From an uncultured Bacteroidales bacterium (GTDB lineage: Bacteria; Bacteroidota; Bacteroidia; Bacteroidales; Paludibacteraceae), in assembly GCA_902798015.1 (NCBI GenBank), contig CADBVL010000013.1, forward strand, positions 147 to 64,146: DNA of 64,000 bases. Direction: 5' to 3'. The notes under the pieces are model-generated. The model saw nothing but the letters and a program-made list of their open reading frames with translations. It did not search any database and had not been told where the DNA came from. This document shows positions 1 through 64,000 of the stretch, in pieces (positions within the stretch are counted from its first letter, which is position 1; the number at the start of each line of letters is the position of its first letter). The translations under genes were made by a program, and so were the position numbers.

Positions 1-1
1 A

Positions 2-1300
2 ATGTTAGAATGGAAGCGCGAATCACAAGGCGAAACAGCTCTTTTAATTGAGGGGGCAAGACGTGTTGGCAAAAGTACGATTGTTCGTGAGTTTGCAAAA
101 AACGAATACAAGTCTTATGCAATCTTTGATTTTTCCAAAGCGAACAAAGGAGAGAAAGAATTGTTTGAGGATCTTTCCGATATGGATTTCTTCTTCAGCC
201 GTCTTCGTGTGCTAAAAGACATCGCACTATACGAACGGGAAAGCGTGATTATTTTTGATGAAGTGCAAAAATATCCCATTGCCCGGCAAGCTATCAAAGC
301 CTTAGTGGAGGACGGTAGATATGATTACATAGAAACAGGTTCGCTCATCAGCATTCATAAGAATACAGAGAACATCATCATTCCCAGCGAAGAGGAATCT
401 CTTGAAATGTATCCTATGGATTATGAGGAATTTCTATGGGCAATGGGGAACACCACCACGATGGATTTGCTAAAAGAAGCATGGAACAAGAAGCGTGGTT
501 TTGGCGATGAGATCAACCGAAAGCTCATGCGCGACTTCCGTCTGTATATGTTAGTAGGAGGAATGCCGCAGGCTGTTAATAAGTATATTGCGACTAAGGA
601 TTTCGCTGCGGTTGACAAGGTGAAACGCGCTATTATTCGTCTCTACCAGCAGGACTTTATTAAGATTGATAAAACAGGAAAGGCAGAACGTTTATTTATG
701 GCTATTCCTGCGCAGTTATCCAAGAATACAAATCGCTATCAGCCCACAACTGTTATTGAAAAATCGCGTGCGGAACAAGTAGAGAACCTTATTTTTCTTA
801 TGCAGGACAGCAAGACCGTTAATGTGGCATACCATGCTGACGATCCGAATGTCGGTATGTCGCTTACTACGAATCAATCGGCATACAAGATATTCTTATG
901 CGATACCGGATTGTTCGTTACGCTTGCGTTTTGGGACAAATCCTTTACCGAAAATACAATCTATCAGAAATTGCTCAATGATAAACTGGAAGCTAATTTG
1001 GGCTATGTGTATGAGAATGTCATTGCACAGATGATAGTGGCAAACGGTGATAAATTGTTCTACTACACGCTTCCCGATGGCAATAATCACAACTACGAGG
1101 TGGATTTCTTGCTATCCCGAGGGAATAAGATGTGTCCGATTGAAGTCAAGTCTTCCGGTTACAAAACGCACGCCTCTTTGGATGCTTTCTGCGAGAAGTA
1201 CTCTTCGCGTATCAATAATCGCTATTTGGTTTATACCAAAGATTTGCGCAAAGACGGAGAGACACTCCTTGTGCCGGTTTACATGGCAGGTTTGCTTTGA
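2..1300 (+). CDS. AAA+ ATPase, DUF4143-type (5' end probably cut by window edge)
   Basis: The ORF is open to the window edge. It has a P-loop GARRVGKST and a Walker-B-like IIFDEVQ. The overall layout matches AAA_14/DUF4143 ATPases. Confidence 0.7.
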   Translation: MLEWKRESQGETALLIEGARRVGKSTIVREFAKNEYKSYAIFDFSKANKGEKELFEDLSDMDFFFSRLRVLKDIALYERESVIIFDEVQKYPIARQAIKALVEDGRYDYIETGSLISIHKNTENIIIPSEEESLEMYPMDYEEFLWAMGNTTTMDLLKEAWNKKRGFGDEINRKLMRDFRLYMLVGGMPQAVNKYIATKDFAAVDKVKRAIIRLYQQDFIKIDKTGKAERLFMAIPAQLSKNTNRYQPTTVIEKSRAEQVENLIFLMQDSKTVNVAYHADDPNVGMSLTTNQSAYKIFLCDTGLFVTLAFWDKSFTENTIYQKLLNDKLEANLGYVYENVIAQMIVANGDKLFYYTLPDGNNHNYEVDFLLSRGNKMCPIEVKSSGYKTHASLDAFCEKYSSRINNRYLVYTKDLRKDGETLLVPVYMAGLL

Positions 1301-1405
1301 AATACGTTAAAATTTAAACAGATAATTTATACTTGCTTATAAAAAAGACGAGCCGGAGCCCGTCTCGTTTGAACTATTCGGAATTTTCTAATAGTTGCTC
1401 TTGTT

Positions 1406-1693
1406 CTAATAATAGAAATAATACATCGTAGCTACGGCTATGGCGAGGTGGAGGCAGAGGATGAGAGGGAGGCCGTAGCGGAACTTGGCGTGCTGGGTCT
1501 TGTGATGCCAGACTTTCATGCCGAGAAAGGCTCCAAGGCTGCCGCCCAAGAGAGCAACGGCGAGGAGGCGGGCTTCCGTGACACGCCATTTGTCATGCCG
1601 CGCCTTCCATTTGTCAATGCCATACAGGAAGAACGCGACTATGTTTATCGCCGCGAGGTAAATCAGGAGGCCAAATAAGAGGTACTGTCTCAT
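1406..1693 (-). CDS. DUF1294 family membrane protein
   Basis: 95-aa ORF with hydrophobic helices and a YGIDKWKA..RV.E..L motif typical of DUF1294. Confidence 0.65.
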   Translation of the reverse strand: MRQYLLFGLLIYLAAINIVAFFLYGIDKWKARHDKWRVTEARLLAVALLGGSLGAFLGMKVWHHKTQHAKFRYGLPLILCLHLAIAVATMYYFYY

Positions 1694-1713
1694 TTATTCT
1701 TTTAGCTCTGTAC

Positions 1714-2880
1714 TTAATCGCAGGTATGGATGTATTCGACCGTATTCCCGACGGCGGCAAGGTATTGCCGGAACGCCTCTTGAGAGATAACGACCGTGCC
1801 TCTGCAGTCATTGGGATGGAAGGAAAGCGAAGGGGCTTCCTTGAGACGGCTGTCCAGAAAAAGGATGACGTGATGTTCCGTATCATTAATGAGTCCGAAA
1901 GGACTAACCGAACCGGGTTCGAGCCCCAGATAGCGCATCATCCGTTCGGGTGAAGCAAACGACAGTTTGCCGGGAGCTTTCTTGCCCTGCGAGACCAGAA
2001 TATCCTTGAGCCAGTGCTCGATATCATGAATAGCCAGATCGTCATCGCAGGGGAAACAGATAAGGTAATGCTGGTCGCCCTTATGATTGCGCATGAAGAT
2101 ATTCTTGCAATGGACAGACCCATCGTCATGCCACCATCGTTTGGCTTCTTCAATTGTTTTGCCTTCCGGGTGGTTGTAGACAGTGAAGGGGATATGATGC
2201 TCCTCCAGATAGCGCAGCACTCTCTCCTGCCGCTCGGAGATCGTCCAAAGGATGTCTTGAGGCTGGTCGATGATGCGTGTTACACCGGCTGTTGTTAAGG
2301 TTTCCCGGCTCACGAACCCCCATGAACAAGCGATGAAAGGAACGCCGGCATTGGCAGCCGTGTCGCGATCGACGAGGCTGTCGCCGAGGTATAAGGTTGA
2401 AAGTTGAGTGTTTAGGGTTGAGAGTTTAGAGATGATATCCCTGACGATTTGGGGATCGGGTTTGCGGGGAATACCTTCGCGTTCGCCGAGGATGACATCA
2501 AAGATGTCCGGGAAGAAATGCGATACAATCTTCTCCGTCGCAGCCTGGTATTTGTTGCTGGCTACGGCGAGCAGATGACCTTGCGATTTGAGTGCATGCA
2601 GCACTTCGGTTATTCCTTCGTAAGGCCGTGTGAAATCGCAGTTATGGGCATCATAATACGGCACGAAAGACTCGCGTACACGCATGATCGTTTCTTCCGT
2701 CCGCTCGGATTCGGGAAGCGCACGGCGGATGAGGTTGTTGATGCCGTTGCCTACCATCCGCGGATAATCCTCTATAGGATGCGTAGGAAACCCGCTGCGG
2801 CTCAGGGCGTGATTGCACGCATAGCCTAAGTCGTCGATGGTGTTGAGCAGCGTGCCGTCCAGGTCAAAAATAATCGTCAT
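1714..2880 (-). CDS. HAD-superfamily phosphatase (Gph-like) fused to a YbaK/ProX-type aminoacyl-tRNA deacylase domain
   Basis: An internal ATG at 2880 gives MTIIFDLDGTL (HAD motif I). Later motifs are ASNK and GDS..D. The C-terminal ~160 aa carry HCKN and GSVSPFG motifs typical of YbaK-like editing domains. The first 21 codons of the track ORF overlap the promoter. Confidence 0.7.
   Translation of the reverse strand: MTIIFDLDGTLLNTIDDLGYACNHALSRSGFPTHPIEDYPRMVGNGINNLIRRALPESERTEETIMRVRESFVPYYDAHNCDFTRPYEGITEVLHALKSQGHLLAVASNKYQAATEKIVSHFFPDIFDVILGEREGIPRKPDPQIVRDIISKLSTLNTQLSTLYLGDSLVDRDTAANAGVPFIACSWGFVSRETLTTAGVTRIIDQPQDILWTISERQERVLRYLEEHHIPFTVYNHPEGKTIEEAKRWWHDDGSVHCKNIFMRNHKGDQHYLICFPCDDDLAIHDIEHWLKDILVSQGKKAPGKLSFASPERMMRYLGLEPGSVSPFGLINDTEHHVILFLDSRLKEAPSLSFHPNDCRGTVVISQEAFRQYLAAVGNTVEYIHTCD
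2397..2431 (-). repeat. Period-7 tandem array, 5 units (minus-strand reading CTCTAAA CTCTCAA CCCTAAA CACTCAA CTTTCAA), inside the HAD CDS
   Basis: Read directly from the sequence. It is translated in frame as KLSTLNTQLSTL just before the HAD GDS motif. Confidence 0.8.
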
Positions 2881-2912
2881 ACTACAGGGCTTTTGAAAAT
2901 CGTTTTGAACCG

Positions 2913-2920
2913 CAAAAGTA
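2913..2920 (-). promoter_or_regulatory. Bacteroidetes -7 box TACTTTTG
   Basis: Matches the TAnnTTTG consensus, 33 nt upstream of ATG 2880. Confidence 0.55.
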
Positions 2921-3006
2921 CAATAAAAAAATGACATACGCAAGCCTGCGGGACATTTTTTCGGGGATTTTATGGTCAGGCTATTGCATATATCAATTTT
3001 TTTTTA

Positions 3007-3014
3007 TAATTTTG
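3007..3014 (+). promoter_or_regulatory. Bacteroidetes -7 box TAATTTTG
   Basis: Matches TAnnTTTG, 21 nt upstream of ATG 3035. Confidence 0.55.
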
Positions 3015-3034
3015 CACGCCAAATTGAAAGAAAC

Positions 3035-3757
3035 ATGAAAAGACTTCTTCTTATTTCCCTTTTCGGCTTGTCCGTCTTGTGCATGACGGCCGGTACGCCT
3101 TGTCCGTATTTCACCTCTCCGGAGATGCCGAATGCGTTGCATTATCTGCCCGGTCCTCCCCGGTCCGGCGAGATGCGTTATGCCTATGATACGGCGCAAT
3201 ATAACTGGGGAAAAAAGATGCGTCCCACGCCTCGCGGGGAGAAGGCGCGTCTGGATGCCGAATACAGCATCCATCGTATAGCGGCTATCTTCTCTCCTGT
3301 TCTGGGGATACAGATCTCCGAGGAGAATACCCCGCAGATATGGAAACTGCTGACAGATGCCACCGAGAGCGCGCATTTCGCATGTGACAGCGCCAAGAAT
3401 ACGTACATGCGCAAGCGCCCGTACATGGTGTTCCATGAGCCGACCCTGGTGCCGGCGGATGAGGAGCCGCTTAGTCATAACGGTTCGTACCCGTCCGGCC
3501 ATACTACACTCGGCTGGACTTCCGCGTTGATCCTGTGCGAGATTGACCCGGCGGATCAGGATGCGCTGCTGAAAGAAGGTTTCGAGTACGGCCAGAGTCG
3601 TGTCATTGCCGGTTTTCACTGGCAGAGCGATGTAGATGCCGCCCGCGTAGTGGCAAGCGCTGCTTTTGCGCGCTTGCACACCAGCAAGGCCTACCTCAAG
3701 CAACTCAAGAAGGCACAAAAAGAGTTTGGGAGAAAACAGAAGAAGGTTAGGAAATAA
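3035..3757 (+). CDS. Class A acid phosphatase (PAP2 family), secreted
   Basis: Signal peptide MKRLLLISLFGLSVLC after the ATG at 3035. PAP2 motifs are KRPY, PSGH and SRVIAGFHWQSD. Confidence 0.8.
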   Translation: MKRLLLISLFGLSVLCMTAGTPCPYFTSPEMPNALHYLPGPPRSGEMRYAYDTAQYNWGKKMRPTPRGEKARLDAEYSIHRIAAIFSPVLGIQISEENTPQIWKLLTDATESAHFACDSAKNTYMRKRPYMVFHEPTLVPADEEPLSHNGSYPSGHTTLGWTSALILCEIDPADQDALLKEGFEYGQSRVIAGFHWQSDVDAARVVASAAFARLHTSKAYLKQLKKAQKEFGRKQKKVRK

Positions 3758-3765
3758 TCATAACT

Positions 3766-4719
3766 ATGCGCAAGAAGATCTCTATACTGGCAGTAATAGC
3801 CGCCCTGTTGATGCTGTCGGCGGACGGTTGGGGTGCTCCGGTGGTTACCAAGACACTCTTGGAATGGGCCCTGGCGCCGGTGAACAAACTGTCAAAAGCG
3901 AAGTGCTATGCCGATTCGTGCGAGCATATCATCGGTATCCCGTATCTGGATGACGGCAATGAACGGCATGTGGTGGATGTGTACTATGCCAAAGAGAACC
4001 GCAAGAATGCCGTGGTGATAGAGGTTCACGGCGGTTTTTACGTGGCGGGCCTGCGACAGAATCATCGTCCTTATGCATCGGTGTTCCTTAAGGAAGGGTA
4101 TGACGTAGTGCTGGTAGAATACCGACTGGTGGATGGCGATTCGACAGACGTGTCGGACCAGTTATATGATGTGTCGTCAGCGGTGGATTATGTGACCTTG
4201 CATGCCGGAGAGTTAGGACTGAATGCCGACCGGATGTTTATTGTAGGTACGTCCGCCGGCGGTCATCTGGCGCTGTATATCGCCGAAGGGGCTGCGGATG
4301 AATCGTTGCCTGTCCGTCCGATGTATTTCAAGCCGCGCGGCGTATTGCTTAACTGTCCTGCGTACGATTTCGCGAGTTACAATGCAACGGGCCTGTTCTA
4401 TCCGAAGGCGATGGAATGGTTCCTCGGTCCGCGCTATATGGACGAAGAGTGGATGACGGCGATGTCTCCGCGTACGCGCTTGAGTTCCTATCAGGGTCCG
4501 CTTTTCGTATCCTCCAGCCGGGAGGACTTTCTCCGTTCGCAGGCGCTGCTTATCGCGGAAGACTGCGGTATGCGTGCGCGTCCGTTCTATCTCGTGTTTA
4601 TTGACAGTAAACGCAAGGAAGCGGGGCATGTGCATAACGTGAGCAAACCCGATTTGAAGGAGTCGAAAGAGGTCAACAGAAAGATGATAGCGTTTCTGGA
4701 TAGTCTGGTACGCGAATAA
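3766..4719 (+). CDS. Alpha/beta hydrolase (esterase/lipase-like), secreted
   Basis: Signal peptide, HGGFY oxyanion motif and GTSAGG nucleophile elbow. Confidence 0.7.
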   Translation: MRKKISILAVIAALLMLSADGWGAPVVTKTLLEWALAPVNKLSKAKCYADSCEHIIGIPYLDDGNERHVVDVYYAKENRKNAVVIEVHGGFYVAGLRQNHRPYASVFLKEGYDVVLVEYRLVDGDSTDVSDQLYDVSSAVDYVTLHAGELGLNADRMFIVGTSAGGHLALYIAEGAADESLPVRPMYFKPRGVLLNCPAYDFASYNATGLFYPKAMEWFLGPRYMDEEWMTAMSPRTRLSSYQGPLFVSSSREDFLRSQALLIAEDCGMRARPFYLVFIDSKRKEAGHVHNVSKPDLKESKEVNRKMIAFLDSLVRE

Positions 4720-4847
4720 TATTAGGAAACGCGCCTATGCGCGCGCAAATACCCTGATTTTGCTAAGTTGACTTTACAAAAGTAACAAAATTACACTTTT
4801 TTGCCGATAGAGGTGACAAAAATGTTGTGTAAATAAAAAAAAAGTAG

Positions 4848-4855
4848 TACTTTTG
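4848..4855 (+). promoter_or_regulatory. Bacteroidetes -7 box TACTTTTG upstream of susC-like gene
   Basis: TAnnTTTG preceded by an A-run, 54 nt before ATG 4909. Confidence 0.55.
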
Positions 4856-4908
4856 CCGCAAAATTCCCTTTGGGCGGAATTATTTATGTATAACAAACAA
4901 TTCAAGGT

Positions 4909-7900
4909 ATGAAGAAATTCTTACTCGTATTGTCCGTTTGCTTTATAGCCTTCGGACAGGTATTGGCTCAGAGCCAAACGATTTCAGGTACCGTCCTTAA
5001 TGCAGCTGACGACGAGCCGATCATCGGTGCTTCGGTTCAGGTGAAGGGTACTTCGAAGGGTACGATTACCGACGTTGATGGTAAGTTCACCCTCGATGTA
5101 GATCCCAATTCTGTGCTTGTTGTTTCGTTCATTGGTATGGCGACTCAGGAAGTTGCTGCCAAGGATGGTGTAGTTGTTAATTTGATGGAAGACAGCAAGC
5201 AACTTGACGAAGTCATGGTAGTAGCTTTCGGTACGTCGACGAAGAAATCGTTCACCGGTGCAGCTTCGGTTGTAAAGGCGGATGAGATTACGAAACGTCA
5301 GACCAGTAACGTTACCAATGCTTTGGCAGGTCAGGTTGCCGGTGTTCAGGGTTTGAGCACCAGTGGTCAGCCGGGTACCACCAGTTCGGTTATCATCCGT
5401 GGTATCGGTTCTATGTACGCGAGCAACAGCCCGTTGTATGTAATCGATGGTGTGCCTGCTTCCGGCGATGATGTCAGCACGTTGTCTAACGCTGATATCG
5501 AGTCCGTTACTGTCTTGAAGGATGCCGCTTCCAACGCTTTGTATGGTGCCCGTGGTGCCAACGGTGTGATCCTTATCACGACCAAACGTGGTAACACCCG
5601 TGACGCTCAGGTAAAACTCGAAGCAAAGTGGGGTGTTAACCAGCGTGGTGTTCCTTCTTACGACGTAATGCGCGACGCAGGTATGTACTACGAGAACTAT
5701 TATACCGCGCTGTACAACCAGTATTTTGCACAGTATGGCGACGCGACGAGAGCGCACAACACGGCTAACAGCCTGTTGACTGCTGCAAACGGCGGTTTGG
5801 GTTATCAGGTATTTGCTGTTCCTGAAGACGAGCGTCTGGTAGGTACGAACTTTAAGTTGAACCCGCGTGCTACGGCCGGTTATGTAACCCCGGATGGTTA
5901 CATGCTCAAGGCCGACAACTGGTACAACGAGTTGTTCCAATCCAACAACCTCCGTCAGGAGTACAACCTCAGCATCTCCGGTTCGACCGACAAGTTGACC
6001 TATTTCACTTCTGCCAGCTACCTCGATGACTCGGGTATTATCCAGAACTCCGGCTTCCGCCGTGTTACGACCCGTGCGAACGTAGATTATCAGGCAAAGA
6101 AATGGTTGAAGATCGGAACGAACATGAGCTACAGCCACGCAGATATGCGTTATCCGCAGGAGGATGAGTACGGTGCATATTCGTCGGCAAACATCTTCTA
6201 TGTTGCTGATAACATTGCTCCTATCTATCCGCTCTATATCCGCGACGGAAACGGTCAGATTATGCGCGACCGTAACGGCTTTATCATGTATGACTACGGA
6301 GACGCCAAAACGGTTACGGGTGCATCCCGTGCTTTCATGGGTCAGTCGAACCCGGCCAGCGCAATTGCTTTGGATCGCTCGCAGTATAAGAAAGATATCT
6401 TCACCGGTAAGTGGTTCGTTCAGGTTGAGCCGATCAAGGGCTTGAAGTTCACTGCAAACCTTGGTCTGCACTATGCAGGCGTTCGCTACAACCAGACGAC
6501 CAACCCGTTCTACGGTCAGTATGCAGAGCGTGGCGGTTCGGCTTATGTAGCTACCTCGCGCGTTACCGCATTTGACCAGCAATATCTGGCAAATTACGCA
6601 CGTAAGTTCGGTGAGCACAACGTGGATGTAATGCTCGGTTACGAGAACTACCACTTGACTACTTCCTCGATGTCGGGTTCGAAGAACAAGCTGGTTAGTC
6701 CGTTCATTGCCGAGATCAACAACGCGATTTTGAATCCGAGCGTATCTTCGTCCAGCGACAGCTATTTCACGCAGGGTATCCTCGTTCAGGCTAAGTACGA
6801 CTACGCAAGCCGCTACTATGTAAGTGCAAGTTATCGTCGTGATGCTACTTCCCGTTTTGCTCCGGGTCACCAGTGGGGTAACTTCTGGTCCGTTGGTGCT
6901 GCATGGGATATCAAGGGTGAGCCGTTCATGGATGGCGTTACGAATGTGGACCTGTTGAAAATCAAAGCAAGTTACGGTTCGCAAGGTAACGATGCATTAG
7001 GAAACTACCACGTATGGGCTGACCTCTACTCCTTCGACGAGAACAACGGGGAGTACGCTAAAACTATGGTTCAGAAAGGTAACAGAGATTTGACCTGGGA
7101 GACCTCGTATAACTTCAACGCCGGTATTGACTTCGGTTTCTTCGGAGAGCGCTTGACCGGTACGATTGAGGGTTGGCGTCGTCGCACGGAGAACATGTTG
7201 TACTACAAGCCGGTTGCCGCTTCTAACGGTTACACCGAGATCCCTGTAAATATCGGTTCTGTAAGCAATGCCGGTATGGATGCCGAGCTCCGCGGTCAGT
7301 TGATCAAGACCCGTAACGTAACCTGGTCTGTTTATCTGAACTTGACCTACTTCAAGAACCGCATCCTGAAACTGGATCCGGATCTGGGTGGTCAGTGGAT
7401 TGATGGAACCTCCATCTATCGCGAGGGCGAGTCTATGTACAACCGCTACTTGCCTGCTTACGCAGGTGTTAACCCCGCTACCGGTAAATCGCAGTGGTAC
7501 ATTGATATAGATGATCCGAATAACCCGGGTCAGAAGATTATCAAGGGTGGTGTAACGGAGAACTATAGCGAAGCGAACAGTAACTACCGCTATGAGACCG
7601 GTGACCTGCTGCCGAAAATCTACGGTGGTTTCGGAACGACTCTCGATGTATATGGTGTAGATCTGTCTATCGCCTTCAACTATCAGGCAGGTGGTCGTCT
7701 GTACGATAACGCCTATCGTAACTTTATGCACGGCGGTTACGGCACCAGCGCCGGTCAGAACTGGCACTTGGATATTCTCAATGCTTGGACGCCGGAGAAT
7801 ACCAACACCAATGTGCCTGCTATCAACGCCGGTGACCAGTATGTAAACGGTGTTTCCGATCGTTGGTTGATCAGCAGTAACTACGTAAGTCTCCAGCGAG

Positions 7901-8047
7901 AAGATTCGTCTGTATGCAGTAGCTGACAACGTAGCGCTTTGGTCCGCTCGCAAGGGTCTGGATCCGCGTCAGAACTTTACCAGCTCCAGCAACACGCTCT
8001 ACTCTCCGATGCGTACTATCTCGGGCGGTTTAAGTATCACGTTCTAA
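4909..8047 (+). pseudogene. SusC/RagA-family TonB-dependent receptor, frame disrupted near the C-terminus
   Basis: It has a signal peptide, the carboxypeptidase-regulatory-like ISGTV..ITDVDGKF motif, a plug and a long barrel. Frame 1 stops at 7926. The canonical C-terminus EKIRLYAVADNVALWSARKGLDPRQNFTSSSNTLYSPMRTISGGLSITF continues in frame 2 (7889..8047). About 17 residues expected between SNYVSLQ and IRLY appear to be missing. Confidence 0.8.
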
Positions 8048-8066
8048 TTAAAGAAAGGAGATTAAT

Positions 8067-9668
8067 ATGAAAACGATTAGTAAATATGTATCTGTTCTCC
8101 TCGTAACCGCTTTGTCTTTCGCTTCTTGTAGTGAATGGATGAATGCCGTTCCCGAAGGTGGAACGAAAACACCTGACCAGGTAGAGGAAGCTGCTCAGCA
8201 GAACCCTGCAACAGCAGCAGCAGACTTGTCTGCTATCTACGCGCAGTTTATTCAGGTTTATTCCGGTCTGGGAGACCTTGGCTACGAGCGCCACAACGAC
8301 TACGGCTACGCAGCCATCTGCTTGTTCATGGATGAGCAGGGACAGGATCTTGTAAGCCCGAACACTGGATACAACTGGTTCCAATACGCCGATTTCACCT
8401 CGAACCGCGACAACACGCTGACGACCACCAAAGGTCTGATTGACCACTTGGTATGGGGTGAGTACTACAAGATCATCTTCGCATGTAACAACGTGATTGG
8501 TATGGTTGACCGCAAGCAGCCGGGTGCACAGAAATATGCGTTGAGCCAAGCTCTGGCCGTCCGCGCAATGTGCTATATGAATCTGGCTCAACTCTATCAG
8601 TTTACCTACCGCACGACGGATAAGAGTGCACTGACTGTTCCGTTGGTATTGGAAAACATGCCTGCAGAGCGCATCACCAACAACCCGCGTGCTACTCTGG
8701 AAGAGTTGTTCAAGCTTTGTACAGAGGACTTGACTTATGCATGCGACAGCCTTAATGGCTACAAGCGTCCGGACAAAGGTTTCGTAGATCAAGCCGTTGC
8801 TTTCGGTTTGCGTGCTCGTCTGAACCTTCTTAAGGGTGAGTGGGCAGATGCTGCTAAGGATGCTGATCAGGCATTGAAGTTAAGTGGCGCAGAGCCGCTG
8901 TCGATTGCTGAGGCAGGTGAACCGGGCTTCGCAGATGCAGCGCAGCACAATGTACTTTGGGCGAACATCATCGTAGAGACCAATGATGTCGTAAAGACCG
9001 GTATCGTTAACTGGCCTTCGCACATGTCGATCTTCTTCATGGATGGTTATACATCCGTAGGCGCAACCCGTTCGATTGCCAGTGAGCTCTATGACGAGAT
9101 TTCCGCTACCGACGTACGTAAGGGCTGGTGGCTGGATGAAAACCTTGAGTCTCCGCTGCTGGATGCTCCGGGTTACAACGCTGCCAAAGCAACTATCCAG
9201 GAAAATGCGGATAATGTATATACGAACGTGAAGTTCGGTACGGGCGACCGTTCTACCACCGGTGACGGTGCTGCAGCAGCAGACTGGATTCTTATGCGTG
9301 CTGAGGAGTTACACCTTATCAAAGCAGAGGGTCTCGCTCGCTCGGGCGGTGACGGCGCAAGCGTACTGCTCAACTTCGTACAGAAGTATCGTGATCCGTC
9401 CTACAACGTAGCTCAACATGGTTTGAGTCTCGAGGATGAGATCTGGTGGCAACGTCGTGTAGAGCTCTGGGGTGAAGGTTTTGCATGGGGCGATATCATG
9501 CGTCTCGAGAAACCGATTATTCGTACCAACTCGACCAACTGGCCGGAGGCATGGGCAAATCAAGACGTACCCGCAAGACACGGTGTATTGTTATGGCGTA
9601 TCCCGCAAGCCGAAATGGAGGCTAACAAGGGTATCACCGATCCTAACCCGTTTGTGCCATTCCCCTAA
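8067..9668 (+). CDS. SusD/RagB-family nutrient-binding outer-membrane lipoprotein
   Basis: Starts 20 nt after the susC end. It has a lipoprotein signal LSFASC. Size and W/Y-rich TPR-like composition are typical of SusD. Confidence 0.85.
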   Translation: MKTISKYVSVLLVTALSFASCSEWMNAVPEGGTKTPDQVEEAAQQNPATAAADLSAIYAQFIQVYSGLGDLGYERHNDYGYAAICLFMDEQGQDLVSPNTGYNWFQYADFTSNRDNTLTTTKGLIDHLVWGEYYKIIFACNNVIGMVDRKQPGAQKYALSQALAVRAMCYMNLAQLYQFTYRTTDKSALTVPLVLENMPAERITNNPRATLEELFKLCTEDLTYACDSLNGYKRPDKGFVDQAVAFGLRARLNLLKGEWADAAKDADQALKLSGAEPLSIAEAGEPGFADAAQHNVLWANIIVETNDVVKTGIVNWPSHMSIFFMDGYTSVGATRSIASELYDEISATDVRKGWWLDENLESPLLDAPGYNAAKATIQENADNVYTNVKFGTGDRSTTGDGAAAADWILMRAEELHLIKAEGLARSGGDGASVLLNFVQKYRDPSYNVAQHGLSLEDEIWWQRRVELWGEGFAWGDIMRLEKPIIRTNSTNWPEAWANQDVPARHGVLLWRIPQAEMEANKGITDPNPFVPFP

Positions 9669-9687
9669 TCCTAAAAAATTATAGATT

Positions 9688-11190
9688 ATGAAAAAGATTA
9701 GTAAATATTTGCTCCTTCTCGCAGCAGCCGTGTTCACATTCACGGCTTGCGAGAAGAACGTAGAGCGCGAGCCGTCTCCGCTGGACGTGCCGGGCGCAAT
9801 CTCCTTTGCCAGTACTGGTGAGTCGGTTGAATTAGACATGAACAAGGAGCCGCTGGAGACAAGTTTCACACTGTTCCGTACCTCCAACATAGAGAAGGCT
9901 GATACGATCAAATTGGTCGTAGAGGCTGACCCGGTATTTAAAATTGATCCTGTGATTATTTTTGCTCCAGGCGACAAAGAAGTAACTACCAAAGTTACTT
10001 TCCCGGATGCAGAAGTGTTTGGAAACTATTCCTTCCAACTCACATTGCCGGAAGACCAAGTAAGCCCGTATTTGCAAGGAGGAACCTCTTTTGCATACAA
10101 GGTAAGCGTAGTCGCATGGTCTGATATTAAGAAAGGTGTATGGGTTGATGATGCAGGCCTGTGCTCCACCTTCGGTTTACCGGCAGGTATAGCGTGGATT
10201 GTTGATTATCAATCTTCCGTACTGCCGAAAGATGCAGGGACCCGCGTTCGTGTTATCAATGCGTATAAAACGGCTGCTACTGCAGAAGATCCTGATACGG
10301 GTCTGCCTAATGGATATCCGTATGCCGAAGCGTTTACAATTAATAAAGGTCAATATAACTTTATGCTTGATCTCCTCGCAGATGGTACAGCATTGTTCGC
10401 AGATGACGCACTGCTCGGTTTGTTGTATAAGGATCTCGGTGACATGATCCTTGTGAACATGAAGGCAAATTCTGCCGGTGTATACGATGCCGCTGCAGGT
10501 CGTGCAACCTTCGATGCAGCATCGAAGTTCTATGCATTTGGATTCTTCGCTGGAGGCGAATATGATCTGTATAACTATGCAGGTTTCCGCTTCTATGTAA
10601 GCAAAGAGGCTTGGTTGGCAGATCAAAAGGAACCGGTAGTTGTTGACGCGGACGTTACCACCTACGAAGGCCACTGGACCATCAAGGGTACGGACCCCAT
10701 AGATGAGACAACTCCGGTAAGCGCTAACGTAACGGTAACCAGCTACGAGGATCCGACCGTAGGTCAGTTCTATGCAATCGAGGGTCTCTTTGCGGACATG
10801 CCGGTTGTTTATGGTGTATTCGACGAAACGACACACATGTTCCAGATACAGCCTACTAAGGGTGATCCTGTTGACATCGAAGGCACGACTTATGTTCCTT
10901 ACCTGTACATGTTTGACGCGAACTTTAGCTTCTCCACTGCGATCACATTGGATATAGTTCCGGGCGAAGGCGGTACACTTGTGCCCTCCGCAGAAAGTGC
11001 AGCAGCCGGATTTATCATTGTGTACATCAATCCGAAAGATCAGAAAGATCAACAATTAGGCGATGGTATGTTCGATATCTCGTTCGCGCCTCTTAACGCA
11101 GGTGCTCCGGCACGCAAAGCAGCTGCTCGCACGAGCAGACTGATGCGTCCGATCAACGGAATGAACAGTAACCTCCAGTTTGTTCGTTAA
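9688..11190 (+). CDS. Hypothetical surface lipoprotein (SusE/F-position in PUL)
   Basis: Lipoprotein signal AAAVFTFTAC. The sequence is beta-rich and acidic, and the gene sits immediately downstream of susD. Confidence 0.55.
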   Translation: MKKISKYLLLLAAAVFTFTACEKNVEREPSPLDVPGAISFASTGESVELDMNKEPLETSFTLFRTSNIEKADTIKLVVEADPVFKIDPVIIFAPGDKEVTTKVTFPDAEVFGNYSFQLTLPEDQVSPYLQGGTSFAYKVSVVAWSDIKKGVWVDDAGLCSTFGLPAGIAWIVDYQSSVLPKDAGTRVRVINAYKTAATAEDPDTGLPNGYPYAEAFTINKGQYNFMLDLLADGTALFADDALLGLLYKDLGDMILVNMKANSAGVYDAAAGRATFDAASKFYAFGFFAGGEYDLYNYAGFRFYVSKEAWLADQKEPVVVDADVTTYEGHWTIKGTDPIDETTPVSANVTVTSYEDPTVGQFYAIEGLFADMPVVYGVFDETTHMFQIQPTKGDPVDIEGTTYVPYLYMFDANFSFSTAITLDIVPGEGGTLVPSAESAAAGFIIVYINPKDQKDQQLGDGMFDISFAPLNAGAPARKAAARTSRLMRPINGMNSNLQFVR

Positions 11191-11209
11191 TCGAACTGCT
11201 GATAAAAGA

Positions 11210-11241
11210 AAGAGGATCTCGCAAGAGGTCCTCTTCTTTTT
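11210..11241 (+). terminator. Rho-independent terminator (possibly bidirectional)
   Basis: Stem AAGAGGATCTC / GAGGTCCTCTT with a GCAA tetraloop, followed by CTTTTTG. An A-run lies upstream. Confidence 0.7.
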
Positions 11242-11250
11242 GTCTTAGCT

Positions 11251-13650
11251 CTATAATCCCAAGTGAATACGGAAACGAATCGCCCATTGGACACTCGGCG
11301 TAATAGCCCAAGCGGAATAGAGATCGCAGATACGCAATATATTACCGATACCGACGCCCACCTCCGTATAAAGCATCGAACGTGGTGTGCCGTACTCCGC
11401 CTGGCTGTTATAGCCGTACGCTATCTTCGCTTCTACGAGTTCGCGCAGATGCAACCAGCGCACACCCGGAATGAGATTAAAGAGTACACCCATGCCGTTC
11501 CATTCCGTCTGCAATGTTACATACCGGTTAGCCATCATCTGATATCCGTGCAGGAAAGTGAAGCGGTAGGGATCATACGCATAGCCTTGGTTAGCATTCG
11601 CCTGCCATAAGAGCGTAGCCGGCACCCGTCCCATCAATACACCGGCCTGTAATGCATACGTCAGCGTGCCGCCCATACCGAGGTTTGCATGCTGCGTGAG
11701 CATCGCTCGCAGATGGAAGTATATCTTCGAATAGTTTGCGTCCGCCCAATGCCCGGCCTCTGCACCCAGATACAATACCGGATAACGGGATGAGTAAGCG
11801 TAGCGGCGCATGAAATAACCATCGTATTTCCGTTCACCCCAACTGAGGCGGGCGATCAGAGATAGCGACTGGTAGGAATATGGGCCTACCCCCGCCCCTC
11901 CCTGAAGGGAAGGGAGATTAAAATTCCAACCGGCGCGGATGTAGGCGTGTGTCTCTACATTCTTGGTCCAGTCGGCGAACCAATGGAATTGCAACTGACG
12001 CTGCCGGATTGCGGTATTGACGCATAAACTGTCGCGGAAAAGCGCTTGGAAAGCGTAAGCGGTGAAGTCGAAGTTTCCCCATCCCATGGAGTTCTCCCGC
12101 AGCATCCGATCGAAATCATCCACCTCCGACCAGACATACCGGTCGTTATACTCGAATTGCAGGATATTCTTCCGCTCCGTAGGCAGATTGACCGACACCC
12201 GGCCCATCCCTTTGAATTGACGGTCCCTGAAACCATAGCCCACTGAAGCCTCCAACGAGACCACTTTTGATAACTTCTCGTTGGTGCGGAAAGGCAGTCC
12301 GACATGCACACCTTCGTGCTGGTTCACCTGTAATATCTCCTCTATATGCCCGATATCTACCGGAGTGCCCGTAGGGATATAACCCGTCATGGCGATGGTG
12401 GCGAACCATTTGGCGACACGGATGATGGGCAGGCTGTCCAGTTTCGCGAAAGCGGAATCAGCTGAGAGAGAGCCTAACCCCGGCCCTTCCCTGAAAGGAA
12501 GGGAGATGGGGGATATGCTGTCGTTGATGGCTATGGAGTTGGCTTCCGGGGCGTGATTGGGATTGTGCAGAGCGGTGGTCAGCAGCACCGAAGGAAAGAC
12601 CGTACCGGCTTTCTCTGATTTGACGGAGAAATCGAGCAGGGTGGAGACCGTTTCTTCCGCAATAAGGCCATCCGGGGCGAGCGTCTGCGAGATATGGATG
12701 TCGTTCACGTAGTTGACGGCTACCTCCGGCGGTACATAGGCCTTGAAAGCACGCAACGCATACGTGGTGGTATCAATGATCATCTCGCCGTTAAACGTTG
12801 CGTAGAAGGGGTTTCTCGTGCGAAAGACAATTCGAACGAGCCTATCCCCAGCCCTTCCCTGAAAGGAAGGGAGACTATCCGGCGAATCATCGAGATAATA
12901 TCTATAGTACAGGTTTCCTCCCGATGCGAGGGGAGAGAGAAAGGCATGCCCCATGAGGCTGACCGATGGCGCATAGAGATTGAGGTTGCCTTCGCCGCCA
13001 AGTAATGCCGAATAATCCGTCTCGGACAGGATAAGGGCCTGTGTACGTTGGTCATTCGCAGGAATCATCTCTTGTCCCGCCATGCGGAAAGACTGCGTCT
13101 CACGGTAGAGCGGAAGGATGTAGGTGGAGTCTTCCTGCGCGATCATGCCTTCTTGCAGGCTGCGCCATAATGCACGCCTTAGATGACGACGGTTGATATG
13201 CGAGACATACAACGTCTGTTCGCGCTGCAGCACGGCGCTGTTCTCCGGATGCTTGGTGCGGTCGTTTGCTTCACGGTGCTCCCGTACCCGACGTAAGAGC
13301 TCCAGAGCCGGATTCTCGTTCGGCGCTACCACGATCTCCGTGAGCATCGCTGTCTTCTCCCGCATCGCGACTTGCAGACCCGCCATCGCGCCCGGATCGA
13401 TATCGAAACGCTGGGTGTAATAGCCTACAGCCGAGAAGACCAGTTGGCTCTTCGCCGTCATATCCACGCGCAACGCATAGTTACCATGCTCGTCTGAAGT
13501 AGTACCGATCTTCGTGCCCCGGAAATGGATGTTCACATTCGGTATAGCCTCACCGGTCGTCTCATTAACCACTTCGCCGACAATGATGGTCTCGACCGCC
13601 ATAATAGGCAGGGAGAGAATAGTGTACAATATGAAGAGTATTCGTTTCAT
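11251..13650 (-). CDS. CarboxypepD_reg-like domain + DUF5686 family protein
   Basis: Signal peptide, then IVGEVVNETTGEAIPNVNIHFRGTKIGTTSDEHGNY (carboxypeptidase-regulatory-like fold). The ~800 aa layout matches DUF5686 proteins. Confidence 0.65.
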   Translation of the reverse strand: MKRILFILYTILSLPIMAVETIIVGEVVNETTGEAIPNVNIHFRGTKIGTTSDEHGNYALRVDMTAKSQLVFSAVGYYTQRFDIDPGAMAGLQVAMREKTAMLTEIVVAPNENPALELLRRVREHREANDRTKHPENSAVLQREQTLYVSHINRRHLRRALWRSLQEGMIAQEDSTYILPLYRETQSFRMAGQEMIPANDQRTQALILSETDYSALLGGEGNLNLYAPSVSLMGHAFLSPLASGGNLYYRYYLDDSPDSLPSFQGRAGDRLVRIVFRTRNPFYATFNGEMIIDTTTYALRAFKAYVPPEVAVNYVNDIHISQTLAPDGLIAEETVSTLLDFSVKSEKAGTVFPSVLLTTALHNPNHAPEANSIAINDSISPISLPFREGPGLGSLSADSAFAKLDSLPIIRVAKWFATIAMTGYIPTGTPVDIGHIEEILQVNQHEGVHVGLPFRTNEKLSKVVSLEASVGYGFRDRQFKGMGRVSVNLPTERKNILQFEYNDRYVWSEVDDFDRMLRENSMGWGNFDFTAYAFQALFRDSLCVNTAIRQRQLQFHWFADWTKNVETHAYIRAGWNFNLPSLQGGAGVGPYSYQSLSLIARLSWGERKYDGYFMRRYAYSSRYPVLYLGAEAGHWADANYSKIYFHLRAMLTQHANLGMGGTLTYALQAGVLMGRVPATLLWQANANQGYAYDPYRFTFLHGYQMMANRYVTLQTEWNGMGVLFNLIPGVRWLHLRELVEAKIAYGYNSQAEYGTPRSMLYTEVGVGIGNILRICDLYSAWAITPSVQWAIRFRIHLGL
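11884..11916 (+). repeat. GC-rich hairpin element (GCCTACCCCCGCCCCTCCCTGAAGGGAAGGGAG), in frame in DUF5686 gene
   Basis: Arms CCCTCCCT / AGGGAAGGG. Translated on the minus strand as LPSLQGGAGVG. Confidence 0.85.
12472..12505 (+). repeat. GC-rich hairpin element, in frame in DUF5686 gene
   Basis: Sequence GCCTAACCCCGGCCCTTCCCTGAAAGGAAGGGAG. Translated as LPFREGPGLG. Confidence 0.85.
12840..12873 (+). repeat. GC-rich hairpin element, in frame in DUF5686 gene
   Basis: Sequence GCCTATCCCCAGCCCTTCCCTGAAAGGAAGGGAG. Translated as LPSFQGRAGDR. Confidence 0.85.
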
Positions 13651-13756
13651 TATAGGGCCCCGAAAATTTTAATTTTTGGGGAGAGCGGAGGCATCAGTCG
13701 CCTCACCGTTTAGCAGAGCGGTACGGTTTTTTGCGACCTGATTGCCGATCGCGTTT
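13651..13756 (+). repeat. ~105-nt structured repeat, copy A (candidate small RNA or REP-like element)
   Basis: About 80% identical to 42727..42832. It has three hairpins on the + strand, the last followed by TTTTTT. It overlaps the last ~29 codons of xerD and abuts the DUF5686 start codon. Confidence 0.7.
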
Positions 13757-14655
13757 GCCGGGTGGCATTGCAGAATCGCTTTGCGGAGATCCTGTACATC
13801 GATATGCGTGTATATCTCTGTGGTAGCGAGATCCTCATGCCCGAGCAGTTGTTGTATGACGCGCAGATCCGCGCCGTTCTGCAGCAGATGGGTGGCAAAT
13901 GAATGGCGCAGTGTATGCGGACTGACCGTCTTAGTGATGCCCGCTTCCGCACAGAGACGACGCACGATGGTGAAAACCATAGCGCGGGTCATCGGGCGAC
14001 CGTAGCGGTTCACAAACGCGATATCTTTGGATTCGGGCTTGAGAGGCCAGGTAGCCCGTTCTTGCATCCAGTATCCGAACCACTCTTCGGCTACCGGCGA
14101 GAGCGGCACGAGACGTTGCTTCGACCCTTTTCCCTCGATAAGCATGTAGTGCTCGTGAAGATATATCTTGCTCAACTGCAGATTGACCAGTTCGCTCACG
14201 CGCAGTCCGCTGCCGTAGAGCATCTCCATCATCGCGCGGTTGCGGTGCCCCTCGTTACTGCTCAAGTCGATCGCCGCCATCATTCGGTTCACTTCGTCCA
14301 GCGAGAGCACCGTAGGCAGATGTTTGGATTTCCGCGGACCTTCTAACAGTTCGGAAGGGTCTTGGTCAATATAGTCTTTGTAGAGCAGAAAGCGGAACCA
14401 CGAATGGATTCCCGCCAGAATACGCGCCTGCGTAGCTTCTGAACGGACTTCTTTGAATTGCTCGAAAATGAAGTCCTGCAGTTCGTCAAACGTTATATGC
14501 ACGATGTCAACCTTGTGCTTCTCTCCGTATGCACACAGTTTGTCGAGGTCCATCTCATAGCCCTCGATGGTGTTCGGTGAATAACCGCGCTCCAGACGCA
14601 ACCAGGTATGGTATTCGCGCCGGAGTTCTGCATCAGATGTTATCGTTTTTCCCAC
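13669..14655 (-). CDS. xerD: Tyrosine recombinase XerD (C-terminal ~25 aa read through a repeat element)
   Basis: N-terminal SAM-like domain (LERGYSPNTIEGY). Catalytic motifs are RLVP, HTLRHSFATHLL and LGHEDLATTEIYTH. Confidence 0.85.
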   Translation of the reverse strand: MGKTITSDAELRREYHTWLRLERGYSPNTIEGYEMDLDKLCAYGEKHKVDIVHITFDELQDFIFEQFKEVRSEATQARILAGIHSWFRFLLYKDYIDQDPSELLEGPRKSKHLPTVLSLDEVNRMMAAIDLSSNEGHRNRAMMEMLYGSGLRVSELVNLQLSKIYLHEHYMLIEGKGSKQRLVPLSPVAEEWFGYWMQERATWPLKPESKDIAFVNRYGRPMTRAMVFTIVRRLCAEAGITKTVSPHTLRHSFATHLLQNGADLRVIQQLLGHEDLATTEIYTHIDVQDLRKAILQCHPANAIGNQVAKNRTALLNGEATDASALPKN

Positions 14656-15212
14656 GGATAAAGAACGCCTTGGAAATGCGGTTTGTACGTGATGCGCGAA
14701 CCGTAAGCGCTTCGATAATAGAGCGTGAACTCCAGATCTTTCATGACAGACGTCGTGTCTTTGACTACGATATATCCGGAATCCAGCATTTGGATAGACT
14801 GTAACTTGCCTTCCTCAACGTACAGCACATACATGCCCGTCGGTTGACCATCCCAATTCTTGCCTGGCAGGAAAGTGAAGGGCAGACCCGTACGTTCGCT
14901 ATGATATTTTCCGGCTACCAGCCGCAAAGTGTCTTTGCCGTGACTCTCCGGAACGAAGATATCGGATATATAGAGATTGTACCCCGTGCCCCGCATCCGA
15001 TGGTTCGCATCCAATTCCAGACCTTTGGAGTACAGGTCCAGTGCCACCACCGGACAAGGCACCGAGTCATAGGCATATCCGTAGATTTCCTCCCATGCCA
15101 GGATATATTCTTTCGGCAAGCCGCGATAGACGTACGGCGTGGAGGGCCGGCAGGAGGAGAATCCGAGTATACCGACCAACCCGAGTAATCCGATATAGAG
15201 CAATTTTCTCAT
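14640..15212 (-). CDS. Hypothetical lipoprotein
   Basis: Lipoprotein signal GILGFSSC. No motif recognised. Confidence 0.5.
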   Translation of the reverse strand: MRKLLYIGLLGLVGILGFSSCRPSTPYVYRGLPKEYILAWEEIYGYAYDSVPCPVVALDLYSKGLELDANHRMRGTGYNLYISDIFVPESHGKDTLRLVAGKYHSERTGLPFTFLPGKNWDGQPTGMYVLYVEEGKLQSIQMLDSGYIVVKDTTSVMKDLEFTLYYRSAYGSRITYKPHFQGVLYPWEKR

Positions 15213-16429
15213 GAGATATGTATTTTACGGGATGGATAAAGCGCAGCGATGAAGCCCAAGGCGAGAACTATGACGGCAACCAAAACGATATCGGGCGTCT
15301 GTACCTGCACCGGATAAGCCGAAATCACATACTCGGCGCCGCTGCCTAACTTGAGCCACCCGAAATGTTGCTGGCCCAGACAAAGCAGTATGCCGATAAT
15401 CAGACCAATCAGTGCACCCAACGAAGAGATAAGCCATCCTTCAATCAGGAACACTCGGCGAATCGTTGCTTCGTCCGCACCGAGATGCGAGAGAATCTGA
15501 ATATCTTCGCGCTTGTCGATAATCAGCATAGAGAGCGAGCCGATGATATTGAAACTCGCGATGAGCAGGATGAAAACCAACAGCAGAATCGTCAACAGTT
15601 TCTCTATCCGTAGGATATTGAAGAAACTCGCCTGCTGTTCGTATCTGTCTAACACTTTGTAACCGGGGCCCAAAGTTTTAGAGATTTCTGCTTTCTGCTT
15701 TCTGATATCTGACTTTGGATTACTGACTTCTATCCGCAACGCCGTTGCGGTATATTCATCGTAGTCGAAGAGTCGTTGCGCGAGCGGCAGAGAAACGAGC
15801 AGCAGTTGGTCGTCGTATTCCACCTGGTTGACGGCGAACGTGCCGGCAATGAATGCATGCTCATGACGCAACGAGAGATCCGGCCGCATCATATTCACGC
15901 GTCCTGTGCGCTGCGGCGCATAGAGATGCAGGGCACCGGTGAAGTGCGCATTCATGCCGATTTGCGCTGCCAGCCCTCTACCCATCACCACGCGGTCAAA
16001 AGCCCCGTCCCAAACCGAATAGAATCCATCGGTGATGATGGAGTCGATATGTGCCGTTTGGGTAAACAGGCTGTCCACACCCATCACGCGGGCCGGCGTC
16101 TGATGGTCCTTGTAGCGGATGAGTGCGGTCTGCTTGAGTTGCATGGAAATCGCCTCTATATCCTCGCGCGCGTACAAAGAAGCAATGGGCGCGGTGTCGG
16201 TGCGCAAAGTGTTTCCCTCTGCCGGAACGACCAGAAGAGTCGGATCGAACTCCGAGAACATGTGCTCAACGAGCGTACCGAATCCGTTCATTACAGATAG
16301 CACACAGATCATCGCTGCCGTCACGACAGCAACCGCCGCCGCACTGATGCCGGAGACGATATTGATGGCGTTATGTCCTTTCTTTGAGAAAAGGTACCGC
16401 CAGGCGATATGGGATTCGAGATTAGCCAT
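15209..16429 (-). CDS. FtsX-like ABC transporter permease (LolC/E family)
   Basis: ATG at 16429 gives MANLESHIAWRYLFSKK, the typical LolE N-terminus. A MacB-like periplasmic domain and C-terminal FtsX helices follow. It overlaps the rbfA stop by 8 nt. Confidence 0.8.
   Translation of the reverse strand: MANLESHIAWRYLFSKKGHNAINIVSGISAAAVAVVTAAMICVLSVMNGFGTLVEHMFSEFDPTLLVVPAEGNTLRTDTAPIASLYAREDIEAISMQLKQTALIRYKDHQTPARVMGVDSLFTQTAHIDSIITDGFYSVWDGAFDRVVMGRGLAAQIGMNAHFTGALHLYAPQRTGRVNMMRPDLSLRHEHAFIAGTFAVNQVEYDDQLLLVSLPLAQRLFDYDEYTATALRIEVSNPKSDIRKQKAEISKTLGPGYKVLDRYEQQASFFNILRIEKLLTILLLVFILLIASFNIIGSLSMLIIDKREDIQILSHLGADEATIRRVFLIEGWLISSLGALIGLIIGILLCLGQQHFGWLKLGSGAEYVISAYPVQVQTPDIVLVAVIVLALGFIAALYPSRKIHIS
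15685..15726 (+). repeat. Period-7 tandem array (TTTCTGC TTTCTGC TTTCTGA TATCTGA CTTTGGA TTACTGA) inside lolE-like CDS
   Basis: Read directly from the sequence. Translated on the minus strand as SNPKSDIRKQKAEISK. Confidence 0.7.
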
Positions 16430-16757
16430 GGAGCAACTCATCAATGCGCTCCATTCGGTCAATCGTCTCGTCCAAATGGAAGACTATTTCCGGAATAATA
16501 CGCAATTGATGGCGCTCGAGCGTGCCGAGTTCACCGCGAAAGCGGTGCGTGTTCTCTTCAATAAGCGTCATGGTCTGTGCTACCTTGTCCTGCGGGAAGA
16601 TAGACAGATAGATATGCGCAATAGAGAGATCAGGCGACACGCGCACCTCGCTCACGGAAATCAATGTTCCATGCAAAGTGCGCGCGTACCGTAAAAGAAT
16701 GTCGCTCATGTCCTTCTGAATCAGACGAGCGATCTTGTGTTGTCTGGTTGACTCCAT
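16422..16757 (-). CDS. rbfA: Ribosome-binding factor A
   Basis: 111 aa. Motifs R..K.A.LIQKD.S..L and VSEVRVSPDLS.A.IY are typical of RbfA. Confidence 0.9.
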   Translation of the reverse strand: MESTRQHKIARLIQKDMSDILLRYARTLHGTLISVSEVRVSPDLSIAHIYLSIFPQDKVAQTMTLIEENTHRFRGELGTLERHQLRIIPEIVFHLDETIDRMERIDELLHG

Positions 16758-16775
16758 TAAATCCCGGAGGATTTA

Positions 16776-16934
16776 TTAAAATTTGTGGCGTCCTTCGTCA
16801 GCTACGGTCAGTTTCTTACGACCTTTAGCGCGGCGTGCAGCCAATACGCGACGACCATTAGCGGTAGTCATTCTCTCCAGGAAGCCGTGTTTGTTACGAC
16901 GCTTACGTTGGGAAGGTTGGAATGTACGTTTCAT
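16776..16934 (-). CDS. rpmH: 50S ribosomal protein L34 (not in supplied ORF track, 52 aa)
   Basis: Hand translation gives [52 protein letters not shown]. Confidence 0.9.
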
Positions 16935-16992
16935 TGTCTTAATAGTATTTAGGTCTTCTCACGAAGACGGGTTTATACATCAAAAAAGCGTG

Positions 16993-17000
16993 CAAAATTA
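16993..17000 (-). promoter_or_regulatory. Bacteroidetes -7 box TAATTTTG for rpmH
   Basis: TAnnTTTG flanked by A-run and T-run, 59 nt upstream of the rpmH ATG. Confidence 0.55.
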
Positions 17001-17058
17001 CTGCTTTTTTTTGACATGACCAAAAAAAAACGCATTTTTTTTACTTTTGATGGCAATT

Positions 17059-17694
17059 TTAGTCAAAAACCTCCATTAATATCTCCAAAGAGCGGGGTGC
17101 CTCCCATGTCTCTACATGTTCTTCGAAATACGAACAGAGTTGACGCAAAGCCTCTTGGCGCGCTTTGCGGGTGGAGGGTAGCCTACCTCCAACTCTGCTC
17201 GATTCGACTGTCCACTGGACACTCTCCGTCTGAAGGGAAGATAGGGGATTGTTTTCATCAATAGCAAACCCTAATTTTGCGGCCAAACCGACCAGAAACT
17301 GCAGATGGAAGTTCTGCGGCTCTTCGCATCGGTCCAGTTCCTGCACTGCCTGAGCGATGAAGTCGAACATCGGCTCGTCCGTCATCGGGTGACGCAGTAC
17401 ATGGTAGAGCACTTCGCTCAAAAAGAGTGCGATGGCGTTTTTATAGGGGTCGGAGATGACGGGATTAGCGGTCAGGGGAACAGCTTCTTTCAGTGTTGGC
17501 GGTCTGGATGGAGTCTGGTCCGCAGTGATCTGAAGAAGGGTAAAAGGGGTGTACATCCCGATAGCGTGTTTGCGCCCCAGGCCATACACCATATAATTAA
17601 CGCGCCCGCCCGTACGCGTATAGGCGTGCAGCACGTGCGCTTTGTCCGAATGCGGCTGAAGTGACAGTACTATCGCGTCAGTCGTGTTTAACAT
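17059..17694 (-). CDS. recO: DNA repair protein RecO
   Basis: N-terminal OB-fold pattern (DAIVLS...SDK..VL..YT...G) and a helical C-terminal domain. The start was chosen at ATG 17694 (MLNTTD). Confidence 0.75.
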   Translation of the reverse strand: MLNTTDAIVLSLQPHSDKAHVLHAYTRTGGRVNYMVYGLGRKHAIGMYTPFTLLQITADQTPSRPPTLKEAVPLTANPVISDPYKNAIALFLSEVLYHVLRHPMTDEPMFDFIAQAVQELDRCEEPQNFHLQFLVGLAAKLGFAIDENNPLSSLQTESVQWTVESSRVGGRLPSTRKARQEALRQLCSYFEEHVETWEAPRSLEILMEVFD

Positions 17695-18589
17695 AGATGG
17701 AATCAATGGCGACACCATCGCTCATGCGACGAATCGTCAGTTGGCTGTTGGTCAGAACACCGTACACAGGGACGCTGTCGCATACTTCGCTGTGCAGTCT
17801 TTTTTTCTGTTTTTTTATTCTGCCGGCGGTATTAAGCATCACGAACGGCGTGCGGCGGGCATAGAGATGATCATGCCCGGCAATCACCAAATCGGCTTGG
17901 CTCAGGGCGTGGTGGAAAGTGCCGTAGATAGCGGGGTTGACGCGTCCCTTGGCAGCCGAGAGTACGGGATGATGCATTATCACCACCACCGCGCGGTCGC
18001 CCGCGCTGTACATTGCCTCGCGCAACCAGGTAAGCGTACGTGTCAGATAGACAACATGCGACAAAGGATTGGTGTCGATGGCGATGATGCGCATCTGCGG
18101 GATGTCGAGCCAATAACTTGCGCCCGGAACACCGACAGGCCCGTTAGCGGGGTGGAGGAAAGTCTCGTTCCATGCGGCCGATAGGGACTTATGGGCACCT
18201 TTGGTGTATTCGTGATTACCCGGACAAGCGATGACGGGCAGGCCGTTCAAGGCACTGTTGGTCCATTCGCGCAAAAGAAGTTGGCGGTAATATTCCTGTC
18301 CCCGCTCCATCCAGTCGCCGGCTTGCATCACAAGATCAGCATCCGGTACGCGTGCAGCCAGCGTGTCATAATCGGTCCGCGTAAGACGGCTATGGATGTC
18401 GCCGAGCACCAGAATCGTGGCGATGCTGTCGTTGTCTGCGTCCGGCGTATGGAACACTTCTTGCAGCGTGTCGCCCGTCCAATGCGGTTCAGCAGGAATG
18501 ACGAACCAAGCCTGCCAGCGGACGGCGCAGATGACTGCGCCGACCGCTAACAAAACGGCAAGGAGTGCTATGTAAACCCATTTACGCAT
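17678..18589 (-). CDS. Calcineurin-like metallophosphoesterase, membrane-anchored
   Basis: N-terminal TM helix. Motifs are LGDIHS, GDWMERG, GNHEY, MHHP and GHDHLY. Confidence 0.75.
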   Translation of the reverse strand: MRKWVYIALLAVLLAVGAVICAVRWQAWFVIPAEPHWTGDTLQEVFHTPDADNDSIATILVLGDIHSRLTRTDYDTLAARVPDADLVMQAGDWMERGQEYYRQLLLREWTNSALNGLPVIACPGNHEYTKGAHKSLSAAWNETFLHPANGPVGVPGASYWLDIPQMRIIAIDTNPLSHVVYLTRTLTWLREAMYSAGDRAVVVIMHHPVLSAAKGRVNPAIYGTFHHALSQADLVIAGHDHLYARRTPFVMLNTAGRIKKQKKRLHSEVCDSVPVYGVLTNSQLTIRRMSDGVAIDSIYVKHD

Positions 18590-19005
18590 CAGAAGGGCAG
18601 GTCGCTGGTACCTTCGCCTGCAGTAGCGTCAAACGGATCCATATTCACCGGAGCAGCCTCTGTCGGAGATGCGGCGGGTTGCGGTGCGGCTACAGGGGCT
18701 GCAGCAGGTGCTGCGCCCGGAACAGCCTGCGTGGTATCACCCTGCTGGATGCGCCATGCGCGGATAGAGGTGTACCAACGACCGTTGAACTCACGGCTCT
18801 CGATATCGAAACTGACGGTTACTAACTGATCTACATCACACGGATTCTGCTTGATACGGTCCTCGCCGAATACCTCGAAATGCACTTTGCGGGGATACTG
18901 GTCAAGCGTCTCCAATACATACGGCTGAACCTTCCACGGGTTGCCGTTGCGGCCTACACCTTCCTGCGCAGGCAGTACTTGAATAATTTTACCTACTACT
19001 TCCAT
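18589..19005 (-). CDS. DUF3127-like OB-fold protein with SSB-type acidic C-terminal tip (..SDLPF)
   Basis: MEVVGKIIQVLP...G..W.KQ..V.ET...YP core, then a Pro/Ala-rich linker and a terminal DLPF. ATG 19005 is preferred over the TTG at 19014 that lies inside the heptamer array. Confidence 0.6.
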   Translation of the reverse strand: MEVVGKIIQVLPAQEGVGRNGNPWKVQPYVLETLDQYPRKVHFEVFGEDRIKQNPCDVDQLVTVSFDIESREFNGRWYTSIRAWRIQQGDTTQAVPGAAPAAAPVAAPQPAASPTEAAPVNMDPFDATAGEGTSDLPF

Positions 19006-19007
19006 AT

Positions 19008-19042
19008 CTTTCAACTTTCAACTTTCAACTTTCAACATTAAA
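19008..19042 (+). repeat. Period-7 tandem array CTTTCAA x4 + CATTAAA
   Basis: Read directly from the sequence. It fills the gap between the pgk stop (19044) and the DUF3127 start (19005). Confidence 0.9.
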
Positions 19043-19043
19043 C

Positions 19044-20294
19044 TTACTCTCCTTTAATAGCTGCTACACCCGGGAGGATCTTGCCTTCGATAGCCTCGAG
19101 GAGTGCACCTCCACCGGTAGAGATATACGATACCTGGTCTGCCAGACCGAATTTATTCACGCATGCTACAGAGTCGCCGCCGCCGATGAGCGAGAAAGCG
19201 CCGTTCTTCGTAGCTTCTGCAATCGCTTCGCCGATAGCACGGCTACCGCCGCAGAAGTTATCGAACTCGAATACGCCGGCAGGTCCGTTCCAGAGGATGG
19301 TCTTGGCGCCCTTGATGGCGTTGCGGAAGTTTTCTTGTGCCTTAGGACCTGCATCCATACCTTCCCAACCCTCGGGGATAGCATTCGACGGGAAGATCTT
19401 CTGGTTGGCGTCATTGCTGAAACTGTCGCCGCAGATAGCATCCGGAGCGAGAACGAGTTCTACGCCGTTCTTCTTCGCCAGTTCCTCTACGCCCAGCGCT
19501 ACATCGAGTTTGTCGAGTTCGACAATCGAGCCGCCGATTTCGCCGCCGTGTGCTTTGGCAAACGTATAGGTCATACCGCCGCAGAGGATCAGTTTGTCCA
19601 CTTTGCCGAGCAGGTTCTCGATGATGCCGATCTTCGAACTTACTTTCGATCCACCCATGATGGCTACGAACGGGCGCTTGATGTCGCCGAGCACAGCGTC
19701 AACAGCAGCTACCTCTTTCTCCATCAGGAAACCTAACATCTTATGGTCTGCATCGAAATAGTCTGCGATGACAGCGGTCGAAGCATGTTTGCGGTGAGCC
19801 GTTCCGAAAGCATCCATCACATAGCAGTCTGCGTATGAAGCGAGAATCTTGGCGAACTCTTTCTGACGCGCCTTCATCTCTTTCTTGGCAGTCTCGTAAG
19901 CCGGATCTTCTTTCTCGATACCTACCGGTTTGCCTTCCTCTTCCGGATAGAAACGAAGGTTCTCCAGCATCAGTACCTCGCCCGGTTTGAGTGCAGCCGC
20001 CTTGTCTTGCGCTTTCGCGCAGTCCTCTGCGAACTGAACGGGACGACCCAGTGCTGCAGCTACTGCGTCCACGATTTGGCTCAGGCTGAACTTAGCCTGT
20101 ACTTTGCCTTTGGGTTTGCCCATGTGGCTCATGATGATCAGTGCGCCGCCCTCATCGAGAATATGCTTGAGGGTGGGTAACGCACCGCGGATACGCGTGT
20201 CGTCCGTGATCTTGCCGTTCTCATCGAGAGGCACATTGAAATCGACACGTACAATCGCCTTCTTACCGGCGAATTGGAAATCTTTGATAGTCAT
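19044..20294 (-). CDS. pgk: Phosphoglycerate kinase
   Basis: Full-length 416 aa with [16 protein letters not shown] and GGGDS motifs. Confidence 0.95.
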
Positions 20295-20339
20295 AATGTG
20301 TTATATTTAGTTTGTTAATAAATTTGCTTGCCCGTTAAA

Positions 20340-20367
20340 CTTTCAACTTTCAACCTTCAATTTCACT
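20340..20367 (+). repeat. Period-7 tandem array CTTTCAA CTTTCAA CCTTCAA TTTCACT
   Basis: Read directly from the sequence. It lies upstream of pgk and overlaps the stop codon of the 20363 gene. Confidence 0.85.
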
Positions 20368-21694
20368 TCCATCCTATGGAGTTGAGACGTCCGCGATAGA
20401 CATCGCTATAGGACATATTCGCATCCTGTCCTCCGAAGAGATAGATATTGTCGTCGCGCACGATAGCGGTCTGTTTCTGCCTTGCGCGATAGACTTCCGG
20501 CAACTGGTTTTTCGTCGAGTCGGCTTTTACCCAGTTGAGTCCTTCGTCGGTGGAGATGAGTATCTCGCGTCCGAAATAATTCATCTTGTCGTCCACGCCG
20601 CCGAACATCATCAGTCGGTCGTCATACCATATGACGGAGATGCCGGTGAGGCGGGTGAAACTCGGCCGGTCGATAGAGAACTCCTCGATGCGGTACTGGC
20701 CCTTCGGTTGCGGATGGGTGGAGTACTCGAGGTTCCATCGTGTGTTAAGGGGTGCGCCGTTGTCGGCATAACCACCGATGATCATTGCGCGTTCGCGCAG
20801 CGAAGCACTATGGAAGACTACGGAACCGAAATCGCTGACGGGGAACTGTCCTTCAGGTCTCATTCCGCTCAGCACCAGTTCGTCGTTCTCCACGTACGCC
20901 AGTTCATAGCCGTTGTTATCCACCAGCACCCAGATCAAGTCGTTCCAGAAGAGCAGCGTGGTTACGATGGGGTATGCTACCGGCTGTGCCGTCCATGTGA
21001 CGGCGTCCTGGCTGGAGTAAAGGATGTTTCCTTGACCGTAGAAAAGGGTAGTGCTGTCACTAATGATCTGCCTTACGTTCGTGCCGGCCGGCAAGCCGGA
21101 GGGTTCTCCTAAATCCATCCATTCTTTGCCTTCCTCGGATGCGTACACATGCAGCGAGAAACCGTTGGACTTGATGAGTATGAAAGAGTCGCCGGATTCC
21201 ACTACTTTCTGTTCGCTGTCGTCTATGGGGTAGATTTGCGGCGTGAGGATAGTCCAAGTATAGAGGTCCGGGTCCGCCTGATGGACCGTAGCGCGTATCT
21301 CATAGGTCTTGAGCGTCGAGCGGTCCGCCGAACGGATATTCAGATAGATAGGCCGTTTGGTGAAGTCGAGGGTGTCGTAACCGCTCAGCACGCACAATGT
21401 ATCCGGCAACTTCAGCCATGCGGCGCTCGGTGTAGCGGCAAAGACGAAACGCGGCACGACGCTGTCCAGACGTGTCCCGAAGAGCATGGAGTCTTTGTTC
21501 CATATCAGACCCGTGTCGAGGCGCTCCTCAATCGTGAAGACCGCCTTCCCTAAACCCGGGAAAGAGTCGTTCGCAGCGAAATAGAAGTTACTCAGTTTGG
21601 CTACGGATGAAGGCGTACTTGCTTCTCCTCCCCCCTCGCAACCGGTGAGAATTACGAGAGAAAATGCCAAGAATATATAGAAATATTTGCGCAT
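20363..21694 (-). CDS. Hypothetical lipoprotein with Kelch-like beta-propeller repeats
   Basis: Lipoprotein signal LVILTGC. Recurrent (I/M)FGG.D and IIGGY motifs with W-containing blades. Confidence 0.5.
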   Translation of the reverse strand: MRKYFYIFLAFSLVILTGCEGGGEASTPSSVAKLSNFYFAANDSFPGLGKAVFTIEERLDTGLIWNKDSMLFGTRLDSVVPRFVFAATPSAAWLKLPDTLCVLSGYDTLDFTKRPIYLNIRSADRSTLKTYEIRATVHQADPDLYTWTILTPQIYPIDDSEQKVVESGDSFILIKSNGFSLHVYASEEGKEWMDLGEPSGLPAGTNVRQIISDSTTLFYGQGNILYSSQDAVTWTAQPVAYPIVTTLLFWNDLIWVLVDNNGYELAYVENDELVLSGMRPEGQFPVSDFGSVVFHSASLRERAMIIGGYADNGAPLNTRWNLEYSTHPQPKGQYRIEEFSIDRPSFTRLTGISVIWYDDRLMMFGGVDDKMNYFGREILISTDEGLNWVKADSTKNQLPEVYRARQKQTAIVRDDNIYLFGGQDANMSYSDVYRGRLNSIGWK

Positions 21695-21709
21695 ATCAAT
21701 TTTATTTTG

Positions 21710-21731
21710 TACCTTTGCAGCCGCAAAGGTA
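21710..21731. promoter_or_regulatory. Palindromic double -7 box TACCTTTGCAGCCGCAAAGGTA (divergent promoters)
   Basis: TACCTTTG reads on both strands. The site lies between the divergent genes starting at 21694 (-) and 21771 (+). Confidence 0.55.
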
Positions 21732-21740
21732 AATCGCTAA

Positions 21741-21775
21741 ACATTACACATTAAACATTACACATTACACATGTT
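21741..21775 (+). repeat. Period-7 tandem array ACATTAC ACATTAA ACATTAC ACATTAC ACATGTT
   Basis: Read directly from the sequence. The last unit contains the ATG at 21771. Confidence 0.85.
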
Positions 21776-22373
21776 GTTCGATTCTCAAATACATGACATC
21801 AAGTCCTGGCTACCATGGGTTCGTATTCGTCGTGAGCAGGCAGCTCTTCGCGCGATAGTGGAGCAGCGTCGTCGTATGTTGTCGCCCGAGGAAGTGGCTG
21901 CGGACTCAGCGCGTATCTGCGAGCAGATAGAGCAGATGTCTTCGTTTCGCGATGCCCAATCGGTGCTCATCTATTATCCTGTGCATAACGAGGTGGATCT
22001 TCGTCCGCTGCTTGCCAAGTATCAGGATCAAAAAACGTTTCTTTTCCCTGTGACCCATCGCTATTCCATGGAGGTTCGTCCGTATGACGGCGAGGACATG
22101 ATGCGCAAGGGTCGTTTGGGTGTTCCCGAGCCTCAGACGCAGACCTGGAAGGGGGCTATCGACTTAATGCTCGTTCCCGGCGTGGTGTTTGATCATCACT
22201 GTCATCGTATAGGTCGCGGCGGAGGGTATTACGATAAGTTCCTTCGCAAGCACCCCGGAGTGAAGAAGATTGGCGTATGCTATGCTTTTCAGTTGAAGAA
22301 GCACGATATCCCGCATCTCTTCCGCGATCATAACATGAATCGCGTGGTTACTCCTCAACAGACCATTGGATAG
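21771..22373 (+). CDS. 5-formyltetrahydrofolate cyclo-ligase
   Basis: Motifs are IYYPV.NEVD, LVPGVVFD and RIGRGGGYYDKFL. Confidence 0.8.
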   Translation: MLFDSQIHDIKSWLPWVRIRREQAALRAIVEQRRRMLSPEEVAADSARICEQIEQMSSFRDAQSVLIYYPVHNEVDLRPLLAKYQDQKTFLFPVTHRYSMEVRPYDGEDMMRKGRLGVPEPQTQTWKGAIDLMLVPGVVFDHHCHRIGRGGGYYDKFLRKHPGVKKIGVCYAFQLKKHDIPHLFRDHNMNRVVTPQQTIG

Positions 22374-23115
22374 TTGGTTGGCTGTCCCTTATACGTTGTA
22401 TCTCACGGTCGCTCTCGGCCGTGAGTTTTCTTTCACCTTTGCGGTAGTAATAGATGACGCCGTACAGTTGGCATTTCATCAACTTCGCATAAGGCAGTTG
22501 GTCTTTATAGAAATCCTCTACGAGGTTCCATATATTCAGAATGATAGCGTCCGCCTGTGCGCGCAGCGGTTCCAGGTCGCCGTGCACACGCTCGGTGTTC
22601 TGCACATGGAAGGTATGCTGGCGCTGGTGCTCGCAGAAGATGTCGTAATGCACCTTCACTTTGTTGATGGCGGGGTTGTAGATCGGGAAACCGCCGTTAG
22701 CCATACGTTTCTGCTCGCCCTCGATGATCTTCTTTCCCCATTCGAGCAGATATTCCTCGGTGGACAAGTCCGGAACGACATGTTGGTGCGGGTCCAGACC
22801 ATACAGCAACTTCTGCTCTTTCTTGATCTCTCCACGGATGACGGAGAGGTTGAGCACCTGAATGAAATGCGAGATATACATACGCGCGTTCTGCACGATA
22901 TGACGGTATTGCTTGTTCGCATTGACAGTCGAGGTGTAGTTGTCTTTCGATTGCATCACGACATTCTCAAAGGACACAAGGAACCGCTGTGCTTCACTCA
23001 GCACTTTGTAGGGAATCACCTGCTCGGTGAAGTCCGCTGTCTGTGCGCGCTGGATAGCGTTCTGCAGCGCATGGAGTCGTGCTTGGTCCGTGTTGGGTAA
23101 TCGACGGTAAGGCAT
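22348..23115 (-). CDS. Hypothetical protein
   Basis: 255-aa ORF with normal composition and coding-like codon use. No motif recognised. Confidence 0.5.
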   Translation of the reverse strand: MPYRRLPNTDQARLHALQNAIQRAQTADFTEQVIPYKVLSEAQRFLVSFENVVMQSKDNYTSTVNANKQYRHIVQNARMYISHFIQVLNLSVIRGEIKKEQKLLYGLDPHQHVVPDLSTEEYLLEWGKKIIEGEQKRMANGGFPIYNPAINKVKVHYDIFCEHQRQHTFHVQNTERVHGDLEPLRAQADAIILNIWNLVEDFYKDQLPYAKLMKCQLYGVIYYYRKGERKLTAESDREIQRIRDSQPTIQWSVEE

Positions 23116-23146
23116 AATACTATTTACGATTTAATCATTTACAATT

Positions 23147-24115
23147 TTACGATTTGCGAACGGCAAGCCGTTCAGCGAGTTCGCGTAGTTTGTCGCAGGC
23201 TTTGTTTTGCGGCAGTCTGTCGAGTTGCGCGAGCGCCAGCGCGGTATGTTGCTCCATGATGGTCTCTACGGCCTCGCGCACACCCAGACGGTTGTATATA
23301 GCCGTCACGGCTTCAATCTTCTCCGCATCGCGGCCGGTGGTCATAAGCCATTCCAGCAGTTCCGCTTTCGACTCCGCGTCCGCTTGCTCAAAGGCGGTCA
23401 GCAGCAGAATGGTCTTTTTGTTGCAGCATATATCTCCTCCGATAGCTTTGCCGAAGGTCTTCGGGTCACCATACACATCGAGGATGTCATCCTGGATCTG
23501 GAAAGCCAAGCCGATATGCAGGCCGTATTGATAGAGTGCTTCCTGTTGCGCGGGGTTGGCGCCGGCGATATATCCGCCTGTGCGCAGCGCGTTGGCGATA
23601 AGCACCGAGGTCTTCTTCTCAATCATCATCATATAATCCTCGATGCGCACTTGGTTCTGGTGCTCGAAGTCCACGTCGTACTGCTGCCCCTCGCAGATGG
23701 CCGTCGCCATCTCGTTGAACCATTTCAGTACTTGCGGTAACTTGTCTGCCGGCACTTGGGCTAACTGCTTGTAGGCTTCGATGAGCATCTGGTCGCCGGA
23801 GAGGATGGCGGTGTTGTCGTTCCATTTGACATGAACCGTCTCGCGTCCGCGACGTACAGCCGCGCGATCCATCACATCGTCGTGCAGCAGCGTGAAGTTA
23901 TGGAAGATCTCCAAGGCCAATGCTGCCGGCACGGCATGCTCAATCGCATCGCCGTTGAGCAATCCGCCGTTCACGATCAACTCTGCCGCAATAATGGCGA
24001 GGGTGGGGCGCAGACGCTTACCGCCGGAAGCCAAGGTATAGGCGATGGGCTCGTATAGACCCTTCGGCTCCTTGTTCCAGTCCAACTGCTCTATCTCTTT
24101 GATGATATCAACCAT
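23147..24115 (-). CDS. Polyprenyl diphosphate synthase (trans-IPPS family)
   Basis: First DDxxD motif LLHDDVMD and second motif FQIQDDILD. ATG 24115 (MVDIIKE) is preferred over the TTG at 24139 inside the heptamer array. Confidence 0.85.
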   Translation of the reverse strand: MVDIIKEIEQLDWNKEPKGLYEPIAYTLASGGKRLRPTLAIIAAELIVNGGLLNGDAIEHAVPAALALEIFHNFTLLHDDVMDRAAVRRGRETVHVKWNDNTAILSGDQMLIEAYKQLAQVPADKLPQVLKWFNEMATAICEGQQYDVDFEHQNQVRIEDYMMMIEKKTSVLIANALRTGGYIAGANPAQQEALYQYGLHIGLAFQIQDDILDVYGDPKTFGKAIGGDICCNKKTILLLTAFEQADAESKAELLEWLMTTGRDAEKIEAVTAIYNRLGVREAVETIMEQHTALALAQLDRLPQNKACDKLRELAERLAVRKS

Positions 24116-24125
24116 TTCTTTCACT

Positions 24126-24146
24126 CTTTCAACTTTCAACTTTAAA
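24126..24146 (+). repeat. Period-7 tandem array CTTTCAA CTTTCAA CTTTAAA
   Basis: Read directly from the sequence. It spans the ddl stop codon and the leader of the polyprenyl synthase gene. Confidence 0.8.
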
Positions 24147-24288
24147 AGAACTTGTTCTCGATAATATCCGTCAGCACATCCTTGATGTCCAGTCCGGCTG
24201 CGCGAACCTGCTGGGGAATGAAACTGGTCGGCGTCATTCCGGGAGTGGTATTTACCTCTAAAAGGTTAATTTGTACATTCAAATTGTC

Positions 24289-24319
24289 CTCCTTTCCTTC
24301 AGGGAGGGTCGGGGTAGGC
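24289..24319 (-). repeat. GC-rich hairpin element, in frame in ddl
   Basis: Plus-strand sequence CTCCTTTCCTTCAGGGAGGGTCGGGGTAGGC. Translated in ddl as KPTPTLPEGKED. Confidence 0.85.
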
Positions 24320-24954
24320 TTCTCTGTTATAATCCAGTCCACGCGGATGATACCTTGTGCGCCGATGATGTCGTACAGACGCAGCGTCTCGGCCTGAATC
24401 TTGTCGCGTACGGCATCGGGAATACGGGCGGGCGTGATCTCATCCACTTCGCCTTTGTACTTGGCGTTGTAGTCGAAGAACTCATTATGCGTCACTACCT
24501 CCGTGATGGGGAAAGCAACGGCTTTGTCTTTGGTCTTATAGACGCCGCAGGTCACCTCAGTGCCTTTCATGAACGACTCGCAGATCACCTCGTCGCCCTC
24601 TTGGAACGCACGCTCGATGGCGGGATAAACCTCTTCTACCGTCTTCACTTTTGTGCAACCGAACGAAGAACCGCCGATATTCGATTTGATGAAGCAGGGC
24701 AGTCCCAGCGTCTCGGCGATCTTCGGCGCATTCGGCCATTTCTGTCCGGCGCGGAGCATCAGGCTGTTCGCGATATGGAAACCGAAATAGGAGAGGTAAT
24801 GATTGCAGGCGTATTTGTTGAACGTCAGCGCTGCGGCTAACACTCCGCAGCAGGAGTAAGGCATACCGATCATATCGAGGTATCCCTGCAGAATGCCGTT
24901 CTCGCCCGGCGTACCGTGTATCGTGATATACGCGAAATCGAAGGTGTGCTTCAC

Positions 24955-24976
24955 GCCCCCGCGCGTGGGGGTAGGC
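24955..24976 (-). repeat. Degenerate hairpin element (GCCCCCGCGCGTGGGGGTAGGC) at the ddl frame break
   Basis: It shares the GGGGGTAGGC end with the hairpin family. Its core is a CCCCCGCG/CGTGGGGG palindrome. Confidence 0.6.
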
Positions 24977-25147
24977 TACCCAGTTCTTGCCGTCAAAAAC
25001 CACGATGGTGCAATCGTAGCGCTCCTTGTCCATAAAGGAGTAGATACCAGCTGCCGAACGGAGCGACACATCGTGTTCGCTACTGTCTCCGCCGGCAATA
25101 ATAGCTATGTTTCGTTTCATTTTTCGCCTTAAAATGCAATTTGGCTG

Positions 25148-25155
25148 CAAATTTA
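25148..25155 (-). promoter_or_regulatory. Bacteroidetes -7 box TAAATTTG for ddl
   Basis: TAnnTTTG, 28 nt upstream of ATG 25120. Confidence 0.5.
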
Positions 25156-25239
25156 CTACAAATTATTTAAATATACAAGATTTTGACAAGAAAAATTAAA
25201 TAAGTTTACTTTATTTAATTATTTTTTTTGCTATAGCAT

Positions 25240-25266
25240 AAAAAAAAAGAGCCCCTAGGGCTCTCT
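25240..25266 (-). terminator. Rho-independent terminator
   Basis: Minus-strand stem AGAGCCC / GGGCTCT followed by a T-run of 9, just after the stop at 25273. Confidence 0.7.
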
Positions 25267-25272
25267 TGCGGT

Positions 25273-25566
25273 TTAGCGCAATTCAATTCTGCGGGAAACA
25301 GTCTCTCCGTTGACCTTCGCATAGAGGCGGTAAGTACCGCGGTCCAATTCGAATTCTGCGAAGTGTCCACGCTCTTTCTGAAGCAGTTTGCCTTGCATCG
25401 AGTAGATGCGGGCTTCCTCCATTTGAGTGGATGTCACTACCAGCGTGTTCTCGCGGAAGCGAACAGTGAAATTATCATTGTTTTTTGCGGCGTCCGCGAA
25501 GGTGAAACCTGCCATCAGGCAGCAGAATGTCAACAGATAACTAACTTTGCACAAATACTTCTTCAT
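25273..25566 (-). CDS. Small secreted protein consisting of a signal peptide plus a T9SS-type C-terminal-domain-like module
   Basis: ATG 25566 gives MKKYLCKVSYLLTFCCLMAGFTFA. The rest (..ARIYSMQGKLL....FELDRGTYRLYAKVNGETVSRRIELR) resembles type A Por-secretion tails. Confidence 0.5.
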   Translation of the reverse strand: MKKYLCKVSYLLTFCCLMAGFTFADAAKNNDNFTVRFRENTLVVTSTQMEEARIYSMQGKLLQKERGHFAEFELDRGTYRLYAKVNGETVSRRIELR

Positions 25567-25779
25567 AGTTAGTTCCTTTCTTTTAAGACTAATACCAGTT
25601 TTTCGTTCGCACCAATGCGTAGGTCTGCATCCCTGTACACAGTACACGTTTGCGCCTTGAGAGCAGATGTCATCGAAAAACGTCGCAAAATTACTGCCTT
25701 TCGTGGAGATGTGCAAATATATTCGCCAAAAACTGACAAATTTCTACAAAATGCCCAATCGAGTTGACAAATTGTATTT

Positions 25780-26853
25780 TTACCGGCTTGCGCGGATATA
25801 GAGCGGAATGGAAATGGCTAAGAAGACGAGGTTCGGCAGCCATGCCGCCATCAGCGGCGACATCACGTTATTGACAGAGAACGTGGTGCTGACGGTGGAG
25901 AAAAGGATATAGCCGGCGGTCAGCATGATGCCTAAGCCGAGGTTCTTGCCCATGCCCCCGCGTTGGCGTCTGCTGGACATTGTCACGCCGAGCAGCGTCA
26001 TGATAAACGCCCCGAGAGGCATCGCCCAGCGCTTGTGGTACTCCACCTCGAACGGCTTGACGTTGCCGCTGCCGCGTTGCAACTGGCGTTTGATATAGCG
26101 GCGCAGTTCAGGCGTGGTCATCTGTTGCGCCTGTTGGGCGGTGATGAACAGTTCGTCGGGATCGATAGGAAGGACGATATCTTTGCGTCCTCCCCGTTCC
26201 AGACTCTCACGCAAGCCGACAAACGTGCGCTGCGTGTAATGGTCCAGATGCCAGTATTCCAGCGAGTCGTAATAGATGCGGTCGGCTGTCAGACGCGAGA
26301 CGAGCGTCTTGCCTTCGAAATACTCAATCGAACAGCGGTAGCCTATCTCCGAGCGGCGCTGGAAGGACTCGATATACAGGATCGTGCCGGGTTCTACTTC
26401 CAACTGGATATTACGGGCATTTTCTGTCGTGAAATGCTCCACGTATTTGTCGGTGAAATTGAGCATGCGCGCAGCGCTGCGCGGGATAATCCATCCGCCG
26501 AGAAACACGCCCAAAGCGAAGAGAATCGTTGCGGAGACGGCATAGGGAACCATCATACGGTGATAACTCACGCCGGCAGCCAGGATAGCGATGATCTCCG
26601 AATTGCCGGCCATCTTGCTCGTAAAGAAGATGACGGAGATGAAGATGAACAGCGAACTGAACATATTCATGTAATACGGGATAAACGGCAGGTAATAATC
26701 GAAGATGATCTCCTTGAGCGGCACTTGGTGCTCAAAGAAATCGTCCATCTTCTCCGTCATGTCGAAGACGATGGCGATGGAGAGAATCAGCACGATGGAG
26801 AAAAAGAACGTGCCCAAAAACTTCCTGATTATGTACCAGTCCAACCGTTTCAT
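25780..26853 (-). CDS. LptF/LptG-family LPS export permease
   Basis: MKRLDWYIIRKFLGTFFFS N-terminus and 6 TM segments around a periplasmic domain. Confidence 0.8.
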   Translation of the reverse strand: MKRLDWYIIRKFLGTFFFSIVLILSIAIVFDMTEKMDDFFEHQVPLKEIIFDYYLPFIPYYMNMFSSLFIFISVIFFTSKMAGNSEIIAILAAGVSYHRMMVPYAVSATILFALGVFLGGWIIPRSAARMLNFTDKYVEHFTTENARNIQLEVEPGTILYIESFQRRSEIGYRCSIEYFEGKTLVSRLTADRIYYDSLEYWHLDHYTQRTFVGLRESLERGGRKDIVLPIDPDELFITAQQAQQMTTPELRRYIKRQLQRGSGNVKPFEVEYHKRWAMPLGAFIMTLLGVTMSSRRQRGGMGKNLGLGIMLTAGYILFSTVSTTFSVNNVMSPLMAAWLPNLVFLAISIPLYIRASR

Positions 26854-26864
26854 CGGCTCCCTTA

Positions 26865-27998
26865 TTACATCCGCTGCATGATATTCGGCATTACGCCCGC
26901 TTTCCAGGAGGAGTAATCTCCGGCGAGGATATGTTGGCGCGCCTGCGTGACGAGGTCGAGATAGAAAGCGAGGTTATGAATAGAGAGCACTTCCAGGCCG
27001 AGCATCTCTTGCGCGTGTATCAAATGACGAACGTATGCGCGGGTGTAGGCATGATCGACGTAACTGGTACCGAGCGGGTCAAGTTCCGTGAAGTCATCTT
27101 CCCATTTCTTGTTGCGCAGGTTCATCACGCCGTTCCAGGTGAAGATCATGCCGTTGCGGCCATTACGGGTAGGCATCACGCAGTCGAACATGTCAATGCC
27201 GCGCTCGATGGCCTCCAGGATGTTCCACGGCGTACCGACGCCCATCAGGTAGCGGGGTTTGTCGGTCGGCAGGATGTCGTTGCATACTTCGATCATGTCG
27301 TACATCACTTCCGTCGGTTCGCCTACGGCGAGTCCGCCGATGGCATAACCGTCTCGGTCGAGGTCGCGCAGCCGCTTGGAGGCGTCTTGACGCAAGTCGG
27401 TATAGGTGCAACCCTGTACGATAGGGAAGAGATGTTGCTTGTAGCCGTACAGATCATCGGTGCTGTCGAAGCGCGCGATGCAGCGGTCGAGCCAGCGGTG
27501 CGTGCGCTCCATCGAGTCTTTGGCGTATCTCTTGTCCGCCGTTCCGGGACAACACTCGTCGAAAGCCATCATGATGTCGGCGCCTATCTCGCGCTCGATG
27601 TCCATCACCGATTCAGGGGTGAACATCAGTTTGCGGCCGTCGATATGACTGGAGAAACGTACGCCTTCTTCGCTCATCTTACGGATGTCCGTCAGAGAGA
27701 AGACCTGAAAACCGCCGCTGTCCGTTAATATCGGGCGTGTCCATCCTTCGAAGCGATGCAGTCCGCCGGCCTGACGAAGAATCTCCGTGCCGGGACGCAG
27801 GTAGAGGTGATAGGTGTTGCCTAAGATGATCTGGGCTTTGATATCTTCCTCCAGCTCTTTGCGTTGTACGCCTTTGACGGTGCCGGCTGTGCCGACGGGC
27901 ATGAAGATAGGCGTGAGGATGTCGCCGTGGTCGGTGTGGATCACGCCCGCCCTCGGTCCTACGCCCTTCGCCTCGCTATGTAATTCAAAAAAACTCAT
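26865..27998 (-). CDS. tgt: tRNA-guanine transglycosylase (queuine tRNA-ribosyltransferase)
   Basis: Motifs are [24 protein letters not shown] and the C-terminal zinc-site region. Confidence 0.95.
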
Positions 27999-28336
27999 AT
28001 GCGGTTATTCGCGGGAAAGACGATTGCGGGTTTGAAACTCTTCGCCTCTTCGGGCGTCATGAGCGCATAGGCCATGATGATGACTGTGTCGCCTACGTTC
28101 ACTAAATGTGCGGCAGCGCCGTTGATGCAGATGCATCCGGATCCGCGTTTGCCGGCGATGACGTACGTCTCAAGCCGCGCGCCGTTGGTGTTGTCCACTA
28201 CCTGCACCCGCTCGCCGGCAACGATGTTTGCCGCCTCCATGAGTGCCTCATCGATAGTGATGGAACCGATATACTCGAGGTTTGCTTCAGTCACCGTCAC
28301 GCGGTGAATCTTCGATTTCAGTATATTCAAAAGCAT
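27995..28336 (-). CDS. panD: Aspartate 1-decarboxylase
   Basis: ATG 28336 gives [29 protein letters not shown] (the G-S self-cleavage site). There is a 4-nt ATGA overlap with the tgt start. Confidence 0.9.
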
Positions 28337-28381
28337 AGCGCTGATTATTATTTTGAGTGGTCTTGTTAACTTTTGCGAGCG

Positions 28382-28389
28382 CAAAAGTA
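28382..28389 (-). promoter_or_regulatory. Bacteroidetes -7 box TACTTTTG for panD-tgt, part of palindrome CTTTTGCGAGCGCAAAAG
   Basis: TAnnTTTG, 46 nt upstream of ATG 28336. Confidence 0.55.
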
Positions 28390-28422
28390 CTGCTTTTTTC
28401 TGACATACACAAATATTTGAAC

Positions 28423-28450
28423 AAAAAAGAGCCCCGAGAGGCTCTTTTTT
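28423..28450 (-). terminator. Rho-independent (bidirectional-looking) terminator after the giant gene
   Basis: Stem AGAGCC / GGCTCT flanked by A6 and T5. It lies 54 nt past the stop at 28504. Confidence 0.65.
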
Positions 28451-28503
28451 GGTTCTAAGTGCTAAATGTTGCAGCGGAGCTGCGGCTGCGCCTGCGGCGG
28501 GAA

Positions 28504-31500
28504 TTACTCTACGCGGTTTCCTCGGGCGTCGAAAATCTGGTCGCCGCGAACGATGTAGAGGATACCGTTGATCATCACTTTGCGGACATCCGATTTGGAC
28601 GGCTCGCCAATCTCCTCCGTACCCGTAGCGATATCTTTGATTTTCGCAATCTCGAGATAGAAACGATCGTCGTATTGTCCGGCTTCGGATTCGAAGGTGT
28701 AGGTGAATCCTGCGCCTAATTCGGTGCGTGCGCCGGTGTTGTTATCCACGAGGGTGATACTTACGCCGTAGGTGCCGTCCGGCATGGAGAGGGTGAACTC
28801 GCCGGCTTTGTACACCTTGATACCTACAGGCACGATGGTCGTTGTCTCGGTGTTGACCGGCATGCTGTTGGCCGCCAGGCGCTCTTGTCCGATCTTCGTG
28901 TAGAGGTCGCTGCGGTATGCATTGAACTCTTTGGACAGGTCTTGTCCGAAGTCGAAGGTATCGGTTATCTGCTCGAGTTCGCTCATACGGACGTAGGTCT
29001 GGTCGATCAGGATCGTATCGCTCATCAGCGCCAGGCGCCAGTTGTACTCGCGGTAGTCCTCTTTCTTCGCGCGGCGTGCTACGATAGGAGAAGGAGCCGG
29101 GCCGCTGACGTTCTTCCAGTGGATCTCACCTCCGTTCTGAACCAGATACGAGTGCATCGGCTGGAAGGAGAACGTGCTGGTAGCCTGCGGAGTGATGGTG
29201 TTGTCCGACATGTTCCATCTATAGATGAACGGGAATTCTTTTTCATCCTCACGCCAGGTGTAGTCGGTCTTCCATGCAATCACATTGCCGCTTGCGTCTT
29301 CGACGGCGGTGTTGTACAGATTGAAGCTCGGCACGCCGATACAACGCCAGTAACTATCCTTCACGCGGCGGTCTCCGTCTATACCGGTACGATTAATCGT
29401 ACACTTGTATTCCGTTCCTAAAGCCGGGATTACCACTTCATCAATATCCGTGATGGAACCCGTGGCAGTCGTGGTGGACGGGAAGAAGAGTTCGACGGTC
29501 GATATACCGTTGGACCAGAAAGCATCGTTCTCGGCTTGCATGTAATCCAGGTCGATACCTAAGATATATCCTACGTTGGCTTTGAGGACGAAGCTCGATG
29601 CCATCTCCGGCGTAACATATTTCCAGTTAGGCGGCGAGTCGATCCAATAGCCGTTCTTCGCACGAGTCAGACCGTCGTAGTACTCAAGGTACCATTCGTC
29701 CCAGTAATGTCCGAAACCGAAGATCTCGCTTACATTGACATCAAACGGGAAGGAGATGAAGTACAAAGAGCGTTCGTAGATGGATTTCTGTTGTCCTACA
29801 GGCAATGGTGGGTGATAGGTTGATATCTGTTCAGCCGTCTTGGCATGCAGCGGATCGATGTCGTACGGATTAGAGCGGTTGTTCAAGATCCAGCGGTTGA
29901 ATTTCATTGCGCCGTAGATAATCTTGACGCCCGTCAATGCACCATCATCCGAGAAGGTGATGTATTCCGCCGGTTTCTGGTGCTCGCGCTCGATGAGCAC
30001 ATCCGCATTGATTCCTATCGGGTTATCGATGCCCGTTCCGTCCGGAATCCATGCGGCAATCAGACGGTTGGTCTTGAAGTCATAGATGACGCGTGCTTTC
30101 TGCATGCCTCCGGAACCGCCGATAAGGATTACCGAGTTGGATGCGTTGAAGGTACAAGTTGTTTTATTATCTCCGGTAGCGAATGCTCCGCGGAAATACT
30201 GCACACTGTCCATGCGATACGGATCCTTCAGCGCATAACTTGCGAACAGCTTAAACCGCGTACCCGGGGTGATATACAGTATTTCTTCGTATATCCAGTT
30301 CTCTTTATCCATCAAGATTGCGGCATTTGGTATGTCTTGCGCTTCGTAAGCTTCTCCGCTTTCATCATCTATTTCCGCGTTCGCTCTCAGTACCAGGAAC
30401 AGACGTGCTGGGTTGGTAGCGGATGCAACGTATGCGCGGCTAATCTTATTGGTAGAGTAGTTGTACATAAAGCGTACGTTGGAACTGTACCGGTCGTTGA
30501 TAGCAGCTTTTGCACCGTCCGTGAGCAATGTTCCGTATTCATCCGTGTTCTTGTAGGGGTTGCCTACGTCTTGCATCAAGGTATCGGAGATACATGCGCT
30601 GTAGTCGTTCGCCACGCAGAACTGGATATTCGTACCGCGTTCGCACCAACTTGCGAAATAGTGGCTATACTTCTTTGCCGGATCAGTTGTGTTTGCATCG
30701 CTGAAGGAGAATTCAGAGTACGTCATCTGGTGGTCGAACGCACGGTAGTTGTCCCATTTGGTACTACCGGCATTATCCGTACGGATATAGAAGTTACCGG
30801 TATATTTCTCTTTCTTGGTGAGCAAGATAGAGGCACCTCCGGCAGGCTGCGATACAATGAAGTTATATACGCCCTTCTCCGTGATACCTGTAAGGCTAAC
30901 CGTTCCGCCATCAACATCTTCCCATGTTACAGCGCCTGTTTCATTATTAATTGCCGTTACTTTTTGGAACTTCGCCGAAGGCGATGAACCATAAGCGACG
31001 TAAAGCGAGACGGTATCGGACTTCGCTTCAGATCCGGTATTCTTTCGGATAATATCCGATGCGTGCCACCAAGAAGCGGTATGAGTAGCTCCTGACCATG
31101 CAGCGAGGTCGTTGTATTTAATGCGATAGTCTCCGATACTTACAGGATATTCTACATTAATATTGTATTTGTAATTAGGTACATCAACGGTTCCGACGTT
31201 GAGGAAACTCAATGTGAATTTATATACACCCGGAGCAGAAGTTTTGATTTCAATCTTCTGGTCTGAGCCGGAGTCTAAATCTGTTTCATGCCATTCCTGC
31301 TTCATGGTGTAGGTCTTCCCTAACAATTGACCGTCATTTCGATAAATCATGAACCAAATCTGCCCGGTGAAGTTAAACTCTACATCCACTTTCCAAGGCA
31401 TTTTCATGTCTCCGCTATATGGGAAGAGATATTCGCGCACCGCACCGGTTACATTATTGGCTAGCGGATCACCATAAATTTTCAGCGTATAACCGGTGTT

Positions 31501-34500
31501 CTCCGGATAATTCATCCAGTAGCCGTTATTATAATATTTGGCATTTGTGTTATGAGTTTCTACTTTCTGATCAGCGAGAGGCACAAACATCGGCAGCGCC
31601 GTATTGTAGTCTCCACGGCGTACAACGTTCGTATTGCTGAAATAGCCATAACCATGCTGGTTGGCTTCTGTGAATACGACATCCTTATAAGCTGCAGGAA
31701 CAGTGGCAGCCTCGCAGTCGAAATACCAGATATTGGTGCCTTCAATCTGCGTCATGGTTCCATGTTTTTGTTCGCTATATGGGTGATCGGTATATTCATA
31801 ATCTTTATCGGCTCCAGAACCCCAGTTGTTACCGGAATTATCCCAGTAACTACTATTCTTATAGAAGTACACATTGACGGTACTCCAACCAAGCGTATTA
31901 TAGAAGTAGATCATACGCTTGCGGGTATAGACGGCGGTAAGAGAACCGTCGAAGATAGCGGTATAACTAATAGTAGCATCTCCCGGAGTATCGGCATCGC
32001 CGACTGTTCCGCTGGTGCAGGTTACACCGTCTCCCAATACCCAGTGGTGGAAGGTGTATCCCGTGATGTCCGGCGCGGTAATAGACTTTGCTGTGATGGG
32101 TAATGCATCCACTTCGTCAGAGGACTTAATCGTCACATCGCCGCACTTATAGAAGACGGTCACGGTGAAGTTATTCGTTACGGTTACGGTCTTGTCGAAG
32201 GTGTTGAGCAATGTGCCGCCGCACGAAGAGCCGAGATAGAGTTTCGCACGGATACGATAGTTACCTGCAGCCAGTCCGCCAAGGTTGAACTTCACTTGGC
32301 GCGGTTTCGCGCCGCCTTCGGTATCTTCTATCGCGTCATGTCCGGTAACAGGATCCTCATTGTCATACAGCAGTTCCCAGCAAACCTTGACGGTGCTACC
32401 GGGAGTCGGATCAATAATCGGATTAGCCTTTACGAAGTTATCGCCGCTCTCTTTCCATTCTACAGCAGCAGGGTTGAGCTCGATATCCGTGATTTCTGCT
32501 TGCTTGTAGTAAGCATAGAGGGTTACATCGCTTAAGCCATCCCATTTGCCATCTGCTGTCGTATAGCCGGAGGCACCGTGAACCCACGTGCCGTCTGCAT
32601 TGATCACTTTGGTTCCTTCACCTCCTGTCTCTGTATAGAAGCCCATGAAGCCATATACTCCAGTACCGCTTGGCATCGTACCGCTGATAGCCGGCAGAGC
32701 CGTGTGATAAGTCACCATCGGATTTTCGCATGTACCTCCGTCACCATAACCCGGATCACTCGTTTGTTTATCAAGCGTAACAGTGTAGTTGTTCGGGTAA
32801 TACTTTGCGTACAAGTTCGTGGGCGTAGCCGAAGTGACAGTCGGGCTATATTCTTGGGTGGATACTAAACGATTAGTGTATGTGCCTTTAGGCGCATCGT
32901 CAACTGAGTACCAGCCATAATAGGTGTAACCATCAGCAGCATTAGCAGCGTAGAAATGCGCGGTTGCGCCATCTGCAATCTTTGTCACGCCGCTTGTGAT
33001 TTGTTTCTCTGCTATCACACCGGTAAAGTTGCCCCACGGATTCGTTTTTCCTCCTTCAGTCGGGACGCGGCTAAACGAAATCTGATACGAAGTCGGGTAG
33101 GTGACGGCTAATTTATGAGTAGATTTATTATAAGTGAAGGTATAGTTACCACTCGGATAAACATCCGCTTTAATAGTCATGTTTGCTCCACCTCCAACCG
33201 TTATATCCAGGTTAGACGTAGTACCTGTGATAGAGTGATCTCCACCACTCCATGCGCCATTATCCAGCACTTTGAATTCATATACAGCATCACGCGCAGT
33301 AAGATTTATTACCGCTGTTCCGACATTTCCGTCAAACACCATGTTACTGGTCTCTGTCCAGTCGTTAAAATCTCCGGTAATAGCATATACTTCGGGGTAA
33401 TAAACGGAGACAGAAGGATTGGAGCCGGAGAAATTAATCTTGAATGTATATGTACCGGCCAATGTGGTCGTCATGTAACAATCGCCTTGGGACGTTTCGA
33501 ATGTCCAGTTCTCCGTAGTACCCTTGATATAATACGTCCCTCCTCCTTCGCTGTTGTCGTTTCCGTACCAAGTTCCACCATTGTTAACCACCTTAAACCG
33601 ATAGGTGGTGTTGGCGCTTAAAGTTACAGTAGCATAAGCCACACTACCCGTAGATTCTCCGGTTTTCTTCGTGAAAGGATAAGCTGTCGCAAAATCATCG
33701 ACGAAAGAACCTCGCAATGTCCACGTGGTCGACAAATTCTCGTTGTAATTGGCAGTAAGAGAATACGTTCCGCTGGATTTGGTTTTAATGCTAACCGGTG
33801 AAGAAGATGTAGATGTTGTTGCCGTAACACCAGTTCCAACTGTCCAATTACTAAACGTATAGCCGCTGATAGCAGGAGCAGAAACATTCTTCGTATTTAC
33901 TTCACCAACGTTGCTTGTGGTAGTTTCTGTCTTAATGGTAGTACTTCCGCACTTATAATATACCGTTACGTTGTGTGTGTTCTCTGCGAAATTGGCAGTT
34001 ACAGTGGCAAAACCACGTGCGGTCAAACTATAAACACCATTGGCAGCATTTGTCTTTATAGATCCATCACCTTCTTTTGTCCAATTCACAAAGTGATAAC
34101 CTGTATTAGCCTGAGCATATATATTTAAGTCTTGTGCGGTATTAATTCCAGTATATGATGCCGATGTACCCCAAGAACCGCTTTCCTTCTTTACTTGACC
34201 ATTTGAGCCAGCAACAATATCCAATTCACCATCAGGAAGAGCCTCGAAATTAGCCTGAATAGTGGCGGATGCATCGCCCGTAACAGTAACAGTTGTTGAA
34301 GCGCTTGTCGAACTGGCAAATGAGGCAGTGCCACTCGTTACTGTCCAATTTACAAAACGATAACCAGAAGAAGGCGTTGCAGTAATAGCGTATGCTGTGC
34401 TCATTTTAATACCCTTTGATTGTGAACCAGTTACAGTGCCATTACCGCCGCTATTTACGGTTAATGTATATGCTGGAGCAACAGAAAGGGAGTTTGATTT

Positions 34501-35184
34501 TGCGTTGTAGGTCCATACGGCAGGCACACCATTATTTACGCCGGACGTACCAGATGGAGACAAATAATTGTTATCCGATTTGCTTGTGTACACATTTGCG
34601 CCATTGGCTGTATAACAATTGCCGGTATAGGTATAGACTCCTGTTCCCGTCCTCGTCATAGTTCCCCAGCTCCATGTGCTGCCATTTGCAAATGGATGTT
34701 TGATATAAAAAGTCGGAGCATATAAAGAAGTACGGAAGGTAATCTTCGGATTGCTTGTTGTGTTAATTACTGTATTAGGATAGTAAACGATGATATATCC
34801 GTTAGATCCATCCCAAATATAGCAGTTGTCGCTTCCATAGTCGCCAATGTTATTGCTGCCCCCATTAAACCCTTTTGCTACATAAGAATAGTTGTAATCC
34901 CAACCGCCAGTAGTTTTGGAGATTTTGAACTTATCGCCATTGAAACTCTGTGCGGAAGTGGAGTAGTATTCATATAATCCACTGTTATGCACCGTCATTG
35001 CAGTCGCTCCCCAAGAGTTTTTATCTCCGCGGTAATAGTAATCACCCCACGCTTGTCCCACGCCGAGGGTGAGGAAGGCGGAAATTAAAAAAGTGTACAG
35101 GACAAAACCTCGATAAAACTCTGATTTAATATGCTTTAAACCAGGTAAATGTTTTACTAAATTGTGTATCATTGTATTTTTCAT
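28504..35184 (-). CDS. Giant (2226 aa) secreted multi-repeat surface protein: Listeria-Bacteroides (Flg_new)-type repeats + CBM/E-set-like beta-sandwich modules + large unassigned C-terminal region with CTD-like tail
   Basis: Start chosen at ATG 35184 ([10 protein letters not shown]...[16 protein letters not shown] signal). Repeats carry GY.F.NW motifs ([41 protein letters not shown]). Modules start G(S/D)F(V/N)D(D/W). The tail ends ...[27 protein letters not shown]. Confidence 0.8.
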
Positions 35185-35216
35185 ATCTTCGGATGTTTTT
35201 AGTGTCGTGAAATGTT

Positions 35217-35660
35217 CTATTTTGGGTCTTTCTCGGAACATGGTCCCGTGATGGTCTCGTGAAATGTTCGATTTTTCCAAGCGATGACACCGCCGAAAAG
35301 CAGCGCAAAGATACCCAGTATCCACGGTTCGCCGATGGGGTACTGCTGCGCCGGATCGGTATCCGGACCGAGGATCTTACCCCTGCGAGGACCTGAAGAA
35401 CTACTCGGCGCTTTGCCATCTACGTATTCTGACGGAACGGCGCCATTGAAGGGTTCGAAAACCGTTGCAGAATAACGCACGGCGGCAGGCATCGCATTGA
35501 CGCTGCGCATGCCATGCGAGGGCATATATCCTATGCTCTGGGCCGTAGTGTTACAGCTGTACACATGTTGTACAGCGTGCCCACTGGTCGCGTACACCGG
35601 AGCGCAGTGTACGTGCGCGAAAAGAAACAACAGTAAGATTGGTATTAATATGCGTTTCAT
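35217..35660 (-). CDS. Small secreted, C-terminally anchored protein, probably co-transcribed with the giant gene
   Basis: Signal peptide MKRILIPILLLFLFAHVHC, a Ser/Pro-rich stretch, then PIGEPW-ILGIFALLFGGVIAW-KNR. It sits 32 nt upstream of the giant gene. Confidence 0.55.
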   Translation of the reverse strand: MKRILIPILLLFLFAHVHCAPVYATSGHAVQHVYSCNTTAQSIGYMPSHGMRSVNAMPAAVRYSATVFEPFNGAVPSEYVDGKAPSSSSGPRRGKILGPDTDPAQQYPIGEPWILGIFALLFGGVIAWKNRTFHETITGPCSEKDPK

Positions 35661-35682
35661 GGCCTAATCTAAAATTAGCATG

Positions 35683-35690
35683 CAAAAATA
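35683..35690 (-). promoter_or_regulatory. Bacteroidetes -7 box TATTTTTG for the 35660/giant-gene operon
   Basis: TAnnTTTG, 23 nt upstream of ATG 35660, next to the palindrome AAATACTAAAAGTATTT. Confidence 0.5.
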
Positions 35691-36019
35691 CTAAAAGTAT
35701 TTCATACGTGCAAATTTTTCAGCAGAAAAAACGAAATTTTCTACATTTTGCAGCCAATTATACCCATTTTCGACAAAGATATATAGAAAAAAACATAAAA
35801 AACACAAAGTAGTGAAGCAGCCTGTTTATAAATCAAAAACGCGGCAGTACGGCAACCATGTCGCCTAATGTCTAATGTATAGTTGCCCATAGTGAGCAAG
35901 CTCCCTTGGCTAACTCTACATCAACCATTCCGTACGACTTTTTTGAATCGTACGACTGCCTTACAAAAACACGCTGCGCTCACAAAAAAGCGCTTTGCTC
36001 CCAAAAACATACGGATTTG

Positions 36020-36463
36020 TTAAAAAACTTCTATAACTCCGTCATTGTTATAAAAACGCTCAATCTGGGCGCGAGGACTAGCTCCGAAATTTACGAGCAG
36101 GGCTACCGGCCAGCCTGTACCTCGCAGATAACCGAAAGTTTGATAGTGTTCCCGTTCGGTTAATTGGCTGAGGGCTTTACATTCGATAATAATATTACCG
36201 ACAGGCGATTCAACAACTAAGTCCATTTTTAAATAAGACTTCATCTCGTTCCCCTTGTAACGAGGGTGGTATTCTAATTCTTTATGAACATTAAAACCAT
36301 TAACAGCTAATTCTGTCGTTAGTGCTTCTTGATAGATATATTCCGGCATGCCGGCTCCTAATTGTTTGTACACTTCTATCATGGCACCAATAATTCCATA
36401 ACAAGCTTGGACTAATTCAGCCTTTTTAGGTTCTTGTACGATTCGAATAGTGTTCTCTTCCAT
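36020..36463 (-). CDS. GxxExxY protein (PD-(D/E)XK-like)
   Basis: Motifs are LGAGMPEYIYQEAL, D.VVE...IIECK and Q...YL...G....LLVNFG. The start is ATG 36463 or 36472. Confidence 0.75.
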   Translation of the reverse strand: MEENTIRIVQEPKKAELVQACYGIIGAMIEVYKQLGAGMPEYIYQEALTTELAVNGFNVHKELEYHPRYKGNEMKSYLKMDLVVESPVGNIIIECKALSQLTEREHYQTFGYLRGTGWPVALLVNFGASPRAQIERFYNNDGVIEVF

Positions 36464-36676
36464 GTGCTGCATAGGTTTTTGGCTTTTTTTGTGTTGTTTT
36501 TGTGAGTAGCCGGACGGTTTACCGTCAATTGGAGTTGACTGATTGTTCAGCGGGAACGTGTTCACGGATGGACAAGTAGGCAACTGCAATGGAGAGCTGT
36601 AAGCTCGGGGCTACGAGTTTTTGATTTATTGCATAAAAAATACAAATATAGCCTGCATTGCTGCAGGCCATATTGA

Positions 36677-39235
36677 TTAAATCCAGCGGACGTAACAGAA
36701 GTCCATTCGGTGCGGGAGGAGTTCGTTCTGCGGATACATTCGCAGGCCGAATTTCATTCCTCCGGCGTAGTCGAGCTGGTAGATATTCTCGAAGAAGAGG
36801 TGACTACCTTCGCTCTTGACTAACTTCAACGGTTCTACTTCGTAGAGTTTGTCGTTGTTGTGGGTCGAAGTGCGGATCGCTACGAGTTCTACGCCGAGAC
36901 CCTTGTCGTTCAGACCCTTGGTGTCCAACTCAACCGCTACTTTGAACTTATCACCTACGTTCAGGTTCGTCATGTCCGTATCGGACTTGCTCACTACCTC
37001 GATCTCGTCCCAGTGTTCCACCATGTTCTCCTTCCATGCGGCGATCTCTTTCGCTACTTTGTAGTTGTCCGCCAGCAAGAGGTTGTGACGCTTCGCGAGT
37101 TTGTTGTAGAACTTGCTGAAGTAGTCGTCAATCATTCGCTTCATGGTGAAGCGCGGAGTGATCTTCGTCACGGATTTCTTGATATACTGGATCCACTCGG
37201 GGCTGTAACCCTTGCTGTTCTTCGCGTAGTACAGCGGGATGATCTCATTCTCCAGCATCTGATAGATAGTAGCTGCGTCGAGCTGATCCTGGTGCGCCTG
37301 GTTCTCATAGGTGCGCTTCTCGGTCAATGCCCATCCTGCGCCTTCTACGTATCCTTCGTACCACCATCCGTCTTTGACACTGAAGTTGAGCACGCCGTTC
37401 ATCTGCGCTTTCTCGCCGGACGTACCCGATGCCTCCAACGGACGGGTAGGCGTGTTCAGCCATATATCCACACCGGAGATGAGACGCTTAGCCAGACGCA
37501 TATCGTAGTTCTCGAGGAAGATGATCTTACCGAGGAACTGCGGCATACGGCTGATCTCGATGATGCGCTTGATCAGACCCTGACCACCGCCGTCAGCGGG
37601 GTGAGCCTTACCGGTGAAGAGGAACTGAACCGGATAGTTCGGGTTGTTCACCAGCTTGTCCAGACGCTCGAGGTCGGTGAACAACAGGTGAGCACGTTTG
37701 TAGGTCGCGAAACGACGACCGAAACCGATGATCAGGTTGTCCGGCTTCATCTCGTTCAGCGCACGTACGATGCGGGCAGGATCACCCTGGCTCTTCATCC
37801 AGTCCTCACGGAACTGCTGCTTGATGAAATCCATCATCTTGCGTTTCAGACCGATACGCGTTGCCCAGATCTCCTCATCGGGGATGTCCGCATAGGCCTT
37901 CCACATATCCAGATTGGACTGGTCTTTCATCCATTCTTTCGGCAGATATTTCTTATATACCTTCTTCCAATCCGATGCGGCCCAAGTCGGCATATGTACG
38001 CCGTTGGTGACGTAGTCCACGTGCAACTCCTCGGGGAAATAACCCGGCCATACGGGGCTGAACATCTTCTTCGATACTTCGCCGTGCAACCAGCTTACGC
38101 CGTTGGCCTCCTGGCAGGTGTTGAGCGCGAAGACGGACATCGAGAACTTCTCGTTGTTGTCGTCCGGATTCGTGCGGCCCATGCCGATCAGGTCATGCCA
38201 TTCGATACCGAGTTTCTCAGCGTACTCGCTCATATACTTGTAGAACAAGCCCTCCTCGAAGTAGTCGTGGCCTGCAGGAACCGGCGTATGGCAGGTGTAC
38301 AGTCCGCTTGCGCGAACAACCTCTTTCGCCTGGTTGAAGGTCAACCCGTCTTCCTGAACGAGATCCACAAGGCGCTGCAGACCCATCAGGGCTGCGTGAC
38401 CCTCGTTGCAATGATATACATCCTTCTTGATGCCTAATTTCTTCAGCGCTAACATACCGCCGATACCTAACAGGATCTCCTGCTTGATACGGTTCTCCCA
38501 GTCGCCGCCGTAGAGCTGGTGCGTGATCTGGCGATCCCACTCGCTGTTCAACTCATTGTCCGTGTCCAGCAGGTACAGGTCCATGCGACCTACCGCTACT
38601 TTCCATAGATAAGCCTTTACCGTGCGACCCGGATACGGCACCTCGATAATCATGTTGCTGCCGTCAGCCTCTTTCACCTGCGTGATAGGCAGGTTGGCGA
38701 AGTTCTGCGCCTCGTAGTTGGCGATCTGCTGGCCTTCCGGACTCAGCGTCTGGGTGAAATAACCGTAGCGGTAGAGGAAACCGATAGCCGTCATGTCCAC
38801 GTTGCAATCCGATGCCTCTTTGATGTAGTCACCGGCCAGAATACCCAGACCACCCGAATAAATCTTCAGCACGTGCGTCAAGCCGTACTCCATCGAGAAA
38901 TAAGCGATAGTCGGTTTCTTCTTGTCTTTCGGCGTGTCCATGTATGCGCGGAAATCGGCGTAAACGGCATTCAGACGATTCATGAATTCTACGTCCTTCG
39001 ACAACTCAACCATCCTGTCGTAACTCAAGATATTCAACAGAACGACCGGGTTCGAGTTGGCGCGATGCCACGCATCCGTATCAATGTAGCGGAACAGGTC
39101 TTTGGCTTCACCGTTCCAACTCCACCAGAGGTTGTATGCAATCTCTTGCAGTTTGCTCAGGTCGGCAGGAAGCGTAGCATGTACGTTACACTCTTTCCAA
39201 ACGGCCTGATTTACATTACTTACTTTGACTTTCAT
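36677..39235 (-). CDS. glgP: Alpha-glucan phosphorylase (GT35)
   Basis: 852 aa. Motifs include YFSMEYG, GGLG.LAGD and TGKAHPAD, with the [10 protein letters not shown] pyridoxal-phosphate lysine region. Confidence 0.9.
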
Positions 39236-39282
39236 TGTAGTATATTGTTTGTTATTTTACGTTATTATTTCAAAAAAGCGTG

Positions 39283-39290
39283 CAAAGGTA
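39283..39290 (-). promoter_or_regulatory. Bacteroidetes -7 box TACCTTTG for glgP
   Basis: TAnnTTTG, 48 nt upstream of ATG 39235. Confidence 0.55.
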
Positions 39291-39322
39291 CGTATTTTTT
39301 TGCAGATATGCAAGAATTTTTG

Positions 39323-39330
39323 TAATTTTG
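39323..39330 (+). promoter_or_regulatory. Bacteroidetes -7 box TAATTTTG for the RNase R-like gene
   Basis: TAnnTTTG, 41 nt upstream of ATG 39371. Confidence 0.55.
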
Positions 39331-39370
39331 CACCCGATTTTATGATTTTGTGTACTCAAATTAGCAATCT

Positions 39371-40765
39371 ATGATTGACGAACGCGAGATACTTCGCAGG
39401 CGCGATATGCGCGATGTTTTCACCTTTACCATCGATCCCGCCGATGCCAAGGACTTCGATGACGCAATATCGTTTGAGAAGGAGCCTACCCCCGACCCCT
39501 CCCTAAATGGAGGGGAGGTATATCGCATAGGCGTTCACATCGCGGATGTCTCCCATTATGTCAAACCCGGTACGAAAACCGATGACGACGCCTATAAACG
39601 CGGCACGTCCACCTATCTCGTGGACCGCGTCATCCCCATGCTGCCCGAAGAACTGTGCAACGACCTGTGCTCGCTGCGGCCCGGAGAAGACAAACTATGT
39701 ATGTCCGTCGTCTTCCTTATGGACGCGGACGCACGCGTTCTTAAATATAAAATATGCCGCACCGTCATCCGCTCCGACGCCCGCCTCAATTACGACGAAG
39801 TACAGGACGTCATAAGCGCAAATCAGACTAACGAGACACTATCGAGAGAGAATCGAGACGGGGTAAACACAGAGGCAACAGCTATGCAAACCGAGGCTAT
39901 TCTTACCTTAAATGCTCTTGCATCCAAACTCCGTGCCGAACGACTTGCCAACGGGGCGCTTGCCATCGAGCAGGACGAGATGCGGTTCCGTCTGGACGAG
40001 CATTACCATCCGATAGACATCTATTTCGAGTCGCCCAACGAAGCCCATCATCTGATAGAAGAGTTCATGCTGCTTGCTAACCGTACCGTCGCCAAAGCCG
40101 TCGGCTCCGGACGTCCGTTCGTCTATCGCGTGCATGACCTGCCCGACAACGAGAAACTGGACGACCTCAAGAAATTCAAGAAACGGATGGGAACGCGCAT
40201 ACCGCAGCAGACAATCGATCTGCTCACCATCCGCGCACAAGCCAAAGCCGTCTATTCAACCTATAACATCGGCCACTACGGACTCGCCTTCTCCCATTAT
40301 ACCCATTTCACTTCGCCTATCCGTCGCTACCCCGACCTGATGGTGCACCGCCTCGTGGAGAAATATATCCTTACCGGCAAACCCTGTCCGCTTACCCGCG
40401 CCGAACTCGAAGAGAAATGTGAGCATTGCTCGGCGTGTGAACAGGCAGCCGCGCAAGCCGAACGCGACTCCATCAAACTGTTTCAGACCATGTGGATGGC
40501 GGATCATATCGGAGAGATACTGCCCGGACATATCACCGGCGTCACCGATTTCGGACTCTTCGTCCAACTCGATGACTCGCGGTGCGAAGGACTCGTCCAT
40601 ATCTCCAAAGTCGGCTTCCCCGGAGAGACGTGGAAATACGACGAAAAAAACTACCGCCTCATCTGCGCCGAGAACGGTATAACCCACACTTTGGGTGACG
40701 CCGTGCGCGTCAAAGTTGTCAAAACAGACGTAAATAGAAGCCAAATTGACTTTGAGTTGGTATAA
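39371..40765 (+). CDS. rnr: RNase R / RNase II-family exoribonuclease, RNB + S1 domains only (no N-terminal cold-shock domains)
   Basis: The RNB motifs FTIDPADAKDFDDAIS and GVHIADVSHYV start within the first 60 aa. The C-terminal S1-like region reads GHITGVTDFGLFVQL. Confidence 0.8.
   Translation: MIDEREILRRRDMRDVFTFTIDPADAKDFDDAISFEKEPTPDPSLNGGEVYRIGVHIADVSHYVKPGTKTDDDAYKRGTSTYLVDRVIPMLPEELCNDLCSLRPGEDKLCMSVVFLMDADARVLKYKICRTVIRSDARLNYDEVQDVISANQTNETLSRENRDGVNTEATAMQTEAILTLNALASKLRAERLANGALAIEQDEMRFRLDEHYHPIDIYFESPNEAHHLIEEFMLLANRTVAKAVGSGRPFVYRVHDLPDNEKLDDLKKFKKRMGTRIPQQTIDLLTIRAQAKAVYSTYNIGHYGLAFSHYTHFTSPIRRYPDLMVHRLVEKYILTGKPCPLTRAELEEKCEHCSACEQAAAQAERDSIKLFQTMWMADHIGEILPGHITGVTDFGLFVQLDDSRCEGLVHISKVGFPGETWKYDEKNYRLICAENGITHTLGDAVRVKVVKTDVNRSQIDFELV
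39484..39517 (+). repeat. GC-rich hairpin element, in frame in rnr
   Basis: Sequence GCCTACCCCCGACCCCTCCCTAAATGGAGGGGAG. Translated as EPTPDPSLNGGE between DDAISFEK and VYRIGVHIADV. Confidence 0.85.
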
Positions 40766-40801
40766 ATTTCGCGAAAATTTGCGTATATCAAAAAAAAGCA
40801 G

Positions 40802-40809
40802 TACTTTTG
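40802..40809 (+). promoter_or_regulatory. Bacteroidetes -7 box TACTTTTG, part of palindrome ACTTTTGCACACGCAAAAGT
   Basis: TAnnTTTG, with a TTTG about 20 nt upstream. It lies 22 nt before ATG 40831. Confidence 0.55.
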
Positions 40810-40830
40810 CACACGCAAAAGTTTAGATAC

Positions 40831-41568
40831 ATGACCAAACGACTCTACATCATCGCTCTCGTCCTATTATGCGCTTTGTGCGCGCACGCGGAAACATTAT
40901 TATTGCGTACAGGCGCACGCGTGAAAGGCGACATCCTCTTCCAGAATGAGGAGGTGATCATCATCCGGAATGCCGAAGGGGCGCGTTTTCAATATCCGCG
41001 CGCCGAAGTGCAGGAGATTCTTACGGCTGATCCCGCAGAGGAAAAGGCGGAACAAGAGGAGCAGAAAGATGAGATAGGTACGTCCAAGAAAGCGTCCATC
41101 GCGCTGGAATTAGGCGGCGGAGCAGCATGTATCCCCAATGCCGCTGTCGGAGGTGGGTTCAGCGTGGACTTCCTCGTCGGTAGTCATCATATCGGGCAAC
41201 GCCATATCTTCATAGGCGGAGGTCTCGGATACCACGGGATGTTTATTGGCGCAGCGAAATTTAATTTCCTGCCTATCCAGGTCGCTCTCCGGCTTCCTCT
41301 CATCGAGCAGCAGCATGCACCCGTCTTCGGCATGGCGCTCGGCTACGGAGTGGCGCTGAGCAAAGACTATTTAGGCGGTCTCTATGCGAGTATCGACTTC
41401 GGTTACCGCTACCAGATAAACGAAAAAACCGCTCTCGCGGTAGTGGCATCCGCCCAGTTCCAACAGGCGAAGATTGCCGCTACGGAGATCATCAACGGAA
41501 ATACATTCACCAACTATACCGGGCGCTACCTCGTCTCTCCGGAATTAAAACTCGTACTCATGTTCTAA
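40831..41568 (+). CDS. Hypothetical secreted protein, probable small outer-membrane beta-barrel
   Basis: Signal peptide MTKRLYIIALVLLCALCAHA. The C-terminal half has alternating Gly/aromatic residues and ends in ..LKLVLMF. Confidence 0.5.
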   Translation: MTKRLYIIALVLLCALCAHAETLLLRTGARVKGDILFQNEEVIIIRNAEGARFQYPRAEVQEILTADPAEEKAEQEEQKDEIGTSKKASIALELGGGAACIPNAAVGGGFSVDFLVGSHHIGQRHIFIGGGLGYHGMFIGAAKFNFLPIQVALRLPLIEQQHAPVFGMALGYGVALSKDYLGGLYASIDFGYRYQINEKTALAVVASAQFQQAKIAATEIINGNTFTNYTGRYLVSPELKLVLMF

Positions 41569-41580
41569 TCGGTCGCCCGC

Positions 41581-41760
41581 ATGAAAAAGCAACCCCGCGA
41601 ACATCGTATCTCTATCCTGCTCAACGAAAGTGAGCAGCAGACCTTGGAGCGTTTCTGCGACAAATACGGTGTGTCCAATCGCAGCCGCCTCATCCGCGAG
41701 ACACTCATGCGCGCCATCCTCAAACGCCTCGACAGCGACCAACCCACACTCTTCGACTAA
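41581..41760 (+). CDS. Ribbon-helix-helix (CopG/MetJ-like) small protein, 59 aa (not in supplied track)
   Basis: Hand translation gives MKKQPREHRISILLNESEQQTLERFCDKYGVSNRSRLIRETLMRAILKRLDSDQPTLFD. The pattern is a beta-strand followed by two helices. Confidence 0.5.
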   Translation: MKKQPREHRISILLNESEQQTLERFCDKYGVSNRSRLIRETLMRAILKRLDSDQPTLFD

Positions 41761-41763
41761 CCT

Positions 41764-41784
41764 CTGACATCTGACATCTAATAA
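41764..41784 (+). repeat. Period-7 tandem array CTGACAT CTGACAT CTAATAA
   Basis: Read directly from the sequence, between the RHH gene stop and the terminator. Confidence 0.7.
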
Positions 41785-41786
41785 CT

Positions 41787-41814
41787 AAAAAAAGCCTCCG
41801 AAGAGGCTTTTTTT
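41787..41814. terminator. Bidirectional Rho-independent terminator (RHH gene / rpoD)
   Basis: A7 - AAGCCTC CGAA GAGGCTT - T6. Confidence 0.75.
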
Positions 41815-42674
41815 CATCCCAGATACGTTTGCAGTATGTGACTGCGTTGACCCGTGTTCAGTTTGCGGATCGCTTTCTCTTTGATCTGGCGTACGCGCTC
41901 GCGCGTCAAATGCAGTTCGTCTCCGATCTCTTCCAAGGTCTTCTCGGGAGTTCCGATACCGAAGAACTTGCGCAGGATATCCGCTTCACGCGGAGTCAAC
42001 GTGGCTAACGCACGGCTGATCTCCGTAGAGAGCGACTCGTTGATAAGACCGCGGTCGGCGTTCGGCGAATCTTCATTCACCATCACGTCGATAAGACTGT
42101 TGTCTTCGCCCTCTACAAACGGCGCATCGACACTCACGTGACGACCCGACATCTTCAGGGTGTCAGCGATCTTATCCACAGGGATATCCAGCATGTCGGC
42201 TAACTCTTCTGCACTCGGCTTGCGCTCGTGCTCTTGCTCAAAACGCTGGTACGCTTTGTTAATCTTGTTCATCGAACCAACCTGGTTGAGAGGAAGACGA
42301 ACGATACGGCTCTGCTCGGCCAACGCCTGGAGGATCGATTGACGAATCCACCAAACGGCGTACGAGATGAACTTGAAACCACGCGTCTCATCGAATTTCT
42401 CCGCTGCCTTGATCAGACCCAGGTTGCCTTCATTGATCAAGTCCGGCAAACTAAGACCCTGGTTCTGGTACTGCTTGGCTACGGAAACCACGAAGCGCAG
42501 GTTGCTCTTCGTCAATTTCTCCAAGGCCGCGCGGTCGCCGTTACGGATACGACCCGCCAGTTCTACTTCTTCTTCCACCGAAATCAACTCCTCTCGACCG
42601 ATCTCTTGAAGATACTTGTCCAGACTCGCTGACTCACGGTTGGTGATCGATTTTGTAATTTTTAATTGACGCAT
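41814..42674 (-). CDS. rpoD: RNA polymerase primary sigma factor (Bacteroidetes sigma-A, 286 aa)
   Basis: Regions 1.2 to 4.2 are recognisable ([40 protein letters not shown]....TRERVRQI). Confidence 0.95.
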
Positions 42675-42726
42675 ATACGATTAATATATATACTCTTGTT
42701 TCAATGTTATCCCTCCCTTCCCTTTT

Positions 42727-42832
42727 TATGGGGCCCCCGCAAATTTTAATTTGTGGGGAGAGCGGAGGCACAAGTCGTCCCATCGATTTAGCGGAGCGGT
42801 ATCGATTTTACGATCTTGTTGCCGAACGCGAA
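42727..42832 (+). repeat. ~105-nt structured repeat, copy B (candidate small RNA or REP-like element)
   Basis: About 80% identical to 13651..13756. The hairpin stems differ by compensatory changes while the 13-nt loop TTAGC(A/G)GAGCGGT is conserved. Confidence 0.7.
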
Positions 42833-42849
42833 GTGATCCGGTCGGGATT
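42833..42849 (-). repeat. 17-nt duplicate of the tRNA-Arg 3' end (att-like direct repeat)
   Basis: GTGATCCGGTCGGGATT is identical to 42948..42964. Confidence 0.8.
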
Positions 42850-42948
42850 TCTACGTAATCCCTGCTGCGCGCAGGGCGCTCAGCCCAGCCGTTTCCGCTA
42901 AACTACTCGCTCAAACAAGCTTGGCTCGTTTTTTAGCGAAAACGTCTG

Positions 42949-43022
42949 TGATCCGGTCGGGATTCGAACCCGAGACCCACAGCTTAGAAGGCTGTTGCTC
43001 TATCCAGCTGAGCTACCGGACC
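42949..43022 (-). tRNA. tRNA-Arg (anticodon TCT)
   Basis: Hand-folded cloverleaf: GGTCCGG TA GCTC AGCTGGATA GAGC A ACAGC CTTCTAA GCTGT GGGTC TCGGG TTCGAAT CCCGA CCGGATC A. No CCA is encoded. Confidence 0.9.
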
Positions 43023-43038
43023 GCGCGCAAAAAGCGCG

Positions 43039-43046
43039 CAAAGGTA
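43039..43046 (-). promoter_or_regulatory. Bacteroidetes -7 box TACCTTTG for tRNA-Arg
   Basis: TAnnTTTG, 17 nt upstream of the tRNA 5' end, with a TTG about 20 nt further upstream. Confidence 0.6.
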
Positions 43047-43197
43047 CTACAAATATTTGGAATATACAAGAATTTATGCAAAAAAAATGAATAAAGGTGC
43101 ATTTTTTTTTGCACAAAGACTTGCAGTTCGCACAAGTGAGCGAACGTAGCTTCGGGGAAATGCCCGCAGGGCAGCTGAGTCCGAAGGTACTTCCAAA

Positions 43198-43512
43198 TTA
43201 CAGCAAACTGTCAAAAAGTTGGGCTAAATCCTGCTTGCGGCATGCTCCAACGTGACGGTTTACCAACTCGCCGTTCTGGAAGAAAAGCATCGTCGGGATA
43301 TTCATGATGCCGTACTCTTCGCACGTGTCGGGGTTGTCATCGACATTCAGTTTGCCTACTACAATGCGGCCCTCGTACTCATTCGAGAGCTCCTCTAAAA
43401 TAGGGAGCATCATCTTGCACGGACCACACCAACCCGCCCAGAAATCTACTACTACGGGTTTGCCTGACGCAATCACATCCTTGATGTTAGCGTCTGTAAT
43501 TTCTACTGTCAT
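43198..43512 (-). CDS. trxA: Thioredoxin
   Basis: 104 aa with the active site WAGWCGPCK. Confidence 0.9.
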   Translation of the reverse strand: MTVEITDANIKDVIASGKPVVVDFWAGWCGPCKMMLPILEELSNEYEGRIVVGKLNVDDNPDTCEEYGIMNIPTMLFFQNGELVNRHVGACRKQDLAQLFDSLL

Positions 43513-45794
43513 ACGCTTTGTTGTATTTGTTTGATGGTTATTCGTTTTTGATTGGGTCTGCGAAGCAGAATCTCCGTCAGCGGATCTTCCAGGTACGTCT
43601 GTACCGCCCGCTTAACAGGGCGGGCACCGTTCTTGGTGTCATAACTCTTATCGACCAGTTGACCAATCACCTCCGGCTTCACGCTCAGTTGGTGACCCGT
43701 CGTCTTGAGACGTTGTTGCAGCAGACTGATCTCGATACGTACGATCTGACCGATCGTCTCACGGCTCAACGGCTCAAACGTCACGACGTTGTCGATACGG
43801 TTCACGAACTCCGGCGGGAACTGTTTCTGCAGCGCCTTGAGTAGCATCTTCTGACTCTCTTTCGTGTTTACCTCGCCGGCATTGAATCCGACACCTCCGC
43901 CGAACTCCTGTAACTGACGCGTGCCGATATTGCTCGTCAGCACGATGATCGTATTGCGGAAATCGACGATATGTCCCTGACGGTCGGTCAAACGACCTTC
44001 GTCCAGTACCTGCAAAAGGATATTGAAGATATCCGGGTGCGCTTTCTCTATCTCGTCGAAGAGCACGATCGAGTAGGGTTTTCTTCTCACCGCCTCGGTT
44101 AACTTACCGCCGTCTTCGTGCGCTACATATCCCGGAGGCGCACCTACCAGCAGACTCACCGAGTGCTTCTCCATATATTCGGACATGTCGAAGCGGATCA
44201 TCGCCTCTTTGCTGCCGAACATCTCCTCCGCCAGACATTGGGCCAGATACGTCTTGCCGACACCCGTCTGACCAAGGAAGAAGAAGGTACCTATCGGACG
44301 TTTCGGATCGCGCAGACCCAGACGGCTGCGCTGGATAGCCTTCACGACGGTCTCCACCGCTTTGTCCTGACCGATGATCTTGTGCTTCAAGGTCTCCGCC
44401 ATCGTCAGCAGCCGTTCGTTCTCGGCGCGCGCTACGCGCTGGACGGGTACACCGGAGATCATGCTGATTACGCCCGCAACATCTTCTATTGTCACGGTAT
44501 AGGCCGGCTGCGCCGTCTCGCCTGCCGCCTGTTGGCGCGCATGACTGCGGGCTCCCACCTCGTCCATCACATCGATGGCTTTGTCCGGGAACGCGCGGTC
44601 GGTGATATACCGCTCACTCAGACTCACGCAGGCTTTGAGCACCTCTGTCGTATAAATCACGTTGTGGTAATGCGCATAATGATCACTCAGACGGCGAAGG
44701 ATGTCCAGAGTCTCAGTGCCCGTCGTAGGACGAACTTGTACCTTCTGGAAGCGGCGCTCCAATGCACCGTCTTTCTCTATCGACTTGGCGTACTCCGCCG
44801 TCGTTGTAGCTCCGATACACTGTATCTCGCCGCGCGCGAGAGCCGGCTTGAGGATATTCGCTGCGTCGAGCGAACCCGAAGCATTACCCGCACCGATGAT
44901 CGTATGGATCTCATCGATAAAAAGGATGATCTCGGGATGCGCCAGCAACTCGTTGATGATCTGCTTCATGCGCTCTTCGAACTGACCGCGGTACGTTGTA
45001 CCGGCTACCATCGAGGCGATGTCGAGCGTCACGATGCGGCGACCGGCGAGTGCGCCGGTCTCATCGTGAATGATACGCAGCGCCAACCCCTCCACGATAG
45101 CCGACTTGCCGACACCCGGTTCGCCGATAAGTATCGGGTTGTTCTTCTTGCGCCGGCTCAGGATCTGCACCACGCGCTCTATCTCCACCTCGCGGCCTAC
45201 GACAGGGTCTAACTTCCCCTCTTCAGCCTGTCTGGTCAGGTCGCGGCCGTACTTGTCCAATGCCGTTGTCGCGCTCTTTTTGTTCTTCGCCTGTTTCGGC
45301 TGGTCCGGTTCCCACGGCCCCTCATTGAGGTCACCCATCTGGTTGCCTCCTGCCGTAGGCGTCTCTGAACTGTAATGCGGCTGACCGTACAGGTCCACCA
45401 GTCGCATATAGCTGATGCCCCAGGTCTCCTCCAGGTACGCTGCGACGCGGTTGATCTGCTCGCGCAGAATGGCTAACAGCAGGTGGACCGAACCGATCTG
45501 CTCGGACCGGTATTCGCGGCTGATAGACTCCGCAATGCGAAGGATACGGTTGGTACGTGAACTCCGTTCAATCATTTCGACCGAACCCTGCTTGCCGCGG
45601 ATAAACGCCTCGATATGCTCCTTCGCCTCCTCCGGACGGAAAGAAGCGCGAAGCAGTAACTCGTATGCCGAACCCTCACCTAGACGCATGATGGCCAGTA
45701 ACAGATGTTCCGGCTCCACATGGGCACTCCAGAGACGCTCCGCCTCATCATGCGCATAAACGAGAATTTGATTTAAATGCTGTGTAACTTGCAT
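43509..45794 (-). CDS. clpC: ATP-dependent Clp protease ATP-binding subunit (ClpC/ClpA-like, two AAA+ modules)
   Basis: Clp_N repeats. Walker A motifs are [10 protein letters not shown] and [10 protein letters not shown]. The ClpB_D2-small C-terminus is present. Confidence 0.85.
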
Positions 45795-45800
45795 TCTCTA

Positions 45801-45842
45801 AATTATCAATTATCAATTATCAATTATCAATCATCAATTATA
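45801..45842 (+). repeat. Period-7 tandem array AATTATC x4, AATCATC, AATTATA
   Basis: Read directly from the sequence. It lies 6 nt upstream of the clpC ATG and covers the last codons and stop of the 45834 gene. Confidence 0.9.
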
Positions 45843-47783
45843 AAAATGCCATGCCAGGCCGGCGCGGAACGTGTCGCGGTTGGTCGGGTATCCGGGCATA
45901 GCCAGGTAGTCAATGTTATTCCTCATAAACAGATGGTTCAAATGCTGGTAATGGAAGAAGAACCGCAAGCGGATCGACCTCACATAGAAACTCGCATAAG
46001 CACTCATCCATGGATAGTTGCCGACGTTAATGTCGCTTTGTGTACCGAACATACCTGTCTCGGGACACAGTACCGGCGCATGGTAGCGCGTAAAATAACG
46101 TACGTCCACGCCCATCTGCGCGTCCAGCGCTCTCCACCATGTGCCGTGGTAGTATAGCCGGTGTTGTAAAATGAGCAGCGGAACCGGCATCACGCTGTCA
46201 TTCGTCGAATGTTGAACCACCATGCGGTTCTCCAGATTCACCCACGGTGTGGTGATATCAAGCCCTACATCACCCGTGATGATCTGTACGTTGCCGCGGA
46301 ACTGACGGGGCTTCCAGTCCAAAGCCGAGACATAGACGGGATTCGTCTGGTTCTCAAAACTGAAATCGATTCGCGGTTTCACCCATTTATAGGGATACGC
46401 CACCGTTGCGCCGCCGAGAAAACGATAGGTGAACCCGAAGGCGTTGTCCCATACCAGGTGGTTCGAGCGGAAACGCTGCAGGTACGGACTCGGCGTGACG
46501 CTTTTCGCATAAGCGCGTGCACTCACCAGTAAGGTCGTGTCCCCTACGCGGAACGCCGTCTCTAACTTGCCGTGGACGTCAAACTCACCGATCTTGTATC
46601 CCACCACGCATACTTGACCCTCAACGGTATAATGTACATTCGCGCCGCGATGCTTGTGTATCGCTCCGCCGACGAATGTGTTATTGGTCCAACGGTAGTC
46701 GAAAATACTGTCGTACGGCACGCTGTCAAAGAGATGCCGCTGGCATTCGTTCATCGCAAAAACCGTTGCGCCGAACTTCAACTTCCTGTTGTACGCCTCG
46801 CAGAACGTCACCGCCAGGGTGTTGCGGATCGTCAGCACGTCCGTATGGTCGTCCGTAGCCAGCGAGTCGTAGTAGATATGATCATAGAACCCCTGGTCCG
46901 AGACCTGCTCTATATAGCGCCTGTTCGAGTTGTTCGTCTCGAAGATATGGCTGAAAGTGATCAGCGGGATATACTCCACTTTCACCGTGTCGCGTTTCAC
47001 GCGCTGACCGTCTTCCACCACTTCGATCGAGTCGTGGTACTCGCGCTCTTTGGTGATCGCATACTGGTTGTGCAGAAAACCGCTCAAATACCGGTAGCCG
47101 GTCATGGCGTTCAACTGAACAGGGATATCCTCAGGACGCAGACTGCTTCGCAGGTCTTCTACATTCACCAACCCGCCGTTGTCAAACGAACTGAGTGAAC
47201 TCCAACCAAACGCGCCGTGCATGCTGTAGTGCGCGCCCGTATAACTGCCCCATACGCTGCCGCGGAACAACTTGCCTGCCGTGTTGGCATAGTGACCTAC
47301 CGAGTTCAGGTACTCCATCTCCACGCCCAGGTTCGTCTCGCGACCTAAGTTGCCGGTGAAAAGAAAACTGAGGTCGTTCTCCTCGTGTCCGGTAACAAAA
47401 CCTTTCTTGTAGGCGATGGACGAGTAAGGAGTCGTCGTGTTGAAGAAGCGTTGCTGCTGCGGCGTCACCACGTACGGCGTCAGACTGACGGCAAGCGGAT
47501 CGTCTATCGTTGTCAGACGGTCTTGAACCACGCGCGACTCAATAGGCGACACCAGAATATTGCCATTGAACGCACTGCTCAACGAATACCGCTGCTGGAT
47601 ATCGATGTCGTGGTAGTTGAGCATCGTCGTGTCGCGGAACGGGATAGTATCGGCTACCGCGCTGTAAGACGGCATCTGCCAGGTACGCACTACCGTCTTG
47701 ATACGCGGCGGCTTGGCAGCGGCCACAAGGGTCGCTGCCAACAGCACTAATACTATAAATAACCGTCTATTCAATGGTGTCAC
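45834..47783 (-). CDS. Hypothetical outer-membrane beta-barrel (putative porin family), GTG start
   Basis: Signal peptide LFIVLVLLAATLVAAA. The sequence is long and rich in Y/G/aromatic beta-strands and ends in ..AGLAWHFYN. The only in-frame start after the upstream stop is GTG 47783. Confidence 0.5.
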   Translation of the reverse strand: MTPLNRRLFIVLVLLAATLVAAAKPPRIKTVVRTWQMPSYSAVADTIPFRDTTMLNYHDIDIQQRYSLSSAFNGNILVSPIESRVVQDRLTTIDDPLAVSLTPYVVTPQQQRFFNTTTPYSSIAYKKGFVTGHEENDLSFLFTGNLGRETNLGVEMEYLNSVGHYANTAGKLFRGSVWGSYTGAHYSMHGAFGWSSLSSFDNGGLVNVEDLRSSLRPEDIPVQLNAMTGYRYLSGFLHNQYAITKEREYHDSIEVVEDGQRVKRDTVKVEYIPLITFSHIFETNNSNRRYIEQVSDQGFYDHIYYDSLATDDHTDVLTIRNTLAVTFCEAYNRKLKFGATVFAMNECQRHLFDSVPYDSIFDYRWTNNTFVGGAIHKHRGANVHYTVEGQVCVVGYKIGEFDVHGKLETAFRVGDTTLLVSARAYAKSVTPSPYLQRFRSNHLVWDNAFGFTYRFLGGATVAYPYKWVKPRIDFSFENQTNPVYVSALDWKPRQFRGNVQIITGDVGLDITTPWVNLENRMVVQHSTNDSVMPVPLLILQHRLYYHGTWWRALDAQMGVDVRYFTRYHAPVLCPETGMFGTQSDINVGNYPWMSAYASFYVRSIRLRFFFHYQHLNHLFMRNNIDYLAMPGYPTNRDTFRAGLAWHFYN

Positions 47784-47790
47784 TCACCCG

Positions 47791-47824
47791 TTCCCCTCCT
47801 TTTAGGGAGGGGGTAGGGGTAGGC
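47791..47824 (-). repeat. GC-rich hairpin element, intergenic (between GH57 stop and porin-like start)
   Basis: Sequence TTCCCCTCCTTTTAGGGAGGGGGTAGGGGTAGGC. Confidence 0.85.
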
Positions 47825-47834
47825 TTATTATTTC

Positions 47835-49100
47835 TCAACTCTTCTTCTTGAGCTTCGCCTGGAGCTGTTGAATCTCTTCCTCCTGGTTACGGATGGTCTT
47901 CAACAACTCATTCAGTTCCTCGTTTTCAATCGTCGTCGGGTATTGCTCCTCCACGCTCTGCAGGAAGTCGGACAGGATATTCATATAGTTGATGAACGCA
48001 TCGTAAGCCGACTCGTACTGCGTCTCGCCCTGGTCAATATGGTTCATGTTATGCAGGTAGTTCACATCCTGCAGACGCAGCCAGTTCGTCTTCAGATTCT
48101 TGTCTTGGCACAGGTGAACGCGCTCTGCTACGGCGTATAACTTATGAATAGCCTCTTGCTGCAAGTCGTTGCCGACGTATATGCTCAGGTCTTTCGCCTC
48201 GCCGCTCCATGTCAGCGGGTACGGACTCGACAGCACGTCGTTTGCAGTTAATTTCTTGGCTGCCTCGGACGGCGTAACAAAACCCATCTCGCGCTCCAAC
48301 GCAAAATACGGCAACGCTTTCAGGAAATCGAAGATACCCGAACCGGCGTTCTGACGGATACCGAAGGTCTCGGCGCCTACCCAGATATTAATCAGGTCGT
48401 CGCCTTCCGGCAGCGCCTTCAACTGGTCCGCATATTTCTCTGCGTCAATCGGGAAATTACCCCATCCCGGATCGGAGAAGTGGAAACTCAACTCATCGCT
48501 CAGCGCGGTGTTACGCAGTAAGACCTTCATCTTCGGTGCGCCCGCCGACTGATAGATATGGTTCGGACTCTTCCAACTGATCACGTGCTTGGCGCCCTCC
48601 GTCAGAATGGTCTTGTATCCCATCTTGTTCAACAGGTAAGCCGCCTCGTCCGTGTACAGCAACTCGGTGTTCCATACCGTCTGGGCCTTCACGCCGAGGA
48701 TGTTCTCCAGCAGGTCGCCTTGGAACTTCAGCTGTTTCTTGAACTCCGCCTCGTTGTACTCCGAAGCCAGCGAATAAGCGTACGGCGTAGCGAGGAACTC
48801 CACGCACTTGGTGGCAGCCAACTCCTTAAGGATGTCGATCATCTCCGGATTGAACTGCTCGAACATCTCGATCATCGTGCCGCTCACGCTCAGCGCGCAA
48901 TGGAACTTACCCTTACTCAGGTTGATCATGTCCTTAATCGTCGTGCACAATGGCAGATAGGACGTTTGAACCAACCAGTTAACATGCTCTTCAGTAGCCA
49001 TGTCATCGTAGTAGTAGTGATCATGACCAATCTCAAAGAAACGGTAACGCTTCAGACGGTAGGGAACATGCATCTGGAAGCAAAAACATATATTTTTCAT
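47835..49100 (-). CDS. Glycoside hydrolase family 57 (alpha-amylase-like)
   Basis: The N-terminus ICFCFQMHVPYRLKRY is typical of Bacteroidales GH57. Context is the glycogen block. Confidence 0.8.
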   Translation of the reverse strand: MKNICFCFQMHVPYRLKRYRFFEIGHDHYYYDDMATEEHVNWLVQTSYLPLCTTIKDMINLSKGKFHCALSVSGTMIEMFEQFNPEMIDILKELAATKCVEFLATPYAYSLASEYNEAEFKKQLKFQGDLLENILGVKAQTVWNTELLYTDEAAYLLNKMGYKTILTEGAKHVISWKSPNHIYQSAGAPKMKVLLRNTALSDELSFHFSDPGWGNFPIDAEKYADQLKALPEGDDLINIWVGAETFGIRQNAGSGIFDFLKALPYFALEREMGFVTPSEAAKKLTANDVLSSPYPLTWSGEAKDLSIYVGNDLQQEAIHKLYAVAERVHLCQDKNLKTNWLRLQDVNYLHNMNHIDQGETQYESAYDAFINYMNILSDFLQSVEEQYPTTIENEELNELLKTIRNQEEEIQQLQAKLKKKS

Positions 49101-49110
49101 AATATTGTTA

Positions 49111-49145
49111 AATTATCAATTATAAATTATCAATTATCAATTCTT
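49111..49145 (+). repeat. Period-7 tandem array AATTATC AATTATA AATTATC AATTATC AATTCTT
   Basis: Read directly from the sequence. It lies 10 nt upstream of the GH57 ATG and overlaps the GT4 stop. Confidence 0.9.
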
Positions 49146-50364
49146 AAAGTGTGTGATTTATGACACCATCATAAATCCGACGCACTTTAAGACCAGCGTC
49201 CGACCACTTGATGTTGTTGACTTCCGCCATGCCGAGTTCGTGCAGACTCTTGTACATCGCCGGATACTTGACGATCGCGTAGATAGCGTCTGCCATCGCA
49301 TCGATATCCCAGTAGTCGGTCTTGATGGCGTGCTGCAGGATCTCTGCGCAACCCGACTGATGACTGATGATTGACGGACAACCAACCTGCATCGCCTCCA
49401 GCGGACTGATACCGAACGGCTCACTCACAGACGGCATGATATAGACGTCGCTCATCGCGAGCATCTCCTGAACCTGCTTGCCGCGCATGAAACCGGGGAA
49501 GTGGAACTTCATCTTGTCTCCGCTGCCGGCCATCACAAAACGAACGCCGTCCGTCTTGCTCAGCACGCGTGCTGCGGCCTCTACGAAGTACTCCGGACCT
49601 TTCTGCATCGTGATACGGCCGAGGAAAGTGACCAGTTTGTCTTTGCGTTCGGGTTTCTTGAACTCCTCCGGATGAGCCAACGGCTCCACTGCGTTGTGGA
49701 CGGTGCTCACTTTGCGCGGGTCCTGACCGTATTTCTCGATCACCGTGTTGCGCGTCAGGTTACTTACGCATATGATATGATCGGCCTCGTCCATACCGCG
49801 TTTCTCGATGGCATAGACCGTCGGGTTCACGTTGCCGCGACTGCGGTCGAAATCCGTCGCATGAACGTGGATAACCAACGGCTTGCCGCTGATATGTTTC
49901 GCGAACACACCCGCCGGGTAGGTCAGCCAGTCGTGACTGTGAATGATGTCAAAATCCAGACTGTGCGCCAGCACACTCGCTACCGCTTCGTAGTTGCCGA
50001 TCTCTTCGATCAGGTTGTCCGGATAGCGGCCCGAGAAACCAACGCATCCAAGGTCGTCCGTGCCGATGCGGCGGTAGTCGTAATGAATGCCGTCACGCAG
50101 GTGATAATACTCCTCCGGACTCATCTTGCCTTCCATACGCGACTTGACGTAATCGTAGTTCACGTCCTTCCATACGATAGGCACGCTGTTCGCGCCGATG
50201 ATGCGGAGGAACGATTGATCCTCGTCACCCCATGGCTTCGGGATGACAAACGTGATATCCATGTCAGGCTGCTCTGCCATACCGCGGGTCAATCCGTAAC
50301 TCGCAGTACCCAAACCGCCTAAGATATGAGGGGGAAACTCCCAACCGAACATTAACGCTTTCAT
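49144..50364 (-). CDS. Glycosyltransferase family 4 (glycogen synthase-like)
   Basis: GGLGTA N-terminus, H.HDW motif and the C-terminal PS.SEPFGISPLEAM (E-x7-E region). Confidence 0.8.
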   Translation of the reverse strand: MKALMFGWEFPPHILGGLGTASYGLTRGMAEQPDMDITFVIPKPWGDEDQSFLRIIGANSVPIVWKDVNYDYVKSRMEGKMSPEEYYHLRDGIHYDYRRIGTDDLGCVGFSGRYPDNLIEEIGNYEAVASVLAHSLDFDIIHSHDWLTYPAGVFAKHISGKPLVIHVHATDFDRSRGNVNPTVYAIEKRGMDEADHIICVSNLTRNTVIEKYGQDPRKVSTVHNAVEPLAHPEEFKKPERKDKLVTFLGRITMQKGPEYFVEAAARVLSKTDGVRFVMAGSGDKMKFHFPGFMRGKQVQEMLAMSDVYIMPSVSEPFGISPLEAMQVGCPSIISHQSGCAEILQHAIKTDYWDIDAMADAIYAIVKYPAMYKSLHELGMAEVNNIKWSDAGLKVRRIYDGVINHTL

Positions 50365-52352
50365 AATTCTGCCTCCTCGCTTTCAACTTTCGACTTTAAA
50401 CTCTCAACTTCTGCCTTTTGATATCTTTTTAAGGTATCCAGCAGACTGATGACTGCCGCTACACTCGGCGCACTACTCATGCCGCCATGTCCCTTGTAGG
50501 GTGGGTTGCCGTCATAGCACTCGTTCAGCGTACCGATGGTCAGTTCGTCCATCTCAGCCTCAAAACCGATCAGCAGCCGTTCCATAAAGCTGGCGCCGCT
50601 GTACTTGTAGATGTTCATGTATGCGCGCGAATAAGCCGTGATGGTCGAGGGCCATACAACGCCGTTATGCAGACTCCTGTCGCGCTCTATCGCACCGCCG
50701 TAGCAGGTCGGACGGTAACTACCGCTCTTCGGACTCAGACTGCGCAGACCCTTCGGCGTCAGCAATTCCTTCGTGCATATATCCACTACCGCCTTCTGCT
50801 GCTTGCGGTCCAGCGGACTGTAAGGCAGACCTACCGCCCAGATCATGTTCGGGCGTACCTCGCGGTTCTGGTAGTTGTCAATCACGTAGTCATTTAGATA
50901 CAGCCCGTTCCAGAATGTCTTCACAAACGCATCCTTGCTGATCTCCGCCTGGTACTCCATCAGGTCGGCACTCGTCTCTTTGCCCATCTCGCGCAGCATC
51001 TCAGCCGTGAAGCGCATTGCGTTGTACCATAGCGCGTTGATCTCTACGACATAACCTGTACGCGGGGTGATAGGCCATCCGTTCTCCGTGGCGTTCATCC
51101 ATGTGGCGGGACGCTGTGTGCCATCCACCCATAACAAACCGTTCTGGTGCAACTTCGCACGCGGATGGTTCTGCTTGCGGTACCAGTTGATGATATCCAG
51201 ACAGAGCTGACCGTACAGGTCGGCTGCCTCGCGGACCGTATATTTATGCGCGTATTTTTGGCATGCGCGAATGAACCACAATAGCACATCCGGCTCGTCC
51301 ATTCCCGTCATCTTCAGGTCATGGATGCGGCCGTTCATGAAGTTCAGTATCTCTTCGATGGCCGTCTTGTTGATGATAGCATCCCAATATTCCGGACGGT
51401 CGATGTCCAACGTACAACTGGCGACACTGAAGAATGTGGAGCGTGCGTCGGGACCGAACCATGGGAAACCGGCTAAGAGATAACACTTGTCTCCTTCGCG
51501 TTTGTAGAACTGACTCGCGCTGTTCTTCAGCGTGGAGAACATGTCCTCGCGACGGATGCGGCGCTCCAACTCTTTCTTCCATACGGTCTTCAACTGCGCA
51601 GTCTTGCATTCCGTCACGCCGCCGGCGAAAATAACACTCTCGCCTTTCTTCATCGGCAACTCAAAATAACCCGGAACCAACAGATCCTCTTTGTAGGCAT
51701 ATCCGCGTTCGCGCTCCTTGCGGTACTCGATGTCCTTGTACCACTGCGGGTCGTGATGATACTCAACCGCCTTGCTGAACTGCATGTACAGGTTCGGGAA
51801 ACCCGGATACATGCGGTTGAAACGACCGTTCTCGCAGTCGTTCATGTCTGCGTTGGCCAGCGGGTTCTCATGCGTCAACTCATTCACGCTGCGGAACGCA
51901 AGGAACGGACGGAAACGAAGCGTCGTCGGACTACCGCTCTCCAGCAGCGTGTAGCGAATCAGCACACGCGGCTCAAAACTGACGAGCATGCGCTCCTTCT
52001 GAAGCACCATCGCACCTACACGGTAGGTCGTGCGAGAGATGACGTCGCAGTCAAACTCGCGGATGTACTTGTGCCCGTTCGGGCTGAAATGATTCTCTCC
52101 GTACTCGTGCAGACCCAGGTTGAACTCTGCTCCGTGCTGGATCACCGTCTCGTCCAGCGAACTGAGCAACACGAAGTTGTCATCGCTGATATGCGGCAAC
52201 GGCATCACCAACTGACCGTGGTACTTGCGCGTGTTGCAATCGACCAAAGTGGTCGAGTTGTACACACCGGCACGGTTGGTTCGAATCATCTCCTTCTGAA
52301 GCGAACGCTCCAGATTAACAAGTACTGTCTTGTCAAAATTAAGATAACTCAT
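50361..52352 (-). CDS. Glycogen debranching enzyme (GDE N-terminal + amylo-alpha-1,6-glucosidase domains)
   Basis: Motifs are NTRKYHGLL-like (NTRKYHGQLV), GFPWFG.D.R and NGWP. There is an ATGA overlap with the GT4 start. Confidence 0.85.
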   Translation of the reverse strand: MSYLNFDKTVLVNLERSLQKEMIRTNRAGVYNSTTLVDCNTRKYHGQLVMPLPHISDDNFVLLSSLDETVIQHGAEFNLGLHEYGENHFSPNGHKYIREFDCDVISRTTYRVGAMVLQKERMLVSFEPRVLIRYTLLESGSPTTLRFRPFLAFRSVNELTHENPLANADMNDCENGRFNRMYPGFPNLYMQFSKAVEYHHDPQWYKDIEYRKERERGYAYKEDLLVPGYFELPMKKGESVIFAGGVTECKTAQLKTVWKKELERRIRREDMFSTLKNSASQFYKREGDKCYLLAGFPWFGPDARSTFFSVASCTLDIDRPEYWDAIINKTAIEEILNFMNGRIHDLKMTGMDEPDVLLWFIRACQKYAHKYTVREAADLYGQLCLDIINWYRKQNHPRAKLHQNGLLWVDGTQRPATWMNATENGWPITPRTGYVVEINALWYNAMRFTAEMLREMGKETSADLMEYQAEISKDAFVKTFWNGLYLNDYVIDNYQNREVRPNMIWAVGLPYSPLDRKQQKAVVDICTKELLTPKGLRSLSPKSGSYRPTCYGGAIERDRSLHNGVVWPSTITAYSRAYMNIYKYSGASFMERLLIGFEAEMDELTIGTLNECYDGNPPYKGHGGMSSAPSVAAVISLLDTLKRYQKAEVESLKSKVESEEAEL
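50380..50414 (+). repeat. Period-7 tandem array CTTTCAA CTTTCGA CTTTAAA CTCTCAA CTTCTGC inside the debranching-enzyme 3' end
   Basis: Read directly from the sequence. Translated as ..KAEVESLKSKVESEEAEL at the protein C-terminus. Confidence 0.85.
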
Positions 52353-52375
52353 GATGTAAGATTTAATGTATATGA

Positions 52376-53539
52376 TTAGTTGTATTTGCCTTCAAACTTT
52401 GTTTGCGCGTCGGCCACGAACTGCTTGATACGCTGCTCTTCGCCTTTCTTGCAAACCAACAAAACTCCCTTCTGTTCGGCGATGATCATGTCGTTCACGC
52501 CTTGCACTACGGCTAACTTGCCCGGCTCCAGCGTCACGACATTGCCTTCCGCCTCGTAGAACAGCGCGTCTGAATGCAGACTCACGTTGTGCGCCTCGTC
52601 TTTCTCGCTCAACTCGTACAGACTGCCCCAGGTGCCTAAGTCGCTCCAGCCGAAACTCGACGGCAGTACGAATACATTGTCCGCCTTCTCCATAATGCCG
52701 TAGTCGATGGAGATGTTCGGGCATTTGGGGAAGATATGCTCGATGAACTCCTCCTCTTTGTCGGTACCCATCAGCAACTCGCCTTCACGGAAACGGTCCG
52801 CCACTTCCGGCAACAGATATCGGAATGCTTCACTGATGGTTTGCAGGTTCCAAATGAAGATACCGCTGTTCCAAAGGAAATCACCGCTCTGCAAGAACAC
52901 TTTCGCCATCTCCAGGTTCGGCTTCTCCGTAAACGTCTTCACTGGATAAATGTCTCTAAACTCTAAACTCTCAACTCTCAACTTGTCCAATGCGTTTTCA
53001 ACGAATTGGATATACCCATACCCCGTCTCCGGCCGCGTGGGTTGCATGCCGAGCGTCGCTATCGCCTTGTTCTTGCTTACAAAATCAAACGCCTTCAATA
53101 TCGTCTGACGGAATTTGTCTTCTTCCAATATCAGATGGTCGCTCGCCGCTACGACAATATTCGCCTGCATCTCCGGCCGGCTCCAGTCCTGGTTCGCGGC
53201 CGTGAGGCCCGCGCGACGCAAGCAGAGCGCGCGTATATGTGCGGTCGCGTATGCGATACAGGGCGCCGTATTTCGGCGAGCCGGCTCGCATAATATCTGC
53301 TTCTCCGACAAATCCGGAACCTGCTCCAAAATCAACTCCTTATACGCCACATTCGTGACGATAAACACATTCTCAATCGGCACAATCGGACGAAAACGAT
53401 CTACCGTCATCTGCAGCAAACTGCGACCCGTGCCGAAGAAATCCAAAAACTGTTTCGGCTTCTCTGCACGACTGTACGGCCAGAAACGGCTGCCTACACC
53501 GCCCGCCATAATGACGCAATAATTGTTGTTCTTCTTCAT
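52376..53539 (-). CDS. Mannose-1-phosphate guanylyltransferase-like nucleotidyltransferase
   Basis: ATG 53539 gives MKKNNNYCVIMAGGVGSRFWPYSR..KPKQF. Later motifs are RNTAPCIAYA and SDH.I. Confidence 0.8.
   Translation of the reverse strand: MKKNNNYCVIMAGGVGSRFWPYSRAEKPKQFLDFFGTGRSLLQMTVDRFRPIVPIENVFIVTNVAYKELILEQVPDLSEKQILCEPARRNTAPCIAYATAHIRALCLRRAGLTAANQDWSRPEMQANIVVAASDHLILEEDKFRQTILKAFDFVSKNKAIATLGMQPTRPETGYGYIQFVENALDKLRVESLEFRDIYPVKTFTEKPNLEMAKVFLQSGDFLWNSGIFIWNLQTISEAFRYLLPEVADRFREGELLMGTDKEEEFIEHIFPKCPNISIDYGIMEKADNVFVLPSSFGWSDLGTWGSLYELSEKDEAHNVSLHSDALFYEAEGNVVTLEPGKLAVVQGVNDMIIAEQKGVLLVCKKGEEQRIKQFVADAQTKFEGKYN
52954..52988 (+). repeat. Period-7 tandem array CTCTAAA CTCTAAA CTCTCAA CTCTCAA CTTGTCC inside the nucleotidyltransferase CDS
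   Basis: Read directly from the sequence. Translated as DKLRVESLEFRD. Confidence 0.85.
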
Positions 53540-53580
53540 AAATATAACGTGTGTTTTTAATGGTAATCCCAAAAATCGTG

Positions 53581-53588
53581 CAAATATA
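53581..53588 (-). promoter_or_regulatory. Bacteroidetes -7 box TATATTTG
   Basis: TAnnTTTG, 42 nt upstream of ATG 53539. Confidence 0.5.
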
Positions 53589-53665
53589 CAACAATAATTT
53601 TATATATGCAAGCGCGCGCGTGCTTTTTCTATGAAAAAGTGCTTTTTTGACGAAAAAATAAACTT

Positions 53666-53700
53666 CTTTCAACTTTCAACTTTCAACTTTCAACTTTATT
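53666..53700 (+). repeat. Period-7 tandem array CTTTCAA x4 + CTTTATT
   Basis: Read directly from the sequence, in the divergent intergenic region immediately 5' of the gldD -7 box. Confidence 0.9.
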
Positions 53701-53703
53701 TAC

Positions 53704-53711
53704 TACCTTTG
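53704..53711 (+). promoter_or_regulatory. Bacteroidetes -7 box TACCTTTG for gldD
   Basis: TAnnTTTG, 20 nt upstream of ATG 53731. Confidence 0.55.
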
Positions 53712-53730
53712 TGCCGTAATTTGGAGTATA

Positions 53731-54339
53731 ATGGACTTTAGGCAAAAAATATTACCTCTTTTGTGGCTGGTCATGGCGATGGTTTCCTGCGGACGGGCGA
53801 CTGCGCCGAAACCGTATGGTTATTACCGTATCACGGTGCCCGACACCGCATATATGCCGTTTGAGGACTATCCTCTTTCAACTTTCAACCTTCAACTTTC
53901 AACTTACCCATATACTTTCGCTCTCTCGCAAAATGCGGTGGTGCAGCCCCGCACGGACGTGGAAGAACCCTATTGGATCAACCTCTATTATCCGGCGCTG
54001 GACGCTACCATCCATTGCTCCTATAAACCCGTTCGGAACAACCTGCGCGAACTGACCAACGATGCGCTCGAGTTCGTGTACCGCAACGCCTCTTTCGCGA
54101 ACGCTATCCCCGAACGCGAATATTCTCATCCCGAGGCGCAGGTGTACGGCGTGCTCTTCGACCTGGAGGGAAACACCGCTTCGTCCTGCCAGTTCTTTGT
54201 GACCGACTCCGTGAACCATTTCTTCCGCGCATCGGTCTATTGCAACTGCCCGCCGAATGCCGACTCCCTTGCACCCGTATATGAGTACCTCCGCAAAGAT
54301 GTCATCAAAATGGTAGAGACGTTTAACTGGGAAGAATAA
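53731..54339 (+). CDS. gldD: Gliding-motility/T9SS-associated lipoprotein GldD
   Basis: Lipoprotein signal MAMVSC. Motifs are PKPYGYYRI, CSYKPV..NL..L..D and QFFVTDS..HFFRASVY...PNADSL.PV. Confidence 0.65.
   Translation: MDFRQKILPLLWLVMAMVSCGRATAPKPYGYYRITVPDTAYMPFEDYPLSTFNLQLSTYPYTFALSQNAVVQPRTDVEEPYWINLYYPALDATIHCSYKPVRNNLRELTNDALEFVYRNASFANAIPEREYSHPEAQVYGVLFDLEGNTASSCQFFVTDSVNHFFRASVYCNCPPNADSLAPVYEYLRKDVIKMVETFNWEE
53875..53909 (+). repeat. Period-7 tandem array CTTTCAA CTTTCAA CCTTCAA CTTTCAA CTTACCC inside gldD
   Basis: Read directly from the sequence. Translated as PLSTFNLQLSTYP. Confidence 0.9.
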
Positions 54340-54344
54340 ATTGC

Positions 54345-55532
54345 ATGTTTTTTTCTTTTAAAAATAGAAGTTTGGCCATTTTGTTGGACCCGGAGAAAGC
54401 GGACCTGTCGCGCCTTTCTTTTACCGAAGAGTGCCATCCCGACTATATCTTCGTCGGCGGTTCTACCGGTGGTGACACGACGCCTTTCGTCCGAGCCCTC
54501 AAAGAGAAGATAAAACTCTCCTGCCCTTCAGGGGAGGATGGGAGAGAGCTGCCCATCATTCTTTTTCCCGGAAATTCGTCCCAGTTTACCCCCGAAGCAG
54601 ATGGTATTTTGTTCCTCTCTCTGCTCTCCGGTCGTAACCCGGAATTTCTTGTGGATCAGCAAGTTAAGGCGGCGCGTGCTATCCGCGAGTCGCAGATAAA
54701 TTTCGTCCCAACGGCATATGTCCTCATTGACGGCGGAGTGGTCACTTCTACGATGCGTGTTTCTCATACCCAACCGCTCGATCCGGCGGACATAGACACT
54801 ATCGTGGACACCTGTATCGCGGCCGAACTGATGGGTAAGAAAGCCATCTACCTGGAGGCGGGCAGCGGAGCGAAGACTCCTGTCTCGGCAGACATCATTC
54901 GGGCGGTTCGCGCGAAGACTTCCGTTACTCTCATCGTCGGCGGAGGAATACGGACGCAGGAAGCAATGCAGGCCGCATACAATGCCGGAGCTGATGTGGT
55001 GGTCATCGGCAACTATTTCGAGACTCATCCCGAGGCACTGAAAGACTTTTGCCGTAATACAGGGGTGACGTCATTATGTAATAACGACAGTGCCTCGTTG
55101 CATGAAGACGAGCGTTTCATGCGCATCGCTCTCTGCGAAGCAGAGAAAGCTCTGGCAGCAGACGAGATTCCAATCGGTTGCGTCATCGTCAGCCGGAACC
55201 AGATCATCGGACGCGGACATAACCTCACGGAGACCCTTGCTGACGTCACCGCGCACGCAGAGATACAGGCCATCACCGCCGCCTCGCAGACGCTCGGTGG
55301 CAAGTACCTTCCGGACACCACACTTTATGTCACTGTGGAACCCTGTCCCATGTGCGCAGGCGCTATCGGATGGGCGCAGGTAAACCGTATCGTGTACGGC
55401 GCACCCGATCCCAAACGGGGATACTCCGTCTATGCGCCACGCACCTTCCACCCCAAAGCAACCGTCACGGCAGGGGTGCTCGAAGCGGAATGCCGTGAAC
55501 TCATACAAGCATTTTTTAAGAACAAACGATAA
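54345..55532 (+). CDS. Fusion ORF: geranylgeranylglyceryl-phosphate-synthase-like (PcrB/GGGPS) domain + tRNA adenosine(34) deaminase TadA domain
   Basis: The N-terminal ~245 aa carry a TIM-barrel GGGPS pattern (FVGGS, ILFPG, YLEAGSGA, VGGGIR). The C-terminal ~150 aa carry HAEIQAI and PCPMCAGA deaminase zinc motifs. Confidence 0.7.
   Translation: MFFSFKNRSLAILLDPEKADLSRLSFTEECHPDYIFVGGSTGGDTTPFVRALKEKIKLSCPSGEDGRELPIILFPGNSSQFTPEADGILFLSLLSGRNPEFLVDQQVKAARAIRESQINFVPTAYVLIDGGVVTSTMRVSHTQPLDPADIDTIVDTCIAAELMGKKAIYLEAGSGAKTPVSADIIRAVRAKTSVTLIVGGGIRTQEAMQAAYNAGADVVVIGNYFETHPEALKDFCRNTGVTSLCNNDSASLHEDERFMRIALCEAEKALAADEIPIGCVIVSRNQIIGRGHNLTETLADVTAHAEIQAITAASQTLGGKYLPDTTLYVTVEPCPMCAGAIGWAQVNRIVYGAPDPKRGYSVYAPRTFHPKATVTAGVLEAECRELIQAFFKNKR
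54528..54546 (-). repeat. Degenerate hairpin-element remnant in frame in the GGGPS domain
   Basis: CTCCTGCCCTTCAGGGGAGGATGGGAGAG resembles the hairpin core. Translated as LSCPSGEDGRE just before the conserved ILFPG. Confidence 0.45.
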
Positions 55533-57433
55533 TGAATTTCTCCAATCTCCAATCTAAAATCACAAATTTCAAATATGCGCAGACGATCTTTCGGCTGAGC
55601 ATATTTGTGGTATTGGCGGCGGTCATCGTATTGATGTTTCCGCGGTACAACAACTCTTTCCGGTATCATTACGAGATAGGCAAACCATGGGGGTACTCAA
55701 CGCTCACCGCGGATTTTGACTTCCCTATCTATAAGACGGACGAGCAACTGGAGAAAGACCAGAAGCAACTGCTGTCCACCTTCGCGCCTTTCTTTAAATA
55801 TATCCCGCGCGTGCAGCGCGATGTGAAAGTGGTGTCGCTCGAGACGATGGAATGGCTGCAGGCGGAGGGCTATACGCGCATCGATATCCAGCAGCATAAA
55901 TATCCGCTGTCCGAAGTGTACACGCCGATGACTGCGCATAAGAAATTCGGTTATGACTGTGCTACCAACCTCGTGCTGGACACCGCGAAAACGGAGGAGT
56001 TCCGGACCAAACTCCTGGCGACCGTTTCGCCTACCCAGGGAATGGTGCAGAAAGGGGAGAAAATTATCGACAACGGCGATCTCGTCACCGAGCGTAACTA
56101 TCAGATATTGCAGTCGTTGCGTCGCGCCTACGACGATGAGTCACTGGGAAACAAACAGCGTACGCTCTCTATCCTCGGCGAGTCGATGTTGGTGTGCCTG
56201 TTTCTGCTGTTGTTTGTCATCTATCTCTATGTCTTCCGCATCACCTACCTGCGTGCGATACCAACGGTACTCTTCTTCTGTCTGCAGATGTTTATCGTCA
56301 TCGGCCTGGCCTGCCTCGCCTTGCGGTTCAACCTCACAGTGTATCTCATCCCGTTCGCATGGGTGCCTATCCTGACGCGTGTCTTCTTTGATTCCCGCAC
56401 CGCGCTCTTCCTGCACTTCACGACCATCCTCATCACGTCGATTGTCGTGCCTGCACCGGTGGAGTTCTTCTTCATCCAGATTGTTGTGGGCATGGTAGCG
56501 GTGTCCTCCTTGAGTGATATGACGCGCCGCGCACAACTCGTGCAAACGGCAGCATGGATTTTCCTCGCCCAGGTGATGGCTTACACGGCGATATCGTTTG
56601 CCCAGACAGGTGCGTTCTCGGCGATCGATCTATGGATGTATATCTATTTCTTCATCTGCGCACTCCTTACCGTCGGCTGTTACGGACTGATATATATGTT
56701 CGAGAAGATGTTCCACTTTATCTCGTCCATCACCCTCGTCGAACTGACGGATATCAATTCCGAACTGCTGCATACCCTTGCGGAGCGTGCACCGGGAACC
56801 TTCCAGCACTCGATGCAAGTGTCCAATCTCGCTGCGGAAGCCGCCAAGACTATCGGCGCGAATGCGCTGCTCGTGCGAACAGGCGCTCTCTATCATGACA
56901 TCGGAAAGATGACCGACCCGCTCTACTATGTAGAGAACCAGAACGGAGTCGATAACCCGCTGTTGCAGATGGACCCGCGTGACGCGGCGCAAGTAGTCAT
57001 CGCGCATGTAGCCGAAGGAGAGAAGATTGCCCGCAAAAACCACCTGCCCGAAGTGGTGGTCAATTTTATCACCACCCACCACGGAACATCCCTCGTGCGC
57101 TATTTCTATAACACCTATTGCAACGCCCATCCCAAAGAGAAAGTGGATGAGTCGCTCTTCCGCTATCCGGGAGCTAAACCCAGTACGAAAGAAGGGGCTA
57201 TCCTGATGATGGCGGACGCTATAGAAGCGCGCTCGCGCAGCCTCGATGACTTCTCCGAGGCATCCGTGACCAAAGCGGTCAATCAGATGATTGACAGTCA
57301 GATAGCGGACGGTCAGTTTGCGGAGACACCGCTCAGCTTCAAGGATGTAGAAGACATCCGCCGGGTCTTCGTCGCACGCATCACCGCCATGAACCATCAT
57401 CGCATCTCGTATCCGACCTTGAACCAAAAATAG
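55532..57433 (+). CDS. 7TM-receptor HD-domain phosphohydrolase (PgpH/YqfF-like)
   Basis: Extracellular 7TMR-HDED region, 7 TM helices and an HD domain (H....LYHDIGK..). There is a 1-nt overlap with the preceding stop. Confidence 0.8.
   Translation: MNFSNLQSKITNFKYAQTIFRLSIFVVLAAVIVLMFPRYNNSFRYHYEIGKPWGYSTLTADFDFPIYKTDEQLEKDQKQLLSTFAPFFKYIPRVQRDVKVVSLETMEWLQAEGYTRIDIQQHKYPLSEVYTPMTAHKKFGYDCATNLVLDTAKTEEFRTKLLATVSPTQGMVQKGEKIIDNGDLVTERNYQILQSLRRAYDDESLGNKQRTLSILGESMLVCLFLLLFVIYLYVFRITYLRAIPTVLFFCLQMFIVIGLACLALRFNLTVYLIPFAWVPILTRVFFDSRTALFLHFTTILITSIVVPAPVEFFFIQIVVGMVAVSSLSDMTRRAQLVQTAAWIFLAQVMAYTAISFAQTGAFSAIDLWMYIYFFICALLTVGCYGLIYMFEKMFHFISSITLVELTDINSELLHTLAERAPGTFQHSMQVSNLAAEAAKTIGANALLVRTGALYHDIGKMTDPLYYVENQNGVDNPLLQMDPRDAAQVVIAHVAEGEKIARKNHLPEVVVNFITTHHGTSLVRYFYNTYCNAHPKEKVDESLFRYPGAKPSTKEGAILMMADAIEARSRSLDDFSEASVTKAVNQMIDSQIADGQFAETPLSFKDVEDIRRVFVARITAMNHHRISYPTLNQK
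55540..55574 (+). repeat. Period-7 tandem array CTCCAAT CTCCAAT CTAAAAT CACAAAT TTCAAAT in codons 3-15 of the HD-domain gene
   Basis: Read directly from the sequence. Translated as FSNLQSKITNFKY. Confidence 0.8.
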
Positions 57434-57469
57434 TTCGTCATTACATAATCCCGTAATCCCGAAAAAAAA

Positions 57470-57504
57470 TAATTTTTAATTTTTAATTCTTAATTTTTAA
57501 TTGA
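57470..57504 (+). repeat. Period-7 tandem array TAATTTT TAATTTT TAATTCT TAATTTT TAATTGA
   Basis: Read directly from the sequence. The first 28 nt are identical to 58563..58590. The last unit supplies the TAA stop and TTG start context of dusB. Confidence 0.9.
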
Positions 57505-58565
57505 ACAACTTTCCTCTATATCTTGCCCCGATGGAGGACGTCACCGATCCGGCCTTCCGTGCGTTGTGCAAACGCTACGGAGCCGATCGTGTCTATACCG
57601 AATTCGTCAATGCCGACGCACTCGTACGCGACATCGCTTCCACGACGCGCAAACTCACCATCCATGATGCCGAGCGGCCGGTGGCAATCCAGATCTACGG
57701 GCGTGACCCCGAGTCGATGGCAGGCGCCGCGCGTATCGTCGAGCAGGCACATCCTGACTTCATCGACATCAATTTCGGCTGTCCCGTGAAGAAAGTGGCA
57801 GGCAAAGGTGCCGGAGCGGGACTGCTGCGTGATGTGCCGAAGATGCTGGATATCACCCGCGCTGTCGTCAATGCCGTCCATACACCCGTTACTGTCAAGA
57901 CCCGCCTCGGATGGGATGATAAGGACCTCATTCCCAGAGTAAATCCGCTGGGCCTCAATACTCCCTTCCCTTTAGGGGAGGGGCGGGGTGAGGCTTCTTT
58001 CTTCATCGTTGATCTCGCGGAAGCCTTGCAGGACTGCGGCATCGCCGAACTCGCCATTCACGGCCGTACACGTTCGCAGATGTACCGCGGCGAAGCGGAT
58101 TGGACACTCATCGGTGAGGTGAAGAACAACCCGCGCATGCGCATACCTGTCATAGGGAACGGGGACGTATGCACACCCGAGCGCGTAAAAGAGTGCTTCG
58201 ACCGCTACGGTGTGGATGCCGTCATGGTTGGTCGCGCTACCTTCGGCGCACCCTGGCTCTTCGCAGAGATGAAGAATTATCTGAATCCTATCACCCCTCC
58301 TTTCAGGGAGGGGACGGGGGTAGGCTTCCCTCGCACTATGTCCGACAAAGTCGCCGTGCTCAAAGAACACGTCCTTGCTTCCATACAGTGGTGCGGCAAT
58401 GACGAGCGCAAAGGAATCGTACATTCGCGGCGCCATTTTGCGGCTTCGCCTGTCTTCAAAGGACTCGATAACTTCAAGCAGACACGCATCGCCCTTCTCC
58501 GCGCGGAAACAGTAGATGAGGTCTTCACTATCATGGACGAGATAGTAGAAAAATGGGGCGATTAA
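57501..58565 (+). CDS. dusB: tRNA-dihydrouridine synthase (DusB-like), TTG start
   Basis: Motifs are LAPMEDVTDPAFR, INFGCPV.KV, VKTRLGW, HGRT and GNGD. An in-frame TAA lies immediately upstream, so TTG 57501 is the only start that keeps the conserved N-terminus. Confidence 0.85.
   Translation: MNNFPLYLAPMEDVTDPAFRALCKRYGADRVYTEFVNADALVRDIASTTRKLTIHDAERPVAIQIYGRDPESMAGAARIVEQAHPDFIDINFGCPVKKVAGKGAGAGLLRDVPKMLDITRAVVNAVHTPVTVKTRLGWDDKDLIPRVNPLGLNTPFPLGEGRGEASFFIVDLAEALQDCGIAELAIHGRTRSQMYRGEADWTLIGEVKNNPRMRIPVIGNGDVCTPERVKECFDRYGVDAVMVGRATFGAPWLFAEMKNYLNPITPPFREGTGVGFPRTMSDKVAVLKEHVLASIQWCGNDERKGIVHSRRHFAASPVFKGLDNFKQTRIALLRAETVDEVFTIMDEIVEKWGD
57961..57994 (-). repeat. GC-rich hairpin element, in frame in dusB
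   Basis: Sequence CTCCCTTCCCTTTAGGGGAGGGGCGGGGTGAGGC. Translated as TPFPLGEGRGEA. Confidence 0.85.
58292..58325 (-). repeat. GC-rich hairpin element, in frame in dusB
   Basis: Sequence CACCCCTCCTTTCAGGGAGGGGACGGGGGTAGGC. Translated as TPPFREGTGVG. Confidence 0.85.
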
Positions 58566-58597
58566 TTTTTAATTTTTAATTCTTAATTTTGAATTTT
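58563..58597 (+). repeat. Period-7 tandem array TAATTTT TAATTTT TAATTCT TAATTTT GAATTTT
   Basis: Read directly from the sequence. The first unit is the dusB stop codon and the last unit contains the TTG start of the next ORF. Confidence 0.9.
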
Positions 58598-59579
58598 GAA
58601 ACGCTTCTTCGACAGTAACGCCCTCTGGCTCTCGATGCTCATCGGTGCGCTCGGCTATAAACTCTTCCTTCCCCTCGCACCCATACTCCCGTGGCTGATT
58701 TTCTTCATGCTCTTTTTTACCTTCTGTAAAATCAATCCGCTGGATCTTCGTCTACATAAATGGCATTGGGTCGTTTTGGCAGTGCAGCTCCTTTTCTCCT
58801 TCGCCTCCTATGCGGGATTGATGTATTTTACGGGTGACAAGGTGCTCGCGCAGGGGATACTCATGTGTTTTATCATGCCTACCGCTACGGCGGCACCCAT
58901 CATAGCGGGAAAAATGGGAGGTTCCATACAGAATCTGACCACCTTTACTTTGCTTTCCAATTTCGCTACGGCCATCATTGTTCCGGCTACTTTCCCGCTC
59001 ATCAACCCCGCAGCGAACATGACTTTCTTTCCCGCTTTCCTGCTAATCCTTTCCCGCGTTGCCCCGCTCTTGTTAGGTCCCTTCTTCTCAGCCTGGCTCC
59101 TCCGGATAGCGTATCAGAGATGGACAAAAAAGGAGTTTGTATTATCTCGGGCGGCGGCGCAGATTCCTTTCTATCTCTGGGTGGCATCGATCGTTGTCCT
59201 CTCAGCCGTCGTAACGAATACAACCATACTCAATTTCCAATCTCAAATCGCCAATATACTAATTTTATTAGTATTATCTTTCTTCGCTTGCCTGCTGCAG
59301 TTCGGACTTGGCAAACTCATCGGCTATTATCTGCCGGCGCCGAGCAAGGGACGTGATTACCAGGATGTACTCATCAATCCTGCTGCGGCTCCTAAAACGA
59401 TGGAGGGCGTCTCTTCCATCACTGCCGGACAAGCGTTTGGACAGAAAAACACCTCACTTGGTGTGTGGATGGCGAATACCTATTTGGACCCGATGGCTTC
59501 ACTCGGAGCGGCGGCATATATTATTTGGCAGAATGTCTTTAATTCTGTTCAACTTTTCGTGGCGGCGCATAAAAAATAA
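58596..59579 (+). CDS. Bile acid:Na+ symporter (SBF/BASS)-like transporter
   Basis: About 9-10 TM helices and an FGQKNTSLGVWMA motif. The start is uncertain (TTG 58596 or ATG 58635). Confidence 0.6.
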   Translation: MKRFFDSNALWLSMLIGALGYKLFLPLAPILPWLIFFMLFFTFCKINPLDLRLHKWHWVVLAVQLLFSFASYAGLMYFTGDKVLAQGILMCFIMPTATAAPIIAGKMGGSIQNLTTFTLLSNFATAIIVPATFPLINPAANMTFFPAFLLILSRVAPLLLGPFFSAWLLRIAYQRWTKKEFVLSRAAAQIPFYLWVASIVVLSAVVTNTTILNFQSQIANILILLVLSFFACLLQFGLGKLIGYYLPAPSKGRDYQDVLINPAAAPKTMEGVSSITAGQAFGQKNTSLGVWMANTYLDPMASLGAAAYIIWQNVFNSVQLFVAAHKK

Positions 59580-59630
59580 TATTTTTTTATGTTTTGCAGC
59601 AAAATATTTGGTCGGGTCAAAAAAAAGCAG

Positions 59631-59638
59631 TACCTTTG
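59631..59638 (+). promoter_or_regulatory. Bacteroidetes -7 box TACCTTTG
   Basis: A8-GCAG-TACCTTTG, the same architecture as at 40802, 77 nt upstream of ATG 59715. Confidence 0.5.
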
Positions 59639-59714
59639 CTCGGTTTTTTAGAAAACTAAAGTTTATAACTTTATATACAACCAACTTTTTATTTAACTCA
59701 AATCAATCATTCTT

Positions 59715-60995
59715 ATGAGAAAAATTTTATCTCTTTTTGCTGCTGTCCTCTTCGCAGGCAGTATGATGGCAGGAACTATCGAATTTAGTGGTGCTGACTT
59801 CACCGGTGGTACGGCTAATACTGGTAGTGCTTTCTCTGTTACCAAGAATGGAGTCACAGTGTCTGCTAACAAAGCTTATGGCACTGGCTCGGAGCTCCGT
59901 GTTTATGCTACTGGTGGAGACGAAACGGCATCCGAACTTACAGTGTCTGCTGGTTCAGTAACTATTACAAAAATCACTCCGGAATTCGCTGCCAATAATA
60001 AGCTCACTTTTGAGGAGGCTACACCGAATGCAACTTCTTGGAGTATTGAGGCAACTAAGCAAATTCGTTTGTCTAAGTTAACTGTTACTATCGATGGTGA
60101 AAGTGGCACCAGCGAAGGTGGCGAAGAAGGCGGCGAAGGTGGTGAAGAAAGCGATTTGAATTACGACTACGAGCCGACGGAGGTAACCACAATCAACTTA
60201 GCGTTGGATTACATTTCTTACGCAGACTACACGGCTTCTGAAGGTGCTGTAGTAGTTACCATCGGTAACGCGGCTGACTTGCAGAGTGCTGATTCTTGGG
60301 CAGAACTCCTGTTCGTTGCTACTTCGTTCGATGGCGCAATTCCTGCCGGCACGTATGAGATCACGAATACGCAGGCTGAGGGTACGTTCTATGCTTCTCC
60401 GGGTGGTGATGATGAATATGATTATCCGTCCTACTTAGGCGTTCCTTCTTCAGAGGAAGGTTACTATGACCCGTATTATCTCATTTCCGGTACAGTTACT
60501 ATCGCTGCAAATGGTGCTCTTACGGTAAATGCTACTTCTTACAATGGTTCTACTATCACGCTGACATGCGCTGGTGAGCCTGCTGAAGAAGGCACGGATC
60601 CTGAGCTGAAAGACATCTACAACGTAGCTGAGGCTATCGCTGCGGTGGATGCAGAATTGATCAAGGATGACGATGAGATTACCGTACGTGGTGAGATTAC
60701 GAAGATTGCCATCAAGGGAAAGAACTTCGAGAAATACCATACCGCAACCTTCTATGTAAAGGACGTTACCGGCGCAGAGGGTGAATTCCAGTTCTTTAAC
60801 TGTGTATCTATCGGCGGTGCAACGTTCGCAAGCAGTAATCCTGCACACGATCCTGAAGGCTCTGCATGGGAAAACCCGACATCGGTTACCGATGCTAACG
60901 GCATCGAGGTAAAAGTGGGCGACATCATTGAGGTCAAGCCGGGCGAGCGTGTGCCTGTAGATACAAAGTTTACAATGCGATGGGTCAAATTGTGA
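59715..60995 (+). CDS. Hypothetical secreted protein with acidic Gly/Glu linker
   Basis: Signal peptide MRKILSLFAAVLFAGSMMA and linker GESGTSEGGEEGGEGGEES. The rest is beta-rich. No motif recognised. Confidence 0.55.
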   Translation: MRKILSLFAAVLFAGSMMAGTIEFSGADFTGGTANTGSAFSVTKNGVTVSANKAYGTGSELRVYATGGDETASELTVSAGSVTITKITPEFAANNKLTFEEATPNATSWSIEATKQIRLSKLTVTIDGESGTSEGGEEGGEGGEESDLNYDYEPTEVTTINLALDYISYADYTASEGAVVVTIGNAADLQSADSWAELLFVATSFDGAIPAGTYEITNTQAEGTFYASPGGDDEYDYPSYLGVPSSEEGYYDPYYLISGTVTIAANGALTVNATSYNGSTITLTCAGEPAEEGTDPELKDIYNVAEAIAAVDAELIKDDDEITVRGEITKIAIKGKNFEKYHTATFYVKDVTGAEGEFQFFNCVSIGGATFASSNPAHDPEGSAWENPTSVTDANGIEVKVGDIIEVKPGERVPVDTKFTMRWVKL

Positions 60996-61024
60996 AATAA
61001 GTAGATTTTTTAAATAAAAAATCA

Positions 61025-61063
61025 GAAAAAATGACATGCGCTCTTGCGTATGTCATTTTTTTG
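61025..61063 (+). terminator. Rho-independent terminator
   Basis: 12-bp stem AATGACATGCGC / GCGTATGTCATT (one G-U pair), loop TCTT, then T7. Confidence 0.8.
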
Positions 61064-61066
61064 TTG

Positions 61067-61074
61067 TACCTTTG
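61067..61074 (+). promoter_or_regulatory. Bacteroidetes -7 box TACCTTTG, part of palindrome ACCTTTGCGGCGCAAAGGT
   Basis: TAnnTTTG, 52 nt upstream of ATG 61126. Confidence 0.55.
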
Positions 61075-61125
61075 CGGCGCAAAGGTTTTCGAACCTCTTT
61101 TTGTTTAACTTAAAAATCTGTTATT

Positions 61126-64000
61126 ATGAAGAAAATCTTTTCTTTCTTTGCTGCCTTAATGGCAACGACAGTAATGGCTTTCGCTATGGAGATTGCAGTG
61201 CCGACAACGACACTTGATCTGCAAGATCCGACGATGGTCACAACAGCCGGCTGGACGGGCGAAGTCGCCTACTCTCTGGACGACGATGTGCTGGTTGTAT
61301 CCGGCTATGAGTCCTACAAGTCGGTAACCAAACAAACCTGGATCACATTCTCGAGCACAGGCAGTAGCAGCAACACATGGGATGCGCTTGCTCCGTTCAA
61401 GGGCTCCACGTACTACACTACCGCAAGTTATGCTACGCTGCAAGCCGGTCGCTACACCGCGTATCTGGTTACCGGTTGCGACTCCGTTTGGTTGTATGGC
61501 AAAAACAACGCTGCATCCAAGTATCTGAGAATGAACATCTATGATGTGACTGGATCGAGCGCAACTACCCTTGATGACGCAACTGTTGATCCTACGTATG
61601 CGGTATCGAATACCGCTACCACTGACCCGATGGTTTTGAAGCAGGAGTTGGATGCTGCCAAGACCTATCTGATTGTTACCACAGGTGTGGGAGGCAGCAA
61701 CAGTCGCGTCTTTGAGATTGCTTTCTTCCGCAACCCGGGTGCAACGCCCAAGACCTATTGGACTGTTGCCGGTAGTTCTGCAACACTTTTCGGTACTACT
61801 TGGGATCCGGCTAACAAAGCCAACGACATGATCAAGCAGGAGGACGGCTCCTACAAATGGGAGAAGACCGAGCTCGAGCTCGCTGCAGGTGAGATCGCTT
61901 TCAAAGTCTGCAAAGACCATGCATGGACGGAAGCATATCCTACTTCGGATTACAAACTCCCGATTGATGAGGCTGGTATCTATACCATCACCATCACGTT
62001 CGAGCCTGAGAACGAGAACAAAGTAAGTGCAGTCGCAACCAAGACCGGTGAGGCTGTTGTTCTCCCGACGGTTGTTCTCCACGGTAATTTCTCTGGTGAC
62101 TGGAAAGACACCGATCCGTTTGCGCCTGCAGAGAATAAAGAAACAGCAGAGTTGACACTCTCTTTGAAGAAAGGCACCTACGAGTTTGGCTTCAAATTCG
62201 ACGGCGCATGGAAAGCTAACGGCGCGAACATCACCCGCGCAGAGAATACCGCTAACCTCGCTACCGGAAGCGGTAACATGCATATCACGGCTGACGAAGA
62301 AGGCGACTATGTATTCACTTACACGTTCGAAACCCAAGGATTGGTAGTGGCTTATCCGGCTAAGACGATTCCGGAGGATTACGAAGCAATCTTTGCTTAC
62401 AACGGAAAAGGTACTACCAAAGCGGAAGAAGTGATCTACGAAGGCGGTACGCTGACTGCATACGGTTATGGTCAACCCGGACCGGAGGGAATGAATTCCA
62501 ATATGACGTACAATTCTTCCCAGAAGGGTAATATGACCATCAAGATCGGTAAGGGTTATCATAAGAATGCAGAAGGTGAAGGTTACTACTTCATGGCTAT
62601 CACCCTGGATAAGGCATTGGAAGAGGGCGACCTGCTCCAGGTAGCTGCTTTCCGTACAGGTGGTACGGACTGTGTCTTTGGCATGGACTTCAATGTAGAA
62701 GCTGACTCTGCTGCTGCAACCGACGAGTGCCAATACCTGTTTGAGAACAACCTCCAGATCCTCAGCTCGAATGGCGTGCCGACGGATGAGGTAATCGACA
62801 TCCCTGCTTGCGCAGTAGGTGCGAAATATATCCGTCTCTATCGCAAGAGCGGTAGCACAGGTCTCTATATCGCGAACTTCTCTGTATTCCGCAAGAAAGG
62901 CGGCGAGCCTGAGAAGGAATACGAACTCAAGAACTGCTGGGACGACGGCGAGTGGAAGTGGAAAGCAACCGTGAAAGACGGCGACGACTATAAACTCGAG
63001 AACGTTGTCTTCGGTGGTCAAGGTGTAAACTGGAGAGAGGTCGGCAGTGCAACGGATGGTACCTGGGTACCTGTAGCTGACTTCCTTGGTGACAACACCA
63101 TCGCTAAATTCGATACCGTAACACTCGCTCTGAATCCTACCGAGGGTAAGATTACCGCTACGCTCATTGGCAAGTACATCGATCCGGCTCCTGCTGATCC
63201 GACAGCTGCTATTATAGGTTCCTTCAATGAGTGGACAGAAGAAATTCCGTTTAAGCTCTCCGAGGATAAGAAGAAAGCTTCGCTGAGCGTTAATGATCTT
63301 GGCGCAGGTTTCTATGACTTCAAGATGGTCATCAACGGCGCATGGCGTTCGAATGGCTACGAGTTCCATCGTGGCTTCCCTGGTTGCGCAGGTATCTCCG
63401 AGAATAAGGCTGAGGACATGCGCTTCGAGGCAGACATAGCAGGCGCTTATACCTTCGAGTGGTACTTCGAGAACGACTCGCTCAACATCATCTTCCCGGA
63501 GAAACCCGTACCGACTGAGCCGACAGCGGCTGTTGCCGGAACGATGAGCGAATGGGAAGAGATTCCGTTCCAACTCTCTGAGGACAAGAAGAAAGCTACG
63601 CTGTTCAATGACAACATCAAGCCTGGCACGTATGCCTTCAAGATGATCATCAACGGCGAATGGCGTTCGAATGGCTACGAGTTCCATCGTGGCTTCCCTG
63701 GTTGCGCAGGTATTTCCGGTAATGAGCTGCAAAGCATGACCGTTGTAATAGATGTAGAGGGTGCTTACACCTTCGAGTGGTACTTCGAGAATGACTCGCT
63801 GGCTATCATCTTCCCGGAGGCACCGACTCCTGTCTTCGCAGACGGTTACTACCTCATGGGTTCCTTCAACGAGTGGGCTATCGCTGCTGAGAACCTCCTC
63901 CAGAGCAATCTCGAGGCTGAGGGTGAGGAGTATGTACTTAGCATCAACCTCAATGCTGGTGATGAGATCAAGGTGGCATTCGTAGAGGCTGATGAAGCTA
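61126..64000 (+). CDS. Large secreted multi-module protein, 3' end beyond window (ORF missing from supplied track)
   Basis: I checked frame 1 codon by codon from ATG 61126 (preceded by an in-frame TAA at 61111) to 64000 and found no stop. The signal peptide is MKKIFSFFAALMATTVMAFA. Repeated ~107-aa beta-sandwich modules (GSFNEW...AYTFEWYFENDSL.IIFPE) resemble those of the giant protein at 28504. Confidence 0.8.
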   Translation, partial: MKKIFSFFAALMATTVMAFAMEIAVPTTTLDLQDPTMVTTAGWTGEVAYSLDDDVLVVSGYESYKSVTKQTWITFSSTGSSSNTWDALAPFKGSTYYTTASYATLQAGRYTAYLVTGCDSVWLYGKNNAASKYLRMNIYDVTGSSATTLDDATVDPTYAVSNTATTDPMVLKQELDAAKTYLIVTTGVGGSNSRVFEIAFFRNPGATPKTYWTVAGSSATLFGTTWDPANKANDMIKQEDGSYKWEKTELELAAGEIAFKVCKDHAWTEAYPTSDYKLPIDEAGIYTITITFEPENENKVSAVATKTGEAVVLPTVVLHGNFSGDWKDTDPFAPAENKETAELTLSLKKGTYEFGFKFDGAWKANGANITRAENTANLATGSGNMHITADEEGDYVFTYTFETQGLVVAYPAKTIPEDYEAIFAYNGKGTTKAEEVIYEGGTLTAYGYGQPGPEGMNSNMTYNSSQKGNMTIKIGKGYHKNAEGEGYYFMAITLDKALEEGDLLQVAAFRTGGTDCVFGMDFNVEADSAAATDECQYLFENNLQILSSNGVPTDEVIDIPACAVGAKYIRLYRKSGSTGLYIANFSVFRKKGGEPEKEYELKNCWDDGEWKWKATVKDGDDYKLENVVFGGQGVNWREVGSATDGTWVPVADFLGDNTIAKFDTVTLALNPTEGKITATLIGKYIDPAPADPTAAIIGSFNEWTEEIPFKLSEDKKKASLSVNDLGAGFYDFKMVINGAWRSNGYEFHRGFPGCAGISENKAEDMRFEADIAGAYTFEWYFENDSLNIIFPEKPVPTEPTAAVAGTMSEWEEIPFQLSEDKKKATLFNDNIKPGTYAFKMIINGEWRSNGYEFHRGFPGCAGISGNELQSMTVVIDVEGAYTFEWYFENDSLAIIFPEAPTPVFADGYYLMGSFNEWAIAAENLLQSNLEAEGEEYVLSINLNAGDEIKVAFVEADEA
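63217..64000 (+). repeat. 321-nt (107-codon) tandem module repeat, at least 2.4 copies
   Basis: Module starts (GG(T/A)(T/A)C.(T/A)T... encoding GSFNEW / GTMSEW / GSFNEW) are at 63217, 63538 and 63859. A block of about 60 nt, TGGCGTTCGAATGGCTACGAGTTCCATCGTGGCTTCCCTGGTTGCGCAGGTAT, is identical in copies 1 and 2. Confidence 0.85.

Follow-up and report, generated by a model that had tools for sequence, protein, structure and literature searches.

The window analysed here, a 64,000-nt stretch of contig CADBVL010000013.1 from a rumen Paludibacteraceae (Bacteroidales) organism, carries 16–17 tandem arrays with a 7-nt period plus one decayed array, as detected with Tandem Repeats Finder and a scan of our own. 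The arrays were confirmed as a real observation. We consider it probable that they are heptanucleotide SSRs of the 'long SSR' class, which would be made by slippage, filtered by selection and abundant in the rumen Paludibacteraceae clade. Judging from their sequences, they belong to a class already described (Mrazek's long SSRs, the STRR and, above all, MacGregor's TAACTGA repeats). They are a dense example of this known repeat class, filling gaps between genes and lying in frame in some protein loops.

Excess of the 7-nt period and relatedness of the units

Tandem Repeats Finder placed period-7 starts at 15685, 19008, 20338, 21741, 24126, 41763, 45801, 49111, 49355, 50380, 52954, 53666, 53875, 55539, 57470 and 58562, and called 2403–2429 as period 14, which corresponds to two 7-nt sub-units. 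These calls matched the array coordinates and unit sequences of an earlier sequence-only reading of the window. Its range of 3–6 units did not hold throughout, as only 2.4–2.9 units are present at 24126, 41763, 55539 and 49355. Nor is the period 'strict', as had been claimed, with unit matches spanning 75% to 100%.

The excess of period 7 was evident when the window was subjected to an X-drop scan. At a matched score threshold, 11 arrays were obtained for period 7 and none for each of the other periods from 4 to 15, while a third-order Markov null yielded 0 arrays in 30 simulations. With a lower threshold, 14–15 period-7 arrays were found versus 0–1 at periods 5–11 (null mean 0.15–0.25). Relatives of the organism resembled the window in this respect, at a density of about one array per 3.7 kb. 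In 0.91 Mb of related loci, 127 period-7 arrays were counted versus at most 26 for any other period, and a second region from 11 strains contained 46 versus at most 12. The arrays are also present in an independent assembly, L001, which is 99.92% identical to the window without gaps and in which the arrays at 19008, 20338, 21738 and 24126 are unaltered. The array lengths did not decay smoothly but showed a sharp peak at 30–33 nt (4.3–4.7 units).

The sequence-only reading had regarded the unit sequences as different. There are many units, but they are related: 29% of the distinct units lie within one mismatch of CTTTCAA, versus 3.7% expected, so that they form a cluster around CTTTCAA/TTNTCAA well beyond the expectation from composition. 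CTTTCAA arrays are present in many phyla, and (CTTTCAA)n was found in Chamaesiphon and Moorena too. In addition, the relatives contain a 16-nt repeat of which one unit occurs at six or more separate sites.

Arrays at gene junctions and in leaders

Between 41 and 46% of the arrays are located in intergenic DNA, which makes up 5.8% of the bases. At junctions, arrays begin at a median of −1 nt relative to the upstream stop, and a median of 12.5 nt separates their end from the start that follows. On the minus strand, the array at 19008–19045 (sense TAAGTTTAATG(TTGAAAG)4) occupies the entire 38-nt gap between PGK and DUF3127, beginning at the PGK stop and leaving 2 nt in front of the DUF3127 ATG. 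The array at 20338–20365 (minus; sense TGAAATTGAAGGTTGAAAGTTGAAAGTT) begins with the TGA that terminates the DUF6242 gene, and 43 nt separate its end from the PGK start. Between the D-Ala-D-Ala ligase and polyprenyl synthase genes, the array at 24126–24143 (minus; sense AAAGTTGAAAGTTGAAAG) connects the TAA stop of the former with the start of the latter. Likewise, 5.9 units of TTGATAA/TTGATGA at 45801–45841 (minus) begin at the TAA stop of the porin gene and leave 6 nt in front of the ClpC-like ATG, and 4.6 units of AATTGAT at 49111–49142 (minus) lie between the GT4 glycosyltransferase stop and the GH57 start, ending 10 nt short of the ATG. In the plus-strand TAATTTT spacer array at 57470–57502, near which the 8-nt repeat TAATCCCG occurs twice (57446–57461), the final unit contains the TTG (57501) that serves as the start codon of a Dus-family gene, the dusB of the sequence-only reading. 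The TTAATTT/TTGAATT array at 58562–58600 (plus), which includes TAATTTTG at 58584, connects the dusB TAA stop (58563–58565) with the TTG (58596) at which the downstream membrane-protein gene begins.

Three further plus-strand arrays occupy other non-coding contexts. An ACATTAC array at 21738–21772 lies in the 5′ leader of MTHFS, abutting the ATG at 21771; a TACCTTTG −7-type box is located at 21710–21717. Downstream of the array at 53666–53697, (CTTTCAA)4.6, and 6 nt from its end, there is a conserved TACCTTTG −7-type box (53704–53711), with the gldD ATG located 27 nt downstream of the box. About 20 relatives have this layout upstream of gldD, most of them sharing both the unit and the 32-nt length. 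Lastly, 2.4 units of TCTGACA at 41763–41779 lie between a MobC-like ORF fragment, which terminates 2 nt before them, and a terminator-like hairpin, which follows directly.

Arrays within reading frames

The arrays had been described as lying mostly at gene boundaries. However, five or six arrays, namely those at 2397, 15685, 52954, 53875, 59231 and 55539, are in frame within ORFs. Overall, about one-third of the arrays in the window are in frame within ORFs, at loops. The array at 2397–2430 (minus) lies in the HAD-phosphatase domain of a fused HAD+YbaK ORF (1714–2937, minus), where its stop-free sense strand, TCTAAACTCTCAACCCTAAACACTCAACTTTCAA, encodes SKLSTLNTQLST; in the alignment with PDB 2hi0 this segment replaces the native loop, adding just two residues. 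In the FtsX-like permease ORF (15209–16441), sense CAGAAAG units at 15685–15716 (minus) are in frame between the MacB_PCD and FtsX domains. The region flanking this array had the same length, 41 nt, in each of the 10 related strains in which it was located, showing that the array is constant in length.

Stops are avoided as well. The array at 52954–52983 (minus; sense AGTTGAG/AGTTTAG units), a ∼10-residue insertion relative to PDB 2x5s, is in frame in a mannose-1-P guanylyltransferase-like ORF (NTP-transferase), and it carries a TGA to TTA/TAG change at the position of an otherwise in-frame stop. At the same site, L124, L128, L137 and L141 have GTTGAAA-type arrays, each with one TGA-to-TTA unit at the would-be in-frame stop. 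Furthermore, ORF-internal (CTTTCAA)n arrays from diverse genomes were in the stop-free orientation in 30 cases and in the opposite orientation in none.

Within gldD, a CTTTCAA array at 53875–53905 (plus) contributes LSTFNLQLST to the loop that separates PDTAYxxF from YPYTF; in relatives this loop either lacks the insert or contains arrays with other units. The 7TM-HD protein ORF, of which the ATG at 55532 overlaps the TadA stop, carries 2.4 units of TCTCCAA at 55539–55555 (plus), 7 nt into the ORF, and AAATCTC or CTTTCAA arrays are present at this N-terminal site in relatives. The decayed array at 59225–59270 (plus) lies in a membrane-protein (transporter) ORF. The sequence-only reading had noted it as degenerate at 59231, and it proved genuine, with relatives having intact CAATTAC arrays at the orthologous site, crisp in L141, L142 and L148. 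Close to a gene end, the array at 50380–50410 (minus; sense AAGTTGAGAGTTTAAAGTCGAAAGTTGAAAG) supplies the final codons of the glycogen-debranching ORF and is followed after 15 nt by the GT4 ATG; these two genes overlap at ATGA. A weak GACTGAT run of 2.9 units within the GT4 ORF (49355–49374, minus; Tandem Repeats Finder score 33, own score 9) is near chance level and probably lies outside the phenomenon.

Strain variation, origin and precedents

The sequence-only reading had proposed a comparison of unit numbers between strains, and whole-unit differences between spacers were found at 95–96% identity. The PGK–DUF3127 spacer measures 20/21, 27/28 or 41 nt (2, 3 or 5.4 units) in such strains, which also show ±7 nt differences at two further sites. 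One unit distinguishes strains at the 20338 site, and in strains with 95% identity the MTHFS leader has either one unit fewer or an (ATCAATT)4 array instead. The spacer between the D-Ala-D-Ala ligase and polyprenyl synthase genes is 29 nt long in the window and 45 nt in some strains, while in others it is swapped for an unrelated spacer of 127–132 nt. At 99.92% identity, no length changes were detected between the arrays of L001 and the window. Relatives lacking arrays at the same loci, for which a search had also been suggested, were found as well, and they retain in single copy the seed that the arrays repeat: TAATTGA, or an AAATGA start/stop overlap. Together with the whole-unit spacer differences, these seeds lend good support to the proposal that the arrays are footprints of slippage in a 7-nt register.

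The units themselves change in concert. Most relatives with the porin–ClpC-like junction carry an array with a 7-nt period there, but with different units, and orthologous arrays are near-perfect within species and 1–2 bases per unit apart between species. In a PcrB loop, for example, the units by species are AAATCTC, AAATTTC, AAATGTC, AATTGTC and AATCTTC, and between L142 and L148 all four units of one array differ. The finding of different units at one site in different species points to concerted evolution.

In the slippage reading, slipped-strand mispairing during replication would create, resize and homogenise the arrays by one 7-nt unit per step, starting at short local seeds, often a heptamer holding the stop codon of a gene. 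Loops of 7 nt would presumably be too large for correction by mismatch repair. Selection would then determine which arrays survive. In a co-directional spacer, a TGA- or TAA-containing unit could close all three reading frames, while the AT-rich, weakly folding tract could serve as the leader of the next gene. Bacteroidetes lack Shine-Dalgarno-led initiation, and the present organism presumably does so too. Further permitted places would be 5′ leaders and positions upstream of promoters. In tolerant protein loops, in-frame arrays would persist only in a stop-free orientation or after a stop-removing point change, and length changes would be permitted only as three units. What the sequences show directly is the period-7 excess, the placement, the unit-step polymorphism, the concerted change of units and, within ORFs, constant length and stop avoidance; we infer slippage as the mechanism, evasion of mismatch repair and any advantage in translation. 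None of this accounts for the register of 7. Several findings argue against simple slippage: the sharp length peak, the clustering of units around CTTTCAA, the same arrays in many phyla, the replacement of an array by one with unrelated units at two sites at just 5% divergence, the near-exact (CTTTCAA)4.5 upstream of gldD across many species, and the same-unit 16-nt repeat at no fewer than six separate sites in relatives. These suggest that sequence-specific selection or copying between loci is added to local slippage.

As to selection, it is plausible from the sequences that the arrays act as Shine-Dalgarno-free leaders closing all three frames. A stronger version, which we regard as rather doubtful, holds that the spacer arrays are kept for function as modular junction cassettes, providing a three-frame stop for the upstream ORF and an unstructured, A/U-rich, AUG-free leader for (re-)initiation that ignores Shine-Dalgarno sequences, with slippage merely as the source of variation. 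The arrays reach exactly from stop to start, most relatives occupy the same junctions despite unit turnover, and most of these starts have an A at −3 as read from the sequence. This agrees with reports that initiation in Bacteroidetes is tuned by structure and A-3 and that AUG is depleted near start codons (PMC6847099), and MacGregor suggested the same role for the TAACTGA repeats (PMC4679880). Initiation regions were predicted to fold weakly (−3.7 vs −7.3 kcal/mol), but this difference is wholly attributable to GC content. Among clade junction arrays, stops are confined to the sense strand in 15 cases and to the antisense strand in 3; however, orthology between many of the arrays means that these counts lack independence, and diverse genomes showed no orientation bias (49 vs 47). 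Moreover, copy number ranges from 2 to 5.4 at one junction between close strains, some relatives have short array-less spacers or ATGA overlaps at these junctions, others have ATG-rich arrays (AAATGAC units), and one-third of the arrays lie in ORFs or upstream of a promoter. The earlier idea of unstructured initiation spacers agrees with the stop-to-start span, AT-richness and weak folding of the spacer arrays, but the folding gap vanishes after accounting for GC, and the ORF-internal arrays, the promoter-upstream gldD array and the post-stop array at 41763 are left unaccounted for.

The TTNTCAA-centred unit family, the length peak near 32 nt and the exact (CTTTCAA)4.5 of constant 32 nt placed 6 nt upstream of the conserved gldD −7 box in many species could instead reflect one nucleic-acid-binding protein with ∼7 nt per subunit, be it RNA-bound (of cold-shock or S1 type) or DNA-bound (a transcription factor or nucleoid protein), with the array-adjacent genes as its regulon. 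Csp, S1 and CsrA were named as candidates by MacGregor (PMC4679880), and a preprint describes TTTTGAT heptads upstream of ctxAB that recruit regulators (bioRxiv 10.1101/2021.05.14.444153). Such a protein seems unlikely, as units at the same site vary between species and even strains, arrays occur in both orientations relative to genes, the flanking genes share no theme (glycolysis, glycogen metabolism, tRNA modification, gliding motility) and no candidate protein was identified. Templated spread in place of local origin, by ectopic conversion between arrays or by some enzyme, would explain why the same few units recur at many sites per genome and across phyla, why an array can give way to another whose unit also occurs elsewhere in that genome (AATTATC in the MTHFS leader of strains L205–L212), the complete four-unit switch between L142 and L148, and the 16-nt unit at six or more sites, which is far too long for chance recurrence. 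We nevertheless judge it quite unlikely: empty sites hold single-copy seeds, lengths shift in 7-nt steps, replacements are also explicable by homologous recombination with diverged alleles, and neither target-site duplications nor terminal repeats nor linked enzyme genes were observed. Unit-number differences between strains would also be expected of contingency loci that switch genes on and off by phase variation, but this is disfavoured as highly improbable, with no variation at 99.92% identity, ORF-internal arrays always in frame and constant in length, and flanked genes that are housekeeping rather than surface or restriction genes.

The STRR of heterocystous cyanobacteria are tandem 7-nt units (CCCCAGT, TTGGTCA, CAACAGT), with one unit dispersed over many loci. 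They resemble the present arrays in both respects, but they occur in another phylum with other units, whereas AT-richness and an association with stop and start codons mark the arrays described here. Rickettsia palindromic elements, which are 100–150 bp long and presumably mobile, reside in frame within protein genes. They illustrate the tolerance of short repetitive DNA in surface loops of conserved proteins, but they are palindromes and not tandem heptamers.

The sequence-only reading named the STRR as the sole bacterial precedent it knew, and that they are the sole one is contradicted by the heptanucleotide SSRs of Mrazek et al. (2007) and by MacGregor (2015; PMC4679880). TAACTGA repeats occur in marine Beggiatoaceae, some cyanobacteria and five Bacteroidetes, including Paludibacter (PMC4679880), which shares its family with the present organism. 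As here, they form sets of 2–6 tandem 7-nt units, mainly intergenic and a few nt from start codons at which Shine-Dalgarno sequences are seldom found; in forward orientation they place stops in three frames and overlap the upstream stop, and within ORFs they are in reverse orientation (PMC4679880). The units here are instead TTGAAAG/CTTTCAA and kin, with many related units per genome, whereas in BOGUAY neighbours of TAACTGA are rarely repeated (PMC4679880). The ORF-internal arrays here are not confined to protein ends but occupy loops of conserved enzyme domains, and the strain series adds unit-step polymorphism and concerted unit change. As related in PMC4679880 and PMC4692102, Mrazek et al. 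(2007) found heptanucleotides to be the commonest class of long SSRs in prokaryotes, with units of 5–11 nt. According to the account in PMC4679880, these SSRs share with the present arrays a sporadic taxonomy, a chiefly non-coding location and proposed polymerase slippage. In these accounts the survey highlighted Burkholderia, Xanthomonas, actinobacteria and cyanobacteria, with rumen Paludibacteraceae not among the taxa sampled, and the stop/start anchoring and in-frame coding arrays are given here in greater detail. In Vibrio cholerae, TTTTGAT heptads in strain-dependent number directly precede the ctxAB promoter. They form a single locus governed by ToxR, ToxT and H-NS, whereas the present arrays are genome-wide and in many contexts, but they resemble the 53666 array in being AT-rich and, like that array with respect to the gldD −7 box, upstream of a promoter.

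Period-7 arrays in the window and in related contigs

Tandem Repeats Finder placed period-7 arrays at 15685, 19008, 20338, 21741, 24126, 41763, 45801, 49111, 49355, 50380, 52954, 53666, 53875, 55539, 57470 and 58562, the one at 49355 being marginal, and scored a further array at 2403-2429 as period 14. This output agreed with the coordinates and unit sequences of an earlier sequence-only reading, which had described arrays of three to six units with a strict 7-nt period, mostly at gene boundaries. The register of seven was confirmed, but unit-to-unit identity ranged from 75 to 100%, several arrays comprised only 2.4–2.9 units, and the boundary placement applied to most arrays but not to about a third. 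When the window was scanned with mismatches tolerated at periods 4 to 15, all 11 arrays detected had period 7; 30 third-order Markov simulations yielded no arrays. At a lower threshold, 14–15 arrays were found at period 7 and 0–1 at other periods, with a null mean of 0.15–0.25. Taking long simple sequence repeats (SSRs) as tandem units of 5–11 nt in excess of chance, the window thus holds 11–15 such period-7 arrays against a null of 0–0.25. The sequence-only reading would have been abandoned had the arrays been missing from an independent assembly. L001, an independent rumen-metagenome scaffold that aligns gap-free across 7.5 kb of the window at 99.92% identity, contained four of the window arrays unchanged. 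Because period 7 exceeded the null and these four arrays recurred in L001, the arrays are neither chance nor an assembly artefact.

Relatives were drawn from rumen and gut metagenomes. One set consisted of ∼28 contigs encoding a fused PcrB-TadA protein (63–78% amino-acid identity), the equivalent of window positions 44–64 kb, and the other of 11 contigs with 95–96% nucleotide identity covering 8–31 kb. PGK proteins 97–99% identical to the window PGK were assigned in NCBI metagenome-assembled genomes to organisms named Paludibacteraceae bacterium. Among contigs with the identical PGK, the longest measured 64,581 nt, and the window thus covers almost all of it. Over 0.91 Mb, comprising the first set and more distant contigs, we counted 127 arrays at period 7, 26 at period 8, 23 at period 11, two at period 6 and at most 11 at any other period; distant contigs that matched the TadA domain only were mostly array-free. 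In the second set, 46 arrays had period 7 and no other period exceeded 12. The comparison of period 7 with its neighbouring periods, as proposed in the earlier reading, therefore came out far in favour of period 7 in the window and in its relatives. The window and its close relatives (395 kb) together contained 108 arrays, about one per 3.7 kb, and 41–46% of arrays fell in intergenic DNA, which makes up 5.8% of the bases. CTTTCAA-type arrays numbered eight in the 64 kb and were dispersed over many loci.

Placement of the arrays relative to genes

Gene content around the arrays was checked with Pfam. At 19008, 24126, 45801 and 49111, the array occupied the whole gap between two co-directional genes, its first unit holding the upstream TAA or TGA and its end lying 0–10 nt before the next start. 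The array at 20338 started at the upstream stop and ended 43 nt before the PGK start, and a 5′ leader array at 21738 abutted the ATG. Array units also supplied the signals themselves: the last unit at 57470 provides a TTG start codon, and at 58562 the first unit provides a TAA stop and the last unit a TTG start. Across the clade, the median distance was −1 nt from the upstream stop to the array and 12.5 nt from the array to the next start. Where only one strand of the unit carried a stop codon, it was the sense strand in 15 arrays and the antisense strand in three. This stop-to-start placement, together with the weaker folding of initiation regions with an array (−3.7 vs −7.3 kcal/mol), is compatible with the earlier suggestion that the arrays act as unstructured initiation spacers. 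The folding difference was, however, not significant once GC content had been corrected for, and RNA unstructuredness beyond AT-richness was rejected. An Rfam search of the window returned one tRNA and no other known RNA family.

The array at 53666-53697 lies in a divergent intergenic region, with 6 nt between its end and a conserved TACCTTTG box that precedes the gldD ATG by 27 nt. The box matches the Bacteroidetes −7 consensus TAnnTTTG, and a gldD promoter is predicted on this basis. The layout upstream of gldD was common to ∼20 relatives, most of which had the CTTTCAA unit and the 32-nt length. A block located 5′ of this array (53560-53660) was also conserved in ∼20 relatives; in it, GCAAGCGCGCGCG precedes a hairpin-like repeat rich in A/T, GAAAAAGTGCTTTTTT, that Tandem Repeats Finder reported as a period-19 repeat at 53620-53657. 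This block may belong to the divergent promoter region.

Five or six window arrays lie in frame inside open reading frames. The segment SKLSTLNTQLST, encoded by the array at 2397, replaces a loop of a HAD phosphatase and adds two residues relative to PDB 2hi0, and the array at 52954 corresponds to an insertion of ∼10 residues in a mannose-1-P guanylyltransferase-like enzyme relative to PDB 2x5s. Others were found in an FtsX permease (15685), in the GldD loop between PDTAYxxF and YPYTF (53875), at the N-terminus of an HD protein (55539) and, in decayed form, in a membrane protein (59231). An insertion size in clean multiples of 21 nt was looked for in these arrays and not found: insertions in the GldD loop ranged from 5 to 13 residues, and the HAD loop was longer by only 2. 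The HAD phosphatase is itself part of a fused reading frame (1714-2937) that also encodes a YbaK-type aminoacyl-tRNA editing domain.

Since the TTGAAAG unit contains TGA, three units close every reading frame; the CTTTCAA orientation is open in all frames. Among the matches listed for at least 120 (CTTTCAA)3 loci in other genomes, 30 ORF-internal arrays had the open orientation and none the closed one. The exception is the guanylyltransferase array at 52954, which has the closed orientation. In four related contigs (L124, L128, L137 and L141), exactly one unit of this array reads AGTTTAA instead of AGTTGAA, at the place where TGA would be in frame, and the window array, with AGTTGAG and AGTTTAG units, is altered at the same stop-avoiding position.

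Read on the plus strand, all but one of the window arrays run C>G. A rule tied to the direction of the chromosome or of replication was nevertheless rejected, as the GC3 skew flips sign near 37 kb but array orientation does not, orientation did not follow the local GC skew across 113 loci of other genomes, and orientation agreement within loci was at chance (139 concordant vs 130 discordant pairs). Gene-relative rules explain the orientation: spacer arrays carry sense-strand stops and ORF arrays are stop-free. In other genomes, inverted pairs of heptamer arrays 30–400 nt apart were frequent, for example (TTGAAAG)n followed by (CTTTCAA)n, or ATTGCGA followed by CAATTCG. Such pairs were seen in the contigs L025, L031, L043, L051, L053, L055, L058, L080, L088, L092 and L121, and may flank divergent or convergent gene pairs.

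Variation among strains and species

At the 99.92% identity of L001 no array had changed. At 95–96% identity, the spacer between PGK and DUF3127 contained 2, 3 or 5.4 TTGAAAG units (20/21, 27/28 or 41 nt), and the array between DUF6242 and PGK differed by one unit among strains. Among close strains, the spacer between Ddl and the polyprenyl synthase gene measured 29 nt or 45 nt, or was replaced by an unrelated repeat-rich spacer of 127–132 nt, and the MTHFS leader carried (ACATTAC)4.6, a version shortened to 3.6 units, or (ATCAATT)4 in its place. The comparison of unit numbers across strains that the sequence-only reading had called for thus revealed several lengths at one junction and steps of ±1 elsewhere, and such polymorphism between strains is a signature of slippage that is shared with long SSRs. 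The FtsX array (15685) had a constant length in 10 strains, whereas the spacer arrays of the same contigs varied. Phase-variable contingency repeats are not indicated for this set, with the ORF arrays in frame and length-constant and four arrays unchanged in the closest assembly. Two PGK homologues, P0001 (555 aa) and P0002 (586 aa), were considered as PGK fusions through an array and rejected; both contain an internal duplication of PGK sequence drawn from two strain variants, and they therefore look like chimeric metagenome assemblies.

Of the eight arrays compared between the contigs L142 and L148 (97.65% identity), six were identical, and in one the four units had all switched from AATTCTC to AATTATC without a change in length. 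The same two contigs also differed by a 16-nt indel that corresponds to two 8-nt units. Period-8 arrays (TAATCCCG, AAATGCGA/AAATGAGA) and ATG-rich heptamers (AAATGAC) adjoin or replace heptamer arrays at window position 57446-57461, at L142:14500-14600 and in the spacer between dusB and the transporter gene of L139, L140 and L144.

Between species, most relatives had 7-nt arrays at the same junctions, with different units. Some relatives were array-free at these loci, a situation that the earlier reading had suggested looking for, and retained a single seed: TAATTGA after the porin stop or, where dusB meets the next gene, the overlapping start and stop AAATGA. In the PcrB loop, each of at least 10 species had a nearly perfect array that was one base per unit apart from the others (AAATCTC, AAATTTC, AAATGTC, AATTGTC and AATCTTC). 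One base change must therefore have reached every copy, altering three amino acids together. The arrays thus evolve in concert, and the driving force acts on the DNA. In the window, the fused reading frame (54345-55532) encodes a PcrB-family domain and a TadA-like deaminase, a fusion conserved in ∼28 relatives, and its PcrB loop (54513-54551) is encoded by a GC-rich inverted repeat, CTCTCCTGCCCTTCAGGGGAGGATGGGAGAGAG, where relatives hold heptamer arrays. This repeat is in frame, encodes KLSCPSGEDGREL and has a predicted hairpin of −16.8 kcal/mol.

Origin of the arrays and relation to known repeats

Knowledge of bacterial heptamer repeats dates back to the work on cyanobacterial STRR sequences. 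With these, the window arrays share tandem heptamers and the dispersal of one unit over many loci, but the host belongs to the Paludibacteraceae and is not a heterocystous cyanobacterium, and the units differ from STRR1-3; the literature searched offered nothing mechanistic on STRR. The TTTTGAT heptads of ctxAB are a further analogue, and the 53666-53697 array would resemble them in lying directly 5′ of a core promoter, here one predicted from the consensus. According to the summary in PMC4679880, Mrazek 2007 identified heptanucleotides as the commonest class of long SSR and proposed slippage as the cause; Rehm 2015 likewise remarks on the heptamer excess. The arrays described here share with this class the tandem copies, the predominance of period 7, the enrichment in non-coding DNA and the polymorphism in unit number. 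TAACTGA repeats were reported by MacGregor 2015 (PMC4679880) from Beggiatoaceae, from cyanobacteria and from five Bacteroidetes including Paludibacter, in sets of 2–6 units just upstream of start codons, with three-frame stops overlapping the upstream stop in the forward orientation and the reverse orientation inside ORFs. All these properties are shared, with stops in all frames, overlap with the upstream stop and the next start close downstream at junctions, and, inside ORFs, the stop-free orientation alone, apart from 52954 with its stop-removing changes. The unit itself is different, as the window has TTGAAAG, TTGATAA, TAATTTT, ACATTAC and others.

The best fit is that the arrays are heptanucleotide SSRs which slippage generates and keeps uniform and on which selection then acts as a filter, a reading that we regard as somewhat probable. 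Slippage in a 7-nt register, already put forward in the sequence-only reading, is the reading that best accommodates the unit-step differences between strains. A functional overlay in translation initiation is plausible and would be consistent with Bacteroidetes initiation, which depends on structure and A-3 and makes no use of Shine-Dalgarno sequences (PMC6847099), but as the primary explanation function is opposed by a unit number that is too variable and contexts that are too diverse.

Several features are not obviously consequences of simple local slippage. Array length peaked at 30–33 nt, and distinct units clustered around CTTTCAA, with 29% at one mismatch or fewer (3.7% expected) and 69% at two or fewer (27% expected). 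Furthermore, (CTTTCAA)3 occurred in at least 120 genome loci, mostly in Bacteroidales and also in Chamaesiphon, Moorena, Acidobacteriota, Ignavibacteria and Patescibacteria, and further heptamer arrays abounded in the loci listed (272 at period 7 vs 32 at period 8). For ORF arrays, as opposed to spacers, a toggle of ±3 units could give rise to 1.5-unit seeds, a 4.5-unit mode and complete homogenisation. Recognition by a dedicated binding protein and copying from locus to locus are, both taken together, unlikely. On another reading, likewise unlikely, the arrays are no passive microsatellites but cis-elements maintained as a family (TTNTCAA and its complement) with a defined size of ∼32 nt or 4.5 units. 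These would be recognised by a protein reading 7 nt per subunit or be copied from a template between loci, and in Bacteroidales that initiate without Shine-Dalgarno pairing they would form modular cassettes for stop-and-restart or upstream of promoters. If so, the CTTTCAA arrays of cyanobacteria, Acidobacteriota and Patescibacteria would reflect a shared mechanism, and the long-standing puzzle of heptamer preference in prokaryotic long SSRs would be solved.

The finding is a dense, well-sampled case of a known repeat class and no new category. It adds a multi-unit family around TTNTCAA, a strain-level series of unit-number steps, arrays in loops of conserved enzyme domains with stop-avoiding substitutions, and unit turnover at orthologous sites. 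The Paludibacteraceae clade is unusually dense in arrays and richly sampled, rumen metagenomes providing hundreds of related contigs, and the whole cycle is visible in it, from stop-codon seed through stepwise expansion and unit homogenisation to array replacement, including in-frame entry into enzyme loops with stop-avoiding changes. It is a good natural system for measuring slippage rates and permits testing whether arrays help translation re-initiation in bacteria without Shine-Dalgarno pairing. The arrays also create low-complexity peptide inserts and ambiguous starts, such as the two TTG starts derived from array units, which gene callers will mis-handle.

Several relatives carry a second dispersed tandem family with a unit of ∼16 nt, GGTCTTACAGCGNAGC, which is absent from the window and often ends in a small GC hairpin. 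It was located at L124:7769-7830, 13098-13143, 13982-14025 and 14987-15045, at L137:8641-8700 and 9217-9260, at L142:10178-10222 and elsewhere. At least six separate sites were distinguished, in frame in the GldD signal peptide, the PcrB loop, the PcrB-TadA linker, dusB and the transporter, and also at the junction between the HD gene and dusB. Independent origins at all of these sites are not possible for a unit of 16 nt, so that some copying between loci is implied for this family. GC-rich hairpin inserts similar to that in the window PcrB loop (CCCCACCCC...GGGAGGGAG) were present in the spacer between GT4 and GH57 of L142 and L133. Finally, at window positions 41581-41830 and 42948-43022, a MobC-like ORF fragment precedes a short array of heptamers, a strong terminator hairpin and tRNA-Arg(TCT); this region may be what is left of a site where a mobile element integrated.

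Follow-up and report, generated by a model that had tools for sequence, protein, structure and literature searches.

In-frame copies of a short, probably non-autonomous interspersed DNA repeat in genes of rumen and gut Bacteroidales

We describe a family of GC-rich DNA repeats of approximately 35 nt, scattered across many rumen and gut Bacteroidales genomes. More than half of the copies sit in frame within ordinary essential genes, where each would add about 12 amino acids to a loop. They are probably selfish, short non-autonomous interspersed repeats that resemble REP or RPE elements in behaviour and persist in genes only where selection tolerates them. The copies were examined in a 64,000 nt stretch of DNA (the window) belonging to an uncultured rumen bacterium, with the Paludibacteraceae as its closest named relatives, and then in other genomes. 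An earlier note on this DNA, made from the letters alone, had likened the repeats to Rickettsia palindromic elements and knew of no description from Bacteroidales; our literature searches found none either.

Results

The repeat unit has sharp ends and reads AGCCTACCCCC-nn-CCCCTCCCT-GAA-GGGAAGGGAG, consisting in order of a conserved A, a C-rich tail (GCCTACCCCC), a variable spacer of 2 nt, an imperfect 8 bp hairpin (arms CCCCTCCC and GGGAAGGG, loop TGAA or TAAA) and GAG. An A at position -1 is shared by 128 of 142 copies, and GAG occupies positions +1 to +3; outside these the flanks are uninformative, apart from a weak preference for purines between -2 and -5. The two ends (AGCCTAC... and ...GGGAG) are not terminal inverted repeats, no target-site duplication was seen in the flanks of the copies, and no Rfam family matches the element. 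The palindromic unit claimed in the earlier note is real, with an imperfect hairpin of low stability (-4 to -7 kcal/mol as DNA); the commonest variants contain a C.A mismatch, and folding of the commonest is no better than that of shuffles. Across the alignment 87% of stem cells are paired, and pair 20:33 is U-A in 43 copies and C-G in another 28, with 35 lacking the pair, indicating compensatory change. The C-rich tail is conserved as highly as the stem, and tail variants are tightly linked to stem variants (88/89, 46/46 and 7/7), which defines discrete subfamilies of the kind expected from master-copy amplification. The relative L207 has a type of its own, 'AACCCCTCCCC...CTCAAGGGAGGG', common to both its dusB copies and one intergenic copy, and its subfamily sequence takes the form G4-A-G4-A-G4-A-G4. 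In the window, the element covers five of the seven places with an absolute G4Hunter score of at least 1.5.

A covariance model (R1) built from 106 copies and run over the window with filters off recovered all ten sites listed in the earlier note (Table 1), eight as full copies (46–57 bits) and two as weak matches; its other matches (E above 1) were opposite-strand echoes of copies or fragments of about 5 bits. The pattern GCCTNNCCCN{1,5}CCYYCCCTRAANGGRRGG gave seven matches in the window and none in 100 shuffles, far above chance for this composition. Seven full copies are in frame in genes, three in DUF5686, two in dusB and one each in ddl and the RNase R/II-family gene. The hosts had been named correctly, including the second ddl site and the degenerate copy in PcrB-TadA, and both orientations and several frames are indeed used. 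Of the two weak matches, that in PcrB-TadA is a decayed copy, whereas that placed at 24955 is a 10 nt stump. The sister assembly L200 carries a full second ddl copy there (13020-13058, 47.5 bits) in an intact frame running to the contig end (AYPQPLPKGMGV), and its positions 13034-13115 (82 nt) are missing from the window, which produces the ddl frameshift. The host frame is open at every full copy within a coding sequence, and the break at 24955 is that of the deletion. The eighth full copy lies 10 nt past the GH57 stop codon and 7 nt before the GTG start of Porin_10, in a spacer of 51 nt that in L207 holds a heptamer array in place of the copy. An additional site beyond these ten was observed in recO, where a probable old copy is about 74% identical to the consensus in the relative L206 and is split in the window by a 30 nt insertion at the loop.

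Table 1. Copies of the repeat and their host genes in the window. Positions are those of the window; bit scores and E values are from model R1.
Feature	Position	R1 match	Strand	Context	Read as	Score
Full copy, 30 nt core, A-type	11884-11916	11881-11918	+	DUF5686, opposite to gene	NLPSLQGGAGVG	47.3 bits
Full copy, AA-tail/CCCTTCCC subfamily	12471-12505	12469-12507	+	DUF5686 linker	ISLPFREGPGLG	56.5 bits
Full copy, AT-tail/CCCTTCCC subfamily	12839-12873	12837-12875	+	DUF5686	SLPSFQGRAGDRL	55.5 bits
Probable old copy, decayed and split	17178-17250		+	recO		4.8 bits only
Full copy, slightly degenerate	24289-24320	24286-24322	-	ddl, same strand as gene	KPTPTLPEGKE	46.4 bits
Stump (AGCCTACCCCC) of second ddl copy	24966-24977	24947-24979 (weak)	-	ddl		12.9 bits, E=0.027
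Full copy	39483-39517	39481-39519	+	RNB/S1 (RNase R/II family), same strand	EPTPDPSLNGGE	52.7 bits
Full intergenic copy	47791-47825	47789-47827	-	sense to GH57 and Porin_10		50.1 bits
Decayed copy	54515-54552		-	PcrB(GGGPS)-TadA fusion ORF	SGEDGREL	16.7 bits, E=0.002
Full copy, CA-tail subfamily	57961-57995	57959-57997	-	dusB site 1, opposite to gene	TPFPLGEGRGEA	55.7 bits
Full copy, A-type	58292-58326	58290-58328	-	dusB site 2	ITPPFREGTGVG	55.8 bits
CarboxypepD_reg + DUF5686 protein, 799 aa	11251-13650		-	host gene		
D-Ala-D-Ala ligase (ddl), two ORFs in window from 82 nt deletion	24142-25150		-	host gene		
RNB + S1 exoribonuclease, 464 aa	39371-40765		+	host gene		
tRNA-dihydrouridine synthase (dusB)	57501-58565		+	host gene		

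The copies are present in the independent sister assembly (L001/L200, at 100%) and in L206, a 95.4%-identical relative from another sample. The DUF5686 copies at 11884 and 12839 are shared with L206 and 100% identical over 70 nt; at the first site most orthologues read 'GWQAGYAYQS', and at the second they are variable or empty. In L206 an 8-mer repeat stands in place of the copy at 12472. These sequences, together with the decayed copies in PcrB-TadA and recO, show turnover, with copies being born, persisting and decaying. No clean junction between filled and empty sites was obtained, the sole lineage-specific copy (12472) lying in a rearranged hypervariable linker.

Comparison with homologues bears out the earlier note's view that orthologues lack the inserted residues, with a net gain of about 7–15 and not always the 10–14 proposed. 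Ddl structures show a gap of 11–14 residues at the 24289 site, just before EVNTxPG, RNase R structures (8cdu and 5xgu) have 7–8 fewer residues between DDA..K and GVHIADV, and neither E. coli DusB (6ei9) nor the distant orthologues, whose loops are short, have the loop of dusB site 1. Inserts are likewise missing from the solved homologues as a group (B. subtilis and E. coli RNase R, several Ddl, E. coli and T. maritima Dus) and from close relatives at 80–95% identity (dusB site 2 'AEMK-GLPAPQSM', DUF5686 'RAGWQAGYAYQS'), 36 of 120 close homologues being empty at dusB site 2. Distant orthologues do not carry the residues, and no PDB chain containing the inserted peptides was found. The gaps in the PDB alignments fall between conserved blocks. 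In an AlphaFold2 model of dusB, residues 127–156 (site 1) have pLDDT below 50, and site 2 is a coil between helices 242–251 and 270–287, linking the TIM barrel to the C-terminal helical domain; at both sites the segment is modelled as coil with low confidence. By the PDB alignments and this predicted structure the insertion points are loops or linkers, and in relatives the same loops hold other subfamilies, unrelated repeats or microsatellites.

By an exact-pattern scan, at least 118 stretches carry the element. Almost all are Bacteroidales MAGs of rumen or gut origin, and two cultured isolates (Prevotella pectinovora P4-76 and Prevotellaceae HUN156) have it as well. Its sequence hardly differs between several Bacteroidales families, and viral contigs rarely contain it (four matches). 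Genes are not avoided: of the 113 copies that are not at locus ends, 69 fall within long ORFs (68 in a first count), compared with 72% of random positions. Orientation among the 68 intragenic copies is even (36:32), and the frame reading TGA or TAA in the loop is used by one of them. The 62 host ORFs match 135 Pfam families, among them GlmS, RecQ, LigA, MetK, LeuRS and MetH. Five of the six frames are used, in both orientations and in unrelated conserved genes, giving five different peptides (AYPQPLPEGKG, KPTPxPSLKGRE, SLPFREGxGVG, PFPSGEGRGEA and LPSLQGGxGGR), so that what is conserved is the DNA and not the peptide. Cores of 32 nt occur in none of the 69 copies inside ORFs and in 5 of the 44 outside, a sign of filtering by frame. 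About 40% of copies are non-coding; 17 intergenic copies begin 1–12 nt after a same-strand stop codon and two lie next to a convergent ORF, and three genes in a row in HUN156 have the element two bases after their TAA stop codon.

Discussion

The reading we favour is of a family of non-autonomous repeats spreading through rumen and gut Bacteroidales genomes, whose copies would land, or be copied, regardless of gene boundaries. Selection would then remove each copy that breaks a gene, so that intragenic copies would persist in frame, stop-free and in loops or interdomain linkers, yielding Pro/Gly-rich stretches of about 12 residues with a sequence set by the frame. Intergenic copies would remain mostly sense, just past stop codons, as REPs do. 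We infer that an enzyme acting in trans inserts the copies. The asymmetric architecture, with a tail and a hairpin and neither terminal inverted repeats nor target duplication, best fits an HUH/Y1 transposase that recognises a single-strand hairpin, of RAYT or IS200/IS605 type, a step that we rate as less likely than not. A regular-expression search for HUH...Y..NP ORFs found none in 1.24 Mb of loci, these being 8 kb fragments and not whole genomes; no RAYT was found in the same fragments, and PF01797 was absent among the neighbour genes of the loci shown. The absence of a transposase, a terminal inverted repeat and a target-site duplication from what was searched is a counterpoint to insertion as we envisage it. 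The unit of 35 nt is also not a multiple of three, and 29 nt cores occur in ORFs too. Moreover, three subfamilies occupy the two dusB sites, in the same register but varying with the lineage, which random insertion and filtering would not predict and which points to target preference or gene conversion.

The element behaves as RPE do, being a multi-copy interspersed palindromic repeat inserted in frame in unrelated conserved ORFs, absent from orthologues and apparently placed in loops or linkers. RPE (Ogata et al. 2000), as summarised in PMC10969869 and PMC3733652, lie in frame in unrelated housekeeping genes, are tolerated in loops and are missing from orthologues. The likeness drawn in the earlier note does not extend to size, sequence or terminal tag: RPE families of the Rickettsiales are about 100–150 bp (RPE-1 about 150 bp), or short and tagged, RPE-4 and RPE-6 ending in CGTC (PMC3733652), whereas the present element measures 35 nt, carries a C-rich tail, does not end in CGTC and is unrelated to RPE in sequence. 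The hosts differ as well, RPE occurring in reduced, obligate intracellular Alphaproteobacteria and the element in free-living gut Bacteroidales with normal-sized genomes, where, unlike RPE, it spans several families.

With REPs the element shares a GC-rich imperfect hairpin in a unit of 20–40 nt, a conserved single-stranded 'foot' on one side, the lack of terminal inverted repeats and target duplication, and intergenic copies just downstream of ORFs. Intragenic in-frame REP copies are described in Opitutus terrae, Thauera and some tnpA-REP genes (Di Nocera et al. 2013, PMC3733652; Quentin et al. 2018, PMC6006769). REPs are mostly extragenic, which the element is not, and frequently form inverted doublets, whereas the close pairs among 145 copies were three convergent and six direct. 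Nor is the REP foot present: the rule outlined in PMC6006769 places GT[AG]G 0–2 nt 5' of the hairpin foot, but the hairpin-strand tail is AGCCTACCCCC with CTAC 6–8 nt away from the foot, the GTAG of the opposite strand lies 3' of the hairpin, and the L207 subfamily has neither CTAC nor GTAG. GTAG repeats are not reported for Bacteroidetes in PMC3733652, and the Y1 transposases of Bacteroidetes (subclass 2.6) are noted in Quentin et al. as flanked by 'atypical' structures without GTAG; the element is absent from the searchable REP tables of that paper. MITEs such as BrickBuilt/MITE239 of P. gingivalis and QMITE1 of Coxiella (PMC10969869) are also small non-autonomous repeats, and QMITE1 and ERIC form in-frame fusions, but MITEs have terminal inverted repeats, target duplications and lengths of 70–300 bp, and BrickBuilt is reported to be strictly intergenic; the element, at 35 nt, has neither feature.

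A functional nucleic-acid structure, whether a 3' UTR hairpin or a G-quadruplex- or i-motif-prone sequence acting in mRNA stabilisation, 3'-end formation or protein binding, with intragenic copies as tolerated by-products, is an unlikely account of the family. The sense bias after stop codons (17 versus 2), the TAA-plus-two-bases arrangement in HUN156, the G4Hunter places, the L207 G-runs and the conserved tail speak for it. Against these stand the even intragenic orientations, the weak hairpin with its C.A mismatch, and the absence of a U-tract and of any Rfam match; function at some sites would also leave arrival in dozens of unrelated genes unexplained.

We consider it improbable that recombination, through short-patch gene conversion or uptake of motif DNA, accounts for both spread and uniformity by copying the currently dominant subfamily into permissive sites that already exist, a molecular drive comparable to that of uptake sequences. 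Different subfamilies at orthologous dusB sites in the same orientation and register, the private type shared by three L207 copies, the perfect identity with L206 and the near-identity across families all agree with such a process. Conversion cannot, however, create a copy from nothing, and since orthologues are shorter by 7–15 residues, insertions must still have taken place; a 35 nt unit is also very short for homologous exchange, and the motif is rare in viral contigs. Uptake sequences (USS and DUS of Pasteurellaceae and Neisseriaceae) are likewise short, common in genes, read in several frames and found in tolerant parts of proteins, but they arise by substitution with length unchanged, whereas hosts of the element are longer than orthologues at the sites. 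We know of no competence or uptake bias in its Bacteroidales hosts.

That the peptide itself is selected, as a Pro/Gly-rich linker or recognition motif, accords with its composition and loop positions but is contradicted by frame usage and very improbable, the same DNA giving unrelated peptides in five frames and two orientations, many copies being non-coding and the same loops holding unrelated repeats in relatives. An assembly or sequencing artefact is scarcely credible: the window does differ from its sister by two deletions, so the assembly or population is not error-free, but identical copies, always in frame in real genes, recur in the independent assembly, the 95% relative, many MAG projects and two isolates, which contradict it.

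On the favoured reading of a non-autonomous repeat filtered by selection, these in-frame repeats show, in Bacteroidales genes from rumen and gut, a behaviour for which Rickettsia is the best-known example.

Identification and anatomy of the element

All ten sites at which the earlier note had placed a GC-rich palindrome proved real on direct reading, and the eight full copies align readily. The element pattern GCCTNNCCCN{1,5}CCYYCCCTRAANGGRRGG is matched 7 times in the window and not once in 100 dinucleotide-preserving shuffles, and the 9-mer GCCTACCCC, with at most one mismatch, occurs 22 times where 8.6 occurrences are expected. A covariance model trained on 106 distinct copies, of which 8 are the window's own and 98 come from other genomes, was run over the window with filters off and returned exactly eight strong matches (46–57 bits) and two weak ones (see table), which together are the same ten sites; the other hits had E>1 and were opposite-strand echoes of copies or ~5-bit fragments. 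An Rfam scan of the window at gathering thresholds found a tRNA-Arg only, with no match to the element.

Pattern matches in the window and in loci from other genomes (L002–L119) amount to 145 copies, and position profiles were calculated from the 142 that have 15 nt on either side. An A stands directly before GCCT in 128 of these, and the 31-nt core is followed by G, A/G, G, after which the 3' information content drops to zero; on the 5' side only positions −2 to −5 show a slight preference for purines. Such sharp ends indicate a unit of ~35 nt, with the structure AGCCTACCCCC-nn-CCCCTCCCT-GAA-GGGAAGGGAG. Stem positions 17–24 pair with 29–36 (alignment A2) in 87% of cells, and at pair 20:33 there are 43 copies with U-A, 28 with C-G and 35 in which the two bases do not pair. 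The hairpin is real yet imperfect: the commonest variants contain one C.A mismatch, folding as single-stranded DNA yields just −4 to −7 kcal/mol, and the commonest variant folds no better than shuffled sequence. No terminal inverted repeats are found at the element ends. |G4Hunter| scores of at least 1.5 occur at 7 places in the window, 5 of which are element copies, the pyrimidine-rich tail and arm predisposing the complementary strand to form G-quadruplexes.

Particular tails go with particular stem arms, and this tight linkage defines discrete subfamilies: tail AC is linked to stem arm CCCTCCC in 88/89 copies, tail CT or CA to CCTCCCC in 46/46, and tail AA or AT to CCTTCCC in 7/7. A more distant subfamily in a relative has no GCCTAC (AACCCCTCCCCTCCCCTCCCCTCAAGGGAGGGAG). 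A triplex, with the tail as third strand on the hairpin, was considered and dropped, as the tail is a poor mirror of the 5' arm and descent within subfamilies accounts for the linkage of tail and arm variants equally well.

Element copies within conserved proteins

The hosts in the window, by Pfam, are a CarboxypepD_reg/DUF5686 protein (three copies), a D-Ala-D-Ala ligase, an RNB+S1 exoribonuclease, dusB (two copies) and, for one of the weak copies, a PcrB-TadA fusion. The latter joins PcrB (GGGPS-like) and the TadA deaminase in one 395-aa ORF; TadA is a separate protein of 138 aa in the syntenic relative L207. Every full copy within a window gene leaves the frame open, and these copies occur both ways round and in differing phases, in agreement with what the sequence had first suggested. 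A junction-spanning peptide predicted from the DNA reads, for example, ...NPITPPFREGTGVGFPR.... The copy at 47791 is intergenic, lying 10 nt past the GH57 stop and 7 nt ahead of the porin start.

Comparison with known structures bears out that orthologues lack these residues. The RNase R structures from B. subtilis (8cdu) and E. coli (5xgu) are 7–8 residues shorter, the difference being located between DDA..K and GVHIADV, and several Ddl structures are gapped by 11–14 residues just before E(V/I)NTxPG. At dusB site 1 the loop is ~24 residues shorter in E. coli DusB (6ei9); in the same alignment site 2 follows HYLD, at the junction of barrel and helical domain. An AlphaFold2 model of the window DusB (mean pLDDT 72, pTM 0.74) places both inserts in loops: residues 127–156, a stretch that includes site 1, have no secondary structure and pLDDT <50, and site 2 is coil, with pLDDT dipping below 50 at residues 259–263. 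A search of the PDB with concatenated element peptides gave no match.

The 120 closest DusB homologues (80–94% identity) range from 329 to 422 residues. Site 2 is empty in 36 of them (AEMK-GLPAPQSM), holds the element in 31, in one of two frames (PPFREGxGVG or PPLRGGxGRG), and in the rest carries microsatellite-like repeats (~30) or an 18-nt-period repeat (22). Site 1 is occupied by the element in ~72 of the 120, in three different frames, and is empty in only one. Among 80 metagenomic dusB loci, more distant orthologues (61–82% identity) have the short, ancestral loops (GWDxx-NKVIVEL and KHYLETGEELPPLSFDW). The DUF5686 protein of the window reads RAGWNFNLPSLQGGAGVGPYSYQS at a point where RAGWQAGYAYQS stands in most of 120 relatives.

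Features of the window and of related loci (window positions unless a locus is named)
Feature	Position	Remarks
Weak element match, PcrB-TadA gene	54515-54552	16.7 bits, E=0.002
Weak element match, ddl	24947-24979	12.9 bits, E=0.027
PcrB-TadA ORF	54345-55532
Decayed element copy in recO	17178-17250	recO 17059-17718 -
Junction of ddl deletion	24966	82 nt absent = L200 13034-13115 (sister assembly)
Gap in GT5 glycogen synthase gene	49509	gene 49144-50364 -; sister L001 9551-9591
Heptamer arrays	19008-19045, 20338-20365, 24126-24143, 45801-45841, 49111-49142
Heptamer arrays, further	50380-50410, 52954-52983, 53666-53697, 57470-57502, 58562-58597
In-frame (CTTTCAA)n array in gldD	53875-53905	gldD 53731-54339 +
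CGGTCTnnCAG arrays	L121, L123, L125-L129, L133, L134, L142 (dusB loci of relatives)	dusB sites 1 and 2, N-termini
~100-nt repeat	13655-13750 and 42732-42830	84-86% identity
tRNA-Arg	42948-43022
Tandem duplication, 318-nt period	63238-63824	ORF 61156-63732 -
Inverted element pair, Sphingomonadales MAG	L010 2336-2441
Genes followed by the element, HUN156	L058 297-3598

Distribution and placement across genomes

One genome per GTDB species was scanned with the exact pattern, which occurs in at least 118 stretches. Among the matches listed, nearly all are from rumen, gut or faecal Bacteroidales (Paludibacteraceae, Prevotellaceae, Bacteroidaceae and Sodaliphilus), including the cultured Prevotella pectinovora P4-76 and Prevotellaceae bacterium HUN156. 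Also among them is a Sphingomonadales MAG with an inverted pair of very similar elements, GCCTCACCCCAATCCCTCCCCTGAAGGGGAGGGG and a partner ~35 nt away; in this alphaproteobacterial locus the architecture may extend beyond Bacteroidales in a REPIN-like form. The element is rare among the viral contigs of IMG/VR (4 hits), and carriage by phage was considered and rejected.

Copies were counted as intragenic if spanned by an ORF that continues for 40 codons or more in both directions, and 113 copies lie far enough from locus ends to be scored. Long ORFs contain 69 of these (68 in a first count), compared with 72% of random positions in the same loci, so genes are not avoided. In the 68 copies of the first count orientation relative to the ORF is balanced (36:32), and a single copy uses the frame in which the loop becomes TGA or TAA. 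Pfam gives matches to 135 families for the 62 host ORFs, which include GlmS, four RecQ helicases, LigA, MetK, LeuRS, MetH, chorismate synthase, GH3, GH92 and NRPS modules; in P. pectinovora a single UDP-glucose/GDP-mannose dehydrogenase gene has two copies. Five peptide types arise from five reading frames of the element, so what is conserved is the DNA. None of the 69 copies in ORFs has a 32-nt core, against 5 of the 44 outside, consistent with a frame filter on a canonical ~36-nt insert; 29-nt cores persist in ORFs too, at odds with a simple filter of this kind.

The intergenic copies are REP-like in their placement. Seventeen begin 1–12 nt past the stop of a long ORF on the same strand, 13 of these stops being TAA, and only 2 abut a convergent ORF. 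In HUN156 three successive genes end in TAA, followed by two bases and then the element in sense orientation.

A deletion within the ddl copy

The copy at 24955 had been described as the one that breaks its host frame. The frame is indeed broken there; the break does not come from an insertion, and the site is the stump left by an 82-nt deletion. Sister scaffold_234 (ENA ERZ28614202) matches the window at 100% identity along 13 kb to one side of the stump, and at the site itself it contains a full element copy (47.5 bits), in an open frame that continues to the contig end (...KNWVAYPQPLPKGMGVEEYFATSESCPIDKNDFSFTRGGVKHTFDFAYITIHG...). The gap begins right after GCCTACCCCC, inside the element copy and at a C5 tract, and ends ahead of GCGCGGGGG, leaving the junction CCCCC-ACGCGC-GGGGG in the window. 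From the intact sister copy it follows that ddl normally has two in-frame copies, and that the frameshift is the product of deletion. The frameshifted gene is the sole ddl seen in the window, and the deletion could be either a population variant or an assembly error. The GT5 glycogen synthase gene of the window also differs from this otherwise identical sister scaffold, with 42 nt missing (14 codons, in frame, residues TEMIDLVAKRGIAD) within the glycosyltransferase domain.

Gain, decay and varying occupancy of shared sites

The syntenic relative L206 aligns with the window along 22 kb at 95.4% identity. Two DUF5686 copies (11884 and 12840) are common to both genomes and 100% identical, and the third (12472) is absent from L206, which has an 8-mer repeat in its place. 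The 22-kb alignment offers no clean empty site, the sole lineage-specific copy lying in a rearranged linker, and “empty” dusB and intergenic sites in relatives are occupied by other repeats. In the window recO has a decayed copy whose two parts are separated by 30 nt inserted in frame (GACGGAGAGTGTCCAGTGGACAGTCGAATC, gene strand), an insertion that L206 does not have, and the PcrB-TadA copy, a weak match to the covariance model, is likewise decayed. Taken with the absent and shared copies, this shows that copies are gained, long kept and then eroded.

Orthologous dusB sites hold differing subfamilies with orientation and register unchanged. At site 1 the window has a CA-type copy, L121 and L123 (loci of relatives) have A-type copies, and L207 has one of the GCCTAC-less subfamily; the two dusB copies of L207 are alike, and both are similar to an intergenic copy from the L207 genome. 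In other lineages the element sites, whether loops or intergenic spacers, hold heptamer/8-mer microsatellites or CGGTCTnnCAG arrays.

Heptamer arrays, with the units (CTTTCAA)n, (AATTATC)n, (TAATTTT)n and (CTCTAAA)n, occupy the majority of the short spacers that separate co-directional genes in the window; the GH57-porin spacer has a heptamer array in L207 and the hairpin element in the window, and the GT5-GH57 spacer the reverse. The gldD lipoprotein gene contains an in-frame array (PLSTFNLQLSTY), and arrays like it fill the dusB and DUF5686 loops of relatives, translated as LSTLNSQ or PNPLTSN. The second dispersed class, 18-nt-period arrays with the core CGGTCTnnCAG, is absent from the window and lies in frame in relatives' dusB, read as RSVSEAVCQ.., GLTAERSYS.. 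or SGLSGEAG. Two further repeats in the window are of other kinds. Copies of a ~100-nt repeat without Rfam match lie at the 3' end of a xerD-like integrase gene, with a GGGCCCCG...TGGGG hairpin, and between the tRNA-Arg and a sigma-70 gene; towards the right end of the window, a large ORF contains an internal tandem duplication (83–93% identity).

Relation to known repeats and possible mechanism

The likeness to Rickettsia palindromic elements (RPEs) drawn in the earlier note holds for behaviour, which is that of RPEs and of intragenic REPs, the latter catalogued in Opitutus terrae, Thauera and Rickettsia conorii by Di Nocera et al. (PMC3733652); it does not extend to family membership. Unlike REPs, the element has no GT[AG]G at the hairpin foot, is mostly intragenic and forms few inverted doublets; unlike RPEs, it has no CGTC end, and its size and sequence are unrelated. 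With these defining features missing, it belongs to neither family. No sequence in the supplementary REP tables of PMC6006769 matches the element, and literature searches found no description of the element, queries with 9–10-mers giving primers only. Neither is the element a MITE; for this phylum the 2024 review of prokaryotic MITEs describes only intergenic Porphyromonas elements, and RPEs are still set apart there as an exceptional case of in-frame insertion (PMC10969869). The element is a short palindromic interspersed repeat colonising coding sequence, which is known in kind; new are the phylum, the high intragenic frequency and the spread over several families.

The data show the identity and dispersal of the repeat, its survival in frame within loops, its absence from orthologues, its subfamilies, and its gain and decay, and the best-supported account is that of a selfish non-autonomous repeat filtered by selection. 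Such a repeat would be mobilised by a trans-acting enzyme. Profiles and 8-mer flanks gave no target duplication or inverted ends, only an A at −1, a purine-rich 5' flank and a 3' GAG; together with the asymmetric tail and hairpin this is the architecture of REPs and IS200/IS605 ends, which are processed as single strands by Y1 HUH transposases (PMC6006769). By analogy, an enzyme of this type may process the element in single-stranded form. Genes of Y1 subclass 2.6, mostly from Bacteroidetes, are flanked by “atypical” structures without GTAG (PMC6006769). A regular-expression search found no RAYT/IS200-like ORF in 1.24 Mb of fetched loci (8-kb fragments), and the gene neighbourhoods shown by four look-ups contained no Y1_Tnp.

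The variation of subfamilies and repeats at shared sites goes beyond simple insertion and filtering: either the element sites are preferred targets, perhaps through the A-rich 5' flank, or copies are overwritten by conversion. Microsatellites co-occupying the same sites hint at a shared insertion or repair mechanism. Three classes (the 35-nt element, 7–8-nt microsatellite arrays and 18-nt-period CGGTCTnnCAG arrays) occur at shared sites, and their turnover is visible between genomes only ~5% apart. It is conceivable, though we consider it improbable, that in rumen and gut Bacteroidales an active, site-preferring process loads the same permissive loops of essential proteins and the same short intergenic spacers, time and again, with several repeat classes, via an undescribed enzyme or repair pathway. 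If so, this would be a general and previously unrecognised form of protein-length evolution in a dominant gut phylum, beyond one selfish repeat.

The element has practical consequences for annotation and metagenomics, in length variants of marker proteins, spurious Pro/Gly-rich peptides, assembler breakpoints and deletion hot spots such as the ddl frameshift. Since cultured Prevotella isolates carry it, it provides a tractable system for the entry of selfish DNA into proteins, loop tolerance and the mover of tagless REP-like hairpins. In-frame palindromic repeats have so far been mainly a Rickettsia curiosity, plus scattered intragenic REPs; here the same behaviour is extensive in gut and rumen Bacteroidales, which are free-living and ecologically dominant, and it affects core enzymes including Ddl, RNase R, DusB, GlmS, RecQ, LigA, MetK and LeuRS.

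Follow-up and report, generated by a model that had tools for sequence, protein, structure and literature searches.

The two-gene unit and its boundaries

The window, that is, the whole stretch of 64,000 nucleotides analysed here from an uncultured rumen/gut Paludibacteraceae bacterium, carries on its reverse strand a small gene encoding a protein of 147 aa (35217..35660), defined by the ORF list and 21 homologues, followed by a giant gene encoding 2226 aa (28504..35184), defined by the ORF list, a Pfam scan and homologue comparison. A Bacteroidota-type -7 promoter box, TATTTTTG (35683..35690, reverse strand), was located by pattern search 23 nt 5' of the ATG of the small gene, and on the same strand an intrinsic terminator formed by an A-run, a GAGCC-loop-GGCTC hairpin and T6 (28423..28450) was read directly in the sequence. 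This hairpin, whose T6 ends at 28423, has no entry in the consensus terminator scan.

The initial annotation had the giant ORF covering the last codons of the small gene. Such an extension does exist in the ORF list, where the giant ORF (28504..35325, reverse strand) begins at an upstream GTG and overlaps the small gene by 109 nt; however, this GTG is the sole source of the overlap, and the plausible start, an ATG at 35184 leading to a 2226-aa product with an N-terminal signal-like segment, gives none. In the public gene calls the putative signal peptides are missing from both proteins, the small one being annotated as 102 aa, and therefore these calls are likely annotation errors.

A metatranscriptome contig of 7083 nt (word depth 27) from a close relative begins and ends where the unit does. 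One of its ends aligns with 35043-35659 and the opposite one with 28504-28806 followed by 83 nt; its 5' limit falls at 35659, in the first codon of the small gene, and its 3' limit about 83 nt past the stop, near 28421, at the terminator. This is an assembled contig, from a relative about 92% identical, and the library may have included DNA. The pair is also conserved in syntenic loci, and its linkage is kept although gene order varies: small-giant-panD in the window and in locus L001, giantA-small-giantB-panD in L059 and giant-small-panD in L060. In genome G145 the small and giant genes are fused in frame. Thus, a two-gene operon is supported by the -7 box, the terminator, the RNA-library contig, which spans both genes, and synteny, in agreement with the initial proposal of a unit with its own promoter box and terminator.

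The small protein and its sorting-type tail

The small protein contains, in this order, a signal peptide, a conserved Y-x-x-T-V-F-E-P-F block, a Ser/Pro-rich linker, the motif GPRRGK and a sorting-type tail. In the family alignment, GPRRGK (residues 90-95; 35376..35393, reverse strand) includes a nearly invariant R92, and all paralogues show [GAS]P[RK]RAK plus acidic residues. The C-terminus is made up of PIGEPW, the predicted membrane helix WILGIFALLFGGVIAW, the basic cluster KNR and 16 further residues; in the alignments, the invariant P-I-G-E-P-W motif of the tail occupies residues 108-113 (35322..35339, reverse strand) and the helix with the K-N-R cluster residues 113-131 (35268..35324, reverse strand). 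Among the 21 homologues, which go down to 35% identity, P108, G110, E111, P112, W113, I114 and L115 are invariant (P-x-G-E-P-W-I-L), and the family-wide form of the motif, taken from the tail alignment A3, is P-[ILV]-[GDE]-[DE]..W. Motif, helix and basic tail constitute the conserved part of the family, the body being of low complexity and diverging fast. Two alternative linker versions exist in the family; that they could be frame-shifted readings of one DNA was rejected after by-eye comparison.

In the initial annotation this product was a tail-anchored protein with a PEP-CTERM-like end followed by about 20 residues. The first wording is loose, as the signal peptide looks cleavable, leading to a bitopic type I protein. 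Regarding the end, alignments A1 and A3 show the three-part C-terminal architecture together with an N-terminal signal peptide, although 16 rather than about 20 residues follow the basic cluster, a recent extension present in the closest relatives only. Curated sorting-domain HMMs of Pfam and NCBIfam gave no match with the small protein at E<=0.1, and with the 20 tails of A3 they gave scattered weak matches (E 0.005-0.3): PGAP-CTERM in three, PEP-CTERM in two or three (E about 0.02-0.03), LPXTG in two or three and PID-CTERM in one (E 0.016). No model claims the family, and therefore the tail has to be described as PEP-CTERM-like, not PEP-CTERM. Taking into account its conserved tripartite end, the exosortase-family gene of this genome and their co-occurrence (see below), an exosortase-type nature of this end is supported indirectly.

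The giant protein

The giant protein consists of a signal peptide, a variable region of Flg_new_2 and CBM-like repeats, and a conserved C-terminal module of about 1020 aa. When Pfam and NCBIfam were run on both proteins and their sub-segments, Flg_new_2 was the sole name obtained: three stretches of the giant match PF18998 (E 5.6e-16, 58.7 bits against a gathering score of 23.6), the best of these divergent InlB B-repeats spanning residues 239-315 (34240..34470, reverse strand), which confirms the Flg_new-type repeats initially seen. The CBM/E-set-like modules also proposed find an echo in the homologues, whose precomputed Pfam lists include CBM26 and X25; however, in the giant itself no starch-binding module reached its Pfam gathering score, with AMPK1_CBM (CBM48) at 22.8 vs 26.8 bits, CBM26 at 17.5 vs 28.1 and hGDE_N at 14 vs 22.1. 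Foldseek gave a weak fold match to the Sca5 X25-2 domain, and the complete sequence of the giant had no match among PDB chains.

The 5' half of the giant gene had appeared A/T-rich by eye, hinting at horizontal origin. The computed values agree with the former: 1-kb windows between 33001 and 36000 have a GC content of 42-45%, against about 52% elsewhere, and GC3 is 0.38 in giant codons 1-700, against 0.64-0.75 in the neighbouring housekeeping genes, so that amino-acid content is no explanation of the GC difference. GC3 climbs along the giant gene, being 0.38 at its 5' end and 0.69 at its 3' end, and the gene is therefore a mosaic. As for horizontal origin, the anomaly is real but covers the 5' variable part only, a pattern more in line with the replacement of modules than with a transfer of the entire unit.

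The C-terminal module (residues 1203-2226; 28507..31578, reverse strand), delimited by homologue comparison, is shared at 40-60% identity by over 600 clusters, defined at 50% identity, of giants that differ in their N-terminal parts. These approximately 1000 residues, initially reported as unassignable, have no Pfam or NCBIfam match. The AlphaFold model of the module (pLDDT 81.7) contains a compact core of about 570 aa (residues 1474-2044; 29053..30765, reverse strand), modelled with a pLDDT of 86.3 and a pTM of 0.84 and likewise without a Pfam match, and about 550 residues are predicted to fold confidently without a PDB match. Foldseek comparisons of the 1024-aa model and the 571-aa core with the PDB stayed at chance level (TM-scores <= about 0.1), the best value for the core being 0.11, and returned no relative. 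Botulinum HA70/HA3, complement and neuraminidases, which appeared in the top Foldseek rows, are not taken here as homologues. A search of the Atlas with the core returned nothing among named clusters, and an Atlas suggestion, DUF6383 (PF19910), was rejected because it has no match in this genome. Thus, PDB sequence search and Foldseek placed the C-terminus in no well-known adhesin or glycosidase family.

A further element of the module, A-R-R-A-K-K followed by acidic residues (29062..29079, reverse strand), was recognised from the alignment, the AlphaFold model and the paralogues; it lies in a disordered linker (pLDDT <50) at the start of a region of about 190 aa common to paralogous giants, and its A834/R835 are nearly invariant. 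The style of this motif is the same as that of GPRRGK in the small partner.

The RemA-like sandwich and the C-terminal end

Close to its C-terminus the giant carries a beta-sandwich (28648..28905, reverse strand) homologous to RemA/RemZ, whose profile A4 matched the PDB chains 8gl6_D (E 6.4e-14) and 8gl8_D (E 3.2e-10). The homologous domain of RemA and RemZ, type IX secretion system (T9SS) cargo of F. johnsoniae, sits just before the type A C-terminal domain, both proteins being type A T9SS substrates (PMC10994853). The giant itself ends in a 25-aa tail motif (28507..28584, reverse strand); according to motif searches of the genome ORFs, about 45 large ones have this motif at their extreme C-terminal end.

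It had been suggested that this end may be a T9SS signal. Neither the type A (PF18962 / TIGR04183) nor the type B (TIGR04131) models match the giant or any of 25 aligned ends; however, such a role is plausible, based on homology of position and on the presence of PorU, PorV and SprA. Thus, the giant's end occupies the position where RemA and the partners from sister genera carry a type A domain, and the genome encodes the T9SS machinery (SprA_N, 601 bits; PorU, 1025 bits; PorV, 414 bits). On the T9SS CTD model, whose cut-off is 27 bits, partner giants fall slightly short, with 26.6 bits in genome G066 and 25.3 in G132.

The failure of all 25 ends to match type A or B models could also mean that the giant is not a type IX cargo, the 25-aa end being a lineage-specific envelope- or surface-binding hairpin, or another sorting signal, possibly read by the partner. 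This would agree with the near restriction of the motif to a few Paludibacteraceae genera (almost one genus in an order-wide sample), and with its size: the type A domain of RemA is far longer (about 80 aa as read from the alignment), and the motif aligns with the first strands of that domain alone. We consider this explanation rather unlikely, since about 45 large ORFs end in the motif in a genome that has only three classical Por_Secre_tail matches together with a full PorU/PorV/SprA set, and since the type A-like domains of relatives, where detected, follow the RemA-like sandwich at the same position. Moreover, most tail-only proteins are without a small partner, and therefore the partner cannot be a general reader of the tail. 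A T9SS signal thus continues to be the reading preferred here.

A recurrent cassette

The pair is one copy of a recurrent cassette. This genome has about ten such cassettes, in which a large protein is paired with a small tail protein and either gene may come first, and their large proteins share the RemA/RemZ-like sandwich followed by the 25-aa end. Twelve genome ORFs have the full sandwich-plus-tail end and about 35 have the 25-aa tail alone; each of the nine complete tail proteins has an ORF of the first kind at a distance of about 50-400 nt, and none adjoins one of the second. The neighbourhood co-occurrence of the small family with giants is therefore borne out, adjacency recurring in about ten cassettes and in the syntenic loci. 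A literature search found no paper describing such giant/small-tail cassettes.

The low-complexity, fast-diverging body of the small protein, whose whole-protein profile is found in only 7 of 151 genomes, might lead one to regard the small ORF as an independent gene, or no gene, and its adjacency to the giant as devoid of functional meaning. This is highly improbable and already contradicted: the ORF has 21 homologues with invariant motifs and lies inside the RNA-library contig, its linkage to the giant survives changes in gene order, and nine of nine complete tail proteins lie beside full-end giants, when the 12 full ends in 1.95 Mb, with 1 kb on either side of each, would cover roughly 1% of the genome by our estimate. 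The small ORF thus stands as the gene initially described.

An exosortase-family enzyme and its distribution

The genome search for exosortase genes called for by the initial annotation revealed a single exosortase/archaeosortase-family ORF of 198 aa (41.8 bits on TIGR04178, cut-off 23), in which Cys103, Asn149, Arg152 and His171 are invariant across 11 orthologues. With 37 bits on exosortase X (NF046081, cut-off 170) and 29.2 bits on XrtF (TIGR04128, cut-off 90), the enzyme, judging by these scores, is a protein with the general exosortase/archaeosortase signature only. Its gene adjoins tsaD and is linked to no cassette, and the last conserved helix of the orthologues is missing from the protein; a simple frameshift as the cause of this aberrant 3' end was rejected, no other frame restoring the helix.

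The whole-small-protein profile being too narrow for phylogenetic profiling, the tail-only profile A3 was used instead. In a sample of 151 Paludibacteraceae genomes the enzyme was detected in 113 and tails in 56, and 55 of the 56 tail-positive genomes have the enzyme, although relatedness among genomes inflates any statistic drawn from these counts. The closed genome G001 (3.7 Mb) is among those with the enzyme, tails and giants. In genera g4 and g6, the sole enzyme-positive genome (G064 and G066, respectively) is the sole tail-positive one; their tail proteins are genuine, have 131-143 aa and directly follow large proteins, which carry the RemA-like sandwich in two of three cases and have C-terminal ends resembling type A domains. 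Outside the Paludibacteraceae, five of seven weak tail matches fall in enzyme-positive genomes, and of the 301 Bacteroidales genomes in the sample, 123 have an exosortase-family gene. Thus, an exosortase-family enzyme with a matching phylogenetic profile exists in the same genome as the cassettes. It has been reported that xrtF mutants of F. johnsoniae have the same colonisation and biofilm defects as T9SS mutants; the authors state that the substrates have yet to be found and expect them to be unlike PEP-CTERM (PMC10936215).

It has also to be considered that the small protein might be an ordinary bitopic protein of the inner membrane that is left unprocessed, serving as a periplasmic holdase or assembly factor for the giant beside it while the enzyme acts elsewhere. 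The small-protein tail is matched by no CTERM model, its processing is inferred, the enzyme gene is unlinked and in this genome C-terminally aberrant, no tail is detectable in 58 of the 113 enzyme-positive genomes, and the in-frame fusion in G145 agrees with a protein that acts solely in the membrane during Sec export. We judge this rather unlikely, taking into account that the invariant residues are placed exactly at the junction of motif and helix, as in sortase-type signals, that the enzyme accompanies the tails in 55 of 56 genomes, among them the contrasts seen inside single genera (G064 and G066), and that no other candidate substrate set emerged when this genome was scanned for ends of the motif-helix-basic type.

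Proposed mode of action

The reading favoured here brings together an operon, a recurrent cassette, an exosortase-processed partner, a T9SS giant and glucan binding, a combination that, taken as a whole, falls just on the probable side. Both products would be exported by Sec, and the C-terminal helix would hold the small protein in the inner membrane, the body of the latter lying in the periplasm. The single exosortase-family enzyme of about 200 aa (Cys-Arg-His) would then recognise the motif and remove the helix, and the new C-terminus would be handed to an acceptor. Such helix removal and C-terminus transfer has been proposed in the case of PEP-CTERM proteins, and for the substrates of archaeosortase A it has been reported. 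In the giant, the RemA-like sandwich and the 25-aa end would replace the type A C-terminal domain, and the small protein would be a partner dedicated to that giant in its secretion or its attachment to the surface, much as PorP/SprF-like proteins are said to be for type B cargo. Finally, the giant would bind alpha-glucan (starch or glycogen) at the cell surface, as suggested by the sub-threshold CBM48/CBM26 matches, the CBM26/X25 of its homologues and the weak fold match to Sca5 X25-2.

A more far-reaching version, in which two sorting machineries converge, seems to us improbable as a whole. According to it, the enzyme would cut the partner at P-x-G-E/P-W and link it either to a lipid or glycan or to the giant itself; the processed partner would be the anchor or export adaptor needed by each RemA-like T9SS giant; the 25-aa end would be a reduced T9SS signal, with the partner supplying the role of the lost domain; and the P-R-R-A-acidic motif of both proteins would be a common processing or docking site.

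The pairing recurs about ten times and tracks an exosortase-like enzyme, and the locus therefore offers concrete, defined candidate substrates for this enzyme family, tied gene by gene to T9SS-type giants. Exosortase-family genes are common in Bacteroidota, and these candidates bear on both their role and their relation to type IX secretion. In addition, an uncharacterised module of about 1020 aa, shared by more than 600 clusters and having a core fold without a solved relative, and a short C-terminal motif that is present, within the genus, in about 45 proteins of each genome have been brought to light.

Comparison with known systems

Like the InlB B-repeat (Flg_new/Flg_new_2) proteins with CBM26/X25, for instance amylosome scaffolds, the giant contains Flg_new_2 repeats and has homologues with CBM26/X25; however, its conserved module of about 1020 aa with the 570-aa core is absent from those families. 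RemA and RemZ, the gliding adhesins of F. johnsoniae (PDB 8GL6 and 8GL8; PMC10994853), are also very large repeat-rich surface proteins with the homologous sandwich before the C-terminal signal, although their C-terminus is a type A domain about 80 aa long, which binds to PorV and SprA, whereas the giant ends after 25 aa.

The small protein resembles the substrates of the PEP-CTERM/exosortase (EpsH) system and of its catalogued relative on the Bacteroidota side, the PID-CTERM (NF046080) system with XrtX (NF046081), in its Pro-containing motif, helix and basic cluster, in its N-terminal signal peptide and in the relation of one enzyme gene to many substrate genes; the enzyme of this genome is likewise small and polytopic, with the exosortase signature and conserved Cys/Arg/His. 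However, the motif, P-[ILV]-G-[DE]-x-W, is neither PEP nor PID, and its carriers have 120-275 aa and are each tied to one giant neighbour, in contrast to the free-standing surface proteins of those systems. No relevant paper on XrtX, XrtY or PID-CTERM came up in the literature searched.

Each type B T9SS cargo is said to be adjoined by a dedicated PorP/SprF-like partner gene, following the SprB-SprF pattern. A similar logic is proposed here, with a small partner gene beside each giant cargo gene, although the partner is bitopic, has 120-275 aa and bears an exosortase-type tail, and is not an outer-membrane beta-barrel as PorP/SprF. Thus, the likeness between both arrangements may be one of mode of working, not of family membership.

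The gene pair and its transcription

The small gene occupies a 147-codon ORF at 35660..35217 on the reverse strand, and the giant ORF is listed on the same strand as 35325..28504, with a GTG start that falls within the small gene but in a different frame. The initial annotation described the end of the small gene as covered by the giant ORF, which holds for the ORF as listed; the overlap itself is an artefact of the listing, because relatives keep a signal-like segment, ..LGVGQ(A/M)W(A/G), near the N-terminus of the giant. The first ATG past the small-gene stop, at 35184, gives a giant of 2226 aa. The source genome (1.95 Mb, 85% complete, with the window in its contig C13) has public gene calls of 102 aa for the small protein and 2164 aa for the giant, both lacking signal peptides. 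The names that homologues bear are consistent with Paludibacteraceae.

The promoter and terminator ascribed to this two-gene unit were both located on the reverse strand: a pattern search places a Bacteroidota -7 box, TATTTTTG, at 35683-35690, and an A-run, a GAGCC/GGCTC hairpin and T6 end at 28423. Both ends of a single 7083-nt contig (word depth 27), assembled from the metatranscriptome run X1, align to the unit. One end matches 35043-35659 with about 92% identity, running from the first codon of the small gene into the giant, and the other matches 28504-28806 plus 83 nt past the stop, to about 28421; the divergent middle has no alignment to the window. Thus, the ends of this contig, from a close relative, coincide with the predicted start and terminator, which is good but not conclusive evidence for one transcription unit, since the contig is an assembly and its library may have contained DNA. 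At 35306-35313 (reverse strand), within the helix-coding part of the small gene and about 120 nt 5' of the giant ATG, stands a further -7-like box, TATCTTTG, which could act as an internal promoter or could be a coincidence.

The small protein family

A sequence search returned 21 homologues of the small protein, of 93-158 aa and with identities down to 35%, so that the ORF is a genuine gene of a conserved family. No Pfam or NCBIfam family matches it. The family alignment shows an N-terminal signal peptide whose Cys is not conserved, indicating that the protein is not a lipoprotein, then a Y-x-x-T-V-F-E-P-F block, a basic G-P-R-R-G-K site and a tail in which an invariant P-x-G-E-P-W-I-L run precedes a hydrophobic helix and K/R residues. 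The proposed Pro motif-helix-basic end is therefore a conserved feature; the 16 residues beyond the basic cluster occur in the closest relatives only. Between the F-E-P-F block and P-x-G-E-P-W, two linker versions, GPRRGKILGPDTDPAQQYP and GRRNGFGPRPDDKPADTSP, recur in otherwise close homologues, and their distribution, which does not track overall identity, is a hint that alleles have recombined.

A natural fusion exists in another genome (G145, contig C31; locus L029:1480-3432), where a small-protein homologue and a giant form one open frame without a stop. It reads ..PIGEPW-helix-RQYKRKTVKS-MNMKNSTSKFIATLALLCTLGVGQMWA-SF.., the small ORF running into the giant's own signal peptide. The topology is consistent: past the helix and basic loop, the chain would return to the membrane through a second hydrophobic segment, the giant's signal peptide, which signal peptidase could cleave.

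A recurrent cassette

The window's genome was scanned for C-terminal motif-helix-basic ends, followed by HMM searches with a profile of 20 tails and a profile of the giant's last 140 residues. The yield was nine complete small tail proteins of 117-275 aa, a contig-edge fragment and one N-interrupted gene. Twelve ORFs carry the full C-terminal end, that is, a RemA/RemZ-like beta-sandwich plus a 25-aa motif, and about 35 more carry the 25-aa motif alone. Each of the nine complete small proteins lies about 50-400 nt from a full-end giant, and none lies beside a protein with the motif alone. The paralogous tails (..QQPLGDGLW.., ..FPLGDAVW.., ..YPLGDGLW.., ..PQPLGDVAW.., ..CPIDFNW.., ..VPVEDNAW..) define a family motif, P-[ILV]-[GDE]-[DE]..W.

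Contig C2 has three tandem genes (11236-16207, reverse strand; 732, 307 and 602 aa) that all terminate with the 25-aa motif and lack a small partner, so the partner goes with the full RemA-like end and not with the short tail. In addition, the 3'-open ORF of the window (61126-64000, forward strand, continuing to C13:64397) is part of a 1046-aa frame that finishes, just past the window, in the same motif.

The small gene precedes the giant in the window, and the giant comes first elsewhere in the genome. At orthologous loci, identified from the panD-tgt-lptFG genes that lie downstream, the order is small-giant-panD (window and L001), giantA-small-giantB-panD (L059) or giant-small-panD (L060). 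The linkage thus outlasts changes of order, an argument that it is functional and not accidental. Between glgP and the small gene, at 36020-36589 (reverse strand), lies a gene that by eye resembles the GxxExxY / PDDEXK_3 family (..GAGMPEYIYQEAL..), with a GC3 of 0.38. It is missing from that spot in L001, and in L059 panD and tgt are separated by a PDDEXK_3 gene; the gene in the window may be a low-GC insert that is mobile.

An exosortase-family enzyme

An exosortase-family gene is indeed present; a search for an exosortase had been advised. A weak Pfam Exosortase_EpsH match led to a 198-aa ORF (C56:5169-5762, equivalent to L003:1426-2022, reverse strand) that scores 41.8 bits on the TIGR04178 exosortase/archaeosortase signature, against a cut-off of 23, and falls far under the cut-offs of every named exosortase subfamily (XrtX 37 vs 170; XrtF 29 vs 90). 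W-x-C103-[ST]-x-[LIV]-K-Q, N149-x-x-R152 and H171 are invariant in 11 orthologues, fitting the Cys/Arg/His centre of the superfamily. Past ..HLLHE the copy in the window's genome diverges and lacks the last helix, YIFKYLFYG.., conserved in all 10 orthologues; no other reading frame at its 3' end restores this helix, and the gene runs antisense into the 3' end of a convergent antiporter gene. Either the gene is truly truncated or the assembly is at fault there.

The enzyme is present in 113 of the 151 Paludibacteraceae genomes sampled and in 123 of 301 Bacteroidales genomes. Tail-profile matches occur in 56 of the 151, and 55 of these 56 are also enzyme-positive, these being related and not independent genomes; the exception is a weak match within an 864-aa frame. 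The strongest part of this co-distribution is the contrast within two genera, g4 and g6, in each of which the sole enzyme-positive genome (G064 and G066, respectively) is the sole tail-positive one. Their tail proteins, of 131-143 aa, end in ..PVPLGDAVV-helix-RKRKARL, ..FPIGDDLW-helix-RRKRE and ..LPLSNATF-helix-RKRKQ, and each of the three directly follows a protein of 787 to >1850 aa. Two of these three large neighbours have the RemA-like sandwich according to the profile of the giant's end, and all three by eye have type A domain-like C-terminal ends, only one being picked up by Pfam (26.6 bits vs a cut-off of 27). The enzyme is a candidate for cleaving the small-protein tail and would hand the resulting end to an acceptor.

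Beyond Paludibacteraceae the tail profile is weak, with five of seven matches in enzyme-positive genomes. In G389, an exosortase-positive genome from a different family of Bacteroidales, three ORFs of 72-83 aa on contigs C65, C76 and C78 match it weakly, and may be a 'mini-protein' form of the same system.

The C-terminal end of the giant and type IX secretion

The beta-rich tail of the giant had been suspected to be a type IX secretion (T9SS) signal, which was not borne out as a model match: T9SS C-terminal-domain models matched neither the giant nor 25 aligned ends. A profile of these ends does match RemA (8gl6_D, residues 1257-1392, E 6e-14) and RemZ (8gl8_D, 938-1070, E 3e-10). The C-terminal domain of RemZ, a type A T9SS substrate, has been seen bound in the SprA-PorV translocon, and that of RemA was studied in the same work as a fusion to mCherry (PMC10994853). 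What matches is the beta-sandwich ahead of their type A domain; the giant's last 25 residues align with the first strands of that domain only (..K-V-x-I-D-G-x-L-Y-I.. against ..I-K-V-T-S..V-N-I-F-D-I-T-G-K).

About 45 large ORFs of this genome end in the motif T-G-I-E...K-[VL]-[IL]-x-D-G-x-L-[YF]-I-x-R-x-x-K-x-[YF]-[ND]-A-x-G-x-x-V-[KR], whereas Por_Secre_tail has three matches only; SprA, PorU and PorV are all present. The motif is rare beyond a few Paludibacteraceae genera. From its position and numbers, we read it as a putative reduced form of the type A signal that is specific to this lineage. The giant would be exported by the T9SS, and its small partner may serve in its secretion or surface attachment.

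The conserved module and variable region of the giant

In the giant, only Flg_new_2 passes in Pfam; CBM48, CBM26 and hGDE_N match below threshold, and homologues carry CBM26, X25 and Big_2. The conserved part is the last ~1020 residues, matched by >1200 proteins in an indexed search and by 608 clusters (50% identity) at E<=1e-30, always C-terminal and behind N-terminal regions differing in length and domain content. AlphaFold, with a 42-sequence alignment, models this module at pLDDT 81.7 as two beta-sandwiches, a 570-aa core, a disordered linker, a beta-hairpin region, a beta-sandwich, a second linker and three short terminal strands; the core folded alone reaches pLDDT 86.3 and pTM 0.84. Foldseek of module and core against the PDB gave no TM-score above about 0.1, the sole sensible lead being X25-2, a starch-binding domain in Sca5 of Ruminococcus bromii, with a Foldseek probability of 0.25-0.41. 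The thousand residues that the initial annotation could not assign thus keep that status, as a folded and widespread module. The giant may bind glucan.

GC3 rises along the giant from 0.38 (codons 1-700) through 0.52 (700-1700) to 0.69 (1700-2226), being 0.57 in the small gene and 0.64-0.75 in neighbouring housekeeping genes. The A/T-rich 5' half, taken as a hint of horizontal origin, is therefore real, but the anomaly is limited to the variable 5' part. Recombination with DNA of lower GC that replaced the repeat region fits better than transfer of the whole unit.

Both partners share a basic-acidic motif: [AP]-R-R-A-(K) followed by acidic residues (reverse strand, 29062-29079 in the giant and 35376-35393 in the small protein). 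In small proteins it stands about 15-35 residues ahead of the P-x-G-D/E sorting motif; in giants, about 195 residues from the C-terminus, in the disordered linker opening a ~190-aa region shared by paralogous giants. Paralogues on contigs C1, C2, C4, C35, C60 and C88 also have it. It may be a common processing/cleavage or docking site.

Relation to known systems

NCBIfam holds a PID-CTERM sorting domain and exosortases X and Y; the PID-CTERM and exosortase X models claim neither the tails nor the enzyme described here, and literature searches on exosortases X and Y and PID-CTERM turned up no paper on the subject in the library covered. In F. johnsoniae, xrtF mutants have colonisation and biofilm defects in common with T9SS mutants, and the authors describe the substrates as unknown (PMC10936215). 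Taking these points together, we class the tails as a putative exosortase-type signal family whose motif is new and whose carriers are the dedicated partners of giant, RemA-like cargo.
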